This document shows, piece after piece, positions 1 to 64,000 of a stretch of 64,000 nt of DNA. Numbering within the stretch: the stretch's first letter is position 1; every line of letters begins with the position of its first letter. Source of the DNA: a virus (Duplodnaviria; Caudoviricetes); the IMG/VR virus record IMGVR_UViG_3300043427_003220, positions 32,001-96,000 of that record. One strand, given 5' to 3'. Under the pieces are notes generated by a model. That model saw nothing but the letters and a program-made list of their open reading frames with translations, had not been told where the DNA came from and did no database searches. The position numbers and the translations under genes are program-made.

Positions 1-1341
1 TGGAAACCGACTGTTTCCCCTGGAGGTGGTTTAGATGCTGCCAAGTCGGTCGAAGGAAATGGTCTGTTTATTGGCGTTGCGGTTGGCGATTACATTAGGA
101 AAGAATCCGATGGAATACTATCTTATTATAAAGTCACAAAACTTTATGACGGAACAACCGTCATAACAACCGAAGGGGCTGTGGCCGGCTCTACGATTCG
201 CGCAGTCGAGCTAGACAGAGCCATTTCAACGTCAACAACCGAACAGTACAGATATTTCAGGTCGCGCTATTCCAATGCGGATTTGCAAGTAAGAGGCCCG
301 ACCGACATACCCGCTAACGATGTAGATTGGTATTGGCTTGGTCGCAGAACAGGTACGACTTTTTATCTACGCGGATATGGAAATTTATCTGCGGGAGAAG
401 AAATTGAAGTTGTAGATACTGGCGCAGACAACGAAAATCAAAATGATTTTGGCGCAGAGCCAATTTTGACGCTGGACCCTGATATTGCTTATGTTTCAAA
501 TACGTTGGGCTTTAATCCCAGCTTACTGTCTCCCCTAGATAACACCGTTTATTTGTCTTTTTATAAAAGAAAAACAAGCAATAGAACTAATTCAGATACA
601 ACGCAAAACCCTGCAATTTTTACTTATCAAATGAACAAGACCATTACCCTTAATACTAACCAAGAATTATGGGTAAAAATTTCAGATACTTATTCGGCAA
701 CTCCGTATGTGTTAACCGCCGGCGACGTATCAGATGTTACGACTACAAATGTTTATCAAATAAGAGATGCGACAAACTCGCCCTTAAGAAATTACGACAA
801 TCGCCAAGTATTTATGCTCGCCAAGCAAGTTACAATTGGCGGTAGTTCATACGTTATGTTCTTTGATGGGGCGGCAGTTGGTGCCAAAGGCCGCGCCACT
901 CCTCAAAGACTTCAGGTAGAAAATGTTTGGATTCACGACACAGACGTTGATGTGACATCAACAGTCACCGACGCTCGTTTGTTTGAAAACGCCAACGAAA
1001 TTAAAGTTGGTAAATCTCTTAGTAGAACTCGAATTGAGGGCGCGCAGTCAGTTAAGAGAGCTAATGTGTCAGGAACGTACGCCGTACTTTCAACCGACCA
1101 CATTCTTTCTGTTGACACCTCATCTTCCGCTGCTACAGTAACATTGCCCGCAATTAGCGCGGTAGGGGATGGTCATACTGTAATTGTTAAAGATAGGTTT
1201 AACAGCTCTTATACAAATACAATTACAGTTAATCCAAGTGGCACAGATACGATAGATGGCGACACTTCTTTTGTTATTCAGTCAGATGGAGCTTCCCTTG
1301 TCCTTGTTGCCAATGCAGCGGGAGACTGGGAACTCATTTAA
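1..1341 (+). CDS. Virion structural/fibre protein, 5'-truncated at the window edge
   Basis: Frame is open from base 1 (WKPTVSPGGG...). The C-terminal 'DHILSVDTSSSAATVTLPA...VIVKD...TITVNPSG.DTIDG...WELI' module recurs in several fibre proteins in this window. Confidence 0.7.
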   Translation, partial: WKPTVSPGGGLDAAKSVEGNGLFIGVAVGDYIRKESDGILSYYKVTKLYDGTTVITTEGAVAGSTIRAVELDRAISTSTTEQYRYFRSRYSNADLQVRGPTDIPANDVDWYWLGRRTGTTFYLRGYGNLSAGEEIEVVDTGADNENQNDFGAEPILTLDPDIAYVSNTLGFNPSLLSPLDNTVYLSFYKRKTSNRTNSDTTQNPAIFTYQMNKTITLNTNQELWVKISDTYSATPYVLTAGDVSDVTTTNVYQIRDATNSPLRNYDNRQVFMLAKQVTIGGSSYVMFFDGAAVGAKGRATPQRLQVENVWIHDTDVDVTSTVTDARLFENANEIKVGKSLSRTRIEGAQSVKRANVSGTYAVLSTDHILSVDTSSSAATVTLPAISAVGDGHTVIVKDRFNSSYTNTITVNPSGTDTIDGDTSFVIQSDGASLVLVANAAGDWELI

Positions 1342-1350
1342 GGAGTTTTT

Positions 1351-1767
1351 ATGAGTAATGTTATTGATTTGACAAAAAAAATTAAACGCAAAACCCTCGC
1401 ATCGGTTGTACGACAGGAGACTTTGGGGGTTGATTTAACTCAAACTCAAATTTATAAATTGCGGCTCGGCACCGCGTTATGGTTTGACGCGGATGATGCT
1501 ATCGTTGCCATACAAAAAAATGGCGATGACTTTAAAATCCTCCTTTGTCCTGTTAATAGAGATTTACTTGAAGGCAAGTGGGATACGTTTGGGAGATTAA
1601 GTTGGTTTTGGCTCAGACACGTTAAACTTAAAAGAGTTGGTAAGCACAGAGCGTCTTCAGACGCATTTAAAATTTTGCTGCAAAGAACTTCTGGAGTTGA
1701 CGCAGATATTGAGTTTGTGAGAACATTGCCCCAACTACCGGAAATCAATCCGGCTTATTCAATATAG
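1351..1767 (+). CDS. Hypothetical protein
   Basis: 138-aa ORF preceded by AAGGAG RBS. Confidence 0.6.
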   Translation: MSNVIDLTKKIKRKTLASVVRQETLGVDLTQTQIYKLRLGTALWFDADDAIVAIQKNGDDFKILLCPVNRDLLEGKWDTFGRLSWFWLRHVKLKRVGKHRASSDAFKILLQRTSGVDADIEFVRTLPQLPEINPAYSI

Positions 1768-1813
1768 GCACTAAATAGGAGTTGAGTGCATATTTAATAT
1801 GCACTAATACACA

Positions 1814-2494
1814 ATGGCCAAGGTGACTGAACAACAGCTAGCTCAGCAGAAACTCTTGAAAGAACTTCAAGAGGCATACGAGCGTGACTATACTTGGCTA
1901 ACAGAAGAAGAGCGCAATATTGCAGAGAGAGCGTTGGCCGCTCAAAAAACGCTCGTTGTTAGTCCCTCTCAGGAGGCCGCTTTGTTCGGTGTCTATGCCA
2001 TGGGCAGGACTTGTGTTCAGATTGCCAGGCAGTCGGGTCACCTGCCTGAAACTATCGTCCTAAGTCTACTAAGATACAATTGGTGTCTTAGGATGCAGAT
2101 GGCCAACCAACAAGCAGACGGCAGCGTTTTAGAGGTCTTTGGTAAAGAGGCTATTGACACAATCTTTACTATGACTAAGATTGCGATTGAGAACGACTTG
2201 AAGAAAGTTTTGGCCGGCGAGATGGCTGCTGGCGACTCCGGCTTTGTGCCAAAAAACATCAAAGAGATGAAAGACTTTTTAGGGATTGTTGGCGAAGTCC
2301 ACAAGATTGATGCCTTCATGCGCCTTTCCGCCAAACAGCCTCTTGTGAATGTCAGTAACCAGACGTTAACTCTGAATGGCGGTCAGACACAGGCTCAGAC
2401 TCAAGTCACAGATGCTCAAACCGTTGAATTGCTTGAGACTTCTGAAAAACGTATTGAAGCCTTGAAGGCTCTTGAAGAAGAATCAAAAGAATAG
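1814..2494 (+). CDS. Hypothetical helical protein, possibly terminase small subunit
   Basis: 226 aa with an HTH-like segment (GRTCVQIARQSG), helical middle and extended C-terminal tail. The terS assignment is only a guess from architecture. Confidence 0.35.
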   Translation: MAKVTEQQLAQQKLLKELQEAYERDYTWLTEEERNIAERALAAQKTLVVSPSQEAALFGVYAMGRTCVQIARQSGHLPETIVLSLLRYNWCLRMQMANQQADGSVLEVFGKEAIDTIFTMTKIAIENDLKKVLAGEMAAGDSGFVPKNIKEMKDFLGIVGEVHKIDAFMRLSAKQPLVNVSNQTLTLNGGQTQAQTQVTDAQTVELLETSEKRIEALKALEEESKE

Positions 2495-2555
2495 TTATTG
2501 ACATTCTTTTTGCTGTAGTCTACAAATAAAAGACTTATTCAAATAAAAAAACAAT

Positions 2556-2582
2556 TAAAGTTTCTCCTTGACCCTCCGATAA
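2556..2582 (+). promoter_or_regulatory. Sigma-28 (FliA)-type promoter
   Basis: TAAA-gtttctccttgaccc(15)-TCCGATAA, then GGAGG and ATG at 2614. Confidence 0.8.
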
Positions 2583-2613
2583 GACTTATGTAAGTCAACT
2601 ACGGAGGTCTTCC

Positions 2614-2934
2614 ATGAACAATCTTCAAGCCCAAGCCAGAACCTTCATTGAAACTGCAACCAAGCACAAATTCAACATTGTTGCGACCAGCGACACTGTC
2701 ATCAGAATTACGAGAAAGTTTGAAGTAGGTGACCGTCAAGCATTCTGTGAGTGCGACATGATGGCTTCCAGTGTCCTTGATTTGGCTCCCTTGAAGGGCG
2801 GTTCTGTCTGGGGCACTGATGGTGGTTCTATTGGCGGAGCTGTTGCTCTGCAGGATGGCCTATTTGTCATGAATAAGTCTGGTTCAGGCGGAGCACGCTT
2901 CATGCGTGAACTGCGCAAGCAGCTTGGTCAATAG
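2614..2934 (+). CDS. Hypothetical phage protein (WGTDGGSIGG motif)
   Basis: 106 aa, GGAGG RBS. Confidence 0.7.
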   Translation: MNNLQAQARTFIETATKHKFNIVATSDTVIRITRKFEVGDRQAFCECDMMASSVLDLAPLKGGSVWGTDGGSIGGAVALQDGLFVMNKSGSGGARFMRELRKQLGQ

Positions 2935-2979
2935 AAGTCAATAGAAGTCAATAGATTGGCCGATAGAAGGTCAATAGAA
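2927..2979 (+). repeat. Five roughly 10-bp-phased direct repeats GTCAATAGAA
   Basis: Copies at 2927, 2937, 2947 (9/10), 2959 (GCCGATAGAA) and 2970. Confidence 0.85.
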
Positions 2980-2986
2980 TTTTTGT

Positions 2987-3013
2987 TAAAGTTATTTTTG
3001 AGCGTGACGATAA
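2987..3013 (+). promoter_or_regulatory. Sigma-28-type promoter
   Basis: TAAA-gttatttttgagcgt(15)-GACGATAA, then GGGGGTGA and ATG at 3034. Confidence 0.75.
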
Positions 3014-3033
3014 GTTATTCATGGGGGTGAGTT

Positions 3034-3237
3034 ATGTACGTAGTGATTATTGACTCTGCAACTGACGGCTGGACTGTAAACCAATCTTTTGAAGCTGAGT
3101 TCTCAACGCTCGGCGAGGCAGAATCCTATGTGCGCACGCTTGAGCGTTGGTCTGCTACTGATAGTCAAAAACAGTTGTGGATTTCTCATGGTCCACAGTT
3201 TAGAATTTTTTGTGAAGAATCAGGCGAATACGTTTAA
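3034..3237 (+). CDS. Hypothetical protein
   Basis: 67-aa ORF with RBS, directly after the promoter motif. Confidence 0.6.
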   Translation: MYVVIIDSATDGWTVNQSFEAEFSTLGEAESYVRTLERWSATDSQKQLWISHGPQFRIFCEESGEYV

Positions 3238-3252
3238 TTTATGGAGGTATTT

Positions 3253-3627
3253 ATGTTTAAGTATTTGATTTCTTTTGTTTTGTTGGTCGGTTGCGGTGCT
3301 CCTCAAACGCCAGTAGAGGTGTCAGCAGATAAAATGCTACATGATTTTGTGACTGATTGTAAGTCTGTTTATGGAGATAGATGCAACACTTCTATAGTCA
3401 TTCATAGTTTGGCAGAGTCTGCTGAAGAAGAGGCTTGTTGGTTTGAGGATGGCAATCCCGTTAGGCAAATTGTGCCATACAAAGGCTTTGTGGCTCAAAA
3501 CAATAAAACCGCTGTTTATGAGCTATTGTTTTTTTGTAACTTGAATTTAGGAACACTAGAGAGTAAACTGTTAAAGTTTGATGAATTTGCGTTGGTATTA
3601 GGGTTGACAAAACAGGAGCAGCAATGA
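3253..3627 (+). CDS. Putative lipoprotein
   Basis: Start moved to ATG 3253 after GGAGG. Signal peptide II-like MFKYLISFVLLVG-C. Confidence 0.65.
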   Translation: MFKYLISFVLLVGCGAPQTPVEVSADKMLHDFVTDCKSVYGDRCNTSIVIHSLAESAEEEACWFEDGNPVRQIVPYKGFVAQNNKTAVYELLFFCNLNLGTLESKLLKFDEFALVLGLTKQEQQ

Positions 3628-3836
3628 CGGAATCACAATGGCTTCAGGCACAACAAGCCTATGACAGAGTAAGAGCCTTACTAGTTAAGGACGGTCAAAC
3701 AATGGAGCAAGCTCAAAAAACGCTTGAAACGCTTGTTTTGTTTGTAATGGGAAGTAAGCTTTCAAAAGAAGAAAACAATGTTGATTTAGCTAGATTTATT
3801 GAAGCCATGTTAAAGGGCGATAAGCCTCAATGTTAA
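3624..3836 (+). CDS. Hypothetical protein
   Basis: ATGA overlap with the upstream gene, AGGAG RBS. Confidence 0.6.
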   Translation: MTESQWLQAQQAYDRVRALLVKDGQTMEQAQKTLETLVLFVMGSKLSKEENNVDLARFIEAMLKGDKPQC

Positions 3837-3848
3837 GGAATTTTAATT

Positions 3849-4094
3849 ATGGAACAGCAATGGATTAGCGCCAAAAAAGCAAAAAAAATGCTTAAAATTG
3901 ATGAAGAACAGTTAGATATTTTAGAAAAACAGGGAAAAGTTAAAACAATTCAGTCTATTGGCAATAAACTGTATCTTTTGTCTAGTCTTTCTGAAGAAAA
4001 GATTGAGTCTTTGCCACAAGAAACGCAAAAAAATATTCAAAAAAACGTATTTAAAAGATTTTTTTCTAAAGTTTTTTCTTGGCTTTCTGTTTAA
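3849..4094 (+). CDS. Small HTH (MerR/excisionase-like) DNA-binding protein
   Basis: WISAKKAKKMLKI...L..LEKQGKV pattern resembles HTH_17/MerR-like domains. Confidence 0.45.
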   Translation: MEQQWISAKKAKKMLKIDEEQLDILEKQGKVKTIQSIGNKLYLLSSLSEEKIESLPQETQKNIQKNVFKRFFSKVFSWLSV

Positions 4095-4134
4095 TTGTTT
4101 GAAAAAAATATATTTTTTCTAACTAGGAATTTTT

Positions 4135-4473
4135 ATGAAACATTTATTTTTATGTGTATTATTGGTTGGTTGTGCGACATCTCCGCAAGTTCCAAATTTG
4201 GCTCCACAACCAACGCCCTCCCCTACCCAAACGCCCAAACGCAAGCCAAAATACAAGGTTGGCGACTGTCTTATGATTGTAGATTTGATTAAAGGCGAAA
4301 CTGAATCTCGCCATAGAGTCAAAATTGAGAAAGTCGGCGTAGATCGTTATTACTACAGATGGCTTCTTGACGACGGACGTTGGGACTCGGAATTATCTGG
4401 CAGCGCTGGCAAATTTGAAGTTTTAGAAAAAATTTCAAAAAAAGTGTTTGACTGCCCTAAAGTTTCACAATAA
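4135..4473 (+). CDS. Putative lipoprotein
   Basis: MKHLFLCVLLVG-C lipobox followed by a Pro/Thr linker. Confidence 0.65.
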   Translation: MKHLFLCVLLVGCATSPQVPNLAPQPTPSPTQTPKRKPKYKVGDCLMIVDLIKGETESRHRVKIEKVGVDRYYYRWLLDDGRWDSELSGSAGKFEVLEKISKKVFDCPKVSQ

Positions 4474-4484
4474 ACAGTCGATAA
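4458..4484 (+). promoter_or_regulatory. Sigma-28-type promoter
   Basis: TAAA-gtttcacaataaaca(15)-GTCGATAA, then AAGGAGG and ATG at 4522. Confidence 0.8.
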
Positions 4485-4521
4485 GTCTTACATGAGCAAT
4501 TCAGCTCGTAAAGGAGGCTTT

Positions 4522-4764
4522 ATGCAGGTTTATGTAATTACTTCAGTGGTTAATTCATATGAAGATGTTTCTCCAAATTATGGCGCTGCCAGTGTGTGGT
4601 ACGAAGTGTTTCGTAATAAGGAAGATGCTGTCAACCTTTTGAAAGAATGGGGCTGCGAGCCATTGTCAGACGCAGAAGATACCTTTGCTAGAAAAAAAGA
4701 AAAAGATGGGTGTGTTTACAATTTTTATTACAAAATCAACTCTCAGTTTTTTGCAGGAGCTTAA
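4522..4764 (+). CDS. Hypothetical protein
   Basis: Start moved to ATG 4522 after AAGGAGG. Confidence 0.6.
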   Translation: MQVYVITSVVNSYEDVSPNYGAASVWYEVFRNKEDAVNLLKEWGCEPLSDAEDTFARKKEKDGCVYNFYYKINSQFFAGA

Positions 4765-4765
4765 G

Positions 4766-4855
4766 ATGACAGAATATCAATTTTTTTTAATTTTTGCGGT
4801 TGCCGTAGCCGCATTGTTTGTGTTGGGGTTGACGGTTAATATCATTCAAGACTAA
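4766..4855 (+). CDS. Small single-TM peptide (29 aa)
   Basis: MTEYQFFLIFAVAVAALFVLGLTVNIIQD with AGGAG RBS. It fills the intergenic gap exactly. Confidence 0.5.
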   Translation: MTEYQFFLIFAVAVAALFVLGLTVNIIQD

Positions 4856-4867
4856 GGAGTCACTGTC

Positions 4868-5137
4868 ATGGCTAATCCAAAAGTGATACTTCAGGCAGCA
4901 GACTTCTTGACCAAAATGAACATACCCTATAAGTCCATCAAGATGTTTGGGAAGATGCTTATGATTAATACAACGGACTATGAATCTGCTTGTATTATTG
5001 AAAGTATCCTTAATGGCTCTGGCGCAGCCAATGTCAGTGTAGAGGCTCCAGAAGACCGCTATAGCGATGACTATGCGGTGGTTGGCCTTCTAAATGATGA
5101 AATTGAATACGATGACGAGCAGGATGAAGAGCAATGA
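4868..5137 (+). CDS. Hypothetical protein, acidic C-terminus
   Basis: 89 aa, AAGGAG RBS. Confidence 0.6.
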   Translation: MANPKVILQAADFLTKMNIPYKSIKMFGKMLMINTTDYESACIIESILNGSGAANVSVEAPEDRYSDDYAVVGLLNDEIEYDDEQDEEQ

Positions 5138-5328
5138 AACACTTAGTTGCAGCCATTATGTTTTTTCAGATTTGTGGCAATGATTTGGTAATTATTAAGA
5201 ACAATCAACCTTATGCCGTCTGCGGCACTGTAACGCAACTATGCAAAAGTCTTGACATTATTGATTTAATGCTGATTAGGCAGATTTCTTCTTGTTCAAC
5301 TTTAAAGAAGTTTAATGTTATTGAGTAG
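5134..5328 (+). CDS. Hypothetical protein
   Basis: ATGA-coupled 64-aa ORF. Confidence 0.45.
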   Translation: MKHLVAAIMFFQICGNDLVIIKNNQPYAVCGTVTQLCKSLDIIDLMLIRQISSCSTLKKFNVIE

Positions 5329-5337
5329 GAGCTTACT

Positions 5338-5940
5338 ATGCTGAAGGTACTTTTGGCTTTGTTGTTAATTGGGTGTGGAACCGTCGAGCAACAAATAATA
5401 GAAGTAGAAAAAGAAGTCCCTGTCCCGTTCTACATTGATAAGTCAAAAGTAGATTCTAAGCTGCTCCCATATGTCATGGAATTTGCAGGCCATTGTGAAA
5501 AGTTTGGAGTTTCTGAACTTTGTCAAAAAAACTTTAAAAAAATTAAATCAATTAAAACAGTTAAATCTTTTTCTGAAAAAATGGTTTTGGGCAAGTGCTA
5601 TATGCACCATAGTGGTCAAAGGTGGGTTGAGGTCACAGAAAGTTGGTACAACTTGGATTCACACTCCATGCGCACTGTCATTATTCATGAGATGATGCAC
5701 TGCACTTTGGCTGCTGGAGACGCCGAAATCTTTCCTCACTACGACGACGAAGAAGACATCATGAACAGCTACCTTTTGTCAGAAAAAACTTTGTTTTTTA
5801 ATTGGCCGGCTTTGTTGAAGGCTGTGTTTCTTAGGGCTGGCGGGACTTTGTCATTGACAAGCCCAGCAGAGACTGCTACAGTAACGCAAACCATAATGGA
5901 CGAAACGGGAGGAATATCTTGTGAAGCCAGAAAAGATTAG
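5338..5940 (+). CDS. Lipoprotein zinc metallopeptidase (matrixin/metzincin-like)
   Basis: Lipobox LLIG-C, HEMMH motif, downstream His and DIMNSY Met-turn-like motif. Confidence 0.65.
   Translation: MLKVLLALLLIGCGTVEQQIIEVEKEVPVPFYIDKSKVDSKLLPYVMEFAGHCEKFGVSELCQKNFKKIKSIKTVKSFSEKMVLGKCYMHHSGQRWVEVTESWYNLDSHSMRTVIIHEMMHCTLAAGDAEIFPHYDDEEDIMNSYLLSEKTLFFNWPALLKAVFLRAGGTLSLTSPAETATVTQTIMDETGGISCEARKD
5854..5882 (+). promoter_or_regulatory. Sigma-70-type promoter inside the peptidase gene, upstream of 5921/glpX/terminase
   Basis: TTGACA-N17-TACAGT with TG extended -10. Confidence 0.5.
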
Positions 5941-6295
5941 TTACGAAGCACTAAAAGAACAATTTCCAGAACTGCTTGATAAGTGCCCGATTGAAGTTAG
6001 AGAGGGATGGTACGGACTTGTTTGGGATATGTGTGAGCAGATATTGGCTGCACGCAAAGCCAAAAATATACCGATTGATGAAGAGAATCCCTTTTATTTT
6101 GTGCAAATTAAAGAAAAGTTTGGCACTTTGAGGGCATATGCTTCTTGGTCAACAGAGGAAGATGAAAAGATTATTTCTATGTTTGAAGATATGAGTCAGT
6201 TTGTCTGCGATGCCTGCGGCGGTGTTGGAAAACTCAGGGGTCAGTATTGGCTCTATACGGCCTGCGATGAGCATACAAACCCTAAAGACAGGTAA
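5921..6295 (+). CDS. Conserved phage hypothetical protein with C-terminal Cys pairs
   Basis: QIKEKFGTLR-Y and CDACG...C motifs, GTG start after GGAGG. Confidence 0.65.
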   Translation: MKPEKISYEALKEQFPELLDKCPIEVREGWYGLVWDMCEQILAARKAKNIPIDEENPFYFVQIKEKFGTLRAYASWSTEEDEKIISMFEDMSQFVCDACGGVGKLRGQYWLYTACDEHTNPKDR

Positions 6296-6298
6296 GAT

Positions 6299-7201
6299 AT
6301 GGATTTCTTTAAGTTTTTGCGAGTCACTGAAGCAGCAGCTATTGCTAGTTCTAAGTGGATTGGCAAGATGGACAAAAATGCAGCAGATGGAGCTGCTGTA
6401 GATGCCATGAGGGCAGAATTTGATTTTATGGATATTCAAGGCGTTGTGGCTATCGGTGAAGGCGAACTCGACGAAGCTCCTATGTTGTACATTGGCGAAA
6501 AGTTAGGGACAGGCCGTGGTGACAAGTATGACATTGCTGTAGACCCACTAGAGGGGACTGAGTTGGTTGCTAAGGGTAAACCCAATGCTATCTCTGTTAT
6601 GGCTGTAGGAGATTGGGGTTGCCTCATGAGAGCGCCTGATTGCTATATGGATAAGATAGTTGTGGGTTCAAACGCTAAAAGTGCTCTAGTAAGTCTATTC
6701 AAGACTCCTGAGCAAAACCTTAAAGCAATTGCCGACACAATGAGGAGGCCAGTCAAAGACCTGACTGTTTGTGTTTTAGATAGGCCAAGACATATTGATT
6801 TGATTAAAGAAATTACCCAATTAGGGGCTAAAATATCACTTATCAGTGACGGCGACGTACTCGCTGCTATTGGTGTGTGTATGGGCAAGTACGATGTGTT
6901 GATGGGTATTGGCGGCGCTCCAGAGGGTGTTGTATCGGCTGCAGCAGTCAAGAGTCTGGGTGGAAGGATTCTAGGACGTTTAGTATTAGATACATCAGAA
7001 CTCAAAGAACGAGCCGCCAAGATGCACAAACGCGAAGATATAGAGTACGATACGGTAGATATGGCTCATGGTGAACATATAGCCTTTATTGCGACGGGAG
7101 TGACAGACTCTTTCTTGTTGAACGGAGTCATCCACAATGAGGTCCATTCAGTTATACTGACTCCAAAAGAAAGAAGATTCATAAAGACAACTTATGGCTA
7201 A
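6299..7201 (+). CDS. glpX: Class II fructose-1,6-bisphosphatase (GlpX family)
   Basis: GEGELDEAPMLYIGE, DIAVDPLEGT, LDRPRH, ISDGDV, GIGGAPEGV and ATGVTD motifs of GlpX. Confidence 0.93.
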   Translation: MDFFKFLRVTEAAAIASSKWIGKMDKNAADGAAVDAMRAEFDFMDIQGVVAIGEGELDEAPMLYIGEKLGTGRGDKYDIAVDPLEGTELVAKGKPNAISVMAVGDWGCLMRAPDCYMDKIVVGSNAKSALVSLFKTPEQNLKAIADTMRRPVKDLTVCVLDRPRHIDLIKEITQLGAKISLISDGDVLAAIGVCMGKYDVLMGIGGAPEGVVSAAAVKSLGGRILGRLVLDTSELKERAAKMHKREDIEYDTVDMAHGEHIAFIATGVTDSFLLNGVIHNEVHSVILTPKERRFIKTTYG

Positions 7202-9170
7202 GAAAAAAGAACCAGAAATAACAGAAGAACAGCGACTGCGCATTGAGATGCGTAAGCGCCTTTTGTTTACTATTTGTGAATCTAAAGAAGAGCTTCAACA
7301 ATTTATTAAAACTTTCCTTAAGCTAGATTTGCCAGACTGTACAGTAGACGAACTGTCTACTTCTAATCCTATGGAGTCAGTTTGGCAAATTTACTGTACA
7401 ATGAGGACCAACAAGGGCGCCCATCGTGTTGTCGTGGCTGCTTCTCGTAACTCAATGAAGACCGTTATGTCGGCAGTCATTCACTGGTTGGCCATGGTTC
7501 ACTTTAGAAGGTCATGCCTGCAGATTGCCGCCATCAAAGACCAATCTTATAAGGCAATCAAGTATCTTAAGAAATTCCTCCGTATTCCGGAACTTCAAGA
7601 CCACTTTGAAACAAACAGAGCAGGCGAACTTAGACTATCTAATTTGCCTCCCAACTCATATACATCTAAAGATGATGCAGACGTATTTGTGACAGCAGCA
7701 ACCCTTGAAGGTGCTAACTCATCACGTGCGTCTATTATCATTCGAGATGAGTGTGACTTAACACCCAGAGAGATTCTTTCAGAAGTTGCTATGGTTGCCG
7801 ACCCTACTCAAGACGAACACGGCTTTGAGCCAATCACAATTTCTTTGTCGTCTCGCAAGACTTCTCAGGGACCCTTGCAAGAATTGATGGAAGAGGCCGA
7901 GAAGGGCGAAGATACGGACATTAGGTTGGATAAGTGGTCAGCAGTAGACTTCATGAGAAAGTGCCCTCCCGAAGTTCACGGAGAGAAAAGACTCAAGGCA
8001 TACCTTCATACGGAAAACCTTAAAGTTAGATGGGATGAGGAGACATTTCAAGAAGAGCCGCAGGCTATCAAAACCAAGTACAAAGAAATATTGGCCTACG
8101 AAGGCTGCGTTACTTGTCCTGCGTTTATTGCCTGTCAAGCTCGCGCTCCTAAGCAAACAGGCAAGTCAAAGACATTAAGAACAATTGCCTTTACGGGCAA
8201 CTTTATTAAAGAAACCAAAGAAGCCAATAAGATTATTGCCCAGATTTTGAACTGGCGTCCTGAAACCGGCGGCTTAGTGTTTCCTACGTTTAGTCGTCAT
8301 CTTCACGTGAGAAACGTGGAAGAAACTTGGCTTTGGGTAACTGGTCAACAATGGAAAGCGAATAGAAAATGCACTAAGCAGGATGTCTATGCTTGGGCAG
8401 TGACGAACAAGTGGGAAGTTAGCTTCGGTGTTGACTGGGGTGTTAGAGATGCCGCCGTGGTTACGGTAATTCTGTATTCACAAACTCAATCGCGTTGCAT
8501 TGTTTTAAGCGTTCGCGCAGCTACGGGCTACCCTAACTCTCAGTGGGCTGAAACTATTAGACAAAAAGAATGTATGACTTTTCCGCCAGACATTATCTGC
8601 CCTGATATGGCTGATGCTGGCTCGGCCCATTATTTTCAGCCGTATGGTTTCGCCGTCAAAACTAAAAAGCCAGCTCAAATTGAAACAGGTGTAAGCCAAA
8701 TTCAGTCGTTATTGTGGAATGTCGAAAGACAAGAGGCCGACGTAGTATTTTGCAAGACGGAAAACGATTCGGGGATGGACTTTGCTATTGATTGTATGAT
8801 TGGTTGGATGCACAAGAAAGACCCCCGTGGAGAGTTTGACACAAGTCGATACGAAGACGATGATAACACTCACTTTCCCGATGCTTTTCGTTATGCGTTG
8901 GACAAATATCGAACTTCTATGGAAATTCGTATCGCCTCCAAAAAGAATATTGAACAGGCCCCCATGACTCGCGAACAAGCCTATCGCAAAGATATTGATG
9001 CCGCTATGTACGATACCTATAAAGAAATGGGCGTCCCTATGATGCCGTCGCAACTAGCTGAAATGACTATAGACGCTTACAGAAAAGCTGGCATGGGGCA
9101 CCTTATTGAGGGTGATTCTCAGGGGCCGGCTCCTGAGCCAAAGAAAAAATTAATCAAATTTAGTATTTAA
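7194..9170 (+). CDS. terL: Terminase large subunit
   Basis: Deviant Walker A (AASRNSMKT), Walker B (IIIRDE), RNase-H-like nuclease motifs GVDWG..D and H.PDAFRYA, with an HNH gene and a portal gene nearby. Confidence 0.8.
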   Translation: MAKKKEPEITEEQRLRIEMRKRLLFTICESKEELQQFIKTFLKLDLPDCTVDELSTSNPMESVWQIYCTMRTNKGAHRVVVAASRNSMKTVMSAVIHWLAMVHFRRSCLQIAAIKDQSYKAIKYLKKFLRIPELQDHFETNRAGELRLSNLPPNSYTSKDDADVFVTAATLEGANSSRASIIIRDECDLTPREILSEVAMVADPTQDEHGFEPITISLSSRKTSQGPLQELMEEAEKGEDTDIRLDKWSAVDFMRKCPPEVHGEKRLKAYLHTENLKVRWDEETFQEEPQAIKTKYKEILAYEGCVTCPAFIACQARAPKQTGKSKTLRTIAFTGNFIKETKEANKIIAQILNWRPETGGLVFPTFSRHLHVRNVEETWLWVTGQQWKANRKCTKQDVYAWAVTNKWEVSFGVDWGVRDAAVVTVILYSQTQSRCIVLSVRAATGYPNSQWAETIRQKECMTFPPDIICPDMADAGSAHYFQPYGFAVKTKKPAQIETGVSQIQSLLWNVERQEADVVFCKTENDSGMDFAIDCMIGWMHKKDPRGEFDTSRYEDDDNTHFPDAFRYALDKYRTSMEIRIASKKNIEQAPMTREQAYRKDIDAAMYDTYKEMGVPMMPSQLAEMTIDAYRKAGMGHLIEGDSQGPAPEPKKKLIKFSI

Positions 9171-9210
9171 TGTTAAAATGTACCATAGTTTCAACTAAAG
9201 GAGAAAAAAC

Positions 9211-9474
9211 ATGGCTCTATCAGATAAAGCAAAACAATACCTTGAGTACGCTCTTGCAAGCCAAGAAGTAGCTGACGAAGTCGTTGCTTCTCTTGACAAG
9301 CAAGCCGAAACCGTTGCCGCTATTGGCGCTACAGCAAACCTCGTCGGTACAGACGGCGCTGGCGGAGCTGGAGATGCGGCACCACTTGCTGGAACTGAAT
9401 CACGCCTCGATGCGGTCGAAGCTAAAATCGACTCCGTTATTGCCGCTCTTAAAGCCGCAGGACTAATGAAGTAA
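9211..9474 (+). CDS. Small virion protein, head fibre/decoration-like
   Basis: C-terminal KIDSVIAALKAAGLM helix typical of phage head-fibre proteins, strong RBS. Confidence 0.5.
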   Translation: MALSDKAKQYLEYALASQEVADEVVASLDKQAETVAAIGATANLVGTDGAGGAGDAAPLAGTESRLDAVEAKIDSVIAALKAAGLMK

Positions 9475-9476
9475 TA

Positions 9477-9809
9477 ATGATTGGCCACGTAAAAGATGTA
9501 ATTAAGGGAAAAGCTAAGCTTTTTTCAAAGCGTTCTTCTAGGTGGCCATCATTACGCAAATCTTATTTAGAGACTAATAACTCATGTGCAGCTTGCGGCT
9601 GCACAGAGTTTTTAGAAGTGCATCACATTGAACCGTTTCATGAAAATCCTTCCTTAGAGCTAGAAGCAAGTAATCTTATTACGCTGTGCGACAAACCTGG
9701 CAAAGATAATTGTCATCTTGAGATTGGCCATCTTGGCAGCTTTAAGAGCAAAAATCCGAATGTTCGAGAAGATGCAGCCAAAGCCCTTCAAGAAAAAATT
9801 AAAGAATAA
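9477..9809 (+). CDS. HNH endonuclease
   Basis: CAACG...LEVHHIEP...NLITLC...CH...H motif. Confidence 0.88.
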   Translation: MIGHVKDVIKGKAKLFSKRSSRWPSLRKSYLETNNSCAACGCTEFLEVHHIEPFHENPSLELEASNLITLCDKPGKDNCHLEIGHLGSFKSKNPNVREDAAKALQEKIKE

Positions 9810-9826
9810 ATTCCACAGTCCGATGA
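9800..9826 (+). promoter_or_regulatory. Sigma-28-type promoter
   Basis: TAAA-gaataaattccacag(15)-TCCGATGA, then GGGGGTGG and ATG at 9847. Confidence 0.6.
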
Positions 9827-9846
9827 GAAACTCATGGGGGTGGACT

Positions 9847-9951
9847 ATGAACCTTATTTTAAGTGCAATTGTTGTTTTTGTTGGTTATTGCATGATTAAA
9901 ATTGGTCTTTTTTGGATTGGATTGCTTATGTGGATTTTAAATTTGCTGTAA
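9847..9951 (+). CDS. Small hydrophobic membrane peptide (34 aa)
   Basis: MNLILSAIVVFVGYCMIKIGLFWIGLLMWILNLL with RBS. Confidence 0.5.
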   Translation: MNLILSAIVVFVGYCMIKIGLFWIGLLMWILNLL

Positions 9952-9986
9952 AATTAAGTTGGCTGTTCGACCAATAAAGGACCCAA

Positions 9987-10307
9987 ATGAAAAATATTTA
10001 CGTCTGTGCCCCTTGGCGTGACCCGAACTCTATCCTTCAATTCAAACAAATCTGCAATAAAATCATTCAGATGGGGCACAATCCAATCTGTTGGGAAATA
10101 ATGTACTCGTCGCTTCTTGACTTTTCTGATTATAAAAACAGAGACAAGGCGCTGAATATGGGTTTATCCCTCATGAATACTTGTCACGAAGTGTGGTTAT
10201 TTGGAGCCAAGACTCCATCAATGCTTCAAGAGATAGAGTTGGCCAAAATAAAAGAATTGACAATTGTGGAGCACTCTCTTCTTGACTTTCTTCATAGTTC
10301 AAGGTAA
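9987..10307 (+). CDS. Nucleoside 2-deoxyribosyltransferase-like (DUF4406-type) protein
   Basis: IYVCAPW...GHNP...LMNTCHEVWLFG...M..EIELAK pattern. Confidence 0.6.
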   Translation: MKNIYVCAPWRDPNSILQFKQICNKIIQMGHNPICWEIMYSSLLDFSDYKNRDKALNMGLSLMNTCHEVWLFGAKTPSMLQEIELAKIKELTIVEHSLLDFLHSSR

Positions 10308-10310
10308 AAT
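10282..10310 (+). promoter_or_regulatory. Sigma-70-type promoter upstream of the 10335/portal operon
   Basis: TTGACT-N17-TAAAAT. Confidence 0.55.
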
Positions 10311-10334
10311 GTCGAAGACTATAGGAGTTTTCGC

Positions 10335-11315
10335 ATGTCCTATCTATCTTTGACTCTAAATACAGCGGCCTCTTCAGTTGAAAACCCGCTAAAATCAACA
10401 ACCGCAGCAACTATGAACTTTGAAGTTGCTGGACTAGTCCTCGATATTGCCGAGGGCTTTAGCGTATCTCTTGACCCCTATGAAGAGCGCATTATTGCGT
10501 CAACTCGCAAGTCACTGTCTCTTGACGCCACAACACAACTTCAGATTATTCAGCCTTATAATAGTTTAGGGCAGGAATCTCTTTGGAGAGTGCAGTGGAT
10601 TGGCGGCACAAACCCTAACTTTCGTGTTAGAAGGTCACTTACGGTTAACTCTACGACCACCGTCAGCGTAACTCGCCTTAATGATATTGTTGCTCGTGTG
10701 CAGTTTTCAGGAGCAATTGGCTCGAATGCAAAATTAAACGATATTCTTCTCTTTGAAAAAGACAATGATATTGGTTTACAATCTCCTTTCAATGCGGTCA
10801 ATACCGGCATTCCTTGTCGTATTGTAGGAGTTGGAGCAGACTTCCTCGACGTGGAAGATTCAGGAGTTCTTGTTAATGACCCAAGTGTTCTCCTTGGCGT
10901 TGATTATCTCGATGTACTCAAAGTCTTTTCCGCTATTGGTGCTCAAATCACTGATACTCTGAGTATTTCATCTTCTGCATTCAACTACGGAAACCGAGGT
11001 TCGTTCAAGATTGTTGCTGTGTCGGCAGACTATATTGACATTGAAGCGCCATCTCTTGTTCCCGAAACGGTATCCAACATTACCGAAGGTTTTAGAATTT
11101 TCATTAATACTATTTATTACATTGCCCTGAAGGCAAAGGGTTCGTTTAAGTTGGTCGTTGATGAAAAAGAACTTGACCTTTCTCCGTTAGGTGATACAGC
11201 TATATTTGCAAGCTCCGTGACTTGCTCAGAAGTTATTGTTAAGAATATGTCTGATGGTATGTTGTCTGTTGAGGGTCTTTGGTGCGCTTCTGGTATAAAC
11301 GGAACTGCTTGTTAA
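10335..11315 (+). CDS. Putative virion structural protein
   Basis: 326-aa beta-rich ORF directly upstream of the portal gene. Confidence 0.5.
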   Translation: MSYLSLTLNTAASSVENPLKSTTAATMNFEVAGLVLDIAEGFSVSLDPYEERIIASTRKSLSLDATTQLQIIQPYNSLGQESLWRVQWIGGTNPNFRVRRSLTVNSTTTVSVTRLNDIVARVQFSGAIGSNAKLNDILLFEKDNDIGLQSPFNAVNTGIPCRIVGVGADFLDVEDSGVLVNDPSVLLGVDYLDVLKVFSAIGAQITDTLSISSSAFNYGNRGSFKIVAVSADYIDIEAPSLVPETVSNITEGFRIFINTIYYIALKAKGSFKLVVDEKELDLSPLGDTAIFASSVTCSEVIVKNMSDGMLSVEGLWCASGINGTAC

Positions 11316-11330
11316 TAATAGGAAATTTCA

Positions 11331-13325
11331 ATGTCAGACGATAAGAAAATTACTATCAAAATAGCAGACGGCATAAGTCCAGACGAAAACATCAACGTCA
11401 ACTCGATTGATGATGTGACTGGAATCATTAAGCAGCGCCTTGGTCGCACAATGCTATCTAAGTCCGATGTCCAAAAAATCAACGAAGAAGAGTTCAAAAA
11501 GCGCAAATACAAACAATCTAAAGTCAAGTTTGGTTCACGCTTTAATACTCGCATTGGTGTAGGCGACTCTCTTTCAAAAGAGCCCAAGCGCCTCTCAGAC
11601 GCTGAACTCAAAGAGCTTTCATTGATTGACCCATATATTGGCGCAATCATCAACACCCGTGTTGCCCAAATTTCTAGCTTTGGTGCCCAATCTGAGTCTA
11701 AGTTTGACAAGGGTGTTCGCGTTATCGACCTAGAAGAGATTCGCCGTGAAGACTTTGAGACAGAAGAAGCTTTTGAGCGCGAACTCAAACTTCGTGAAGC
11801 GGAAAAGAAAGCCATCCTTGAGTGGGTACTGAAGTGCGGCACGTCGGACAAAAGAATCCTTGATGAGATGTATGAAGCCGCCGACCCTACTTTCAAGCAT
11901 TGTTCTTTGAAGGACTACTTTCAGGCTCAGTCCCGTGCATTGTTGACGTTTGGCCGTAGTGCTAGACAGAACCTTCTAAATGCTGATGGGACTATCTGCG
12001 CTTTTAGGCCAACTCCTATTGAGACTATCAAGCAAGTTAAGTTTGGCTCTAAGGTTCATGTAACCGCTGTCTCTGATATTGCTCAGCAGTCAGAAGTAGA
12101 CGCTGAGCAGTACAACAAGATTCCTGTAAACGACAAGCCCATCGCTTACGTACAAGAAGTAGACGGCGTTCAGACTGGTTTCTTTACTGAAGAAGACTTG
12201 AAAGTTGTTTACTATCAAGTTCAATCATTCCTTGACCTCAATGGTTACCCAATGGGGCCTATTGAGTTTGCTTTGTTCTTGGTTTACATTCATCAGCACA
12301 CATTGAGTTACCTCCGCAATCAGTTTGTAAAGGGTCAGCTCTCAAAGAGCATGATTGTCATTAGGCCAACCGACCCATCAGTCAAAATTTCTGATGAAGA
12401 TATTGAATCTTTTAAGATGGAGATTCAAAACCTAGCCACAAGAACAGACAATAGTGCTGTCATTCCAGTCATTGGTGGGCCGGTTGAGCTTGAACTTATC
12501 AAGACAACCGAGACTCCAAAAGATATGGAATGGATGCAGGTCGAGCAAACGGTCATTCGTGCATTGTGCTCTGCCTTTCAGATTTCCCCTACAGAAGCTG
12601 GCTTTGGACAGTTGGGCGATACTGCAGGCATGGGGCAAGGTTCACGTGACTACGAACTTGTTCAAGGTGAAGAGCGCGGCCTAAGACTCTTAGTAGATAT
12701 CTTGATGGAAGACATCAATGATGCCGTCTATCAAAACTTCCCCGAAGCCAAGAAGCGTTACAAGGTAGCAGCATTCGGCGTTGGTAATGAGACACGTGAA
12801 GGCGTGTTGCAACGCCAAGTCCAAGAGCTACAGACGACAGCAACTCTAAATTCGCTGTTCAGCGATTCTGACAAAAATAGACAATTTGAGTATGGCGGCG
12901 ACGTTCCTCTAGCCCCAGCATTCCACCAAAACGTGGCTCGCTATATGACTTATGGAAAGTTTATGGAAACGTACTTTGGAATGGAAGGTGCAAGTAAGCG
13001 CCCAGAGTTAGACTTTATTATTGACCCCAACCTCAATCAAGCCTATCAGCAACTCAAGATGGGTATGCAGCAGATGCAGGCTCAGCAGCAGGCATTGGGA
13101 TTGCAGGGCCAACAGATGCAGCTTGAGATGCAACAGGCTCAGATGCAACAGGCGGCTCAAGGCGGACAACCACAACAGGGTCAACCTCAACAACAGCCAG
13201 AAGAGCAGCAGAAGTCAGAAGACGTTGAGCTTCAAAAAGCATGGGAAGAGTCTATGAAGTCTAACCACGAAAGCCTATTGAAATCATGGCTTAGGATTCA
13301 TGACTCAAAGATTGATGAAGAATAA
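11331..13325 (+). CDS. Portal protein
   Basis: 664 aa. Matches the HK97-type portal pattern (GYPMGPIE, F.KG, KDMEW...R.LCSAFQISPTEAG, GLR.L...E..IN) and has a Gln-rich C-terminal tail. Confidence 0.8.
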   Translation: MSDDKKITIKIADGISPDENINVNSIDDVTGIIKQRLGRTMLSKSDVQKINEEEFKKRKYKQSKVKFGSRFNTRIGVGDSLSKEPKRLSDAELKELSLIDPYIGAIINTRVAQISSFGAQSESKFDKGVRVIDLEEIRREDFETEEAFERELKLREAEKKAILEWVLKCGTSDKRILDEMYEAADPTFKHCSLKDYFQAQSRALLTFGRSARQNLLNADGTICAFRPTPIETIKQVKFGSKVHVTAVSDIAQQSEVDAEQYNKIPVNDKPIAYVQEVDGVQTGFFTEEDLKVVYYQVQSFLDLNGYPMGPIEFALFLVYIHQHTLSYLRNQFVKGQLSKSMIVIRPTDPSVKISDEDIESFKMEIQNLATRTDNSAVIPVIGGPVELELIKTTETPKDMEWMQVEQTVIRALCSAFQISPTEAGFGQLGDTAGMGQGSRDYELVQGEERGLRLLVDILMEDINDAVYQNFPEAKKRYKVAAFGVGNETREGVLQRQVQELQTTATLNSLFSDSDKNRQFEYGGDVPLAPAFHQNVARYMTYGKFMETYFGMEGASKRPELDFIIDPNLNQAYQQLKMGMQQMQAQQQALGLQGQQMQLEMQQAQMQQAAQGGQPQQGQPQQQPEEQQKSEDVELQKAWEESMKSNHESLLKSWLRIHDSKIDEE

Positions 13326-13326
13326 T

Positions 13327-13354
13327 TAAAGTTCGTTCCCGTGTGTTCCGATAA
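13327..13354 (+). promoter_or_regulatory. Sigma-28-type promoter
   Basis: TAAA-gttcgttcccgtgtgt(16)-TCCGATAA, then GGAGG and ATG at 13376. Confidence 0.75.
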
Positions 13355-13375
13355 TTGTACTTGGAGGTACCCGTT

Positions 13376-13675
13376 ATGAGTAAAGCAGTAGAAGCAAGAG
13401 AACTAGCAGACAAGTTTAATGACCCTGAGCAAAAAGACAAAAGATTGCAGGGTCTTATGGATTTTATTGTTGATATTCTTTTGGAAGATGCTATTAATGC
13501 TGCTAAGCGCGGTCTTTATGACATGTCTTACAAAATGGGTGACATGGAAAAAGAGCGTATCCGTCTTGCTAACCTCCAAGAAGAAGAAGTTACTAAAAAA
13601 GTAATTGATAAGATGAATCAGCTTGGATTTCAGGCTGGTTTTAGCCGTCCCTACATCAACGTCTCATGGAAATAA
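13376..13675 (+). CDS. Hypothetical protein
   Basis: Start moved to ATG 13376 after GGAGGT. Confidence 0.6.
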   Translation: MSKAVEARELADKFNDPEQKDKRLQGLMDFIVDILLEDAINAAKRGLYDMSYKMGDMEKERIRLANLQEEEVTKKVIDKMNQLGFQAGFSRPYINVSWK

Positions 13676-13902
13676 ATGAGGCGCTCGACCAGCTTGTTGA
13701 GTTGGTCAAAAAAATCCTTTCAAAAAAGAAAACAAAAGTAATTGGAATCAGAGACTTAGAGAGGGCTGCTCAAAAGGCAGACATTCAAATAGTTCTTGAC
13801 GAAGACACTGTGGCTGAGTTATGTTTTAGGCTACGTGACGAGAATGTGATTGCCCGCCCACAAGGAGCTGGCGTCTTTCGCCACATTAGAATTGTGGAGT
13901 AG
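13666..13902 (+). CDS. Hypothetical protein
   Basis: 78-aa ORF in a tightly packed operon. Confidence 0.55.
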   Translation: MEINEALDQLVELVKKILSKKKTKVIGIRDLERAAQKADIQIVLDEDTVAELCFRLRDENVIARPQGAGVFRHIRIVE

Positions 13903-13904
13903 TT

Positions 13905-14366
13905 ATGTCTGAACATAAAAAAACAGTAGAAATGCTACTTGGCCTCAAAAGCAGACTGATTGCTGGTTCTAAGTCAGGCTATAGACGCCGTCATCCTAAA
14001 AACCTTGTTTGTTTTAATGCCAATGTTGTCGTCGAGGGGTTGGGAAAAGTTTGGTATGGCGACTTAGATATTACCTTGGATGAGGCTTTATTGGTTAGGC
14101 TGGCTCAGCTTCTTGAGAGAGAAGTTTATGTGTTGCAAGAGATGGACGGACGGTTTGAGAACGAAGATAACCCCAAAATCGAAAAAGCTGTATATAAAGT
14201 TGCCAAGATACCTTTTATGAGTTGGCATATTTATGAAGGTGAAATTCGCATTGAGTATTACGAGAGAAGCAAGAAAAGCGGCGTCATTCAAGAGAAGTCT
14301 AAAAGACAAATAGATAAAATTTTGGAAAGACTCAAAGAGCAAAGCGGAAAAGCGGCTTTTGTTTAA
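13905..14366 (+). CDS. Hypothetical protein
   Basis: 153 aa, GGAG RBS. Confidence 0.6.
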   Translation: MSEHKKTVEMLLGLKSRLIAGSKSGYRRRHPKNLVCFNANVVVEGLGKVWYGDLDITLDEALLVRLAQLLEREVYVLQEMDGRFENEDNPKIEKAVYKVAKIPFMSWHIYEGEIRIEYYERSKKSGVIQEKSKRQIDKILERLKEQSGKAAFV

Positions 14367-14397
14367 CTGAAAATATACTTTTCTTTATGGTGTTTAA

Positions 14398-15009
14398 ATG
14401 AAAGTAAATCTTCCTACGGTGACTCTTATTATTGCTGACTGTGTTGACTACGATAGAGCCAAACTGTCTTTTGACCACTGTAGAGCCGTCTGCAACTTCG
14501 GCGAAGCTAAACTATTAACTCACTTCGACACTCAAGACTCCAATATAGTAAAAATCCCTCAAATTAAGTCTATTGAAGAGTATTCTCATTTTATGATTAA
14601 AGACTTGGCTAACTACTTTGACACTCAGCATGTCTTAGTGGCTCAGTGGGATGGGTTTGTTTGGAAGCCAGAGTTGTGGGACAACAAATTTCTTCAGTAC
14701 GACTACATCGGGGCACCATGGCCTGAGAGTGTTCTGTTTAAGGGAGTGCCCAAGCATTTCAATGTAGGTAATGGAGGATTTTCTCTTAGGAGCAAAAGGC
14801 TTCAAGATTTTCTACGAGATGACGATAATATTACTATGCACAGGGCAGAAGACGTGGCAATATGCCAGCTTAATAGGGCGTACTTGGAAGCCAAGGGGTT
14901 TACGTTTGCTCCGTTTGAGCTAGCTAAGAAGTTTAGTTGGGAATGCTTGGAAATGAGTCCAGCATTCGGAGTTCATGCTAGGTTGAGGTTGGTTAAGAAA
15001 GGGGAGTGA
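14398..15009 (+). CDS. DUF5672-family putative glycosyltransferase
   Basis: QWDGFV, YDYIGAPW, VGNGGFSLRSK, EDVAIC, FS.E and FG.H motifs. Confidence 0.8.
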   Translation: MKVNLPTVTLIIADCVDYDRAKLSFDHCRAVCNFGEAKLLTHFDTQDSNIVKIPQIKSIEEYSHFMIKDLANYFDTQHVLVAQWDGFVWKPELWDNKFLQYDYIGAPWPESVLFKGVPKHFNVGNGGFSLRSKRLQDFLRDDDNITMHRAEDVAICQLNRAYLEAKGFTFAPFELAKKFSWECLEMSPAFGVHARLRLVKKGE

Positions 15010-15254
15010 TTATGAGAGCATTGCTGTTACTCTTATTGGTTGGTTGTGCGACTGCTCCAAAGCCTGATAAGCCAGACTTGTGTGCGACTGTTTATGACCC
15101 TCATCTTTGCCTTATCACTATTGACAGTACGACATTTGCTGCTCACGGCAGTAACCGCTGTGTTGCCATTAGAAAGTTGAAAAAAACTCTTGAAGAAAGA
15201 GGGCACAATCCTCTAATAGTAGAAAAGGCGGAATGTGGGCGAGTTTATGAATAA
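15006..15254 (+). CDS. Putative lipoprotein
   Basis: MRALLLLLLVG-C lipobox and a Cys-containing small domain. Confidence 0.6.
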   Translation: MIMRALLLLLLVGCATAPKPDKPDLCATVYDPHLCLITIDSTTFAAHGSNRCVAIRKLKKTLEERGHNPLIVEKAECGRVYE

Positions 15255-15260
15255 GAGTCA

Positions 15261-15290
15261 GTTGCCGAGGATTCCTCGGTAGCTTATTTT
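15261..15290 (+). terminator. Probable intrinsic terminator
   Basis: GTTGCCGAGG-att-CCTCGGTAGC hairpin followed by TTATTTT. Confidence 0.55.
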
Positions 15291-15305
15291 GAATGGGGGA
15301 TAATT

Positions 15306-15659
15306 ATGACTGAATCTAACTACATGAAATATCGAGGAAAATGCAAAGAAATGGCAGAACAGGCTGCTGCCGAAGACCCCTCGCTTACAGTAGTGCGCGG
15401 TCATTATTATTGTCCACTATGGAACCGCCGCGAACCTCACTGGTGGTGCGTCAAACCAGATGGCGAAATTGTTGACCCCACAGCCCTTCAGTTTCCTTCA
15501 GGTGGCCTTGGAATTGGCGAATACGAGCCGTTTTATGGTTACTTGGCCTGCGAAGAATGCGGAAAGACCATTCACGAAGACGAGCGCCATGCGGGTTATT
15601 CTGTTTGCAGCTATGAGTGCTATGGCAGCATGGTCGGATTGTTGCGGAGAAGTTTATGA
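15306..15659 (+). CDS. Hypothetical phage protein with C-terminal Zn-finger-like Cys motif
   Basis: HWWC...IVDPT..QF and CEECG...CSYEC. Confidence 0.6.
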   Translation: MTESNYMKYRGKCKEMAEQAAAEDPSLTVVRGHYYCPLWNRREPHWWCVKPDGEIVDPTALQFPSGGLGIGEYEPFYGYLACEECGKTIHEDERHAGYSVCSYECYGSMVGLLRRSL

Positions 15660-16060
15660 ATAGCCTTGAACAACTACAACAAATTAAAGAATTAGCCCTC
15701 AATCTTTTTGATGGCGAATATGCAGCAAATGAATGGCTAAACACGCCAAATCATTTGTTTTTTGACAAAACGCCTCTTGAATATGCCAATAGTGTAAACG
15801 CCCAAAGTGTTATTGACGTGCTAAAAGAATGGTCTGAAGAGCCTAGCTATCCAACTTTTGACGAGCTAAAAGCGTGGCTAGACATAAAGACTGAACATCT
15901 TGACCCAGAAGACCTCAAGATTGTTGACTCGTGTTTTGAGCGAGCCGGTAAATATGGCTTAGAGTGGGAGATTATTTACACCATTCATCGTTCTTACAAC
16001 GATGAGAGCTTTAACGTCGTTGAATATTTGCTAGATGCTTGTGATGATTGGGATATATGA
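15656..16060 (+). CDS. Protein with MbcA/ParS/Xre antitoxin toxin-binding-like domain plus an acidic C-terminal domain
   Basis: ALNLFDGEYAANEWLNTPNHLFFDKTPLEY...VIDVL matches the A..F.....A..WL..PN..L...TPL....V..L pattern (DUF2384). Start at ATG 15656 by ATGA overlap. Confidence 0.6.
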   Translation: MNSLEQLQQIKELALNLFDGEYAANEWLNTPNHLFFDKTPLEYANSVNAQSVIDVLKEWSEEPSYPTFDELKAWLDIKTEHLDPEDLKIVDSCFERAGKYGLEWEIIYTIHRSYNDESFNVVEYLLDACDDWDI

Positions 16061-16323
16061 GTATTCAAAAACTTAAAGAACATATTGAAAATTTTATGAA
16101 TAAAAAGCGTGAATTTAATGAGTTTAAGTTTACGTGTAAAGACGATAGGCATTCACTCGGAGTTTACCTAACTATTTGGAATCGTTACGGTCATTTTGTG
16201 TATCATTATTTTAGTTTGGAAATATGCAAACAGTTTTCTGGTTCAGAAGATTTTATTATTGAATATGGATGCACACAAGCAATTCGTCTTTTAAACAGGG
16301 ATTATTATGAGGGGAACTTTTAA
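16057..16323 (+). CDS. Hypothetical protein
   Basis: ATGA-coupled ORF. Confidence 0.55.
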   Translation: MSIQKLKEHIENFMNKKREFNEFKFTCKDDRHSLGVYLTIWNRYGHFVYHYFSLEICKQFSGSEDFIIEYGCTQAIRLLNRDYYEGNF

Positions 16324-16676
16324 ATGAAACTCGAAGTTGGCAAAAAATACCAAGATAGCCAAAATAGAGTTATTAAGATTATTTCAGATGTAGCCAGCCT
16401 TCCATTTTGCTACATAGGGGAAGTTCTATTTACTGGCGAGCTTGCAAGGTACTCACACGATGGAACGATTTATGGTTCTAATGACATTAATCTTGTAAAA
16501 GAACTCGGTACGACTCAGAAGATGGATTGCCTGCAAGACCAAAGCGCACGATTGTACACCTGACGGAAATGGGCAGTCACATTTATGTCCTTAGTACCGA
16601 TGGAAAGTTATTTCGTAATCATTGGGCAACACCGCAAGAATGGCAAGCACTTCCAGACTTGCCGCAGGAGGACTAA
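16324..16676 (+). pseudogene. Hypothetical protein split by a -1 frameshift near 16495-16506
   Basis: Frame 1 reads MKLEVGKKY...NLVKE. The -1 frame continues YDSEDGLPARPKRTIVH...LSTDGKLF...WQALPDLPQED* to 16676, right before the next start. Confidence 0.5.
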
Positions 16677-16677
16677 T

Positions 16678-16908
16678 ATGAGACGCAGTTTCACACTACT
16701 CCGTAGTGACTACCTTTATCACTGCCTGTTCACCGACGAGTTCAACACTCCAGAAGATAAGATTGACCAGCAGATAGAGGACGTTATCAAGAATGAGGCG
16801 GAAATATGGGAGTGGGCGGAGTACGAGTGGACTAAGCATAAGATTGTCAGTGAGTTTATGGAGCCAAAGATTACCTATTACATCGTGGAAGTGAGGGAGA
16901 AAAGATGA
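16678..16908 (+). CDS. Hypothetical protein
   Basis: Start moved to ATG 16678 after AGGAGG. Confidence 0.6.
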   Translation: MRRSFTLLRSDYLYHCLFTDEFNTPEDKIDQQIEDVIKNEAEIWEWAEYEWTKHKIVSEFMEPKITYYIVEVREKR

Positions 16909-17090
16909 AAGTCTACGCAATTGTTGAAAATTCTGGCCCATTTACTGTCCTTCTTCATTTGACTGTTTATCGCACAGAAGAGCAGGCTCAAGAGGCCCTT
17001 GAACAAATCAATAAAGATTACGTAGAGTGGTCAAAAGATACAGAATTTGTTTCTAAAGCAAAAGTTATTGAGTTAGAAGTTGCGGACTAA
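16905..17090 (+). CDS. Hypothetical protein
   Basis: ATGA-coupled 61-aa ORF. Confidence 0.55.
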   Translation: MKVYAIVENSGPFTVLLHLTVYRTEEQAQEALEQINKDYVEWSKDTEFVSKAKVIELEVAD

Positions 17091-17114
17091 AGTTTTTCCT
17101 TGTCCTGCCGATAA
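17088..17114 (+). promoter_or_regulatory. Sigma-28 promoter, perfect consensus
   Basis: TAAAGTTT-N11-GCCGATAA. Confidence 0.85.
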
Positions 17115-17254
17115 GCCTTATGTTATGAGTGAGAATTATGAGTCTTGTCCACTATAGACAAACTACTTTGCCTATAATAAAAGCCACTTTCACTATAAAC
17201 AAATTTCATACTCATGAAATTTAGATTACGAACTAATGAAATTATGACTCTTTA

Positions 17255-17282
17255 TAAAGTTTTATCAATAAGAATCCGATAA
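17255..17282 (+). promoter_or_regulatory. Sigma-28-type promoter
   Basis: TAAA-gttttatcaataagaa(16)-TCCGATAA, then AAGGGGG and ATG at 17304. Confidence 0.75.
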
Positions 17283-17303
17283 GCATATCAAAGGGGGAAA
17301 GCC

Positions 17304-17474
17304 ATGTTCTACACTATCACAGCCACAATTGATGATGAGGTCCACGTAGTTGCCACAAACGTCCCAGACGACGAGCTTGAAGGAGAGCTTCAACATCTAA
17401 CCCGCAGGCACGAGTTTAAGAACGTGACTCGGTTTGAGATAACTGAAGAGCCTGTTTTTAGTCTATCGCCTTAG
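17304..17474 (+). CDS. Hypothetical 56-aa protein (below the ORF-track cutoff)
   Basis: MFYTITATIDDEVHVVATNVPDDELEGELQHL...SP with RBS and promoter. Confidence 0.6.
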   Translation: MFYTITATIDDEVHVVATNVPDDELEGELQHLTRRHEFKNVTRFEITEEPVFSLSP

Positions 17475-17554
17475 CCTAAATTAACCACCAGTCTACTTTT
17501 AGGCCAACGCCTTATCCTAAAATAACGACAACTTTAATTTTAACTTCCATCAAA

Positions 17555-17583
17555 TTGACAAATCCTTAGACATTGTCTACCTT
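17555..17583 (+). promoter_or_regulatory. Sigma-70-type promoter
   Basis: TTGACA-N17-TACCTT upstream of ATG 17606. Confidence 0.55.
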
Positions 17584-17605
17584 TACCTCAAAGGAGAGGC
17601 GAACT

Positions 17606-17908
17606 ATGTCTGATTTGCTTAATAATCTCGACTCAGTCGAACAAGACGCAGAAAAACAACAAGAGTTCTTCAAGATGCTAGACGAAATGGTGTCTTCCTA
17701 TGGCCATCTCGTTATGGAAGTGCAGGCTATGGGTCAAAAGCTTCATGACTTAGCCGGCCTAGCTCATTGGTCAAAAGAGCATATCGAATATCTTCTAGCT
17801 AAAGACGAAGAATATATGGCAGCCGTCAAGGCATTCATGGAATCTAAGGAGAGCAGCGATGGCAGCGAAGCCGACGCGGTTTCAGCAGACGTGTCCGAGA
17901 AAGCTTGA
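17606..17908 (+). CDS. Hypothetical coiled-coil protein
   Basis: Start at ATG 17606 after AAGGAGAGG. Confidence 0.6.
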   Translation: MSDLLNNLDSVEQDAEKQQEFFKMLDEMVSSYGHLVMEVQAMGQKLHDLAGLAHWSKEHIEYLLAKDEEYMAAVKAFMESKESSDGSEADAVSADVSEKA

Positions 17909-18506
17909 AAAGCTTCCCTCAACACACTGCCCACTAGCCGTAGAGTCTATCGAAGCAATCAAGGCGGGACAGCCAGACAAAGTCACATGCCCCTTCTTTG
18001 TTAACGATATGCACTCTAATTACTGTTTTTGGAAATTCATGGACGAAGATGGCGAGGCTATTGACTCTGCCCGCAGGATTGCTCAGCTAAATGTTATGCA
18101 AGAAACCGAAGTTAAAGAAATTATTGGAAATACTGCCGAAACTATTTTAGAATCGGTTAATTCTGAAGACATTCAGCTTTTCAAAGAGGCCGTTTACGAA
18201 GCCATGCCAGAAGCCTCATACGACATCTATACTCAAGAGTCATGGGTAGAGGAAGTCATAGGGGCTGAGGGGTTGCCCCAAGAACCAGGCAAACCTGGTC
18301 GTAAAAAGAAAGTTAAAATTCAAGCGCCCAAGGGTTTTTCAGGTGGCCATGCTTTGCATAAGTCTGGAAAAAGAACTCAGTTGACTGGATTGTCGGCTAA
18401 GTGGCATGAACACGTTAAAGAGTTCCAAAAAGGTGACACGCCTATTCGTATGACTTCTAATACTATGACAAAAAAGAAGAAAGACGAAAAAGATGAAGAC
18501 GCATGA
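17859..18506 (+). CDS. Hypothetical protein with Cys-containing N-terminus
   Basis: 215 aa, AAGGAG RBS, CP..CP..CP..YCFW motif. Confidence 0.6.
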   Translation: MAAKPTRFQQTCPRKLEKLPSTHCPLAVESIEAIKAGQPDKVTCPFFVNDMHSNYCFWKFMDEDGEAIDSARRIAQLNVMQETEVKEIIGNTAETILESVNSEDIQLFKEAVYEAMPEASYDIYTQESWVEEVIGAEGLPQEPGKPGRKKKVKIQAPKGFSGGHALHKSGKRTQLTGLSAKWHEHVKEFQKGDTPIRMTSNTMTKKKKDEKDEDA

Positions 18507-18699
18507 GGCAATTGAAAAGCTCAAATCAAACAATTCCGGCGACCGTGAAGACGGTGCGTGGGTGCTGTATGTAAATGCCTTACATTGTTATAAAACTTTA
18601 GAGCATCACGCTAAAAATGAATCTGACTGGAAATTAAGAGATTTATTGAATAAAATGCTAAATGATTTTAGGATTTTACATGACAAAGAAAACAGTTAA
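18493..18699 (+). CDS. Hypothetical protein
   Basis: 68-aa overlapping ORF within the operon. Confidence 0.45.
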   Translation: MKTHEAIEKLKSNNSGDREDGAWVLYVNALHCYKTLEHHAKNESDWKLRDLLNKMLNDFRILHDKENS

Positions 18700-19816
18700 A
18701 AACGTCAAACCAGTCTTAAAGACTATTCAGCATCTCAAGTTCATCAAGCAACTTGAGAAGAATGGTAATTTGGCCTATCAGATTATTGTAGACAAGATGG
18801 TTGACGATATTGTCAGTTACTTGAAGTCAGAGAGACTCGCCAAGGCTGAAGATCCCCTCAATATCCCCAAGAACTGGTCTAAGCTAGTCCCACGCATTGA
18901 ACTTAATGTAAATAAGACACTCGGCCCCATTATTGAAAAGTACATGTTGGCTTTGAAGTATGCCCTACTCGGTAAGGCTGCCGGCCAAGAAGCTGAAGAT
19001 GCAGTCGAAGAGCTAGGACTTAAGACATACTTGCCCAAGGGTTTATTGTTTCAGGGCTTTTTTGATGCTGTAGATACTCAATCTGATTACTTCTCCAAGG
19101 CACTAAAGCTACCCAAAATCAAGACTGATGCCTCCAAAGACCCCTTCATGGAGTACACGTTTAAGTTCATTAAAGAAAAGACGGCAAGGCATCTTGATAA
19201 GACTCTTGTCGATATGAAGACTAAGGCTCTGACGGCAATAGAAGAAGTCATTACGGAACACAACCACGAAAACACCTCGAACGTCCACCGCGTTGCCAAC
19301 CAACTTGCATCTGAACTCACAGAAACAAAGAAGAAGCGCGAAGCCGTCCATGATGCCGTCAAGGCAGTTGCCGAACACAAACTCAGTCTGACTAAAGCAA
19401 AGCAAACCCTTAAAGATACTTTTAAAGACTATGCGACAAATTGGGACTTGGTTGTCAAAACCGAAGTTGGCATGGCATCTGCTACGGCAACAAGCCAAGC
19501 AATTATGAACTTGGCGGGCTCCAAAGACAAAGACGTAATTGTGACGATTGTTTCAATTGAGGACGATAGAGTGTCCGAGGAGTGTAAGAATTGGTCTAGA
19601 AACGAGGATGGTTCTTTAAAATACTTTAACCTTACGGCTTTAAAACCAGCGGGCTATAATTTGGGTAAGAAAAAGGCGCAATGGGAAAACTGTCAACCAT
19701 TGCGGCATTTTAGATGTCGTTGTACTTTGGTATACGTTCCTAAAGGCTATAAAGTAGATGACTTTGGCTCGTTAGTAAAATTAGCTGAAGGTGAAAAAAT
19801 TAATATAGAGCGTTAA
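18680..19816 (+). CDS. Head morphogenesis / minor head protein (Mu gpF, SPP1 gp7-like)
   Basis: KTEVGMA...DDRVSEEC...PLRHFRCRCTLVY C-terminal motif. Confidence 0.75.
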   Translation: MTKKTVKNVKPVLKTIQHLKFIKQLEKNGNLAYQIIVDKMVDDIVSYLKSERLAKAEDPLNIPKNWSKLVPRIELNVNKTLGPIIEKYMLALKYALLGKAAGQEAEDAVEELGLKTYLPKGLLFQGFFDAVDTQSDYFSKALKLPKIKTDASKDPFMEYTFKFIKEKTARHLDKTLVDMKTKALTAIEEVITEHNHENTSNVHRVANQLASELTETKKKREAVHDAVKAVAEHKLSLTKAKQTLKDTFKDYATNWDLVVKTEVGMASATATSQAIMNLAGSKDKDVIVTIVSIEDDRVSEECKNWSRNEDGSLKYFNLTALKPAGYNLGKKKAQWENCQPLRHFRCRCTLVYVPKGYKVDDFGSLVKLAEGEKINIER

Positions 19817-20082
19817 ATAACTTCCTTAAAGACTACGACGCGAATAGATACCCAAGTTTCTAATCCATCGTAATTAAAACTACGGCGATGTTTGATTTGG
19901 TCTGGAGCGCGCCTATAGGTCCTAAGTGATGGTACCTGTTCCAAGGTCGAAACTGATTTTATAGGCAGGTTAACTTCTTGGCTCTTCCATTCGCAACCAA
20001 ACGTGTTCTTAAACTCGATTGGACTAAAAGATTTTGTTAGTAATTCATCCGCACTAACGAGTATAATCTCAATAGAGTCCAT
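19813..20082 (-). CDS. Hypothetical protein
   Basis: Last gene of a tightly packed minus-strand operon. Confidence 0.55.
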   Translation of the reverse strand: MDSIEIILVSADELLTKSFSPIEFKNTFGCEWKSQEVNLPIKSVSTLEQVPSLRTYRRAPDQIKHRRSFNYDGLETWVSIRVVVFKEVI

Positions 20083-20345
20083 TATGCGTCCTCGTCTCTG
20101 CTTTTAATGATGTGGATTTTTTCTTGCTTAAGATAGGTACTAAACACTTTAACTAAATGCTTTTCCACCGTTGTTTTCCAGTTTTCACTTAGAGGGGTCA
20201 TCCCATTTACGTTGCTTGACTGGGCATTATAGGCAATAGCGTGGGCAAGCTTAATAAGGTCTTGAGCGTGAATTACAAGGTGATAATCGCCAGTGTGCCC
20301 TTCTGCAATTAACATATCAATCTCTTCTCTTGAGTAAGTTTTCAT
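20082..20345 (-). CDS. Hypothetical protein
   Basis: TAATG-coupled ORF. Confidence 0.6.
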   Translation of the reverse strand: MKTYSREEIDMLIAEGHTGDYHLVIHAQDLIKLAHAIAYNAQSSNVNGMTPLSENWKTTVEKHLVKVFSTYLKQEKIHIIKSRDEDA

Positions 20346-20662
20346 TATTCTGACTTTCTGGACAACGTAGCGTTAATAGAATTTTTAGCTTCTTTCCACT
20401 TAGCTGCAGAAATTCTTATCTGCTTTTCTGCTAAACCGACTAGCTCCCACTGATTATCTAATGACATCAATGTCATGCGCCCAAATTTAACAATTTCATC
20501 GCTTTCTGTCAAGACGTAAATTGTCATTTTGTTAAGCATAACGATTACACCATACCGGCTATTGTTTTTTTCATCAATAAATTCCACGGTATCGCCGAGT
20601 TCGGCTCCTATAAGCTGCAACTCGTCATAAGCCCACGGCGTCGCTGTTGTTTCTAAGCTCAT
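20345..20662 (-). CDS. Hypothetical protein
   Basis: Start at ATG 20662 after AAGGAGGAG. Confidence 0.6.
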   Translation of the reverse strand: MSLETTATPWAYDELQLIGAELGDTVEFIDEKNNSRYGVIVMLNKMTIYVLTESDEIVKFGRMTLMSLDNQWELVGLAEKQIRISAAKWKEAKNSINATLSRKSE

Positions 20663-20672
20663 CGTCTCCTCC

Positions 20673-20948
20673 TTAAGGGGCCGGAACAATTTTCCACATT
20701 GGTTTATGATGTGAATTATTAAAAATTAAAATAGTTTTATAGTACCATCCATCTGGGCGCTCAATTCTAAGATTGTCAATATAATCCGCTGAATATCCAT
20801 TTAGCTCATCGGATTTTCTTAAAGCGTCAATAATATCTTCTCTCGACGGCATCGAAGACATCATAATATCGCAAACGTAATCGTCTTGACCGTCCGCCCA
20901 ATAAGCGGGAATTGTTAATTTATAGCGGTGCGGCTGAGAAAAGCTCAT
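20673..20948 (-). CDS. Hypothetical protein
   Basis: 91 aa, AAGGAG RBS. Confidence 0.6.
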   Translation of the reverse strand: MSFSQPHRYKLTIPAYWADGQDDYVCDIMMSSMPSREDIIDALRKSDELNGYSADYIDNLRIERPDGWYYKTILIFNNSHHKPMWKIVPAP

Positions 20949-20957
20949 AACTTCTCC

Positions 20958-21887
20958 TTACCAAATCTTTAATTGATTCAAAGCGTCTATAAACTTTTTG
21001 CTAGTCATTTTCGTAACGCACTCAGCAATTTCCATCTTGCGAGGACAATTAGCAAAGTTCCAATAGTTTAACGACCAATCGGACTCGCAAAAGCTGCAGG
21101 CAATGTTAGGAACAACAGCAATTGTTGGAACGCGGCCTCTATAGGGAATACGAAGGTCTGGCTTGATGGTTGTAAAGCCACAGACAACAGGAGTTCTTGT
21201 TGTCCAAGCAATATGTATAGGTCCGCCGTCCATCCCCACAATAGCTTTGGCTTGGCTCATAATAGTGGCAAGTTCTCTGAATGTTGTATCGTCTCTAAGG
21301 TCTACTCCAAATCCTGGGTACTCAAAGTCACTTGCAGCAAGGCTGGTTTTCCAAATAGAAATAGCTCCTCTCTTGCCCACATAAACAGGAGTCAAACCCT
21401 TGGAATAAACATATTCAGCAATCTTGGTGATTTCTTCTGGCAAGATTGTGCGTTGCTTGTCTCTATAAGTTGTGATGATAATGACTGACTTTGAAAAGTC
21501 TACGCCATAGCGATTGACATCTGCTGGCAAAAGAGGAACATACTGAGCATCAACGTCGTCAATAACGCGCCCCAATAAACCAATAGATGCGTATTGAGTT
21601 AACTTCATTCGAGATGGAGTTAGCTTACAAACATGATTGCCAACTCCAAGCATATTTAAGTGCCTGATTGAATAACCTGCAGGATACTGAGCGGTTACCT
21701 CGGTAAACTTACTTTCAGGAACAAAATGAAAGAAATCTTTAAAGTCTGGGTAAATTCCAACAAGATAATCATCTGTTCTTCTGTGGAAGTTTTCAATAGC
21801 GAACTTTAAAGAAGGAGCTGCGGCTATTAAATCGCCCACGGCAGCAGAGTTCAAACAATATACGACTTTATCTGCAATCATAATCAA
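20958..21887 (-). CDS. Glycosyltransferase family 9 (heptosyltransferase-like)
   Basis: AVGDLIAAAP, DLRD.TTFRELA..MSQA.AIVGMDGGPIHIA....PVV and CSFC...C motifs. Confidence 0.8.
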   Translation of the reverse strand: MIMIADKVVYCLNSAAVGDLIAAAPSLKFAIENFHRRTDDYLVGIYPDFKDFFHFVPESKFTEVTAQYPAGYSIRHLNMLGVGNHVCKLTPSRMKLTQYASIGLLGRVIDDVDAQYVPLLPADVNRYGVDFSKSVIIITTYRDKQRTILPEEITKIAEYVYSKGLTPVYVGKRGAISIWKTSLAASDFEYPGFGVDLRDDTTFRELATIMSQAKAIVGMDGGPIHIAWTTRTPVVCGFTTIKPDLRIPYRGRVPTIAVVPNIACSFCESDWSLNYWNFANCPRKMEIAECVTKMTSKKFIDALNQLKIW

Positions 21888-23335
21888 ACCTCTTTATATA
21901 CAATATCGTCCGTTATTGTTTCATATACGTTATATCTTGACTTAGCATACTGTTTAAAAATATCAAAGAACTTTTCGCTGTCATTGTTCCAAATTCCATA
22001 CCCAGCAGTTGTAATATCAATAAAAATTAGTTTTTTGCCCTTCTTGTATCGCAATCCACGGCCAATAACCTGCCGAGTCAAAGCCTCTGCTGAGTTCTGA
22101 ACACAAGAAATCATGAAGTCAACATCAGGCAAGTCGATACCCTCTCCAAGCAAACTGCTATTGGAGATTAGTAAATTTGTTTTGCCGTCTTTAAATTTAT
22201 AAAAAGGATTGCGATATCCACTATGGGCGGGCTCACAAGATATCCCCATCTCAGTTGCATACTCGCAAAACTCTGCCGACGGCTCTACGGTCTTAAACAA
22301 CACTAAGACTTTAAGACCCTTGTTCAGCCCGCTCTTTACTAGATTAAGCACCGTATGGAGTGCTTTCTCATGAGTCGAAAGCATCTTATAAGCTGTTTGC
22401 TGATGAGTCATTTCTCGAACGCGACCAAGCCCAGTAATTGTAAGGCAGGTGATGGCTACAGGACAAAGATACTCATTATCAATAGCCCATTTACTGTCCC
22501 TCTGAAAGACGATAGGACCTACAATCCCATGAAAACCTAGCTCTAGGTTGTCTGCCCTGACTGGAGTCGCAGTAAAGCCATAGATATACTTGGCTCGACT
22601 CCCAAAGATAGCCAGCTCTTTATACATATTAGAGGAAGAATGATGAGCTTCGTCGATGATGATGGCATCAAAAATGTCCGAATAGTTACGGCCACTGTTA
22701 ACAGTAGCAATAGCAATATCGACACCCTCTTTAAATTTGTGTTTGCCTCCAATTCCGCAGCTCTTGGGAGCAATCTGTTTAATGTCTTTGAGCATCTGAG
22801 AAATGAGTTCGACAGTAGGGACAACAATCAGGACTCTAAGGCCACGCTCGATGAGGGCGCGGCTCAGTAGACTGATACACATTGACTTGCCCGTTCCCGT
22901 GGGAAGAACGATACAGCCCCTTTTGTATTGCAGAGCCGTTCTAACGGCATCAGCCTGATAGTCTCTTGGAACTTTAGGGCCAACTGGAGACAGGTTAAGC
23001 TCCTTGCTTTTTTCCTTGTGACCATCCATATTGGGCACAAGCCACCAAAAACCTGGGGGTACGCTCAAAGTGCCGTCCTCGTTGTCGCCATAAAACTCAA
23101 CCTTAGTTTCCAGTTCTAACTGTGCAATTTCATTCTTTATTTTAATTGCGTGCTTGTCGTTGTAAGGTTTTTGACGTTTGAGCTGTTTAATCTTTGAAAT
23201 GACACCTTTATTTTCAACTGTTAAGAGATTCTTGACAGTTTCAAGTACACTCACAGAGCCAGACAAGGTGATTTCATTGTTCTTGTATTCGCCAATAAGG
23301 CCGTGTATGGGTTCAAAAGCATTATCTTTAGCCAT
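21884..23335 (-). CDS. Superfamily II DEAH-box helicase (UvsW/Res-like)
   Basis: RDYQ, LPTGTGKS, DEAHH, GFTATP, GEGIDLP and QVIGRGLR motifs. Confidence 0.92.
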   Translation of the reverse strand: MAKDNAFEPIHGLIGEYKNNEITLSGSVSVLETVKNLLTVENKGVISKIKQLKRQKPYNDKHAIKIKNEIAQLELETKVEFYGDNEDGTLSVPPGFWWLVPNMDGHKEKSKELNLSPVGPKVPRDYQADAVRTALQYKRGCIVLPTGTGKSMCISLLSRALIERGLRVLIVVPTVELISQMLKDIKQIAPKSCGIGGKHKFKEGVDIAIATVNSGRNYSDIFDAIIIDEAHHSSSNMYKELAIFGSRAKYIYGFTATPVRADNLELGFHGIVGPIVFQRDSKWAIDNEYLCPVAITCLTITGLGRVREMTHQQTAYKMLSTHEKALHTVLNLVKSGLNKGLKVLVLFKTVEPSAEFCEYATEMGISCEPAHSGYRNPFYKFKDGKTNLLISNSSLLGEGIDLPDVDFMISCVQNSAEALTRQVIGRGLRYKKGKKLIFIDITTAGYGIWNNDSEKFFDIFKQYAKSRYNVYETITDDIVYKEV

Positions 23336-23418
23336 AAAAACTCCGTTTTATCTGTATTACCAAACGCAAACATACGAGTCAATGATAAAATATAACAAGT
23401 ATTTCATAGGGGTTTCAG

Positions 23419-24201
23419 ATGGGACTAAAAGTCTTTGGGTTGGGAGCGGTACAGTCAGTCGACAAACAAGGCGAACTGATTGAAATTGCTAATATTGATA
23501 CATCCAACCTACGCATGATTACAGACGAACACAACTCCGACCAAAAGGGCGCGTGGTGTATTGTTGGCGGAATTACCGCTCACAAGAAAATTATGTCTGA
23601 AAAAGATTGCGAGACTCCTCGCCAAAAAAAATGCTGGGATTTGGTAAAAGTCCCCTATCTTTATGTTGAAGGAGAACTTGCCGATGGACACCCAAACGCA
23701 GATGCTGCTGCTGCACTTATTCGCTATACCGCTGCTAATCCTGATATTCCCCTAAAAATTGGTATGTCAATCGAAGGGCTTATCTTAAAACGCGGCGGGC
23801 CAGAAGGGTCAACAGAGCATAAAGTCATCAAGCAATCTTCCGCCGACGCCATTGCTATTACAGCTAAACCTTGCAATCCACAAGCTCAGATGTTTCCAAT
23901 GAACGACCTTATGAAGTCTTCCATTGAACCACCACCTGCAGAATACCTGCAGAAATTCATGAAGTCTGAAGGCGCTACGGAGTCTTTTAAGCATCGACCT
24001 GAAATTCGTCTTCAGCAGAAGCTTCAGCAGTTGAAAAAATCTTTGGAAGATGTTTTAAAGGGTGGTACATGCTCTGTTAAGTGCTGGAGCTGCGGCGATA
24101 CCGAACGCATGTTCAAGGCATCACGAGAGTGGAGTAATCGCTGCAAAAAATGCGGAGATGCTCGCAGTATGAAAGACATTTGGAACGCTTTAAACCAATA
24201 A
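23419..24201 (+). CDS. Probable prohead protease with C-terminal Zn-ribbon
   Basis: D.QGE.I, H, LYVEGEL, GMSIEG and AIT.KPCNP motifs of HK97-type proteases, plus CWSC...CKKC tail. Confidence 0.65.
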   Translation: MGLKVFGLGAVQSVDKQGELIEIANIDTSNLRMITDEHNSDQKGAWCIVGGITAHKKIMSEKDCETPRQKKCWDLVKVPYLYVEGELADGHPNADAAAALIRYTAANPDIPLKIGMSIEGLILKRGGPEGSTEHKVIKQSSADAIAITAKPCNPQAQMFPMNDLMKSSIEPPPAEYLQKFMKSEGATESFKHRPEIRLQQKLQQLKKSLEDVLKGGTCSVKCWSCGDTERMFKASREWSNRCKKCGDARSMKDIWNALNQ

Positions 24202-24210
24202 GAGGTTGAT

Positions 24211-24588
24211 ATGCCAAGTATTTTTTCTGATAATGGTGTAGCTGGTCTAAAATTAGATTACGGTGATGCCACAAAAGCTGTTCTCGCTGCTGCTACAGAA
24301 CTAGCACCTGCAATTTTAATGACATTGGCAGACCAATCTCACAAAGTCATTTTTCATAATGATTCCGACCAAGAAGTGCAAATTTTGGTTTCCAATCCGT
24401 CTAGCTTAGACGGCGTTTGGCAAAAACTATTGTGCTTGGCTCCTGCGCAGTCTCTACCCATTGAAAATTATGCGGGGCCAATGTGCCTATTTCCTCCGCG
24501 CACTAAATTTGCAGCATATTCATTAGGTTCTCACGTAGGAGTTGGCGACCCTGATGGTAAGTGCAGAATTTACGTGTGGCTAGGATAA
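24211..24588 (+). CDS. Putative structural protein
   Basis: 125 aa, GAGGT RBS, co-transcribed with the protease. Confidence 0.5.
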   Translation: MPSIFSDNGVAGLKLDYGDATKAVLAAATELAPAILMTLADQSHKVIFHNDSDQEVQILVSNPSSLDGVWQKLLCLAPAQSLPIENYAGPMCLFPPRTKFAAYSLGSHVGVGDPDGKCRIYVWLG

Positions 24589-24591
24589 ATT

Positions 24592-24616
24592 AAAGGCTCC
24601 TTTCGGAGCCTTTTTT
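24592..24616. terminator. Bidirectional intrinsic terminator
   Basis: AAAGGCTCC-tttc-GGAGCCTTTTTT between convergent genes. Confidence 0.85.
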
Positions 24617-25157
24617 ATTTCTTGCTGAGTCTTGCCACTTCTTGGACAATCACATCAAAGACAGATGTCTTCCTCTCGTCAGCCATCTCAAGCAAGCGTT
24701 TCAGGATAAGCTCAAGGGTTTTATTGGCCACGCTCTTATCGTAATCGGCTTGGCTAGGGCCGCTAATGCGCCAATCGCCGGTCGTAACAACTTGACTCTC
24801 TTCTTTCAAGACTTTAGAAAGAACTTCTGGTTTCTTTGGTTTTACTTTTGATGGCTTTTTGACGGGTCTATTATGAACACTCACAAACACATCTGGTTTA
24901 GGGGTGGGCTTGGCAACGGATACTTTAGGCTTTTTGCCTGATTTCCTAGAGGCAAACTCCGCCCTTAATGCGCTCAGGATTGGCAACTCTTCAGGGGTGT
25001 CTTGTTTGTTTTGTTCTTGGTCAAGCGCCTGCTTAGCCTCTTCGAGAGAAGAGAATCGTCCCAAGTAAACCCTCTTAGAGTCACGAATAATTCTTACAAG
25101 ATACTTACGCTCAGTTGCGCTATAAGAAATGCCCTTAATACCAATTTTCATAATCAT
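24615..25157 (-). CDS. AP2-domain DNA-binding protein
   Basis: KGISY....KYLVRI......YLGRFSSLEEA AP2-like N-terminus followed by a basic low-complexity region. Confidence 0.65.
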   Translation of the reverse strand: MIMKIGIKGISYSATERKYLVRIIRDSKRVYLGRFSSLEEAKQALDQEQNKQDTPEELPILSALRAEFASRKSGKKPKVSVAKPTPKPDVFVSVHNRPVKKPSKVKPKKPEVLSKVLKEESQVVTTGDWRISGPSQADYDKSVANKTLELILKRLLEMADERKTSVFDVIVQEVARLSKK

Positions 25158-25417
25158 TTCCCTTCCTTAAAGAATCTTTTAGTTACAGAACACCATTCGC
25201 CATACATTCCATCACGCGCAAAACGTCTATTGTCATTTGCAGAATCACCAACATGAAGATGAGCTAGGCCCAACGCATCTAACCCATGAACAGCCGTATT
25301 GAACATATGAGGCGCATAAGTCGAACGCCCGTCAGCATACCTTTGAGCCATCCACAACGTATCCCTAATTATCTCTTTAAGTTTTTCATTTTCTTCTTTG
25401 AGTTTCTTCATCGTCAT
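25154..25417 (-). CDS. Hypothetical phage protein
   Basis: LWMAQRYADGRSTYAP...FARDGM motif. Start is approximate. Confidence 0.55.
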   Translation of the reverse strand: MTMKKLKEENEKLKEIIRDTLWMAQRYADGRSTYAPHMFNTAVHGLDALGLAHLHVGDSANDNRRFARDGMYGEWCSVTKRFFKEGK

Positions 25418-25519
25418 GGCGGCCCCCACTCATATTCATAAGTAACAATGGCAACACTATCATAAGCGAACCGACCAGCACAAGAGCAAAATTAAACATA
25501 GCTCACCTCCATACCATTC

Positions 25520-25547
25520 TATTCGGTCTAGAATGGAAAAACCTTTA
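25520..25547 (-). promoter_or_regulatory. Weaker sigma-28-type promoter overlapped by an inverted repeat
   Basis: Minus strand reads TAAA-ggtttttccattctag(16)-ACCGAATA, then GGAGGTG and ATG at 25499. CCATTCTA/TAGAATGG palindrome at 25514-25536. Confidence 0.45.
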
Positions 25548-25603
25548 GTATTATTGTAAAATAAGGCCATAAGGTCACGTCCAAACTCCTGTAAAGGTGC
25601 AAA

Positions 25604-28600
25604 ATGTCTGAAATTTTACATAAAGACTTAATTGGCGAAGATATTCATGAATTAAAAGTTACAGTATCTGCAGCCCCTCCAGCCTCGGTTCCAATATTCG
25701 TAGGGCAGGGCTATTATGATTTAGTAGCTAAAAAGTTTTATGTAGCGCAAGGGACATCTTTGTTGTCAGACTGGATTACTACAGACATTCCGCCATTTTT
25801 GACTTTTTTGGACACTAGGACAATCTCTTGGACTTCGACCACCAGCGGCGGCGGCACTCAAATTACATATAGTGCAAACGTGGAAGAAGCGGAGTTAATA
25901 TTAACTTCAACTAATATCACAGACTTTTCAAACGCCGTTCTTACTCTTCCAGAAATTGTTTCTTTGTTGGCAGACCAACACACTCGTTTAATTTTAAGAA
26001 CAGGAGGAGAGCCTAACCCAACGGTATGGAGCCCCGCTGTTTTTAATGGCCTAGAGCTTGACAGCGATTCTCAAAAAATTAAACTTTCTCAAAACTTATC
26101 TGAAATTGGCGACCCTACCTTCAACGAAACTACACTGACTATTCGTTCAAGAACTCCTTTATTAACTCTGACTTCCGGTGGTACTCCTACCGCTGCATCT
26201 TTATACCTTGACGGCAGTAAGGGCATGGTTGCGAGGGGTTTTGCCGGCAGTACGTCTAGCTTTACGTTGCAAAATGAGGCCGGAGACGACGTACTTAAAA
26301 ATCCTGTAAGCACCGATCAACTTGTTCTTCCGTCGTTAGGTGGATTGGATGCACCTTACGTTGTTCATTCCGATGCAAGTGGATTGCTTTCTGCATCTAA
26401 GCTCGTCGATGCTGATGTAGATGCCGCTGCAGCTATTGCAGGCACTAAGGTTTCTCCTGACTTTGGTAGTCAAAATATTACTACTACCGGTTCAGTTTTA
26501 GTTGACACAATCGAATCAAACACCAATGATATTGGTATTTTAACTGGAAACGATAATAAAACAATCTTAATTGGTACTGGTAGCGGATACAATACAATTA
26601 ATCTGGGTGGTACCAATACGGTTGTAAATATTTCAGGCGCCGTATATACAACTCCGGTTGAGTACGTAACAGAAGATAAAAACATTGTAGTAAATTTTAA
26701 TGCTTCTGGACAAGATTCTCCGGATTCAGGCCTTTATGTTCAAGAAGAATATAGCGGCGCACTTATTAACCTTACAGATGCAACTTGGCAAGCTGGAAAT
26801 ACGGTAAGATATGCGGTTGATATAGCCGGCATTGATGGTCTGGTCGCCGGTGAATATGTCCGTATTACTGGTTTTGTAAATACTCAAAATAATGGGACTT
26901 TTAAAGTATTAACCGCAAATGCTGGGTATATTGACGTTGTCAATCCCAAAAGAACAGATGCTTCTAAAGACGAAACAGGTGTAACTGCAAACGCAGCTCG
27001 CTTATTGCTAAATGGTTATATTCATGTTGGCTCGACTCGCATGAGTTGGGAAGTGCGTGCGCCCGCTCACGCCGGAATTATAGAATTAAAACCACAAACG
27101 GCAGCAAAAACTCTTCAAATTACCAGCGAGTCATCCAACGATGTAACCGTTAAATTTAATACAAATCTTACCGTAGACCAAGATTTACAAAAAACATCTT
27201 CGGTTGAGTTTTCTGATGCAAAAATATCAACTTTTGGCACAGGCATTGTTCACTCAAATGCCAGTGGACAGCTTTCATCTTCTTTAATTCAAAACGCTGA
27301 TGTGGACGGCTCAGCTGCTATTGCAGGAACAAAAATTTCTCCTGATTTTGGTAGCCAAAATATTACCACCACCGGAGACTTGTCCGTTAGTTCAGTAAAA
27401 GTTACAGGGATCGAACCCGTAGGCGGAGCTAACTTTTTTACATCCGCAACAAATGGACTTGTATTAAGAGGAGTTGCTGGAACATCCGCTCAGTTTAAGT
27501 TAATCAGCGACCTTGGTGTAAATTTTGTTACAATTACAGATACTTCTGTAACATTTCATAGCTTAACAAATGGAGTTGTAAAAGCATCTTCCGGAACACT
27601 AAGCTCAAGTTTATTAGTAAACGCAGACGTAGACGCTGCAGCAAATATTGAGGGCAGTAAAATTCAAGCTGCAGGCCCTACAAATGCCGGAGTTGTTGAT
27701 ACCGCCACTCAATCTTTTAGTGGAAACAAAACCTTTAACGGTAACGTAAGTATTACTAACTTTAGTGCAGCCGGAGTTGTTCACAACAACGCAGCGGGAT
27801 TACTATCAACGTCGCTCATTATGAACGCAGACGTTGACCCGTCGGCAGCTATTTCAGCAACAAAACTTTCAAATCAACCGTCCGGAAATATTGCAGCAAC
27901 AACCGTTCAAGCCGCAATCAATGAATTGGATACAGAAAAAGTAGCAAAATCCGGCGATAGTATGACCGGCGATTTATCTTTCGCCTCTAATTTTGGTATT
28001 CAATCAACCTCTGCAAGTAGCGTATTGGATGTCGGAACAAATGCAAATACCGCTGTATTAAACTTAGGCACGGGCAGCTTTACAAATACAATCAATTTAG
28101 GAACTGGCTCCGGCACAACGACTATTAATATTGGGGGTCCGAGCGATACTGTTAATATTACTGGAACCTTAAATACAGTCAATGTGACTGATATGGAAAT
28201 TACAGATAAAAACATTACTCTTAATAAAAACGGACCCGCTGCATCTGGTGACGGCTCTGGAATTAATATAGAAGAAGGCTCTTTAATTACTGGTTTTTCT
28301 AAAATAGGAAACAGTAGAACTAGTTGGGAATTTAAAGCTCCGGCTAGCTCTGGTTCTGTTTTACTAACTCCCTCTGCCGGCGCGCATGTGGCTGAATTTA
28401 AAATTCCAGCGCTTAGCTCTTCGGCAATTTACACTTTTCCTTTAACAACAGACTCGATTGTTGGAAGGAACAGTACAGATGATTTGTCTAATAAAACTTT
28501 GTTTAATCCAAAAATCGACCAAATTACCCCCTACAACGTAGACCAAACAATTACAATTAACGGCACAGCCGGCTTAAAAATACCCAGCGGAACAGACGCT

Positions 28601-30505
28601 CAAAGGTCTGCGTTTACTGGTCAAGACGGAATGGTTCGATACAACACGACAAATAATTTTTATGAAGGTCATTCTGCTGGAAGCTGGGCCCCATTAAGTG
28701 GCGGCAGAGTGGTTAATATCTCTTCTACAACAACACTATCAAATGAAACTAGATACCTAACAAATACTTTTGCAGGACCTTTTTCAGTTACACTACCTCT
28801 TGGCTCCCTTAATTCAAGAATTGAGATTAAAGACGCTGTTTATACATGGCAAACAAATAACTTAACAATTATTCCTGCTTCTGGCCAGAGAATTGAGTCA
28901 TTGGCGGTCAACGAGTCGCTTGTGTGCGACATCAACGGTGGGTGGGTTGTATTAGATTGGGATAATGCAAACTCAGTTTGGAACCTTTCAACAAGTGCTT
29001 TGGTTGATTTAAATGATACGTATGCTACCGAAAGCTATGCGGGAATTGTAAGTACAAGCAATCAAACTTTTGCAGGAACAAAAAAATTTAATGATGGTAT
29101 TATATTAGAAACAAATACCACCCCTGCAATTGCTCCGTCGAATGGCATTCAAGTTTACGCAAAAGCAGACAATAAGCTTTACACCCTTAATTCTTTGGGT
29201 GTGGAGCAAGCGGTCGGTTCCGGCGGTTCAGTATTGTCAATTGCTCAATCTGCGCACGGTTTTACCTCCGCTGACGTTGGTCGTCCGTTGTACCTTAATA
29301 CTTCTTTATACGCCTTTGCGCAAGCAAACACCGAAGCAAGGGCAGAGGTTGCTGCGCTCATTAGTAGAATCGTTGACGCAGATAACTTTGAAATCTGTCT
29401 CGGCGGTGAAGTCTCTTCTGTGGGGTCTAATCTAATTGTTGGCGGCGGCTCTCTTACGCCCGGAGAAATGTACTTTTTGTCCGCAACTGACGAGGGAAAG
29501 ATTTCTATTACTCCTCCGTCCGTGGTTGGTCAGATTTCTAAACCCGTTGGTATCGCCCGTACTACGACTGCGCTTGATTTCTTCAATATGCGCGGTTTGC
29601 CGGTTGGCGGAACAAACGCATATTCACAAATTACACTTACTAATAACGCAGTCACAACTATTCAAAATGCTTCGGCTTATGATAGCGTTGAGCTTTCCGG
29701 CTGGGTTTATATTAACGCAACCGTAAAATACCGCTTTGCTATAAAAGTTCAAGTAACTAAAAATGGAGCCGGAAATAACTATCTTGTCAGCTTTCAGCAT
29801 TCCGGTGATACCCCACCAACGGGATTTGACATAGACGCAACTGCGGCTGGTCTTGTTCAGATTACGCTTCCGTCGATTGCCGGTTTTACGTCTGCGGTTG
29901 TACAATTTAGCCTCAACGGCCCCGCAGTTGGCGCTAGTTTGCCATTGCAAATTGAGTCTACAAACGTAAGCTTTAGTACAGTTCAGGCTAAAGATAGCAC
30001 TGGTATTGCTTTTCGAAATTCATCTGGAACCACGATTGCAACTTTAAATAACAGCGGTCATTTGCTTTTACCAAAAATTCCAGTATTTTATGCGTGGAGG
30101 CCAGGTGCTGCTTTTGCAACGACTACCGGAGCTTTCGGAACAATCGCACCTGTATTTAATACAACCAGAGTAAATGTGGATACTTGTTACAATACAACAA
30201 ACGGCAGGTTCACCGCACCAGTTGCGGGAATTTATGAATTTCAATTTGGAATTACACATAGATGGAGCACCGGAGCAGGTAATTTAGAGCCAACTTTTTA
30301 TGTTGATGGCACAAATGCTTCTCCCAGAGGATGTGCGTATTCGTATGTAACCGCCGCGAATGATCATGATTGGGTTCATACTCATATTATCCTATCGTTA
30401 AACGCAGGTCAGTACGTTCAATGCGGAATTCATGCATGCGCAGCCGGAACAGATTATTATTATGGCGAACAGTTAGGTTATTTTTCTGGTAAATTAATTG
30501 GATAA
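25604..30505 (+). CDS. Long tail-fibre/virion protein with C-terminal C1q-like domain
   Basis: 1633 aa, T/S/G/N-rich, internal ADVD..AAI..TK repeats. Ends with PVF...YNTTNGRFTAPVAGIYEF...L.LNAGQYV...FSGKLIG (C1q pattern). Confidence 0.8.
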   Translation: MSEILHKDLIGEDIHELKVTVSAAPPASVPIFVGQGYYDLVAKKFYVAQGTSLLSDWITTDIPPFLTFLDTRTISWTSTTSGGGTQITYSANVEEAELILTSTNITDFSNAVLTLPEIVSLLADQHTRLILRTGGEPNPTVWSPAVFNGLELDSDSQKIKLSQNLSEIGDPTFNETTLTIRSRTPLLTLTSGGTPTAASLYLDGSKGMVARGFAGSTSSFTLQNEAGDDVLKNPVSTDQLVLPSLGGLDAPYVVHSDASGLLSASKLVDADVDAAAAIAGTKVSPDFGSQNITTTGSVLVDTIESNTNDIGILTGNDNKTILIGTGSGYNTINLGGTNTVVNISGAVYTTPVEYVTEDKNIVVNFNASGQDSPDSGLYVQEEYSGALINLTDATWQAGNTVRYAVDIAGIDGLVAGEYVRITGFVNTQNNGTFKVLTANAGYIDVVNPKRTDASKDETGVTANAARLLLNGYIHVGSTRMSWEVRAPAHAGIIELKPQTAAKTLQITSESSNDVTVKFNTNLTVDQDLQKTSSVEFSDAKISTFGTGIVHSNASGQLSSSLIQNADVDGSAAIAGTKISPDFGSQNITTTGDLSVSSVKVTGIEPVGGANFFTSATNGLVLRGVAGTSAQFKLISDLGVNFVTITDTSVTFHSLTNGVVKASSGTLSSSLLVNADVDAAANIEGSKIQAAGPTNAGVVDTATQSFSGNKTFNGNVSITNFSAAGVVHNNAAGLLSTSLIMNADVDPSAAISATKLSNQPSGNIAATTVQAAINELDTEKVAKSGDSMTGDLSFASNFGIQSTSASSVLDVGTNANTAVLNLGTGSFTNTINLGTGSGTTTINIGGPSDTVNITGTLNTVNVTDMEITDKNITLNKNGPAASGDGSGINIEEGSLITGFSKIGNSRTSWEFKAPASSGSVLLTPSAGAHVAEFKIPALSSSAIYTFPLTTDSIVGRNSTDDLSNKTLFNPKIDQITPYNVDQTITINGTAGLKIPSGTDAQRSAFTGQDGMVRYNTTNNFYEGHSAGSWAPLSGGRVVNISSTTTLSNETRYLTNTFAGPFSVTLPLGSLNSRIEIKDAVYTWQTNNLTIIPASGQRIESLAVNESLVCDINGGWVVLDWDNANSVWNLSTSALVDLNDTYATESYAGIVSTSNQTFAGTKKFNDGIILETNTTPAIAPSNGIQVYAKADNKLYTLNSLGVEQAVGSGGSVLSIAQSAHGFTSADVGRPLYLNTSLYAFAQANTEARAEVAALISRIVDADNFEICLGGEVSSVGSNLIVGGGSLTPGEMYFLSATDEGKISITPPSVVGQISKPVGIARTTTALDFFNMRGLPVGGTNAYSQITLTNNAVTTIQNASAYDSVELSGWVYINATVKYRFAIKVQVTKNGAGNNYLVSFQHSGDTPPTGFDIDATAAGLVQITLPSIAGFTSAVVQFSLNGPAVGASLPLQIESTNVSFSTVQAKDSTGIAFRNSSGTTIATLNNSGHLLLPKIPVFYAWRPGAAFATTTGAFGTIAPVFNTTRVNVDTCYNTTNGRFTAPVAGIYEFQFGITHRWSTGAGNLEPTFYVDGTNASPRGCAYSYVTAANDHDWVHTHIILSLNAGQYVQCGIHACAAGTDYYYGEQLGYFSGKLIG

Positions 30506-30517
30506 GGGGTATAAACA

Positions 30518-30970
30518 ATGGCAAAGACTACATTAATAGAAAAAGGCCAAATACTCCAATGTGCATATTTTGGTGAATTTAGCGGCAGTGGAACAAATAA
30601 TAACTGGTCTTTAGCATTGGGGACCGCATCGTTTACTCCGAAAAAAGCAAATTCTCAAATTTTAATAATGTACAATGGCACCCTTTATAATAACTCAGTT
30701 CCCTCTTCAGCTGGCGGCGGAGCAAGATTAAAAAGAAATGGCGTCGTTATTCAATCAGCGCAAAATACGGACGGCGGCGGCACGCAACCATATGCCATGT
30801 ATGCTTCCGGATTAGGAAATATGGCGACAAGGCTTCATTATCAATACTTAGACACACCAAACACAACGTCTGCAATAAATTATTCAATAGAAGTATCGTC
30901 ATACAGCACCGCAAGTTCCGCATTTACTGCTTTTGGTTGGTCAATTGTAATAATGGAAATTGCGGGGTAG
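30518..30970 (+). CDS. Stand-alone fibre tip domain protein
   Basis: SFTPKKANSQILI...YLDTPNTTSAINY...IVIMEIAG pattern common at phage fibre ends. Confidence 0.6.
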   Translation: MAKTTLIEKGQILQCAYFGEFSGSGTNNNWSLALGTASFTPKKANSQILIMYNGTLYNNSVPSSAGGGARLKRNGVVIQSAQNTDGGGTQPYAMYASGLGNMATRLHYQYLDTPNTTSAINYSIEVSSYSTASSAFTAFGWSIVIMEIAG

Positions 30971-30972
30971 TT

Positions 30973-31425
30973 ATGGCAAAAGTACCATTAATACAAAGTA
31001 GCTATCCTGTTTTTCCAGATAGACCTTACTTTTTTGCTAATACCGTTGGAGAGGGAAATGCAGGAAATGGTCTAACTCGAACTATTGTTTTTGGTACGGC
31101 GGTTGAAAACAGAGGCAGCTGCTACAGTACATCCACTGGGAGATTTACAGCTCCAATCGGCGGTGTATACCATTTTGACTGTTTAGTGATGGAAGAAACT
31201 TATTATGGCAATTGGAGCGATTGGGATTGTTATTTTAGAAAAAATGGAACAGCAATTGCTGGTATTTTGGGTGACATCAACACACCTCAATTAGATGAAC
31301 AAGTTTTTAGCGCATCGGTTACGGTATATTTAAACACCGGAGATTGGGTTGACATAGTGCTTTATACCAGCGGTGCCAACACAATTGAAGCTCCGTCTTA
31401 TTTTTGTGGACATTTAGTGGGGTAA
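30973..31425 (+). CDS. Stand-alone C1q-like domain protein
   Basis: YSTSTGRFTAPIGGVYHF...VYLNTGDWV...FCGHLVG. Start at ATG 30973. Confidence 0.75.
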   Translation: MAKVPLIQSSYPVFPDRPYFFANTVGEGNAGNGLTRTIVFGTAVENRGSCYSTSTGRFTAPIGGVYHFDCLVMEETYYGNWSDWDCYFRKNGTAIAGILGDINTPQLDEQVFSASVTVYLNTGDWVDIVLYTSGANTIEAPSYFCGHLVG

Positions 31426-31427
31426 GT

Positions 31428-31892
31428 ATGGCAAAAGTACCATTAATACAAAGTAGCTATCCTGTTTTTCCTGAACGCCCTTCTTTTTTTATAGGGTGGC
31501 CTGGGGCAATGTCTTTAACCGGAACCGCCGCTCTTCCTCCCACCGGCGGATCGGTAAAATTTAATAATGGTTCTCATTTTAATACTTCGACAATGCGCTT
31601 TACCTGTCCTGTTGCTGGACTGTATTTAATAGGCGCAAGCTATTTACGGCAAAACGCAAGTAATGCTGTAGTTCGTATGAATGCTTTTAAAAATGGAACC
31701 GGTGAAAATCAGCAGTTGCGTTCTACCGAAGCCTATACTGGTTTTAATTATACAGCCGGACAATGGTGGTTAATAAAAGCAAATGTTGGCGATCTTTTAG
31801 ATGTCAGAATTTCGGCAGACAGCGCAACCTCTTTGTACGCAGACGGTGGAAACGGTGAATATAATTGGATTTGTGGGTATTTGATTGGATAG
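31428..31892 (+). CDS. Stand-alone C1q-like domain protein
   Basis: FNTSTMRFTCPVAGLYL...GDLLDV...CGYLIG. First 44 nt are identical to the gene at 30973. Confidence 0.75.
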   Translation: MAKVPLIQSSYPVFPERPSFFIGWPGAMSLTGTAALPPTGGSVKFNNGSHFNTSTMRFTCPVAGLYLIGASYLRQNASNAVVRMNAFKNGTGENQQLRSTEAYTGFNYTAGQWWLIKANVGDLLDVRISADSATSLYADGGNGEYNWICGYLIG

Positions 31893-31953
31893 TATTACAT
31901 AATTTTAATGTAGCATACTGCACAAATAAAATAGTGTTGCAAAGGAGAACTCA

Positions 31954-32349
31954 ATGGCTAATTTAAGTACAATAGCAACGGCTGGAAGAGATTTTCAGGA
32001 TGGCGGTTACAAAATTAATTATGGAGTGTACAGCCCAACAGTTACGGCAGTATCTGGCGTTGTAAATGCAAATCTTGGAAACTCTTTTAGAGATGTACGC
32101 ACAGGAAATAGAGCAATTGCAATCCATAATTTAAAAGATGGTCAGTCCGTGACTATTTTAGTTCAGGGAGCGGCCACAAACGTAATAACAATTACGGCAT
32201 ATAGCGATAACGGAATTACAACGATTCCGGTTAAGTATGGAGCAGGTCAAAGCGGTGTAATGGCATCAACGTACTCGCTTTTTACCGTTTATAGGGTTGG
32301 TGGAAGTTTAAATTTTGCAGTAATTGGACCAATTCATGGAATAGTATAA
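31954..32349 (+). CDS. Small virion protein, paralogue of 43548..43970
   Basis: Shared YGV.SPTV, HN.KDGQSV.ILVQGA and NFA..G..HGI motifs. Confidence 0.7.
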   Translation: MANLSTIATAGRDFQDGGYKINYGVYSPTVTAVSGVVNANLGNSFRDVRTGNRAIAIHNLKDGQSVTILVQGAATNVITITAYSDNGITTIPVKYGAGQSGVMASTYSLFTVYRVGGSLNFAVIGPIHGIV

Positions 32350-32350
32350 T

Positions 32351-33745
32351 ATGTTTTTTAATAATACAATCGGTGTTCTGTCTACTCAGATAACAGAAGA
32401 GGTGGAAGAGAGGTTTACATCTTCTACTTCTAAAACAATGGCGTCTACATATGTACCAAGTAGCATAAAAATTTGGGGAATTGGAGGAGGCGCAGGCGGT
32501 TCTAGTGGCGCAAACGGTGGGAACGGAAATGCTGGTAGCTCTGGTGGGACTGGCAATACTGGGAATGGTGGAGCCGGCGGTGGTGGATTTGGAAATGGCG
32601 GCGGCGGTGGAACTGGCTATGGAGGAACTGGAGGCAAGGGCGGCACAAAGGGCACTGGAGGAACTGGAGGTAGCGGAGGAACTGGAGGAAGCGGCGGCGG
32701 AGCAGGTTCTGGCAATTTAAATAACTATAATACAGCCGTGTATGATAATTTTAATGATTTCATAGCGGGAGCCCTTTTAGGTATTACGGTTGGAAATGGC
32801 GGTTCTTCGGGCACAAATGGAAACTCTACCTTGTTTTTAGTAAATTCAATTGCAAAAACAATATATTCAGGCGGTACCATCAATACCGGTGGCCTCGGAA
32901 CGGCAGGCACATCGGGCACTGCCGGAGCGGGCGGTACAGCCGGAGCAAATGGCAGCGGCGGAGCGACTGTCGGTTCCGGCACAAACAACGGAGGTGGTGC
33001 TGGAGGGGGTGCTGGAGGCGGCGGAGGAACTGGAGGCGGCGCTGGCGGTAGTGGTGGTAGCGGAGGTTCCGCCGGAACTGGAGGAACGGGAGCAATTATT
33101 GATGGAATAATATACGGCGCTGGCGGTAATGGCGGTAATGGTGGTAATGGCGGTAATGGTGGTAGTGGCGGAAATGGTGGTGCTGGAGGTGCTGGCGGAA
33201 ATGGTTACGGAGGAGGCGGTGGAGGAGCTTCTGTTTATCAAACAGATTTTTGGGTTTCTTATGCTGGTAATCCCGGCGGCTGGGGTTGGGCCGGCGGTGG
33301 TGGCAGCGGAGCGGCAAATATCATTGCTTTGGGAGGCGGAAATGGGGGGTCTTCTGTAAATGGATACAGTGGAGGTATAGGAGGCACCATTTCAGGAGGA
33401 GAGGTTGCAGGACTTGGTGGCGGCGGTGGCGGAGGCGGAGGTGGGGGCTCAAGCGCTGCTGGTAGTGCGGGTGGAAACGGTTATTATGCAGGCGGTGTGT
33501 ATTACCCAGGAAATGGTGGAAGTGGCGGAAGCGGCGGCGGCGGGAATGGTGGACGTGGCCAGGGTTATCTTGGGCCATACTCCGGAGGTTCCGTCGGCGG
33601 TCAAGGCGGTCAAGGCGGCGGATATGGAGGAGCGGGAGGATCGGGAGGAGCCTCCGGTTCTGCAGGGACTTTGGGCCAATCCGGAACACTTGGACAGGCT
33701 GGCAAAAATGGAATGTTAATAATCAAGTATAAAATTTTTAAATAA
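32351..33745 (+). CDS. Glycine-rich adhesin-like virion protein
   Basis: 464 aa of G-G-X repeats between conserved VEERF...SIK.WGIGGGAGG and IIKYKIFK ends. Confidence 0.75.
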   Translation: MFFNNTIGVLSTQITEEVEERFTSSTSKTMASTYVPSSIKIWGIGGGAGGSSGANGGNGNAGSSGGTGNTGNGGAGGGGFGNGGGGGTGYGGTGGKGGTKGTGGTGGSGGTGGSGGGAGSGNLNNYNTAVYDNFNDFIAGALLGITVGNGGSSGTNGNSTLFLVNSIAKTIYSGGTINTGGLGTAGTSGTAGAGGTAGANGSGGATVGSGTNNGGGAGGGAGGGGGTGGGAGGSGGSGGSAGTGGTGAIIDGIIYGAGGNGGNGGNGGNGGSGGNGGAGGAGGNGYGGGGGGASVYQTDFWVSYAGNPGGWGWAGGGGSGAANIIALGGGNGGSSVNGYSGGIGGTISGGEVAGLGGGGGGGGGGGSSAAGSAGGNGYYAGGVYYPGNGGSGGSGGGGNGGRGQGYLGPYSGGSVGGQGGQGGGYGGAGGSGGASGSAGTLGQSGTLGQAGKNGMLIIKYKIFK

Positions 33746-33761
33746 ATATTTCATGCTTTTC

Positions 33762-33788
33762 TAAAGTTCTTGCAACAAAAGACGATAA
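33762..33788 (+). promoter_or_regulatory. Sigma-28-type promoter
   Basis: TAAA-gttcttgcaacaaaa(15)-GACGATAA, then AGGAGGT and ATG at 33816. Confidence 0.8.
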
Positions 33789-33815
33789 GATTTATGGTGA
33801 GTGTAGGAGGTACCT

Positions 33816-33884
33816 ATGCTCATCAGTCTTTTATTGGCTTTATTAATAGCCTATGTAGCGGCTAGATTAGGGAGTATTATATGA
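33816..33884 (+). CDS. Small hydrophobic peptide (22 aa)
   Basis: MLISLLLALLIAYVAARLGSII with AGGAGG RBS and ATGA overlap with the next gene. Confidence 0.55.
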   Translation: MLISLLLALLIAYVAARLGSII

Positions 33885-34069
33885 AAATGCTTGATATGAT
33901 GATGGCTTATGAGAACGGTGACCTTGATATGGAACAAACCGTAGAATTGTTTCAAAAACTTATTGACAGCGGGCTTATTTTTAGCCTACAAGGTAATTAT
34001 ATGAGAGTGGCCAGAGATTTGGTTGACGCTGGTTTGATTGACTTGACTACTGCTGACATTGAGGAGTGA
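33881..34069 (+). CDS. Conserved small phage protein
   Basis: YE.G.L.....ELFQ.LIDSG....LQG.Y.R.A..L pattern. Confidence 0.65.
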   Translation: MKMLDMMMAYENGDLDMEQTVELFQKLIDSGLIFSLQGNYMRVARDLVDAGLIDLTTADIEE

Positions 34070-34071
34070 TT

Positions 34072-34221
34072 ATGGCAATGGAAATGTTTGTTAATAGAAT
34101 CTTAATGTTGATGGCAGGAACACTAACGAGTCACGCTGTTTACGAAATGCTTGAAATTGAGCATAATTCAGTAGACGCCATTGCCACCTATGAAGCCGTA
34201 GTAAACGGAAACATCCTATGA
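34072..34221 (+). CDS. Hypothetical 49-aa protein
   Basis: GAGGAG RBS, coupled to the next ORF. Confidence 0.5.
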   Translation: MAMEMFVNRILMLMAGTLTSHAVYEMLEIEHNSVDAIATYEAVVNGNIL

Positions 34222-34385
34222 CAAACAAACATGATGACGAACAGGAGCCCAAAGACCCGGAAACTCTCGAAGAGGCTTTGTTTATTATTGCCTGCCATCT
34301 TATTATTTTTGTTTTAAAGGTCGGTTGCATTGTTGCAGGCTGGATGTTGATGGTTGAGTTGTTGAAAAAAATGTTAATGCAATAG
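34218..34385 (+). CDS. Small membrane protein (55 aa)
   Basis: Acidic N-terminus plus hydrophobic stretch, ATGA overlap. Confidence 0.5.
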   Translation: MTNKHDDEQEPKDPETLEEALFIIACHLIIFVLKVGCIVAGWMLMVELLKKMLMQ

Positions 34386-34393
34386 GAGGGGTT

Positions 34394-34744
34394 ATGGCCC
34401 TAAATGCTTTGGTTATTGTCGGAAGTTTAATTCTTGGTGGTTTTGCCCTATCGGCAGCAAAACATAAACCGCTACCAGTTGGCTCGTGTATTGCAAACAG
34501 TTTGCTCTGTAATGCTAATGACCCTAACATTGACCCTTGGGAAGTGAAATGCTATACAAGCGCCGTTTTGAAGATTGAGCAAGTTGGCAAACGGTCTTAC
34601 AAAACAAGTTGTATTGATGAAACTGTTCAGTGTAAAGAGTTTGTTAGTTTTGAGGACGCTAAGTCTATTTATTATCCAATTGAGTGTCCAGTTATAAAGA
34701 AAGAGATGCGCCTTCACAACTCAATTCCGTTGCCGAAAGAATAA
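34394..34744 (+). CDS. Putative secreted Cys-containing protein
   Basis: N-terminal signal/TM segment, AGGAGG RBS. Confidence 0.6.
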   Translation: MALNALVIVGSLILGGFALSAAKHKPLPVGSCIANSLLCNANDPNIDPWEVKCYTSAVLKIEQVGKRSYKTSCIDETVQCKEFVSFEDAKSIYYPIECPVIKKEMRLHNSIPLPKE

Positions 34745-34747
34745 TTT

Positions 34748-34942
34748 ATGAGAATTCTTATAGGAAACATTATTTTATTTATCTGCGTCAGCATTTTAAT
34801 TAGCTCTTTGTTGTATGTTACCAAGATTGCTGACAAATATATGAATGTAGCTACTCAAGTTTATTGCGAACAGCGCGCAGACTTTGATAAATGTTCTCAA
34901 GAATTTAAAGAAAAAACTTCTAAATTAATGAAGGAACGATGA
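34748..34942 (+). CDS. Small membrane protein
   Basis: N-terminal TM helix. Confidence 0.5.
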   Translation: MRILIGNIILFICVSILISSLLYVTKIADKYMNVATQVYCEQRADFDKCSQEFKEKTSKLMKER

Positions 34943-35901
34943 TGCAGCTATCTGAATTTCTTGAAAAACATTTCAAGCATTTCAACGCAAGAGAAACGCT
35001 GGCTGCTGCTAAGGCTTATAAAGCGCATATTGAGTCTGGTAATCTAATGATGGTTACATTGGCAGGAGCTATGTCCACTGCCGAGCTTGGTATTATCTTG
35101 GCTGAGATGATTCGCCAAGACAAAGTACATGCTATTACCTGTACCGGAGCCAACCTTGAAGAAAGTCTCTATAACTTAGTTGCTTACAATCACTACAAAG
35201 TCATTCCTAATTATAGAGACTTGACTCCCCAAGAGGAGGAAGAGCTTCTCAGCCAACATCTCAATAGGGTCACAGATACTTGTATCCCAGAAGATGAAGC
35301 AATTAGGCTGATTGAAGGTCATTTGTTTGAAGAATGGAGAAAGCTTAATGATGCCGGCAGTTCAGCTTTTCCTCACCAAGTTACATACAATGTAATCCGT
35401 AGCGGTAAACTCAAACCACAGTCCGACCCTAAAGACTCGTGGCTTGTGGCTGCTTGTGAAAAGAATTTGCCCATTTATGTTCCGGGGTGGGAGGACTCAA
35501 CCTGCGGCAACATCTTTACCTCCTACTGCATGGCGGGTGATTTGTCACCTAAGTGTATTAAGGGCGGGATTGAAGCAATGATTGACTTGGCTGGATGGTA
35601 TCAGCGCGTAGCAAAAGACAAGACAGTTGGGTTCTTTCAAGTAGGCGGCGGTATTGCAGGTGACTTTCCCATCTGTGTAGTTCCTATGTTGCACCAAGAC
35701 ATGGGGCTTAGTAATGTTCCGTTGTGGGGATATTTTTGCCAGATAGGCGACTCTACGACTTCTTACGGAAGTTATTCAGGGGCAGTGCCCAACGAGAAGA
35801 TTACTTGGGGGAAACTCTCAAGAGAAACTCCTAAGTTTATGATTGAGTCAGACGCTACTATTGTTGCACCTTTGATTTGGGGGTATGTGCTTGAATATTA
35901 A
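34939..35901 (+). CDS. Deoxyhypusine synthase-like protein
   Basis: TLAGAMSTAELG, CTGANLEE, NRVTD, VPG.EDS, GGG, SYSGA.P.EKITWGK (catalytic Lys) and ESDATIVAPL. Confidence 0.9.
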   Translation: MMQLSEFLEKHFKHFNARETLAAAKAYKAHIESGNLMMVTLAGAMSTAELGIILAEMIRQDKVHAITCTGANLEESLYNLVAYNHYKVIPNYRDLTPQEEEELLSQHLNRVTDTCIPEDEAIRLIEGHLFEEWRKLNDAGSSAFPHQVTYNVIRSGKLKPQSDPKDSWLVAACEKNLPIYVPGWEDSTCGNIFTSYCMAGDLSPKCIKGGIEAMIDLAGWYQRVAKDKTVGFFQVGGGIAGDFPICVVPMLHQDMGLSNVPLWGYFCQIGDSTTSYGSYSGAVPNEKITWGKLSRETPKFMIESDATIVAPLIWGYVLEY

Positions 35902-35925
35902 AACTCTGCGAGAACAGGTAGTTAT

Positions 35926-35953
35926 AAAAAAAGAAGGCGACGACTACGTCGCC
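35926..35953 (-). terminator. Intrinsic terminator (minus strand)
   Basis: GGCGACG-loop-CGTCGCC hairpin with TTCTTTTTTT following on the minus strand. Confidence 0.6.
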
Positions 35954-36080
35954 ACCCATCCTTTACACCCTACACTTTCTGTATGTGCCCCTACAATTCT
36001 TGAAGCCGAAGAAGAAATTCTGCAATATGTTATGTATTTAGTTTTATTAAACAAAATAAAATAAAGCCATTTTACTGGCT

Positions 36081-36539
36081 TTAGATTGGGTTTGCAGACA
36101 TCTTTTGAATCAAGCTAAGCGTTGTTTTGGCCCTATAGATTTCAAACTTCTTGCCGCTCATAGAGCATCTCATACTATCTCTGTGCATTGATGTCTTAAT
36201 TTGCTTTACCTCTTCTTCAATTGCTGGAGAGTAGGTTTTGCCATTTTCCAACAAGACCTTTACGTAGACTGTAAAGCCGTCCGACCCTAAAGCTGCCACT
36301 GTCAAATAAGCCGCACCATTAGATACTGTAGTCTTTTCAGTGATGGCTGAACTCAACGCTCCAGCCGTCTCTTCGTTTGGAGCCAACAAAATAACACCCA
36401 AAACATCTGACGCCTTGGTCAATTCGGCCACTTCATCAACGCAATCCGTTGTCTTTTCTTCAAGAATCTTATTAATAGACAATCCACTCAATCCCACTAC
36501 TACCACTGCCGCTAAAGCAAACTTAAGAACTCGTTTCAT
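36081..36539 (-). CDS. Putative exported/membrane-anchored protein
   Basis: MKRVLKFALAAVVVVG signal-like N-terminus. Confidence 0.6.
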   Translation of the reverse strand: MKRVLKFALAAVVVVGLSGLSINKILEEKTTDCVDEVAELTKASDVLGVILLAPNEETAGALSSAITEKTTVSNGAAYLTVAALGSDGFTVYVKVLLENGKTYSPAIEEEVKQIKTSMHRDSMRCSMSGKKFEIYRAKTTLSLIQKMSANPI

Positions 36540-36829
36540 TGCTCACCTCCTACTTCATTATCGTCATCTTCGTCAGAATCTTTAATATTTTCTTTATCGT
36601 CTCTACTCCATTCTTTTTTTAAATGCTCGTCGAGTTTTGGTTTGTGTTTAAGAGGATGATAGTGATTTGTAATCGCATTTAAAACTAAGGCCACGTGTCC
36701 TGCCTTAAACCCTTCTGGTAAATGGCTAGCCAGCTCTTCCGTAAGGTGCTCAAAGCAGAGCTTCTTGGAAAACATAGGCGTTACCATTGCGTCGCATTTC
36801 TTGCATTTTCGCCACCGCTCACCTTCCAT
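36536..36829 (-). CDS. Hypothetical protein with CxxC motif
   Basis: CKKC...LCFEH, ATGA coupling. Confidence 0.6.
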   Translation of the reverse strand: MEGERWRKCKKCDAMVTPMFSKKLCFEHLTEELASHLPEGFKAGHVALVLNAITNHYHPLKHKPKLDEHLKKEWSRDDKENIKDSDEDDDNEVGGEQ

Positions 36830-36841
36830 AACACTCCCAAA

Positions 36842-37381
36842 TCAAAAGAAAATTTCTTCAAATTCTTCGTAATCTCTTTCAAAAATTTGCATAGCTTGAG
36901 ACTTGTCATAAAAAGAACGCAAAACGGGATGATGGGTCACATTATCTACTTCTGCAAATACCCACTTAGTTCTAGAAGACTTATGAAATAAAATAGAACC
37001 AACTGAAAATGGGAGCTTTTTGATTTCAGGCTTCTTGTTTTCTTCTTTGGCCGCCCAGCCATGATTTCTTAAAGATGGAGGTTGAGGCTGATATGCTGCT
37101 GGAGAAACTCCTGCCACACTGGACGACATCCCTGTACTCAAGTCAATCTTAACTGTCATGCACAAATTAGAGTCGTAATACTCAACTACGTTCGTCCAAT
37201 GATCGTAGGTTGCAGATGCAAGCCTCTTAATAACAGAGTCGTGCATGTCTAGTGCCGTGTAACTAGGCCACACCATAGTGAACTGATGGTTGTTATTGAC
37301 ATCCATTGTGCCATCAGCTTGCAAAACAGCATTTAATACCGAATCATAAAAAATATCATTTTTATTAAGTGGATACGCCAT
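36842..37381 (-). CDS. Hypothetical protein
   Basis: About 179 aa, AGGAG RBS. Confidence 0.6.
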   Translation of the reverse strand: MAYPLNKNDIFYDSVLNAVLQADGTMDVNNNHQFTMVWPSYTALDMHDSVIKRLASATYDHWTNVVEYYDSNLCMTVKIDLSTGMSSSVAGVSPAAYQPQPPSLRNHGWAAKEENKKPEIKKLPFSVGSILFHKSSRTKWVFAEVDNVTHHPVLRSFYDKSQAMQIFERDYEEFEEIFF

Positions 37382-37613
37382 CGTCAACTCCTAGGAAGCT
37401 GATTTCATTATTTTCTTTGTCAAAATCACACTCTACAAAATTATCATCAAGAAATTTATCAATAGCTTCAATAAGTTGCTTTGTATAAGCTTCGTTGCCG
37501 GAATAAATTACGCGCATAATGTGTCCAAGCTCACCTTTGGTTCCCAAAGATAGCAACAACACATCCAATGACTCAGAATAAAAATATTTACCTTCTTGAT
37601 CATATTTACTCAT
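37365..37613 (-). CDS. Hypothetical protein
   Basis: AAGGAGG RBS, first gene after a sigma-28 motif. Confidence 0.65.
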   Translation of the reverse strand: MSKYDQEGKYFYSESLDVLLLSLGTKGELGHIMRVIYSGNEAYTKQLIEAIDKFLDDNFVECDFDKENNEISFLGVDDGVST

Positions 37614-37634
37614 ATTGCCTCCTTTGTAATATTC

Positions 37635-37661
37635 TTATCGACGGCTTGACATTATTCTTTA
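37635..37661 (-). promoter_or_regulatory. Sigma-28-type promoter
   Basis: Minus strand reads TAAA-gaataatgtcaagcc(15)-GTCGATAA, then AAGGAGG and ATG at 37613. Confidence 0.8.
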
Positions 37662-37870
37662 TACATTTCTTTTATAACAATTCCAACAAAAATTAAAAAT
37701 CCAATAATAATAACATCTTGCATTTTTTCTCCTATATTTTTTTAACTTGCATAGATATATTAAATCTGTTATAAAAATCTTGCAAGTTGTTTTTGTTTTT
37801 TAAAAATGTTTGTAAAAATCACGCACTTAAATATTAAAATAGACATGCGTTTTTAAGAAAAGGAGACGAT

Positions 37871-40258
37871 GTGAGCGATGTAGGCAAAAAACCTAGTTTT
37901 AAACAGGTTCGCACAAATGAAATCGTTGTCCCAAAAGGCACCGACATTACTGTTGCAGGGACGATTACGGCGCTCGATGTTAGTGGCATCAGTTTTGTGA
38001 GGCTTACGGCAGCTACTGAATTGCAAGGAATTGTGGCGCCTGAATCTCCCGCAAATGATGGTAAGTTGGTGACAATAACTAACGCCTCCGCTTCCGATTT
38101 GTTTATTAGAAACGAATCAAGCGGAGCAACCGCCGAAAATCGAATTGTTACGGGCGCCGGAAGAGACTTGCGTATTACAGTAGGTGCATCCTTCACTGCC
38201 GCATATGATATCGCATCTTCACGATGGGGAGTGACAGCGTCTTCCGCCGATGTTAATGTTGGTCGTTTAGATATCGGTGTTGGTACCCTTGCGCTTAGCT
38301 CTGAGGATGTCTCCTTAACGCCCGACAACGTAAACGCTTCTTTAATAGAGGTTACCGCTGGAGCCGCTTCTACAATTCGGTCCGTTGATACTGTAAATAC
38401 CGGAAACATAGTTGTTTTTACTAATAAAACAGGAGCGACCGTTCAGGTAAAAGACGAGGACCTCGGCGCTACGGCTACAAACCGTATTCGTACTGGTACA
38501 GGTGGGCCGCTTACTATCCAAAACAATGCCTCTATAATGCTAAGCTATTCAAACGATAGATGGTATGTTGTTGGCGGTACAGGCACAGGCGGGGGAGCCG
38601 TTGAACAGGTTAGTCAAACAGGAATCGGCGTTTTGGCCAACTATCCAGTTGGTACGCCTTTGTATGTTGATGCCACTGCTTGGAATAAAGCAAGCGCTAC
38701 TGCCGCAAATACGGCCGAAGTCGCTGGTTTAATTAGCCGTAGACTAAATGACGACTTGGCAGAAGTTGCATTGGCTGGAGAGGTTAGTGAGGTTACTTCT
38801 GCGGCGTTTATTGAGGGCGTTTTGCCCACTAGAGGCTCCGTTGTATTTCTTTCAACAACGTCTGGATATTTGACCGTTTCCGATACAACAACTATTGGAT
38901 ATGTAAGTAAGCCAATTGGTATTATCCATAATGTAAATGGAAGCCCTACGCCAACGTCCGTTGATATTATGTTCTACAATCAGCGCGGCATCGTTGTTGG
39001 TAGCGTAAACGCAAGAACTCAGATTAACTTGAATGGCTCTGTTGGTTCTCCGACGGTGACACCAATCCAAAATGTTTCTGCTTATGAGGCAGGAGAAATA
39101 GCAGGCTGGATTAACATTGACGCTACGACTGATTATAGTTTTTATTTTCAAACACAATTTGCAAAAATTCCTAACACCTCTAACTATAACATCGCAGTGC
39201 CCCAAACAGTGGGTAGTACACCTCCCGTTGGATTTTCGGTGGATGTGGTTGCAGGAGTCGTACAAGTAACATTGCCAGCACTAGCGGGCTTTGTTAGTGC
39301 ATATGCAAATTTTGCCCTAAACGCTCCCGCCGTGGGCACAAGCTTACCCCTGAGCGTCAATTCCACTAGCGTTTATACAACCTATAAGGCAGTTACTGCT
39401 GCATACAACATTGTTCCAACAGATAGTCTGATTGTTGCTAGCGGTGCGACCACGTATGCAGTAACACTTCCTACGGCAGTTGGAGCTACTGGTACAACAT
39501 ATACGATTAAATCTGATATGAATGCTGGCGTGTTTTTGACCGTTAACACAACCGGCGGACAATTAATTGACTCTTCAAATAACAAAATTTTGCTAAAAGA
39601 CGAAACACTATCAGTTGTTAGCAATGGCACAAAGTGGATAAATTTATCAGCTCCAGCAAATGAAGGGCGCGGTATTGTGCCACTAGGGTCTGTTATTGCG
39701 GTTGGTAATGTGGCGGGATGGGCATTGCCAACGACTGGACAAATTAAAGATGGATACGCTCTTTGCGATGGTCAATCGTTTCCCGCCGGCAGCAATCCGC
39801 TTTTTACTGGAACTATGCCTAACCTAACAGACGATAGATTTTTGAATGGTTCTACAACCGTGGGCGGAACAGGTGGTAGCACTAGCAAAACAACGACCGG
39901 AGTAGGCGCTTCATTTAATAAAAATGTTTTAAACAGCGATCAGATTGCCCACAATCACAAACTACCGTTTTTAGTTGGTACAACATCTGGGGGCGGCGGG
40001 ATCATTTATGGCTTTGCTTCTGCCGCGACTAGCGGAAATGGTTTGTATGGCAACTCTGCGTCCCCGGGGGGAACTATTACAGCCGCAATTGCAACTATTG
40101 CAGGTACAACATCGGCTAGTTTTGCGCAAGTTTCTGACTCCAACACTGCAACAGTTTCGTGGAACTCAGTGACTGTTAATGCGTCAATGACTCAGGGTAC
40201 AATTTCTGACATTCGACCTAAATATTTTAGTGTTGTGTACTTAATGAGAGTAGTATAA
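37871..40258 (+). CDS. Tail fibre protein with C-terminal tail-collar domain
   Basis: VPLGSVIA...GYALCDG...PNL.D.RFL.G...GGTGG...DIRPKY..V.YLMRV. N-terminus paralogous to 47329 and middle paralogous to 25604. Confidence 0.8.
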   Translation: MSDVGKKPSFKQVRTNEIVVPKGTDITVAGTITALDVSGISFVRLTAATELQGIVAPESPANDGKLVTITNASASDLFIRNESSGATAENRIVTGAGRDLRITVGASFTAAYDIASSRWGVTASSADVNVGRLDIGVGTLALSSEDVSLTPDNVNASLIEVTAGAASTIRSVDTVNTGNIVVFTNKTGATVQVKDEDLGATATNRIRTGTGGPLTIQNNASIMLSYSNDRWYVVGGTGTGGGAVEQVSQTGIGVLANYPVGTPLYVDATAWNKASATAANTAEVAGLISRRLNDDLAEVALAGEVSEVTSAAFIEGVLPTRGSVVFLSTTSGYLTVSDTTTIGYVSKPIGIIHNVNGSPTPTSVDIMFYNQRGIVVGSVNARTQINLNGSVGSPTVTPIQNVSAYEAGEIAGWINIDATTDYSFYFQTQFAKIPNTSNYNIAVPQTVGSTPPVGFSVDVVAGVVQVTLPALAGFVSAYANFALNAPAVGTSLPLSVNSTSVYTTYKAVTAAYNIVPTDSLIVASGATTYAVTLPTAVGATGTTYTIKSDMNAGVFLTVNTTGGQLIDSSNNKILLKDETLSVVSNGTKWINLSAPANEGRGIVPLGSVIAVGNVAGWALPTTGQIKDGYALCDGQSFPAGSNPLFTGTMPNLTDDRFLNGSTTVGGTGGSTSKTTTGVGASFNKNVLNSDQIAHNHKLPFLVGTTSGGGGIIYGFASAATSGNGLYGNSASPGGTITAAIATIAGTTSASFAQVSDSNTATVSWNSVTVNASMTQGTISDIRPKYFSVVYLMRVV

Positions 40259-40282
40259 AGTACAAAAAGGGAGATAAATAAA

Positions 40283-40888
40283 ATGGCAATAGTTTCAATG
40301 ATGTTAAGCGTTAACGGCCCAGGGACTGTGCCACTAGGTGCAATCATTCCTGTTGGTAATGTAGGAGCTTGGGCATTGCCAGCCAGTGGAGAAATTAAAG
40401 ATGGCTTTGCTTTATGCGATGGAACATCTTTTCCTTCTGGAAGTCATCCGTCTTTTGCTGGCAATAGACCAAATCTTTCAGATAGTAGATTTTTACAAGG
40501 TTCTAGCTCTGTAGGCGGAACGGGCGGAGCTAATAGCAAAACACTGGCAACTGCTGAGTTGCCTGCACATACTCATAGTATTGAGCATGACCATGGTTCT
40601 GTGAACACAAATACTACCGGAGCGCATCAACATAATATTTTAAACTCCTCTGCTTTTCCAGGAAACATAGACGATGGTGCAGGCGGTAGTAGTTTTGATG
40701 TTTACAACAATGCAACATTTGGTGGAAATGCTTCGGGCATTGACATGATTACCACCTCAAACGGAAATCATTTTCATACTGTAGATTTACCAAATTTTAC
40801 CGGAACATCCGGAAGCGTTGGCTCCGGTACTGCTTTTGACATTCGTCCACAATATTTCGGCGTAGTTTATTTAATGAGGGTAATTTAA
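40283..40888 (+). CDS. Stand-alone tail-collar / short-fibre tip protein
   Basis: Collar motif plus LPAHTH, HQH and HFH metal-binding needle motifs. Confidence 0.8.
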   Translation: MAIVSMMLSVNGPGTVPLGAIIPVGNVGAWALPASGEIKDGFALCDGTSFPSGSHPSFAGNRPNLSDSRFLQGSSSVGGTGGANSKTLATAELPAHTHSIEHDHGSVNTNTTGAHQHNILNSSAFPGNIDDGAGGSSFDVYNNATFGGNASGIDMITTSNGNHFHTVDLPNFTGTSGSVGSGTAFDIRPQYFGVVYLMRVI

Positions 40889-40889
40889 T

Positions 40890-41126
40890 ATGGAATACGT
40901 AATTGTTTATAAATACAAGGCATCTTGGTTTTGGAAAAAGCAAAAAGTAACTGGCCACTCATACAATAAAGAAGTGGACAAGCTAGTTCTTTTTAAGCAA
41001 GATGGTTCTTTAGAAGAGATTGCGGAGTGGTCTAAGCATCACGTTAAACTAGGTGTAGATTTTGTTGCTGCACAAAAAAAGCAAATGGAAAAAGAAACAG
41101 GAACTGATATTAAATTAAATGTTTAA
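40890..41126 (+). CDS. Hypothetical protein
   Basis: 78-aa ORF directly after the fibre gene. Confidence 0.55.
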   Translation: MEYVIVYKYKASWFWKKQKVTGHSYNKEVDKLVLFKQDGSLEEIAEWSKHHVKLGVDFVAAQKKQMEKETGTDIKLNV

Positions 41127-41150
41127 AACAATAATTTAAAGGAGCGTTGT

Positions 41151-42134
41151 ATGAAATATCGCAAATTAAAAATACTAAACATTAGTGAAGTGACTAAGGA
41201 CCTTGAATTACCTGTAAGTGATACAAATTTTTTGTTTCAAAACAATAAGTTAATCACCTACACCGTAGATTATGGCGAAGTAAAACAAAATCAAGAAGAT
41301 GATGCCAGCCGAGAATTGGAAGAGTTTCTAAAAGAACAAGAAAAGAAAAAAAGAGAAAGTATTTATGATTTTGAACAAAAATTTCAACTCAGGGCAGGGG
41401 TTTGGTTTTTTGACCAGCAGGAAGGCTTAAAGGAAATTCCAGAGAGTAAAGAAAAATTTTACGAAACTGAAACAAGCGTTAAATTAAAAAAAATGTTTAT
41501 AAATTTTTTTGAAAAAAGTAATTTGGTTTCCGATAAATTTAACAAAAAAAAGAGAGCATATCTTCTTCACTCAGAACCTGGAATGGGCAAATCAGCCATG
41601 ATTCGTCATTTTTATAGAGGTATTTTGAAGCAAGAGGGGGTTTGCGTTTTACAAGTCAATGGAGATGTTGATTTTCAACAACTTATTAATATTTTTTTAG
41701 CAAATTACAAAGAAGATGTAAAAAAAATTGTTTTAGTTATTGAAGATTTTGGTAAACGCGATTACGGAAATAATATGTCTATTTGGAACCCAAGTTGTTT
41801 AAACTTTCTTGACGGTATGCAAGGATTGTTTCGTGTGCCTACTTTGATTATTTGTACAACAAATTTTCTTGAGCATCTTGGTGCGCAGCTCACAAATAGA
41901 CCTGGAAGGTTTAATAAAATCATCAAAGTTTTACCGCCAAACGACGAAGAAGTTTTTGATTTAGTTAAAGCAATTAACGGAATAGAATTAACGGATTCAC
42001 AAAAAGAAGCTTTTCGCGGAAAACAAATGACCCCTGATCATGTAATTGAGGCAATTTTAAGGCACGAAATCGAAGAAATACCGATTGACGAGGCCGCTTA
42101 TGAAGTTATGAAAGAACGCGAAGGGTTAAGGTAA
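41151..42134 (+). CDS. AAA+ ATPase
   Basis: Walker A HSEPGMGKS, Walker B LVIED, LN.LDG, TTN and NRPGRF (second region of homology). Confidence 0.88.
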   Translation: MKYRKLKILNISEVTKDLELPVSDTNFLFQNNKLITYTVDYGEVKQNQEDDASRELEEFLKEQEKKKRESIYDFEQKFQLRAGVWFFDQQEGLKEIPESKEKFYETETSVKLKKMFINFFEKSNLVSDKFNKKKRAYLLHSEPGMGKSAMIRHFYRGILKQEGVCVLQVNGDVDFQQLINIFLANYKEDVKKIVLVIEDFGKRDYGNNMSIWNPSCLNFLDGMQGLFRVPTLIICTTNFLEHLGAQLTNRPGRFNKIIKVLPPNDEEVFDLVKAINGIELTDSQKEAFRGKQMTPDHVIEAILRHEIEEIPIDEAAYEVMKEREGLR

Positions 42135-42170
42135 AAATCTAAAAAATCAATACTTGCAGAGATTTTTATT

Positions 42171-43523
42171 ATGGCAATAAAAATAGTATATCAGGGCCCA
42201 AATGGTGCAATCGCCTTAGATGAGCAGCAAAATACGACTGTTTCAAGTAATTATACTGTTCAACCATCGGATTATATTATTACAGCAACGGGCGCTGGTA
42301 GCTTTGCTATCACGCTGCCTCCCGCAGGTCCGTCCAACGGAAAAAATATATTAATTAAATGTTTAACAACAGCTTCAATTACGGTTAGCGCACAAGTGGG
42401 CGAATTTATTGATTCTTCTCCGTCTAGAGTTTTAACTAACGGAGAAGTTCTTGATATTATTAGCGATGGCACTAAATGGGTTGACACCATAGGAACGTCT
42501 ATTTCTGGTTCAAAAATTATAGATGGAACAGTTACAGATACAAAATTATCATCAAACGCCGTAACAGAAGCTAAGATAGCGAGCAATGCCGTCACAGAAG
42601 CTAAGATAGCAAATAATGCAGTAACCGCCGCAAAAATTGCAACTGGTGCAGTTGGAAATGATGAAATAAATACCTCTTCCAGTCCTACAGTAAATACAAT
42701 TTATACAAACAATTGGTTTAGAAGCAATGGGGCAACTGGTTGGTACAACCAAACTCATGGCGGCGGTATTTTTATGGAGGATTCCTCTTACATTAAAGTT
42801 TATAATAGCAAGGCTTTTATGCCTTCTGCCGGCAGCGGAAACAACGGAATTGTTTGGCCGTCAAACCCCGGCGGCGGCAGTGGAGATTCGGCCTCTATTA
42901 AATATTATCCAATCAGCGGAGAAAGCTGTCGTCTAGTTTTACAAATTGCAAATGATTCCGATGATGATATAGAACTAAAAACCTCGACTGCTAGCTTACG
43001 AGTTAGCTCTGGCTTATCTTTTATAGGTCAATCGTATGCCTATATGCGAGCTGATTCCGGCGGTCAGTTTACTGCAATAATAGCATCTCCGGGTGGTAAT
43101 TTTCAATCTTCTTGGCCATCTGGATGGGGCGGTGGTTTGGCTACTTGGGATATTATCTGTGCTTCTATTCAGGGCAATATTGTTAATACATCGGACGCTC
43201 GAATTAAAGAAAATGTAAACTCAATTGACAGTGGTCTTGATTTTGTTTTAAAACTAAAACCTGTATCGTTTTATTGGTCTAAAGATTATAATACTTCTCT
43301 TAAAAATCAGCAGTTTGGATTTATTGCGCAAGATATTGAAAAAATTATGCCAGAATTAGTTATTGCGGGCAGTTATGATCATTTTAATCAAACCGAAGGT
43401 GTACGAAGTCTTAATTATATTGGAATAATCCCCTTTTTGACAAAAGCTATCCAAGAACAACAGGAACAAATTCAATCACTTGAAGAACGGATTAAAAAAC
43501 TAGAAGAGTTGATAAAATCTTAA
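42171..43523 (+). CDS. Tail fibre with C-terminal S74 intramolecular chaperone
   Basis: AVTEAKIASN repeats, shufflon-like NNWFRSNGATGWYNQTHGGGIFM segment, and TSDARIKENV...LKPVSF.W...GFIAQD...L.KAIQEQQ. Confidence 0.88.
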   Translation: MAIKIVYQGPNGAIALDEQQNTTVSSNYTVQPSDYIITATGAGSFAITLPPAGPSNGKNILIKCLTTASITVSAQVGEFIDSSPSRVLTNGEVLDIISDGTKWVDTIGTSISGSKIIDGTVTDTKLSSNAVTEAKIASNAVTEAKIANNAVTAAKIATGAVGNDEINTSSSPTVNTIYTNNWFRSNGATGWYNQTHGGGIFMEDSSYIKVYNSKAFMPSAGSGNNGIVWPSNPGGGSGDSASIKYYPISGESCRLVLQIANDSDDDIELKTSTASLRVSSGLSFIGQSYAYMRADSGGQFTAIIASPGGNFQSSWPSGWGGGLATWDIICASIQGNIVNTSDARIKENVNSIDSGLDFVLKLKPVSFYWSKDYNTSLKNQQFGFIAQDIEKIMPELVIAGSYDHFNQTEGVRSLNYIGIIPFLTKAIQEQQEQIQSLEERIKKLEELIKS

Positions 43524-43547
43524 TATTGTTAATAAAAGGAAATAATC

Positions 43548-43970
43548 ATGGCTAGTTCAGCAATTGCAGGATTAACTTTAACCGACCTCCAAACACGCTA
43601 TCAAGATGGGTCGCTTAAATTAGATTATGGTGTTTTTAGCCCCACCGTGGATGTAAGTAGTAATACCGTTAATGCCGCTTTAGGGGCAAATTTTAAAGCT
43701 TTGGGGTCGGGAAACAGAACTCTTTCTGTACATAACATGAAAGACGGACAATCTGTCTCTATATTAGTACAGGGCGCCGTAAATAATACAATCACTATTG
43801 CCGCGTATTCTGATGCTGGCTCAACTGCATTGTCTGTGAAATTTGCTGCGGGCCAAGACGGCATAATGGCATCTGCGTGGTCTTTGTTCACCGTAATGAG
43901 AATTGGCGGCACTAGCGGCGCGGGCGCTAACTTTGCAATCGTTGGCGTAATGCACGGAATACCTGCATAA
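43548..43970 (+). CDS. Small virion protein, paralogue of 31954..32349
   Basis: Clear sequence similarity along the whole length. Confidence 0.7.
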   Translation: MASSAIAGLTLTDLQTRYQDGSLKLDYGVFSPTVDVSSNTVNAALGANFKALGSGNRTLSVHNMKDGQSVSILVQGAVNNTITIAAYSDAGSTALSVKFAAGQDGIMASAWSLFTVMRIGGTSGAGANFAIVGVMHGIPA

Positions 43971-43981
43971 AAGGAGACAAC

Positions 43982-45247
43982 GTGATTTTTAACGCTCCAA
44001 TGAAATTAACCCCTCAAAGGGTTGTAGAAGTGGAAGAAAGATTTTCAACTTCTACAACAAAAACAATGACCTCTGCTTATGTTCCTCAAAGTATCAAAGT
44101 TTGGGGAATTGGAGGAGGAGCCGGTGGAGAAAAGGGCGCAACGGGAGCGCAGTGTGCAGGTGTTAATATAGGAAACGCCGGAGTTGGATATGCCGGAACA
44201 AATGGCGGAGATGGCGGAAGTGCAATTGGCGGTCAGGGAGGAGCGGGCTATCAAGGTGGAACGGGTGGTAGCTCAGGAAGAAAAGGAAATAAAGGGTCAG
44301 GAAATTTAAATTCTTATAGCAGTGAAACAAATTTCGACTCTCATTCTGCGTATATTGGAAATACTTTACTAACAGTAACGATCGGTAATGCAGGAACTGG
44401 CGAAGTCATCTCACCCGCCTCAGCGGCAACAAATGGCGGCAATACCACTATTAATATAGGTGGAAATGTTGTTTCAACGTATTTGGGCGGTTCTGGCTTG
44501 CTTGCTGGGGTTGTTGCAGGAAGTGCGGGCAACAGCGGAACAGCTTCATCCGCAACTTGGACAAATAAAAATAAGTCTAATTCAGGAAAAACTGGAGCCA
44601 GTCAGGCTTGGGGCGGCCCTGGAGGGCAGGGAGGACAGGGAGGCAACGGCGGAGCTTCCTCGGTAAACAGCGGCGTATCTATAACGGGATTGTTTGCAAA
44701 TACTTATGGCTCTGGAGGAGCCGGAGGAACAGGCGGCAAGGGAGGAACGGGAGCCGAAGGTGGAGGAGGAGGTTTTGCCGAGGGAGGAGGCGGAGGAGGA
44801 GGAATTTCTCCCCTTTCAAGCGGCGGTAGTGGCTATTGCGGCGGAGGCGGAGGAGGCGGAGGCGCTAATCCTCTAACTAGCGGAGCTGCCGGCGGAAGTT
44901 CCTCAAATGGATATTTTGGCAACTTTGCTGGCAGTGGAATTGACTTTGGTTTTGGAATGACTATTGGCGGCGGCGGTGGCGGCGGCGGTGGAAGAAGCGG
45001 AAATGGCTTTGTTGGAGGAAACGGCGCTGATGGTGGCTTGGGGGGAGCAGGCGGAGCGGGAGGAGGAGGAAAAGGAGGCAATGGCGGTGTGGCAGGCGTT
45101 GGAAGCGGTCCCCCCACTGTTGGCGCAGGCGGAGCTGGCTATAGCGGTTCCGGCGGAACCCCATCTAAACCCGCCGGTGCAGTAGGTACCAATGGCAGTA
45201 ATGGAACGAGTGGATTTGTAATTATTAAATATAAAATATTTAAATAA
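43982..45247 (+). CDS. Glycine-rich adhesin-like virion protein, paralogue of 32351..33745
   Basis: Same conserved ends (VEERF.TST.KTM..YVP.SIK.WGIGGGAGG and IIKYKIFK). Confidence 0.75.
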   Translation: MIFNAPMKLTPQRVVEVEERFSTSTTKTMTSAYVPQSIKVWGIGGGAGGEKGATGAQCAGVNIGNAGVGYAGTNGGDGGSAIGGQGGAGYQGGTGGSSGRKGNKGSGNLNSYSSETNFDSHSAYIGNTLLTVTIGNAGTGEVISPASAATNGGNTTINIGGNVVSTYLGGSGLLAGVVAGSAGNSGTASSATWTNKNKSNSGKTGASQAWGGPGGQGGQGGNGGASSVNSGVSITGLFANTYGSGGAGGTGGKGGTGAEGGGGGFAEGGGGGGGISPLSSGGSGYCGGGGGGGGANPLTSGAAGGSSSNGYFGNFAGSGIDFGFGMTIGGGGGGGGGRSGNGFVGGNGADGGLGGAGGAGGGGKGGNGGVAGVGSGPPTVGAGGAGYSGSGGTPSKPAGAVGTNGSNGTSGFVIIKYKIFK

Positions 45248-45259
45248 GGAGAAAAAACA

Positions 45260-45805
45260 ATGGCTTTTAAGGGATACATTTCGTCAAATACGTATACTAG
45301 CATCGAAAACATAATTTATGAAAAACCTACAAAAAGATGCACCGCAGCATTGTCCGTGTATCAGGACGAGTCCAAAGAAATACGCTTAGGCAATACTTCA
45401 ATTACGATTGAAGGGCATTTCTTAGTACCATCTCTTGTCTCCTTAAAACCTGTCAAAACTGTTCCAAGCGATATTGAACAAGGGGTGTTTTTTCTCATTG
45501 CTCAGGATGCTGAAGACAACTTGAAAGGATTAGACGGCAGAATTGCCAGAATCGGCCTATCAGGAGATGTTGAGTCCTATATACCTGAAAATGAAAGATT
45601 TTTACTATACGTTGAAGACGAGCAAAAATATTACAGCTACAAAAATAATAAATGGATTGAAACTACAGAAGTGTTGTCTGATAAAAGAATTTGGGATAAA
45701 TGGTTTGCTCCAGAAGTTGCCCTATTAAATGGCAACAATACTACAAAACAAATGTACGGGTTTATGAAAACATTGCCACAATTTAAAAATTGCGTAGACG
45801 CTTAA
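45260..45805 (+). CDS. DUF2793-like fibre-associated protein, copy 1
   Basis: F.IA.DAE....G.DGRIA...YVEDE.KYY.Y....W core and LPQFKNCVDA end. Confidence 0.6.
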   Translation: MAFKGYISSNTYTSIENIIYEKPTKRCTAALSVYQDESKEIRLGNTSITIEGHFLVPSLVSLKPVKTVPSDIEQGVFFLIAQDAEDNLKGLDGRIARIGLSGDVESYIPENERFLLYVEDEQKYYSYKNNKWIETTEVLSDKRIWDKWFAPEVALLNGNNTTKQMYGFMKTLPQFKNCVDA

Positions 45806-45858
45806 AAATAATTGTAGATTTTGCCTCCATTTCTTGATATGAAGGGATTGGAGGCTTT

Positions 45859-46020
45859 ATGCTTAAGTATCAGTTTACTGTAAGAAAGAGCCCCACAGTA
45901 GGGGCAGGAGGCCCTTCCGGCGGCGCATCGGCCTCTGGTGGAGCGGCTGGACAATCTGGAACGGCTGGACAATCTGGCAAAAATGGAATAATGATTATTA
46001 GATATAAAATATTTAAATAA
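45859..46020 (+). pseudogene. 53-aa remnant/chimera carrying the C-terminus of a third glycine-rich adhesin
   Basis: MLKYQFTVRKS fused to PTVGAGGPSGG...GQSGKNGIMIIRYKIFK. Confidence 0.65.
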
Positions 46021-46033
46021 GGAAAAAGTAACT

Positions 46034-46582
46034 ATGGCTTTTAAAAACTATTTAGCACCTAATACGTACACAAACATAAGCAATCTCATTTACGAGAAAC
46101 AACTTAAACGTTGTACTGCAATGTTGGAGATTTGGGCAGACGATACTAAAAAAATTCTTTTAGCTAACAAGGGATTAACCGTTGATGGGGCTATTAGGCA
46201 TCCCGCAGTTCCCAGCCTTGTAGATAAGGAAAACGCCCCGCCTGCTGATACGCAACCGGACAAGTATTATATTATTGCCGATAAGGCGGAAGGTGATTTT
46301 GAAGGATACGAAGGCCAACTTACTAAATACAACCCTATTACTAAAGTTTGGGATAAATGGGTTTTGTGGCACAGTTTAATTGTTTTTGTTGAAGATGAAA
46401 AAAAATATTATCAATTTTTTAATGGAAGCTGGTCAGAACTGCCAGATATGTCAAATGATGCTCGATTGTGGGACACATGGCTTGCACCGGAAGTTGCCCT
46501 ATCAAATGGCAACAACCCTATGCAGCAAATGTATAAGCTAATGAAAACATTGCCACAATTTAAAAATTGCGAAGACGCTTAA
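46034..46582 (+). CDS. DUF2793-like fibre-associated protein, copy 2
   Basis: APPADTQPDKYYIIADKAEGDFEGYEGQL...FVEDEKKYYQFFNGSW. Confidence 0.65.
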   Translation: MAFKNYLAPNTYTNISNLIYEKQLKRCTAMLEIWADDTKKILLANKGLTVDGAIRHPAVPSLVDKENAPPADTQPDKYYIIADKAEGDFEGYEGQLTKYNPITKVWDKWVLWHSLIVFVEDEKKYYQFFNGSWSELPDMSNDARLWDTWLAPEVALSNGNNPMQQMYKLMKTLPQFKNCEDA

Positions 46583-46701
46583 AAATAATTATGGTTTTTA
46601 TTTAAAACTTAGTTAAAATAAAGAAAGACAAAATAGACAATTTAAAAAATGGTACAATATAATTGTCGAGTGTAAACTATTTAAATAAGGAAAATCGAAT
46701 C

Positions 46702-47292
46702 ATGGCTCTAAAAAATTTCCTATCTCCTAATACTTACACAAATATAAGTAATATATACTATGAAAAAAATGAAAAAAGTTGCATGGCGATGTTAGAAATT
46801 TGGCAGGACGAAACTAAAAAAACTCTTTTGGCCAAAAAAGAGGTAAGAATTAGCGGAATTGACCGTGTTCTTTCTGTCAGTAGCCTTGTAAATAAAGAAA
46901 AATCTCCTCCCGCAATTCAAAGCACTGCGATTAGTTATATTGATGGTTATACAAAAATAGAAACACCTATGGGTTATATTATTGCCGACGAAGCAGAGGG
47001 CGATTTTAAAGAACATGAAGGCAAATTAGCTAGATTCAATCCCATGACCCAAGCTTGGGACAAGTTTAAACTGTGGAACAACGCGGTTTTTTATGTTGAA
47101 GATGAAAAAAAATACTATGAATTTTTTTCATTTAAAAATGAGTGGGTAGAAGTAGAAGTAACCAACGATTTTCGTTTGTGGAATGCATGGTTTAGTCCAG
47201 AACTTGCTTTATCAAATGGCAGTAACCCTATGCAACAGATGTATAAGTTTCTTAAAACACAGCCGCAATTTAAAGATTGCGTAGACGCTTAA
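46702..47292 (+). CDS. DUF2793-like fibre-associated protein, copy 3
   Basis: Start at ATG 46702 (MALKNFLSPNTYT), paralogous to the two upstream copies. Confidence 0.65.
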   Translation: MALKNFLSPNTYTNISNIYYEKNEKSCMAMLEIWQDETKKTLLAKKEVRISGIDRVLSVSSLVNKEKSPPAIQSTAISYIDGYTKIETPMGYIIADEAEGDFKEHEGKLARFNPMTQAWDKFKLWNNAVFYVEDEKKYYEFFSFKNEWVEVEVTNDFRLWNAWFSPELALSNGSNPMQQMYKFLKTQPQFKDCVDA

Positions 47293-47328
47293 GATATTAT
47301 TTTTATTTAAAAATAAAAGGAACACACA

Positions 47329-48372
47329 ATGTCTTACATCGGTAATAGACCCTCGTTTAGTCGAGTGCGTACATCTGAATTAGTTGTACAGCGTGGGGCC
47401 GACATTACTACAGCGGGAACCATTTCGGCTCTTGATGTTAGTAACATAAGTCTTGTTCGTCTTACAGCAGCCACAGTTCTTCAAGGAATTGCTGCTCCCG
47501 CTTCTTTGATTAGCAACGGTAAAAAAGTTACCCTTGTTAACGCCAATTCTGTTAGCTTAACGGTTTCTAATGAGTCAGGCTCTGCAACCGCAGCCAACCG
47601 TATTTCCACGGGTACTAGTCGTGACCTTGTTATTACCGCCGGTGCGTCTGTAACTCTTTTTTATAACACAGCTTCTTCGCGTTGGTCCGTTGAATCTTCT
47701 TCGGGCGAAGTTAATATTGATCGCCTTCGAGTTTCTACAGAATCTATTGTATTAAATTCGCAAGACTTGACTCCCTCGGTTTTACCTAAATCTGGATTAA
47801 TTGAGCTAACCGCCGGTTCAGAGACGTCTATCCGCTCTATTGCCACGGGCGTTAATGGGCAATTTCTAGCAATTGTAAACAAAACTGGCTCCTTGTTGCA
47901 AATTGTTAATGAAGACTTAACGGCAACCGACGCCAATCGTCTTGTTACGGGCACCGGCAGTTCAATATCATTGACCAATAATGCTGCGTTGTTTTTAACG
48001 TATCTAAGCTCTGTTTCTAAATGGCAAATTGTTGGTGGAACAGGAAGCGGCGGTGAGCCGCCTACAGAAATGAGTTTACCAAACAACACTACTAGAACTG
48101 TAAAAGATGTTTCAAGTTACGAAACCGGCGAACTAAGTGGGATGGTTTTTATCGCAAATACAACTTCTGCAAATAGTAAAAGATTCCACTTTAAGGCCCA
48201 ATTTGCTAAAAATGGAGCAAATACTGACTATAATATAGGTTTTCAAACCACAGGAGATACTCCTCCCGATGGTTTTAATATAGGAATTACGTCGGCGGGG
48301 CTTATTCAGATTACGCTGCCTAACATTTCAGGTTTTAGTGCAGCCACCGCTAAATTTACGCTGGGAGAGTAA
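47329..48372 (+). CDS. Virion protein, shortened paralogue of the 37871 fibre
   Basis: N-terminal ~240 aa align with 37871. The C-terminus matches the KNGA..Y...Q.GDTPP.GF...GL.QITLP module. Confidence 0.75.
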   Translation: MSYIGNRPSFSRVRTSELVVQRGADITTAGTISALDVSNISLVRLTAATVLQGIAAPASLISNGKKVTLVNANSVSLTVSNESGSATAANRISTGTSRDLVITAGASVTLFYNTASSRWSVESSSGEVNIDRLRVSTESIVLNSQDLTPSVLPKSGLIELTAGSETSIRSIATGVNGQFLAIVNKTGSLLQIVNEDLTATDANRLVTGTGSSISLTNNAALFLTYLSSVSKWQIVGGTGSGGEPPTEMSLPNNTTRTVKDVSSYETGELSGMVFIANTTSANSKRFHFKAQFAKNGANTDYNIGFQTTGDTPPDGFNIGITSAGLIQITLPNISGFSAATAKFTLGE

Positions 48373-48436
48373 AATTTATCCGTGTTAAAATCACTACAGT
48401 ATCAATAATTCTCGCTGGAAAATGAAAGGGGACATA

Positions 48437-48862
48437 ATGGCGGCAAACTTCTTTAAAGTAAAAAATGGTCTAACTCTTCCTAATTATTCTGATCTATCCA
48501 CACTGCAGGGTATTTCTGGTCCACAAGCAGGCGATGTGGCATCCGTAGGCGGCAAAATTTACGCATACGACGGCACTTCGTGGTCTATTCTCGGCGCTCT
48601 TAGCGTCCCAGTTAACACTGTTACAACTTCTTATACTGCAACTGCTCAAGACTATTTAATTATTTGTGGCGGTTCAGCATCTTATACGGTTACTTTGCCC
48701 TCGTCCGCCGCTGGCCGTGTACTGATGGTAAAAAATAACCAATCGAACGATATCACCGTTGCTCCTGCATCTGGAACGGTTAACGGCGAAAGCGGTGTAA
48801 CAGTCGAACCACTGCAATCGGTTCAGGTTGTTTTTGATGGAAGCAATTGGCATTTAGTGTAA
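48437..48862 (+). CDS. Small virion protein with VTLP fibre module
   Basis: FKVKNGL N-terminus and YTATAQDY.I......TVTLP...V.KN...DG.NW C-terminus. Confidence 0.65.
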   Translation: MAANFFKVKNGLTLPNYSDLSTLQGISGPQAGDVASVGGKIYAYDGTSWSILGALSVPVNTVTTSYTATAQDYLIICGGSASYTVTLPSSAAGRVLMVKNNQSNDITVAPASGTVNGESGVTVEPLQSVQVVFDGSNWHLV

Positions 48863-48940
48863 TAATAAAAATTATTGATTGTAATTATAAAAAAATTATG
48901 TATTTATTTTAAATAACTGTTATTGCACTTAGGAATTTTT

Positions 48941-49471
48941 ATGCTTAAGAAGCATTTTACTATTAGGAAAAGTTTTATGGTATTCATGAGTTATTTTTTA
49001 TTTGGCACGCTAGTGTCTTGGTGGTCAATTGATAGGGTCTATTACAAAGGCCCTAAATTTCAAGCCCCCGAAACTTCGGAAGCAGTTCTGCTTTTTAGAA
49101 AAAAGTGTCAAAAATTTAAACTAGACAATATTTGTGCGCAAAGATTTCAAAACTTAGTCAGAATTGATGTAACAAACGGCATTTGGTATCAAACAAGCCT
49201 CAATCCCGATATTACAGCCATTGGGCTAACCGAATTTTCTGTATTTTCGCCATTAACAAAAATTTCTATTGACAGACGACTTCTTGTTGATAAAGTCTTG
49301 TTTGACACCACTGTCATCCACGAGTTGGGGCACGCTATTTTTTATCTGGACCATAACGATGAAAAATTAGCAATTATGAATAGTTTTATTAGTGACGAGC
49401 AATTAGTTGGCTATCGTTATGAGACTTTAGTCGATGAAATGTTTAAGGACTTTGCAGACTCTTTGAAATAA
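48941..49471 (+). CDS. Membrane-anchored zinc metallopeptidase (matrixin-like)
   Basis: N-terminal TM segment, HELGHAIFYLDH zinc motif and AIMNS Met-turn. Confidence 0.7.
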   Translation: MLKKHFTIRKSFMVFMSYFLFGTLVSWWSIDRVYYKGPKFQAPETSEAVLLFRKKCQKFKLDNICAQRFQNLVRIDVTNGIWYQTSLNPDITAIGLTEFSVFSPLTKISIDRRLLVDKVLFDTTVIHELGHAIFYLDHNDEKLAIMNSFISDEQLVGYRYETLVDEMFKDFADSLK

Positions 49472-49494
49472 GTTATTCGTTAGGGGGAGTTAAG

Positions 49495-50379
49495 ATGGCT
49501 GATAATGACGTTCTAACAGAAGAGTCTATACTTCAGTTAGTAAATCAACTAATAAGCATTGAGGCAGCGGCGCGTGAATCCGCAGACAGTCAAGAAATAA
49601 TTGACAGACAAATTGCCGACGAATCTTTGAGCCAACTGATTAGTCAGGAAATTGACAATAGGCAAAAAGCCATCAGTGCTTTGCAAACCGCTGCCAACCA
49701 GTCCATTACTCGTATTGATGGTAATGTAACTCAATTACAACAATTGTTTAATCAGCGTTATGATTCAATAACGACTCTTATATCCAACCTTAATGCGTCA
49801 TTCGATGAAAAAGTAGCGCTTTTTGATAGTTTGAGGCAAATTATTTTTGCCAATCAATCTAATATCGCTACTCTTCAAGGAGATGAGAATACAGTCGGCT
49901 CAGTAGCCAAAGCTCTTTTTGATGCCAAAGCGTACACAGACGCTAAGGTGTCTCAACTCCTAGATGGCGCTCCCGCTATCTTAGACACTCTTAAAGAGTT
50001 GGCTACTTCTATCGGCAATGACGGAAACTTTATTCAAACTATTAATGATTCTATTCAGGATGCAAAAAATACTGCTGCAGCCAATAAGCAAGAAATGCTG
50101 TCTCTTTTGTCTCATTCTCTTATTAAAAAACAGAGAATAATTCTTAACTCACAGCACATTGCCCAAGGATATGTCGAACTCCCTCATATTAACATCGTAC
50201 CCGACTCTCTAGATGGCCATATTGATAGACTTGGACTTTTTGAAGATGAAGATTTTGAGCTGTCTGAGGTTGACGGTAAGACTCGATTAATGTTCATAAA
50301 TAATTTTGCTATAGGAGGAGAAGAAGAAATCGAAGTTGGTGCCGAATTAAGGGTTAAATATTGGATTGTTCCTGAATGA
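49495..50379 (+). CDS. Coiled-coil fibre protein (short paralogue)
   Basis: GSVAKAL.DAKAYTD and APAILDTLKELA motifs, plus the C-terminal domain shared with the next three genes. Confidence 0.7.
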   Translation: MADNDVLTEESILQLVNQLISIEAAARESADSQEIIDRQIADESLSQLISQEIDNRQKAISALQTAANQSITRIDGNVTQLQQLFNQRYDSITTLISNLNASFDEKVALFDSLRQIIFANQSNIATLQGDENTVGSVAKALFDAKAYTDAKVSQLLDGAPAILDTLKELATSIGNDGNFIQTINDSIQDAKNTAAANKQEMLSLLSHSLIKKQRIILNSQHIAQGYVELPHINIVPDSLDGHIDRLGLFEDEDFELSEVDGKTRLMFINNFAIGGEEEIEVGAELRVKYWIVPE

Positions 50380-50423
50380 TTTGATAGATAAGAAATAGGC
50401 TGTTTAAACATAGGAGAGATAAC

Positions 50424-51224
50424 ATGGCCAATTTGCGAGTTAAAAAGAAACACATAAACCCAGATGCGATTGATGGAACTAAGCTAAAGTTGCTGGCTGG
50501 CGAGGCAGTTAGGGTTGTAGACGCTGAGGGCGATACCGTTGAATTGGTTAAATTAGATGCCAGTGGAAATGTCTTGGGCAATGGTTTTGAATTGGCTAAG
50601 AAACAAGACCTAGACGCTGAAGTCACCTCACGTCAAGTTGCTCTATCTGCGGAAGAATCTGCTCGTATTGCCGGCGATGCTGCTGAGCAATCTCGCGCTC
50701 TTGCTGCAGAAGCCGCCCTTCAATCCGCTATTGATGCGGAAACAACATCCCGTCAAGCTGCAATTGCCGACCTTGTCAATAGCGCTCCAGCCGTCCTTGA
50801 TACTCTAAAAGAACTGGCCGACGCCCTTGGCGGTGATGAAGACTTTGCAACAACGATTGCAAACAGATTCTCTAGCATCGAATCCAGCCTTTCTGCTGCT
50901 ACTCAGGATGGCACCGAATATACGGACGAAAAACATCAAGAAATTCTAGATGTTATTTCTGAAACTCTTTTGAAAAAAGAAGAAGTTACTCTTTCTGCTC
51001 AAAATATTACCGATGGGTATGTTGAATTGGCAGGAACAGGGATTATTGCCGATTCTATGGTAGCTTCGATTGATCGTCTCAATGTTTTTGAAAATGAAGA
51101 TTTTAATTTGAGCGTTGTTGATGGGGTGACCCGCATGACATTCCTTAATAGCTTTGCTGCTGGCGGTGATGAAGCCGTCGAAGCAGGCGAAAAGCTTAGA
51201 CTTACGTATTGGAGTCTTGTCTAA
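50424..51224 (+). CDS. Coiled-coil fibre protein (short paralogue)
   Basis: LRVKKKHINPDAIDGTK N-terminus, APAVLDTLKELADALG motif and shared C-terminal domain. Confidence 0.7.
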   Translation: MANLRVKKKHINPDAIDGTKLKLLAGEAVRVVDAEGDTVELVKLDASGNVLGNGFELAKKQDLDAEVTSRQVALSAEESARIAGDAAEQSRALAAEAALQSAIDAETTSRQAAIADLVNSAPAVLDTLKELADALGGDEDFATTIANRFSSIESSLSAATQDGTEYTDEKHQEILDVISETLLKKEEVTLSAQNITDGYVELAGTGIIADSMVASIDRLNVFENEDFNLSVVDGVTRMTFLNSFAAGGDEAVEAGEKLRLTYWSLV

Positions 51225-51242
51225 ACCTTCCGACCCCCCTTT

Positions 51243-51277
51243 GAGGCGACTCTATTATAGGGTCGCCTCTTTTTTTA
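51243..51277 (+). terminator. Intrinsic terminator
   Basis: GAGGCGACTCTA-tta-TAGGGTCGCCTC followed by a T-run. Confidence 0.85.
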
Positions 51278-51344
51278 TTGTTTTAGTTAATTCCTGCTAA
51301 AATATTTGTGCATATCTTCCAACCTAAGCAGGAGACTAATAATC

Positions 51345-54300
51345 ATGTCATTGCGTATTAAAAAGAAATTCCTTAATCCAAATGCGGTCGACGGAACTAA
51401 GATTCAACTATTAACAGGTCAAGCTCTTAAGGCAATTAATCATCTAGGAAACGAAATCGACCTTATTAAGATTGATGAAAATGGCAAGGTTATTGTTAAT
51501 GGCTATGAGGCAGCCGACAAAGCCGCTCTTGTTAGTGAAGAGTCTGCTCGTATTGCTGGTGATTTAACCGAAAAAACAGCTCGTATTGCTGGTGATGCTG
51601 CAGAAGCTGCTGCTCGTGAAGCTGCTGATTTGGCAGAGCAATCTGCTCGTCAAGCCGCCGATGACGCGCTTCAGGCTGCTATTGAGGCTTTGGGAGGGCA
51701 GGTTGGAACCAATCTTCAGACAGCTACGTCCGACCTTCAATTTTCTGTATTAGAAGAAAAAACAGCTCGCATGGCCGCTGACAGTGCCGAGCAATCTGCT
51801 CGTATCGCTGGAGATGCTGCAGAAACCGCTGCTCGCGAAGCTGCCGACTTAGCAGAGCAATCTGCTCGTATTGCTGGTGACTTGGAAGAAAAAACAGCTC
51901 GCATGGCTGGGGACGCTGCAGAAGCTGCTGCTCGCCAAGCTGCTGACGCGACGCTACAAACTGCTATTACAGCTCTAGAAGAGCAAGTTGGAACCAATCT
52001 TCAATCAGCAATTTCTGATCTTCAGGCTGCTGACCTTGTTGAAAAAACAGCTCGCATGGCTGCCGACAGTGCAGAAGCTGCCGCTCGCCAAGCTGCTGAC
52101 TCTACAGAAGCTGCCGCTCGTGAAGCTGCTGACCTAGAAGAAAAAACAGCTCGTATGGCTGCTGATGCTACCTTGCAAGCTGCTCTTAGTGCAGAAGCTG
52201 CCACTCGTGAAGCCGCTGATAGTGCAGAAGCTGCCGCTCGTGAAGCTGCTGACCTTGTTGAAAAAACAGCTCGTATGGCTGCTGATGCTGCCGAGCAATC
52301 TGCTCGTATTGCTGGCGACTTGGAAGAAAAAACAGCTCGCATGGCTGCCGACAGTGCAGAAGCTGCTGCTCGTGAAGCTGCTGACCTTGTTGAAAAAACA
52401 GCTCGTATGGCCGCTGATGCTGATGAAACCGCAGCTCGTATTGCTGCTGATTTGTCTCTTCAGTCAAGTATTGATTCAGAAGTCAGCGTTCGTTCCTTTG
52501 CTGATAGTCAGCTTCAGGCAGCAATCGACGCTGAAACAACCGCTCGCGTTGCTTCAGATAGCGCACTTGATGCTCGCCTAGATGTTATTGAGGGCGACGA
52601 TTCAACGGTTGGCTCTGTTGCCAAAGCACTCAAAGATGCTAAAGACTACGCAGACGCTGAAGTTTTGGCAGAAATGTCACGCGCTTTGGCTGCAGAAGCT
52701 GCCCTTGGAGTTAGAATTGATAATGTTCTTTCCAACGTAGACCCTTCTGCTCTTGATTCATTGACTGAAGTTGTTGCCGCTTTCCAAGCCGCTGACGGAA
52801 GCCTTAATAGCGCAATTAGTCTTTTGGCTGGCAATAACTCAACAAATCTAGATGGCGAAGTTTCTGCTCGTATTGCCGCAGACGATGCCCTTGATGCACG
52901 TCTCGACGTTCTTGAAGGTTCCGATACGGTTGTTGGCTCTGTTGCCAAAGCACTCAAAGATGCTAAAGACTATACAGACGCAGAAGTGACAGACGAAGCA
53001 GCAGCTCGCGTTGCCGCCGATAGCGCCGAACAGTCCGCACGTATGGCTGCTGATAGCGCACTTCAAGTCGCTATTAGCGCGGAAGAAGCTTCTCGCGTTG
53101 CTGCGGATTTGGTTGAAAAAACTCGTGCAATGGCTGCTGAAGCCGCCCTTCAGTCTGCTTTGGATGCAGAAGTTACAGCTCGCCAATTTAGCGACTCTGC
53201 GCTAAGCGATGCTCTTGATGTAGAAAAAACCGCTCGTATTTCTGCGGACAATACTCTTCAAAACAATATTGATACTGAGCAAAATGCACGCATTGCAGCA
53301 GACGCTGTTGAACAGTCTGCTCGTATTGCTGCTGATGCTGCTGAGCAAGTTGCACGCGAGGCTGCCGATGCCACCGAACAAGCTGCTCGTATTGCTGGTG
53401 ATTTGGAAGAAAAAACAGCTCGCATGGCTGCCGTGGCTGCGGAAATGTCCAGCCGTCAAGCCGCCGACGATGCGTTGTGGACTCGTGTTAATACAATTGA
53501 AGCGGATGAAAATACGGATGGCTCGCTTCTTAAAATCTTTAAAGATTCTAAGATTTACTCTGATATGAAAGTTAATGCCGAAAAAACTCGTGCATTAGCT
53601 GCTGAATCTACCTTGAATGCAGCAATTGAAGATGAAACCGCAGCTCGCATGGCTGCTGATGCTGCCGAGCAATTTGCTCGTATTAATGGAGATGCCGCAG
53701 AGGCCGCTGCTCGTCAAGCTGCCGTTGCCGCCGAAGCTACCTCTCGTCAAGCCGCTATTTCTTCCGAAGAAGCCGCTCGTATAGCTGCGGACAATGCAGA
53801 AGCCGGCTCACGTCAAGCCGCTGACGCCGTTCTTCAGGGCAATATTAACTCAGAGGCCGCTACTCGCGCTGCTAACGACACATCACTTCAATCAGCCATT
53901 AATGCTGAGGCTGGTTCTCGTCAGGCCGCCGATAATGCTCTCGGTAATCGCCTAAATGTTATTGAAGGTGATGCTAATACCGAAGGTTCTGTTGCTAAGG
54001 CAGAAGCCGATGCTAAGGCTTACGCAGATCAGCTAGCTCTTTCTGCAAATAGCAGTTTGCTTTCAGCAGTTGATGCAGAAAAAACCGCTCGCATTAGTGC
54101 TGACAATTCTGAACAAGCTGCTAGAATTGCTGCAGATACATCTCTTCAGAACGACATCAACTCTGAAATTGCAGCACGTATCGCCGCTGATGATGCAGAA
54201 AAAACTGCTCGCCAAGCCGCCGACGCTTCCCTTCAGTCAGCACTCGCTACTGAACTGGCCAATCGTATTGCTGGTGATGCTGCAGAAGGTTCCGCTCGTC

Positions 54301-56750
54301 AAGCTGCTGATAATACATTGCAAGGAAATATTAATGCCGAAGCCAACGCACGTCAAACCGCTGATGAAGCCCTTGATGCTCGCCTTGACACTTTGGAAGG
54401 TCCTTCAAATGTTGTTGGCTCCGTTGCTAATGCAGAGGCTAATGCTAAGGCTTACGCAGATCAGCTAGCTCTTTCTGCAAATAGCAATCTAATCAATTCG
54501 ATTAATTCTGAAGTAACATCTCGCCAAGCAGCCGTTGCTGGTGAAGCTGCTGCCCGTGAATCTGCTGATCTTGTTGAAAAAACAGCTCGCATGGCTGCAG
54601 ACACGACTCTTCAAAATAATATTAATAACGAAGCCAACGTCCGCGCTTCTGCCGACAGTCAGCTTCAAGCAGCAATTGATAATGAAGCTGCCGCTCGCTA
54701 TAACGCGGATAATGGTCTTTGGAATGGCATTGATGTCGAAAAGACCGCTCGCATGTCTGCCGATAACGCCCTTGATGCCCGCCTAGATGTTATTGAAGGC
54801 GACGCAACAACCGAAGGCTCTGTTGCTAAAGCAGAAGCTGATGCTAAGGCTTACGCAGATCAGCTAGCTCTTTCTGCAAACAGCAATCTAATCAACGCTA
54901 TCAATGCTGAAGTAACCGCTCGTCAAGTAGCCGATGATGCTGAAAAAACAGCTCGCATGTCTGCTGATAGCGCACTTGATGCTCGCCTAGATGTTATTGA
55001 GGGCTCTGATACAACTGAAGGTTCTGTTGCTAAGGCTGAAAAAGACGCTAGAGACTATGCGTATGAGCAGGTTAATGTTGAAAAAACTCGCGCACTTGCT
55101 GCTGAATCAGCATTGGGCGTTAGAATTGACAACGTGTTGTCAAATATTGACCCAGCCGCTCTTGACTCATTTACAGAAGTAGTTGCGGCTTTTCAAGCTG
55201 CCGATAGTAACCTTAACTCCGCTATCAGCAATATTTCTGTTAATGTTTCTGCCGAATTAAATGCAGAAATTACTTCTCGTAAGTCTGCGGATGATGCTCT
55301 TGATGCGCGTCTTGATGTTCTTGAAGGCGGCGACACAGTTACTGGCTCTGTTGCCAAAGCACTCAAAGACGCTAAGGGCTATACGGATTCTTCTGTCAAT
55401 GCAGAAAAAACAGCCCGTATGGCTGCTGATGGTGCAGAAACTGCAGCTCGTGAAGCCGCTGACAGTGCCCTTCAGTCATCTCTCAATGCTGAAGCTGCAA
55501 CCCGCGCCGCTGACGATTTGGTTGAAAAAACTGCTCGTATTGCTGCAGATAATGCCCTTAGTGCGCGTTTGAATTCGCTCGAAGGCGATGCTCTAACTGC
55601 TGGCTCTTTGGCCAATATTCTTGCTCAGGCCAAAGCTTATACAGACGATGAAGTTGCTTCTGAAGAAGCCGCTCGCGTTGCTGATGTTAACGCTGAAGAG
55701 GCTGCACGTATTTCTGCTATCAATAATGAAGCATCGCTTCGTCAATCTGGGGACGACAATCTTGCTGCTCTCATTGGTGCAGAGCAAGCTGCACGCATTT
55801 CAGCCGTATCTGCAGAAGTTTCTTCTCGTCAAGCAGCTGTTTTAGCTGAAGCAGGGGCTCGCGCTTTTGCTGTAATGGCTGTTACAGATAGCCTTAATGC
55901 AGAGGTCACTTCTCGCCAAGCAGCCGTTGCTGCTCTTCAAGAGGAGCTTGACCTTGAGGCTTCATTCCGTATCGCTATGGATGCAGACCTTCAGGATCAA
56001 ATCGACAACCTAGAGCTAACGGCAAATGGCAACTTGCTTGCGACTGTTACCGCTGAAGAGTCTTCTCGTATTGCCGCTGATGATGCAATTATGGCGGCGC
56101 TCAATGCTGAAACCACGGCTCGTGGAGCCGCTGATAGCGCGCTACTATCTAGCATCAATGCTGAAATTACTGCTCGTATGGCGGCTGTGCTTGCCGAAGA
56201 GTCAGCTCGTACAGCAGACGTAAATGCTGAAGAATCTCGCGCAATGGCTGCCGAATCATCTTTGCAAGCAGCTATTGAAACCGAAAAGAGCGCTAGAATT
56301 GCTGCAGATTCTGCTGCGGAAAGTGTAAGAGTTGCCGCTGATAGCGCAGAAGCTGCTTCTCGTCAAGCTGCTGACTTAGAAGAAAAAACAGCTCGTATGG
56401 CTGCTGACTCTGCACTTCAAGTCGCCCTTGATGCTGAAATTACTCGTGCATTAGCTGCCGAGGCAAGCATCAATGCGTCAATCAGCTCAATCAATGCTGT
56501 TCAGCACCGTAAAGAAAGATTTGAACTATCTGCACAAGATATTACAAATCAATTCGTTACCTTGGGTTATTTGGCCGTATCAAATTCTGTTATCGTAACA
56601 GTCAACCGCTTGGCAGCTCATCAGGGTGACGACTACACCCTCAGCGACGCTAATGGCGTAACAAAAATTACGTTTGCGGGTTCTTTGGCAACCGGCGGGC
56701 TTGAAGAGTTGGTTGCTGGAGATGTATTGTTTGTAAAGTATTTAAGCTAA
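51345..56750 (+). CDS. Very long 11-residue-repeat coiled-coil fibre protein
   Basis: Start at ATG 51345 after AGGAG. Dozens of E.(S/T)AR.AAD hendecads between the family N- and C-terminal domains. Confidence 0.8.
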   Translation: MSLRIKKKFLNPNAVDGTKIQLLTGQALKAINHLGNEIDLIKIDENGKVIVNGYEAADKAALVSEESARIAGDLTEKTARIAGDAAEAAAREAADLAEQSARQAADDALQAAIEALGGQVGTNLQTATSDLQFSVLEEKTARMAADSAEQSARIAGDAAETAAREAADLAEQSARIAGDLEEKTARMAGDAAEAAARQAADATLQTAITALEEQVGTNLQSAISDLQAADLVEKTARMAADSAEAAARQAADSTEAAAREAADLEEKTARMAADATLQAALSAEAATREAADSAEAAAREAADLVEKTARMAADAAEQSARIAGDLEEKTARMAADSAEAAAREAADLVEKTARMAADADETAARIAADLSLQSSIDSEVSVRSFADSQLQAAIDAETTARVASDSALDARLDVIEGDDSTVGSVAKALKDAKDYADAEVLAEMSRALAAEAALGVRIDNVLSNVDPSALDSLTEVVAAFQAADGSLNSAISLLAGNNSTNLDGEVSARIAADDALDARLDVLEGSDTVVGSVAKALKDAKDYTDAEVTDEAAARVAADSAEQSARMAADSALQVAISAEEASRVAADLVEKTRAMAAEAALQSALDAEVTARQFSDSALSDALDVEKTARISADNTLQNNIDTEQNARIAADAVEQSARIAADAAEQVAREAADATEQAARIAGDLEEKTARMAAVAAEMSSRQAADDALWTRVNTIEADENTDGSLLKIFKDSKIYSDMKVNAEKTRALAAESTLNAAIEDETAARMAADAAEQFARINGDAAEAAARQAAVAAEATSRQAAISSEEAARIAADNAEAGSRQAADAVLQGNINSEAATRAANDTSLQSAINAEAGSRQAADNALGNRLNVIEGDANTEGSVAKAEADAKAYADQLALSANSSLLSAVDAEKTARISADNSEQAARIAADTSLQNDINSEIAARIAADDAEKTARQAADASLQSALATELANRIAGDAAEGSARQAADNTLQGNINAEANARQTADEALDARLDTLEGPSNVVGSVANAEANAKAYADQLALSANSNLINSINSEVTSRQAAVAGEAAARESADLVEKTARMAADTTLQNNINNEANVRASADSQLQAAIDNEAAARYNADNGLWNGIDVEKTARMSADNALDARLDVIEGDATTEGSVAKAEADAKAYADQLALSANSNLINAINAEVTARQVADDAEKTARMSADSALDARLDVIEGSDTTEGSVAKAEKDARDYAYEQVNVEKTRALAAESALGVRIDNVLSNIDPAALDSFTEVVAAFQAADSNLNSAISNISVNVSAELNAEITSRKSADDALDARLDVLEGGDTVTGSVAKALKDAKGYTDSSVNAEKTARMAADGAETAAREAADSALQSSLNAEAATRAADDLVEKTARIAADNALSARLNSLEGDALTAGSLANILAQAKAYTDDEVASEEAARVADVNAEEAARISAINNEASLRQSGDDNLAALIGAEQAARISAVSAEVSSRQAAVLAEAGARAFAVMAVTDSLNAEVTSRQAAVAALQEELDLEASFRIAMDADLQDQIDNLELTANGNLLATVTAEESSRIAADDAIMAALNAETTARGAADSALLSSINAEITARMAAVLAEESARTADVNAEESRAMAAESSLQAAIETEKSARIAADSAAESVRVAADSAEAASRQAADLEEKTARMAADSALQVALDAEITRALAAEASINASISSINAVQHRKERFELSAQDITNQFVTLGYLAVSNSVIVTVNRLAAHQGDDYTLSDANGVTKITFAGSLATGGLEELVAGDVLFVKYLS

Positions 56751-56786
56751 TTAGCTAAAGTAATATAAAAAGAAAGGCACAAACAA

Positions 56787-59700
56787 ATGACAACAAGCCT
56801 ACGAATTATAAAGAAAAATATTAGCCCTGACGCAGTCGACGGAACCAAAATCAAGGTTCTCGACGGTCAGGCCCTTCGGGGGACAAACGCAGCGGGCGAA
56901 ACAATCGAAATACTAAAAGTTCAAGCTAACAAGCTTTTAGGTCTTGGCATTGAGATTGCTACCGCCCCCGCTCTTCAGGCCGAAGAGTCTGCCCGCGCTG
57001 CTGGAGACTTGACAGAAAAAACAGCTCGCATGGCTGCTGATGCTACCTTGCAGGCTGCTGTTGAAAAAGAAGTCAGCGACCGTGCTGCTGCCGTTAGTGC
57101 AGAACAAACATCTCGTAATTCAGCTATCACCTTGCTCTCTACAGCAACTCAAGATGCCATTCAGTCAGAAGTTAGCGCTCGTATTGCTGGTGATGCTGCG
57201 GAATCTGCCGCCCGCGTTGCTGGTGATGCCGGACTACAATCTGCCCTTAATACAGAATCTGCCGCTCGCGTTGCTGGCGACCTAGCTGAAAAAACAGCAA
57301 GATTGTCGGCTATTATTGAATTAGAATTGGCAATTGATACTGAAGAATCAGCTCGCGTTGCCGCCGATAATGCCGAAGCGGCTTCGCGTATTTCCGCTAT
57401 CAATAATGAAGCGGCGCTTCGTCAATCTGGAGACGACAATCTTGCTGCTCTTATTGGTGCAGAGCAAGCTGCACGCATTTCAGCCGTATCTGCAGAAGCC
57501 TCCTCTCGTCGAGCTGCGTTGGACGTTGAAAAAACTCTTCGTATTGCCGGCTACCTTGAGGAAATCGCTTCTCGCCAAGCTGCTGATGCTGTCCTTCAGT
57601 CCGCTATTGATGCTGAAACTGCTGCTCGTCAAAACGGCGACAGCGCTGAAGCTGCCGCTCGCCAAGCTGCTGATTTAGCAGAGCAATCTGCTCGTATTGC
57701 TGCTGATGCCTTTTTGCAAGCAAATCTTGATGAAATTGAAAATGCACTTAAAACACAGCAACAAGCGGCAAGTATAAATTTAGCAAACGAACTCACTGCT
57801 GAACAGTCTGCTCGCATCGCCTCCGACGCAAGCCTACAAACGGCTTTAAATGCAGAACAAGCTGCTCGTATTGCTGCTGACCTAGAAGAAAAAACAGCTC
57901 GCATGGCTGCTGATGCTGCCCTAGGGTCTAGAATTGACAATGTATTGTCAAATATTGACCCTGCGGCATTGGACTCATTAACTGAGATTGTTGATGCTTT
58001 TGAAACGGCAGATGAGGCGCTCAATGGCGCAATTGTTACCTTGGCAAATAATAGTACAAATGCTATTAATGCTGAAACTATTACTCGTCAAGCCGCTATT
58101 ATGGCAGAGGAACTTGAGCGCATTGCCGCAGATAATGCGGAAATTACCGCTCGCCGAGCTGCTATCCTAGAAGAGCAATCTGCTCGTATTGCTGCTGACC
58201 TAGCAGAACAATCTGCTCGTGAAATTGCTGTTGACTACCTATCTCAGGCTTTATCTACCGAGATTAGCTCACGTAATTCAGAGTATTTAACTGAAAAAAC
58301 AGCTCGCATGGCCGCTGATGCTGAGGAAGCTGTCGCTCGTGAAGCTGCCGACCTAGAAGAAAAAACAGCCCGCATAGCTGCCGATATTGCCTTGCAAGCT
58401 GCTCTTAGTGCAGAAACTGTTTCTCGTCAGGTAGCCGACCAAGCTGAGCAGGTTGCTCGTGAAGCGGGCGATGCTGACCTTCAGGCTCAAATTAATGCAC
58501 TTAGCGGGTCCTCTGGCACAAACCTAAGCGCACTCGAATCAGCGTTGGCTGCGGAGGTATCTTCCCGCACTATTGCAGATTTGGTTGAAAAAACCGAACG
58601 CATAGCAGCGGATGTATTACTGCAATCAGCAATTGATAGTGTATCTTCGCAGCTTCAAACTGAAACTAACGAACGCTTAGCGGCCATTACTCAAGTAAGC
58701 ACTGATTTAGAACAATCAATAACGCAAAACATTACTATTGTTAATAATAATCATACCGAATTTATTTCAATCACAGAAAACAACTTTATTCAAGAGCGCA
58801 GTCAACGTGCTCAACTTGAAACTAATATGAGTATTGGTTTTGAGGCAGCCGCTGCGGTAAGTGCCGGCATTCAAGCAGACATGGAATTTGGTTTTGGTGT
58901 AGAGGCAGATGCGCGTGTTTCTTTGGGCGTCGCCCTGAGCGCTTCTATTGACGTAGAAGCCTCTGCTCGCGTAGCTCTCGCTACCCAAGTTGCTGCTGAC
59001 ATTGACGTGGAAGCCTCTGCTCGCGTAGCATTAGCCGCTCAAGTAGCCGCTGACATTGACGTGGAAGCCTCTGCTCGCGTAGCATTAGCCGCTCAAGTAG
59101 CTGCTGATATTGACGTAGAAGCTTCAGCTCGCGTAGCTCTTGCAGCGCAAATCGCTGCTGATATTGATGTAGAAGCTTCAGCTCGTGTAGCTCTTGCAGC
59201 ACAAATTGCTGCTGATATTGATGTAGAGGCTTCAGCCCGTATTGCCCTTAGTGCTGAACTAAATGCAGCGATCGACGCAGAGATTTCTGCTCGCATAGCT
59301 CTCGCTGCTGCAATTGATGCTGATATTGCTGCAGAATTGGACATAGAAGCTTCAGCTCGTGTAGCTCTTGCAGCACAAATTGCTGCTGATATTGATGTAG
59401 AGGCTTCAGCCCGTATTGCCCTTAGTGCTGAACTAAATGCAGCAATTGCTGCGGAAGTAGATGCGCGTATAGCACTGGCTGTTCAATTAGGAATTGACAT
59501 TCAAGCAGAAGTCTCCGCTCGTTTAGCGCTGCAGGCAGCTATTGAGGCTGACATTCAAGCAGAAATTTCTGCTCGTTTGGCACTTGCCGCCTCCCTAGAG
59601 CTTGGCCTTAGCCTTGAAGCTGGTGCGCGAGTGGCCCTTGGCGTTGAACTTAATGCAGCAATTTCTGCGGAAGTGGGCGCTCGTGTAGCTCTTGCGGCGC

Positions 59701-61655
59701 AAGTGGCTGCCGAGATTAACGCGGAAGCTTCTGCGCGTGTAGCACTACAAAGCGCTCTTGAATCTGAAGTTGTGGCTCGTATTGCCGATGTTGATGCGGA
59801 AAAATCAGCTCGTATTGCCGGAGATGCTGCAGAAGCTGCCGCTCGTGAAGCTGCTGTTTTTGCTGAACAGGTATCTCGTCAAGCTGCTGACAGCGTTGAA
59901 GCCGGCATTCGTGAAGCTAATGATTTGGCAGAGCAATCTGCTCGTATTGCTGCTGACCTTGTTGAGAAAACAGCCCGCATGGCTGCCGACGCTGATGAAA
60001 CCGCAGCTCGCATGGCTGCTGATGCTGCCGAGCAGTCTGCTCGTATTGCCGCAGACGCTACGCTTCAGACGCAAATGGGCGTTCTTGAAACGCAAATGGA
60101 TGTTCTTGAAACTAATGTTAGTGCTATTCAGACGGTTGACACTTACAAAACAAGTGTATTTATTAATAGCACACACGTTGCCAATCAATATGTCGACATT
60201 TCTTATAGCGGCAGTTTGATTTTATTTTCAGCGACAGTCGATCGCCTTAATCTATACGAAACCACCGATTATATTTTAACGGTTCCTTCTCCCGGCACAC
60301 TTAGAGTAAACTTTACAAGTTCTTTTATGAGTGGCCCAGAAGCAATTACTGAAGGCGATGTTATGCACTGTCAACTCTTCCTTGGGCAGTATCTTGCTGC
60401 TCCATATGATGGAGAGTTTTACGATGAGCTTGCTTCCCGCGTTGACATTTTGCAAGCTAGCGACACAACCGTTGGCTCTGTAGCCAAAGCGTTTAAAGAC
60501 GCTAAGGCATACACAGACGCTCAACTAAGCGCTGTTGTTGGTGCTGCTCCGGAATTGCTAAATACGCTCAGCGAACTTGCCGACGCTATTGGCGATGATG
60601 CTAGCTTTATTTCTACAATGAATAGCAAGATTGCTAGTGAAACTTCTAGCCGTACTGCGGCTGTTAACTCATTGCAGTCTTCGCTATCTGCTCTTGAAGC
60701 GCAAACTGGAAGCAACTTGCAGGCTGCTGTTGCAAGCCTTCAAACGGCTGATTCCGTTGAACAAGCTGTTCGCCAAGCGGCCGATGATGCTGAAAAAACA
60801 GCTCGTATTGCCGCTGACCTAGCGGAACAATCTGCTCGTCAGGCTGCCGACGCAGTCCTTCAAACCAATGTGACAAATGAAACATCTGCTCGTCAGGCTG
60901 CTATTTTGTCAGAGGAACTTGCTAGAATTGCCGGCGATGCTGCTACATTGGTTTCAGCTCAAGCATACGTTGACACTAAAATGACGGCTCTTATTAACAG
61001 CGCTCCTGCTGCTCTTGATACACTTAACGAGCTAGCCGCTGCCCTTGGCAATGACGCCAACTACGCGACAACCGTTGTAAATCAAATTGCTGCGGAAGCT
61101 TCTTCTCGTCAGTCCGCTGACGCTAGCCTTGACAGTCGTCTCGATGTTCTTGAAGGTGCAGATACGGTTGATGGTTCTGTTGCCAAAGCTCTTAAAGACG
61201 CTAAGGCGTACACGGACCTATTCCTAAATGATATCGAGGCTCTTGTTGTTTCTAAAGAATCCGACGTTGTTGACGCAATTGCTGGTTTTGATGCTCGTTT
61301 GACGGACACTGAATCCGAAATTGTTGACGCAATTGCTGGTTTTGATGCTCGTTTGACGGACATGGATGGCGATAAGAACGTAACTAGCTCTGCTGCAACT
61401 GGAACTCTCTTTACAGTTGGTGCTACCGTAAGAAGCTTTGTTGGTCAGGTTTCTGTTTATATTGCCTCCACGGGTAAAGCAGAAGTCTTTGATATTAAGG
61501 CTGTCTTTAATGGCACAAGTTGGATTATGGCTCAATCCAGCGCGGGCGATGATTGCGGAGTTACCTTTTCAATCAATAGTTCCGGTGTTGTAAGTTTCAG
61601 TGGCCCTGCTGTTAGTAAAGTAATGAAATACAAGTATTTCTCAACTTTCATCTAA
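56787..61655 (+). CDS. Very long coiled-coil fibre protein with 11- and 18-residue repeats
   Basis: Same N-terminus, hendecads, an IDVEASARVALAAQ(V/I)AAD 18-mer block and a distinct C-terminal beta domain. Confidence 0.8.
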   Translation: MTTSLRIIKKNISPDAVDGTKIKVLDGQALRGTNAAGETIEILKVQANKLLGLGIEIATAPALQAEESARAAGDLTEKTARMAADATLQAAVEKEVSDRAAAVSAEQTSRNSAITLLSTATQDAIQSEVSARIAGDAAESAARVAGDAGLQSALNTESAARVAGDLAEKTARLSAIIELELAIDTEESARVAADNAEAASRISAINNEAALRQSGDDNLAALIGAEQAARISAVSAEASSRRAALDVEKTLRIAGYLEEIASRQAADAVLQSAIDAETAARQNGDSAEAAARQAADLAEQSARIAADAFLQANLDEIENALKTQQQAASINLANELTAEQSARIASDASLQTALNAEQAARIAADLEEKTARMAADAALGSRIDNVLSNIDPAALDSLTEIVDAFETADEALNGAIVTLANNSTNAINAETITRQAAIMAEELERIAADNAEITARRAAILEEQSARIAADLAEQSAREIAVDYLSQALSTEISSRNSEYLTEKTARMAADAEEAVAREAADLEEKTARIAADIALQAALSAETVSRQVADQAEQVAREAGDADLQAQINALSGSSGTNLSALESALAAEVSSRTIADLVEKTERIAADVLLQSAIDSVSSQLQTETNERLAAITQVSTDLEQSITQNITIVNNNHTEFISITENNFIQERSQRAQLETNMSIGFEAAAAVSAGIQADMEFGFGVEADARVSLGVALSASIDVEASARVALATQVAADIDVEASARVALAAQVAADIDVEASARVALAAQVAADIDVEASARVALAAQIAADIDVEASARVALAAQIAADIDVEASARIALSAELNAAIDAEISARIALAAAIDADIAAELDIEASARVALAAQIAADIDVEASARIALSAELNAAIAAEVDARIALAVQLGIDIQAEVSARLALQAAIEADIQAEISARLALAASLELGLSLEAGARVALGVELNAAISAEVGARVALAAQVAAEINAEASARVALQSALESEVVARIADVDAEKSARIAGDAAEAAAREAAVFAEQVSRQAADSVEAGIREANDLAEQSARIAADLVEKTARMAADADETAARMAADAAEQSARIAADATLQTQMGVLETQMDVLETNVSAIQTVDTYKTSVFINSTHVANQYVDISYSGSLILFSATVDRLNLYETTDYILTVPSPGTLRVNFTSSFMSGPEAITEGDVMHCQLFLGQYLAAPYDGEFYDELASRVDILQASDTTVGSVAKAFKDAKAYTDAQLSAVVGAAPELLNTLSELADAIGDDASFISTMNSKIASETSSRTAAVNSLQSSLSALEAQTGSNLQAAVASLQTADSVEQAVRQAADDAEKTARIAADLAEQSARQAADAVLQTNVTNETSARQAAILSEELARIAGDAATLVSAQAYVDTKMTALINSAPAALDTLNELAAALGNDANYATTVVNQIAAEASSRQSADASLDSRLDVLEGADTVDGSVAKALKDAKAYTDLFLNDIEALVVSKESDVVDAIAGFDARLTDTESEIVDAIAGFDARLTDMDGDKNVTSSAATGTLFTVGATVRSFVGQVSVYIASTGKAEVFDIKAVFNGTSWIMAQSSAGDDCGVTFSINSSGVVSFSGPAVSKVMKYKYFSTFI

Positions 61656-61663
61656 CAATCTCT

Positions 61664-61691
61664 AAAGGGGGGCAAGTTCCCCCCTTTTTTT
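61664..61691 (+). terminator. Intrinsic terminator
   Basis: AAAGGGGGG-caagtt-CCCCCCTTTTTTT. Confidence 0.8.
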
Positions 61692-61707
61692 AGAAAGGAT
61701 TCGATAA

Positions 61708-62049
61708 ATGGCTTTACTAATTAGCAAACCAGCTTCAATAACTAAGGGAACTTCCCAAGTTATTAGCTTTAATCGAAATGAAGTTGCAGCACTTATTACG
61801 GATGCGTATTTTCAAGACCCTTTAAACTGGTCAAAAATTACTTTTTATTATAAAGATGCTACTAACGTACAAAAAGTTTATTGTCATATGAATTTAGTAT
61901 CCGATAGCGGCACGTTTAAGGTTTCAGCGAGAGCGTTTACCAACACGTGGCAACTTTTTAAAATTCTTATAGAAGATTTTGATGGCGGCGTCCATATAAT
62001 TAGACGCGCCGATCTAGGCTCAAATGATGACTTAATAGTAAGTTCTTAA
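61708..62049 (+). CDS. Small virion protein, paralogue of the N-terminal domain of the next gene
   Basis: MALLISKP...NWSKI..YY...W.L.KI.I.D. Confidence 0.65.
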   Translation: MALLISKPASITKGTSQVISFNRNEVAALITDAYFQDPLNWSKITFYYKDATNVQKVYCHMNLVSDSGTFKVSARAFTNTWQLFKILIEDFDGGVHIIRRADLGSNDDLIVSS

Positions 62050-62073
62050 CTATATCAATAAAAGGAACTGACC

Positions 62074-64000
62074 GTGGCCTTACTAATAAATAAACCCAAA
62101 AGAGTCGTGATTGACACGCCCGTCTCTTTAACTCTTAATAGAGCAGAATTGGTTGGACACCTTGCATCTAATGCTTATTGGTCTAATACGAGCAATTGGA
62201 GCAAGGTTTACTTGTATTATTCAGATTCTACAAAAAAACAAGCTATTCCGGTAATTTTTGGTTCTACCAATACTGCTGTTTTTCAATCATCTAGCCGTGT
62301 AAAACAGTCTCGCTGGACGTTGGAAAAAATTGTGATTAAAGACCACGAACGCGGCTTAATCACATTGAGCCGAAGTAAGTATTTTTTGGCTTTAAGTGCA
62401 TGTGATTTTGTTGTTTCTGTTCCAAATAGAGTTCCTTCTAATATATTTCTATCTAACACTTCGGTTGTTGAAAATACGACTTTTGTCGGAAACTTGACGG
62501 CAACTGACCCAGATATTGAAGACCCTTTAGTTTATTCAGTTATCAGTGGGTTTGGAGATGCAGCTAGTTTTCAGATTGTAGGCGACAATGCCCTTCATTT
62601 TGTTACAGCTCCCAACTTTGAAATTAAAAACCAATACAGCGTAAAAATTCGAGTTACAGATTCTAGTGATACCTTTTATGAAAAAGCATTTACTATTAAT
62701 GTTGTTGACGCTAATGATGCTCCAAGCAATATCACCTTGTCTAACAATACAATTTATGAAAATGCAGCGATAAATACTGTAATTGGCACACTTAGTGCTA
62801 CTGACGAAGATGCCGGAGCCACAGCTACATTTAGCATTGTTGGTGGAGACACGGCTTCATTTAATATCACCGGCAACCAGCTAAGAGCTTCTGAATCATT
62901 TAACTATGAAGTCAAGGCTTTATATTCAGTCACTGTAAGAGCGACCGATAATGGTGGCCTAACCTATGATAAAGTCTTTAATATTAGTGTTTTGAACGTA
63001 AATGAATCACCTACTGGCATTACTCTGTCTAGCTCATCTATCAATGAGTACAACGCTATTAACGCTGTCGTTGGTATGCTTACGACAGCGGACCCAGACG
63101 GTGGAGATACTTTTACGTACACTATCGGTGGACCTGATCTTGCCGCATTTAACATTAACGGCAACCAGCTAAGAGCATCTCAAGTATTTGATTATGAAAC
63201 AAAATCGTCTTATTCTATTGAAATTCGTTCAACAGACGCTGGCGGCTACTTTTTTCAAAAATCTTTTACAATTAATGTTAATAATATAATTGAAGCGCCT
63301 ACGGATATTACCTTGTCTGCAAACTCTATAAATGAAAATGCAGCGGTTAATACTGTGATTGGAACCTTGGGAGTTGTTGCCCCTACAGCGCAATTAGCCA
63401 CGTATGTTATTATCGGAGGAGACACCTCTTCCTTTAATATTTTTGGCAATCAGCTAAGGTCTTCTGCTAGTTTTGACTTTGAAACAAAATCTTCTTATTC
63501 TATTACAATTCAAGCAACCGTTGGCGGAGAGGGTTTTAACAAAACCTTTACTATCAACGTCAATAATATTGCCGAGCCACCTTCTGATATATTGTTGTCG
63601 TCCTCCAGCATTGCTGAAAATAACGCAGTAAATACTGTAATTGGCACACTTTCTGCCGTTGGTGATACTTGTACATATTCAATAATTGGCGGCGACACGT
63701 CTGCATTTAATATCAATGGTAGCCAACTCAGAGCCTCGATTGCTTTTGATAGAGAATCTAAATCGTCTTATTCTGTAATTGTAAGAGGAACGACTCCGTT
63801 TAATCAAACTTTTGATAAAGCACTTACGATTACTGTTACAGAAGTCGATGAGTTTGCGCCGACTGGACTTGTAGCTTGGGGTGGCACAATTCGCGGAACA
63901 GATATGGCCACATACAACTCAGCGTCGTATAACGACAAGTTGTTTAGAATTGGTGTGTGGGATAATGATTATTCAGACTATAGCCAATATTTAACAAGGG
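62074..64000 (+). CDS. Cadherin-repeat protein, 3'-truncated at the window edge (absent from the ORF track)
   Basis: GTG start after AAAGGAA and open to the end. Five ~97-aa repeats with P.NITLS...I.EN...NTVIG.L...D.D...F.I.GNQLR....FDYE.KS.YS..VR.TD. Confidence 0.85.
   Translation, partial: MALLINKPKRVVIDTPVSLTLNRAELVGHLASNAYWSNTSNWSKVYLYYSDSTKKQAIPVIFGSTNTAVFQSSSRVKQSRWTLEKIVIKDHERGLITLSRSKYFLALSACDFVVSVPNRVPSNIFLSNTSVVENTTFVGNLTATDPDIEDPLVYSVISGFGDAASFQIVGDNALHFVTAPNFEIKNQYSVKIRVTDSSDTFYEKAFTINVVDANDAPSNITLSNNTIYENAAINTVIGTLSATDEDAGATATFSIVGGDTASFNITGNQLRASESFNYEVKALYSVTVRATDNGGLTYDKVFNISVLNVNESPTGITLSSSSINEYNAINAVVGMLTTADPDGGDTFTYTIGGPDLAAFNINGNQLRASQVFDYETKSSYSIEIRSTDAGGYFFQKSFTINVNNIIEAPTDITLSANSINENAAVNTVIGTLGVVAPTAQLATYVIIGGDTSSFNIFGNQLRSSASFDFETKSSYSITIQATVGGEGFNKTFTINVNNIAEPPSDILLSSSSIAENNAVNTVIGTLSAVGDTCTYSIIGGDTSAFNINGSQLRASIAFDRESKSSYSVIVRGTTPFNQTFDKALTITVTEVDEFAPTGLVAWGGTIRGTDMATYNSASYNDKLFRIGVWDNDYSDYSQYLTR

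Follow-up and report, generated by a model that had tools for sequence, protein, structure and literature searches.

Motifs of the sigma-28 promoter type ahead of small accessory genes in a 163-kb, apparently lytic phage

The 64,000-nt window, i.e., the whole stretch of DNA analysed here, is part of the complete 162.7-kb genome (162,747 bases) of an uncultured, myovirus-like, apparently lytic phage, and it carries a recurrent two-box motif that raises the question of which transcription machinery reads it. The original prediction was that the motif represents flagellar sigma-28 (FliA) promoters, read by the host's sigma-28 or by a phage factor of the same kind, and that it ties early, host-takeover genes to the motile state of a possibly Bdellovibrionota-like host. 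The explanation that we consider rather probable is that the sites belong to the sigma-28 (FliA/SigD) class of bipartite promoters and that the sigma-28 holoenzyme of the host reads them. We infer from the sequence that the sites are active promoters and that host sigma-28 reads them, and the same applies to any link to timing or motility.

A search for TAAA followed after 15–16 nt by NNCGATAA (TAAA-N17/18-CGATAA) gave 11 matches in the window against 1.11 expected, a number reached in 0 of 100 shuffles. The matches included all eight exact sites originally reported; the three additional ones (36558-, 36594-, and 63410-) fell within coding sequence. Both reported variants, TCCGATGA at 9800 and ACCGAATA ending at 25547(-), were likewise present. 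Genome-wide, the pattern occurred 19 times (1.14 ± 1.02 in 200 dinucleotide shuffles), and the stricter TAAAGT-N15/16-CGATAA occurred 12 times (0.055 expected). Sites were also scored at 16 positions for matches to the E. coli sigma-28 consensus, TAAAGTTT-N11-GCCGATAA, as given in PMC2859248. By this score, 17 sites reached at least 14/16 genome-wide, whereas 40 shuffles averaged 0.40 such sites and never gave more than 2; the predicted enrichment was thus upheld. Six sites reached at least 15/16, and one, at window position 17088, was perfect. The class comprises approximately 17 sites in the genome, 10 of which lie within the window.

The −35 element read TAAAG in all 15 sites used to train a PWM and TAAAGTT in 12 of them, while the −10 element read CGATAA in 13, the remaining two being CGATGA and CGAAAA. 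The GC ahead of CGATAA was weakly kept and the G after it was nearly invariant; CGATAAG was the top enriched intergenic 7-mer, found in 10 upstream regions and 29 times genome-wide. With a spacer of 11 or 12 nt between the octamers at every listed site, the overall consensus was yTAAAGTTw-N11/12-nnCGATAAG, and both boxes and their spacing agree with the sigma-28/FliA consensus, as had been proposed. Ordinary sigma-70 promoters (TTGACA-N17-TATAAT) were rejected as an identity for these sites, since both hexamers are missing.

The claimed position at gene boundaries, in the direction of the downstream genes, was borne out: 14 of the 17 sites scoring at least 14/16 are intergenic, although coding sequence makes up 95% of the genome and only 7,832 of its 162,747 bases lie between genes. 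The sites are co-oriented with the next gene and lie 19–40 nt ahead of a Shine-Dalgarno sequence and ATG, many of them 19–21 nt from the ATG. The first gene after a site was an orphan in 15 of 16 cases, compared with 110 of the 198 genes genome-wide, in agreement with the idea that the sites head islands of small, poorly conserved genes.

The leftmost putative promoter (2556..2582, +; TAAAGTTT-N11-TCCGATAA, 15/16) stands 31 nt upstream of the ATG of a 106-aa orphan gene, in tandem with a sigma-70-like promoter read from the sequence approximately 35 nt upstream (2498..2526, +; TTGACA-N17-TACAAA). The next site (2987..3013, +; 14/16) is preceded by GTCAATAGAA tandem repeats and heads a run of small orphan genes, and the one at 4458..4484 (+; 15/16) has an 80-aa gene 37 nt downstream. 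Immediately 3' of the portal stop codon lies a 14/16 site (13327..13354, +). The perfect site (17088..17114, +; 16/16 to TAAAGTTT-N11-GCCGATAA) is followed by a 28–31-aa ORF, and its neighbour with a 12-nt spacer (17255..17282, +; 15/16) by a 56-aa gene 21 nt downstream. The site at 33762..33788 (+; 14/16) precedes a strong hairpin enclosing a Shine-Dalgarno sequence and a 22-aa hydrophobic ORF; the ORFs next to the sites at 9800, 17088, and 33762 all have 22–34 aa. On the minus strand, a weak variant (25520..25547, −; TAAAGGTT ... ACCGAATA, 12/16) is orthologous to a better site in the distant relative G004, and a 14/16 match within the 3' end of a gene (36558..36584, −), with the next start codon 18 nt on, is a possible internal site of uncertain status.

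That none of the sites precedes a fibre or head gene stood in part. No fibre gene has a site directly upstream; the site at 37635..37661 (−; TAAAGAAT ... GTCGATAA, 13/16) lies between two divergently oriented genes, with a fibre gene on the opposite strand and an 82-aa gene starting 21 nt downstream. The statement holds only loosely for the variant at 9800..9826 (+; TCCGATGA): the portal gene follows at a distance of 1.5 kb, separated from the site by two small genes and zero predicted terminators. Downstream of this site come, in order, a 34-aa hydrophobic ORF, a gene of 106 aa, a core gene of 326 aa, and finally the portal gene. In two relatives (L009 and L017), CGATAA occupies the position of this variant. 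The conserved structural genes carry a second class, TGnTAAAAT, that looks like sigma-70 extended −10 promoters (seven TGnTAnAAT sites against 0.52 expected), and the sigma-70-like sites form a separate minority in this phage, six of them intergenic.

Comparison with relatives showed that the boxes outlast the sequence around them. Among nine relatives with 89–99% portal identity aligned at site 13327, TAAAGTT was invariant in 9/9 and the −10 box had one or two changes in 5/9, whereas the spacer differed in 8/9 and the flanks varied too. Site 2556 was kept in relatives L016 and L018 although the flanks differ, and at 25547 the boxes were conserved between this phage (G000) and G004 while the spacer had diverged. 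The class also extends to distant relatives: G001 (45% portal identity) had 13 sites of at least 14/16 against 0.72 expected, and G004 (40% portal identity) had 33 of at least 13/16 against 8.5 expected. In G004, 15 of 20 PWM matches were intergenic, with a −10 box of the form CCGATAT. The motif scan found the class to be absent from relatives G002 and G003, and G003 had 33 intergenic sigma-70-like sites compared with 2–6 in the other genomes compared. Thirteen other viral records, selected for holding at least two perfect sites, contained 3–10 sites each against 0–1 control matches, and none of the 13 had a FliA/WhiG match; because they were picked for the motif, their number is uninformative on its frequency. 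The four examined in full (43–118 kb, G+C 31–47%) showed the form CTAAAGTTT ... CCGATAAG, 20–50 nt ahead of start codons.

Of the two readers originally proposed, the host's sigma-28 was favoured over a phage sigma factor, since no such factor was found in the complete genome. The profiles PF04542, PF04545, PF08281, phrog_351, TIGR02937, and TIGR02479 had no match in it; a custom FliA HMM, made from 34 sequences and applied without filtering to every six-frame ORF of at least 40 aa, reached a best E-value of 0.14; and a search of the phage for a homologue of the sigma factor of Myxococcus phage Mx1 found none. Only three genes (244, 236, and 125 aa) were confined to motif-bearing genomes. The 244-aa product, the best sigma candidate, was rejected as it folds as an MT-A70-like DNA methyltransferase (pLDDT 82.7), and the 125-aa product is, in our judgement, below the sigma-sized proteins screened for; the 236-aa product is acidic with a coiled coil. 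With no recognisable phage sigma factor, host RNA polymerase carrying the host's own sigma-28 is therefore the presumed initiator. Transcripts would start a few bases past CGATAA with a leader holding little besides the Shine-Dalgarno sequence, and the units transcribed from the sites would be short, consisting of small accessory genes that evolve rapidly.

A very divergent phage sigma factor may nonetheless be hidden in the genome, because 110 of the 198 genes are orphans and phage sigmas can be hard to recognise, the annotated one of Mx1, the nearest named relative, being barely detectable (E = 9e-4 on Pfam region 2). Such a factor, split or too divergent for profiles, would read the sites as a middle class in the manner of SPO1 gp28. 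The phage is distantly SPO1-like, and several sites sit just downstream of sigma-70-like promoters, an arrangement similar to the tandem early and middle promoters of SPO1. Moreover, a protein consisting of sigma region 4 alone is encoded in G001 shortly after one sigma-28-type promoter, so phage proteins of sigma ancestry do occur in the clade. We still regard this explanation as unlikely: besides the empty searches and the lack of any sigma-sized gene confined to the motif-bearing genomes, an unrecognisable factor would need the exact sigma-28 specificity, at 14–16 positions, across phages at 40–45% portal identity and again in other viral records with widely differing genome sizes and G+C contents.

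It is quite improbable that the sites are instead read by host sigma-70 remodelled by phage proteins, as in the AsiA/MotA appropriation of T4, with TAAAGTT as an activator box or TAAAGT as a −10 hexamer. TAAAGT does resemble a −10 hexamer, TTGACT lies 17 nt upstream of it at genome position 158148, and TAAAGA can serve as a cryptic sigma-70 −10 according to PMC2859248. Across the sites, however, neither a consistent −35 nor a TG extension precedes TAAAGTT, and conservation peaks at CGATAAG, which lies a fixed distance downstream and lacks the final T of TATAAT; no AsiA- or MotA-like gene was among the matches of family scans that did not target them by name. Very improbable, in our estimate, is a role other than that of a promoter, be it in binding a phage regulator or as a recombination linker at the edges of mosaic modules. 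At 2556, 2987, and 4458 the conserved block does adjoin sequence wholly different between relatives, and some sites have an extra conserved tail, CGATAAGnnTTATGTAAG. Promoters at module junctions would fit either account, but the two boxes keep a fixed spacing around a free spacer sequence, point strictly towards genes, stay at a constant short distance from the Shine-Dalgarno sequence and ATG, and are identical with a promoter consensus already known, all of which argues for promoters. Recognition by a phage-encoded non-canonical RNA polymerase is the least credible account and extremely improbable. Some large phages are reported to encode such enzymes, and several large proteins here are unannotated; yet a comparison of nine large proteins with PHROGs returned baseplate, DNA polymerase, SbcC-like, and structural proteins with zero polymerase subunits, and neither G001 nor G004, which share the motif, has a homologue of the unannotated 1322-aa or 808-aa protein. 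We also know of no phage-polymerase promoter of the bipartite sigma type.

With host sigma-28 as the preferred reader, the sites can be set beside known systems. SPO1 (gp28, gp33/34) and T4 (gp55) carry their own sigma genes, and their promoters are not known to resemble any host class. These cascades share with the present phage the use of distinct promoter classes for gene sets within one large genome, some in tandem with sigma-70-like promoters; the difference is that no sigma gene was found here and that the promoters match a host class. In Bacillus subtilis, SigD promoters have the form TAAA-N15-GCCGATAT, and G004 uses the matching CCGATAT −10 form. The class 3 flagellar promoters of E. 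coli and Salmonella, read by sigma-28 (PMC2859248), have the same octamers and 11-nt spacing, but head flagellar and chemotaxis genes rather than small orphan genes. A sigma-28-type motif serves far beyond flagellar genes in attack-phase Bdellovibrio bacteriovorus, where TTAAG-N16-CCGATA, in 92 of 140 mapped promoters, is the main class of a whole programme, according to PMC3627812. The overall spacing is that of the phage, and the consensuses are close but not identical (TTAAG against (C/T)TAAAG in the −35 box); that regulon is cellular, whereas the present sites are viral. Expression of a phage gene through host FliA has been proposed for the Enterobacter prophage flagellin fliC_P (bioRxiv 10.1101/2023.11.30.569447), which is a single lysogenic-conversion flagellin gene of temperate phages, compared with approximately 17 promoters ahead of non-flagellar orphan genes here.

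The affinity to Mx1 and a domain of glycosyltransferase family 9 (heptosyltransferase in Pfam) make a Gram-negative host the likelier one without settling it, and the SPO1-like features are the portal and a Phi812-type tail tube. No link to Bdellovibrionota was found by a glpX tree, which left the branches unresolved, or by a portal profile, which matched 0 of 401 genomes of that group and is uninformative as to host. Two RNA runs yielded sparse contigs only, which cannot show transcription starts.

Sigma-28 is normally scarce and held by FlgM, and is thus an odd main promoter class for a phage; a search of this phage for a FlgM or anti-FlgM gene found neither. To our knowledge, the phages described so far rely on host sigma-70, on sigma factors of their own, or on their own polymerases, and in the literature we found neither a lytic-phage sigma-28 regulon nor a lytic phage that takes its main promoter class from an alternative sigma factor of its host. 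Tentatively, and with somewhat less confidence for the picture as a whole, a clade of large lytic phages and several other viral records may have moved most accessory or host-takeover expression to the host's flagellar sigma, while sister phages stayed on sigma-70. Infection might thereby be coupled to the motile state of the host, or the phage could shut down transcription by sigma-70 and continue to express its own genes through sigma-28; the region-4 protein of G001, a stand-alone FliA mimic whose gene such a promoter would serve, might lure away the anti-sigma factor FlgM as a decoy. Because the motif equals the E. coli consensus, the claim is directly testable in a laboratory strain without knowing the host. 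If host sigma-28 reads the sites, phage genes would be expressed under a regulator whose activity is confined to flagellated, motile cells, and the outcome of infection would depend on cell state. The motif would then also serve as a simple sequence marker by which flagellated hosts could be predicted for uncultured phages, and the sites would provide natural sigma-28 promoters that differ in strength and form a portable set.

Eight exact matches to a flagellar sigma-28 (FliA) promoter pattern had been proposed for the window, and all of them were present among its 11 matches of TAAA-N17/18-CGATAA (1.11 expected), as were the two variants described at 9800 and 25547(-). Throughout the genome of the phage (G000, IMG/VR record IMGVR_UViG_3300043427_003220), the pattern occurred 19 times, compared with 1.14 ± 1.02 in 200 dinucleotide shuffles, and the stricter TAAAGT form occurred 12 times, compared with an expected 0.055. 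The E. coli sigma-28 consensus, given in Table 1 of PMC2859248 as TAAAGTTT-n11-GCCGATAA, supplied the 16 positions on which the sites were scored. At least 14 of these positions were matched at 17 sites in G000 (shuffles: mean 0.40, maximum 2; 40 shuffles), at least 15 at six sites, and all 16 at window site 17088. Fourteen of the 17 sites were intergenic, while intergenic sequence accounts for 5% of the genome. When their -10 boxes are aligned, the sites have in common yTAAAGTTw, a spacer of 11–12 nt that is free in sequence, and nnCGATAAG. A matrix built from 15 sites retrieved two more, with the -10 boxes CCGATAT and CCGATAGG.

Comparison with related sequences suggests that the boxes of these sites are under selection. 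At site 13327, TAAAGTT was invariant and CCGATAA nearly so among nine aligned relatives (89–99% portal identity), and the spacer sequence was different in eight of them. The promoter block at sites 2556 and 4458 was kept though the adjoining sequence on one or both sides was unrelated. The weak 25547(-) site and an orthologous, better site in a distant relative (G004) share the CCGAATA box and differ in the spacer. Two metatranscriptome runs (shares of 0.10 and 0.06 of the stretch) yielded short, low-depth contigs on window positions 1–20000, which carry no start information; one low-depth RNA contig spans the 13327 site.

Several features adjoin individual sites. A longer tail, CGATAAGnnTTATGTAAG, is common to several of them (window 2576–2600; genome 2729–2750, 155216–155235, and 158192–158210); it is partly palindromic (GACTTA-TG-TAAGTC) and may be a start-region mark or an operator. 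Folding of the sequence downstream of the promoters showed no general 5' hairpin, and only the 33762 site has one. This hairpin (window 33794–33826, −17.6 kcal/mol, z = −5.8) lies directly downstream of the promoter, contains both AGGAGG and the beginning of a hydrophobic ORF of 22 aa, and may be a translational control element. At window positions 2927–2973, the 10-mer GTCAATAGAA is repeated in tandem (2.9 exact copies and one degenerate copy). The repeats run across the stop codon of the preceding gene, lie directly before the 2987 promoter, and are kept in three related stretches (L011, L016, and L018), all of which lack that promoter.

The sites head islands of small genes, as the original prediction stated: the first gene was an orphan in 15 of 16 cases, compared with 110 of 198 genome-wide, orphans being genes from a simple gene caller that lack a homologue even in four distant relatives. 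These first genes are mostly 56–166 aa long; at three sites the first ORF has 22–34 aa, and two of these ORFs are hydrophobic. The accompanying statement that no site precedes a fibre or head gene held in part. None of the fibre genes is immediately preceded by a site, but the unit headed by the 9800 site continues into the portal gene, with no predicted terminator between. A second promoter-like class, TGnTAnAAT (often TGATAAAAT), precedes conserved structural genes, including those for the sheath and fibres, and other conserved genes. It was found 7 times in upstream regions (0.52 expected), for example at window positions 23383–23391 and 51295–51303 and genome positions 6638 and 96364, and TAAAAT was found 27 times (4.5 expected). 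This class would represent extended -10 sigma-70 promoters.

The G000 record, of which the window makes up positions 32001–96000, is a single sequence of 162,747 bp (G+C 42%) with terminal repeats and is rated 100% complete; at only 127 bp, the repeat gives no clue to which end enters first. Three paralogous tail-collar-fibre-like genes, 74–76% identical, lie at its two ends (genome 114–905, 161081–161866, and 161906–162694). A megablast search against named phages with 15 kb of window sequence gave no match. The top named match of the portal was Myxococcus phage Mx1 (24% identity), with SPO1-like phages of Bacillus and Staphylococcus next, and a 172-aa core protein was identified through Atlas as a Phi812-type tail tube. 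The genome also codes for baseplate and fibre proteins of very large size, a DNA polymerase, an SbcC-like protein, ribonucleotide reductase, a GroEL-like chaperonin, two ClpP-like proteases, and glpX; glpX and ribonucleotide reductase were among the best 25 of 292 families in an NCBIfam scan of 149 G000 proteins in one alignment.

Four distant relatives with whole records (G001–G004) were reached through the portal profile. Sites matching at least 14 of 16 positions numbered 13 in G001 (portal identity 45%; 0.72 expected) and 6 in G004 (40%; 0.57 expected), in the forms CTAAAGTTTT ... GCCGATAw and TAAAGTTAGA ... TCCGATATGT, respectively, and none were found in G002 (37%) or G003 (35%). In G004, 33 sites matched at least 13 positions (8.5 expected), and 15 of 20 matrix matches were intergenic, most of them within 106–126 kb. 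G003 carried 33 intergenic sigma-70-like sites, compared with 2–6 in the others, and its top intergenic word was TTGACT. Given these site counts in G001 and G004 versus G002 and G003, the sigma-28-type and sigma-70-type classes seem to replace each other as the commonest full promoter within one clade. G000 and G004 also have an 11-kb module in common (window 20673–31892, genome 52673–63892; 158–168 kb in G004), with 67–95% protein identity compared with approximately 40% for core genes. The module, which includes a helicase, a family-9 glycosyltransferase-like gene, and a 1633-aa fibre with a terminal C1q domain, looks like a recent exchange, and its presence in both phages at this identity hints at the same host.

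G001 codes on the minus strand for a stand-alone sigma region 4 protein of 84–97 aa (L179:1450–1743, L179 being a stretch of this record), with a second, weaker region-4-like ORF downstream (L179:1065–1406; both within 130278–130959 of the record). The protein scored 25.7 bits on Pfam Sigma70_r4 (cut-off 24.1) and matched positions 189–262 of an HMM that we built from 34 FliA proteins, from genomes of Bdellovibrionota and other phyla, at E = 2.4e-9. It lies 46 nt after the best sigma-28-type site of G001 and has no counterpart in G000 or G004; speculatively, it might act as a decoy for FlgM or bind the -35 box.

Beyond this clade, exact scanning of IMG/VR located the perfect 16-position consensus in at least 119 stretches, and several contigs carried 2–4 perfect copies. 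Thirteen extra viral records were chosen for two or more perfect copies, a selection that can demonstrate recurrence of the motif only and not its frequency; a looser pattern occurred 3–10 times in each of them, compared with 0–1 for a reversed control. Completeness was at least 90% in 5 of the 13, and none had a FliA/WhiG match at E ≤0.01. Four of these records, taken in full (43, 60, 88, and 118 kb; G+C 31–47%), carry the form CTAAAGTTT-N11-rCCGATAAG, mostly in intergenic sequence and 20–50 nt before start codons. Their portals indicate separate lineages: one record is a distant relative of Rhizobium and Roseobacter phages (32% identity) and another of a Silvanigrella aquatica phage (30%), and portal queries found no named or cultured relatives of the other two. 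The motif was not enriched in the genome of the Silvanigrella aquatica phage, where one site matched at least 13 positions (0.8 expected).

A Bdellovibrionota-like host had been suggested, and FliA was found in 58 of 61 sampled Bdellovibrionota genomes, which does not discriminate the host. The promoter consensus reported for B. bacteriovorus, TTAAG-N16-CCGATA (PMC3627812), resembles the phage motif but is not its closest form. The G000 portal profile matched none of 401 Bdellovibrionota genomes, a result that is uninformative for a lytic phage, and G000 contains no tRNA genes that could serve as a host clue. The glpX gene (window 6299–7198) encodes a class II fructose-1,6-bisphosphatase (TIGR00330, E = 4e-78) that shares 45–56% identity with bacterial enzymes from many phyla and forms its own long, unresolved branch in the tree; it was therefore rejected as a host indicator.

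The complete G000 genome gave no match to Pfam Sigma70 regions 2, 4, and 4_2, to TIGR02937 or TIGR02479, or to the PHROG sigma family matched by the Mx1 sigma, and contained no homologue of the weak sigma of Mx1. Unfiltered FliA HMM searches of all six-frame G000 ORFs of at least 40 aa had a best E of 0.14; the matches at E = 0.14 and 0.24 were short helical stretches and were rejected. Sigma70 region 2 was not over threshold in any of the five genomes, and FlgM was looked for in G000 and not found. Pfam and PHROG scans likewise gave no sigma signal, whether for genes that follow sigma-70-like promoters, for core genes of unknown function, or for those found solely in motif-bearing genomes, and PDB sequence profiles for sigma candidates gave no significant match. 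Among the five genomes compared, just three G000 genes occur exclusively in those that bear the motif. One, present in all three of these genomes, encodes a sigma-sized protein of 244 aa on the minus strand upstream of the GroEL-like gene (L006:12255–12986, L006 being a stretch that contains it; genome 135252–135986), with no Pfam hit and nothing from Atlas; its confident model, from 23 homologues (pLDDT 82.7), has an MT-A70/CcrM-like DNA methyltransferase fold that is not sigma-like, and it was rejected as a sigma candidate. The second encodes an acidic, coiled-coil protein of 236 aa, and the third a protein of only 125 aa.

An identical 14–16-position specification thus appears in phages with 40–45% portal identity and in viral records that differ widely in genome size and G+C and, for those with a named relative, in portal affinity. 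Because it recurs without a detectable sigma gene in these phages, a host factor is the simplest reading, and since the specificity of sigma-28 is exactly this one, the sites are probably read by this conserved factor of the host. On the original prediction, the genes so read would be early ones and tied to the motile state. A phage-encoded factor hidden from these searches would be helped by a genome made up mostly of orphan genes and by the extreme divergence that phage sigmas can show, and we consider it unlikely. A phage polymerase is a less likely reader still, and no RNA polymerase subunit was found among nine large G000 proteins. The same grading applies to appropriation of sigma-70. 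Full sigma-70-like sites (TTGACw-N16-18-TAnnnT) are few in G000 (six intergenic) and in several cases stand in tandem, directly upstream of sigma-28-type sites. A non-promoter role is also less likely for these sites, which are followed 19–40 nt downstream by a Shine-Dalgarno sequence and ATG (19–21 nt at seven sites).

Full-text literature yielded no sigma-28-type phage promoter class, in a search that covered subscription journals and supplements thinly, and an earlier description may have been missed. The closest parallel is the flagellin gene of a prophage, which was proposed, in a preprint, to use the FliA of its host (bioRxiv 10.1101/2023.11.30.569447).
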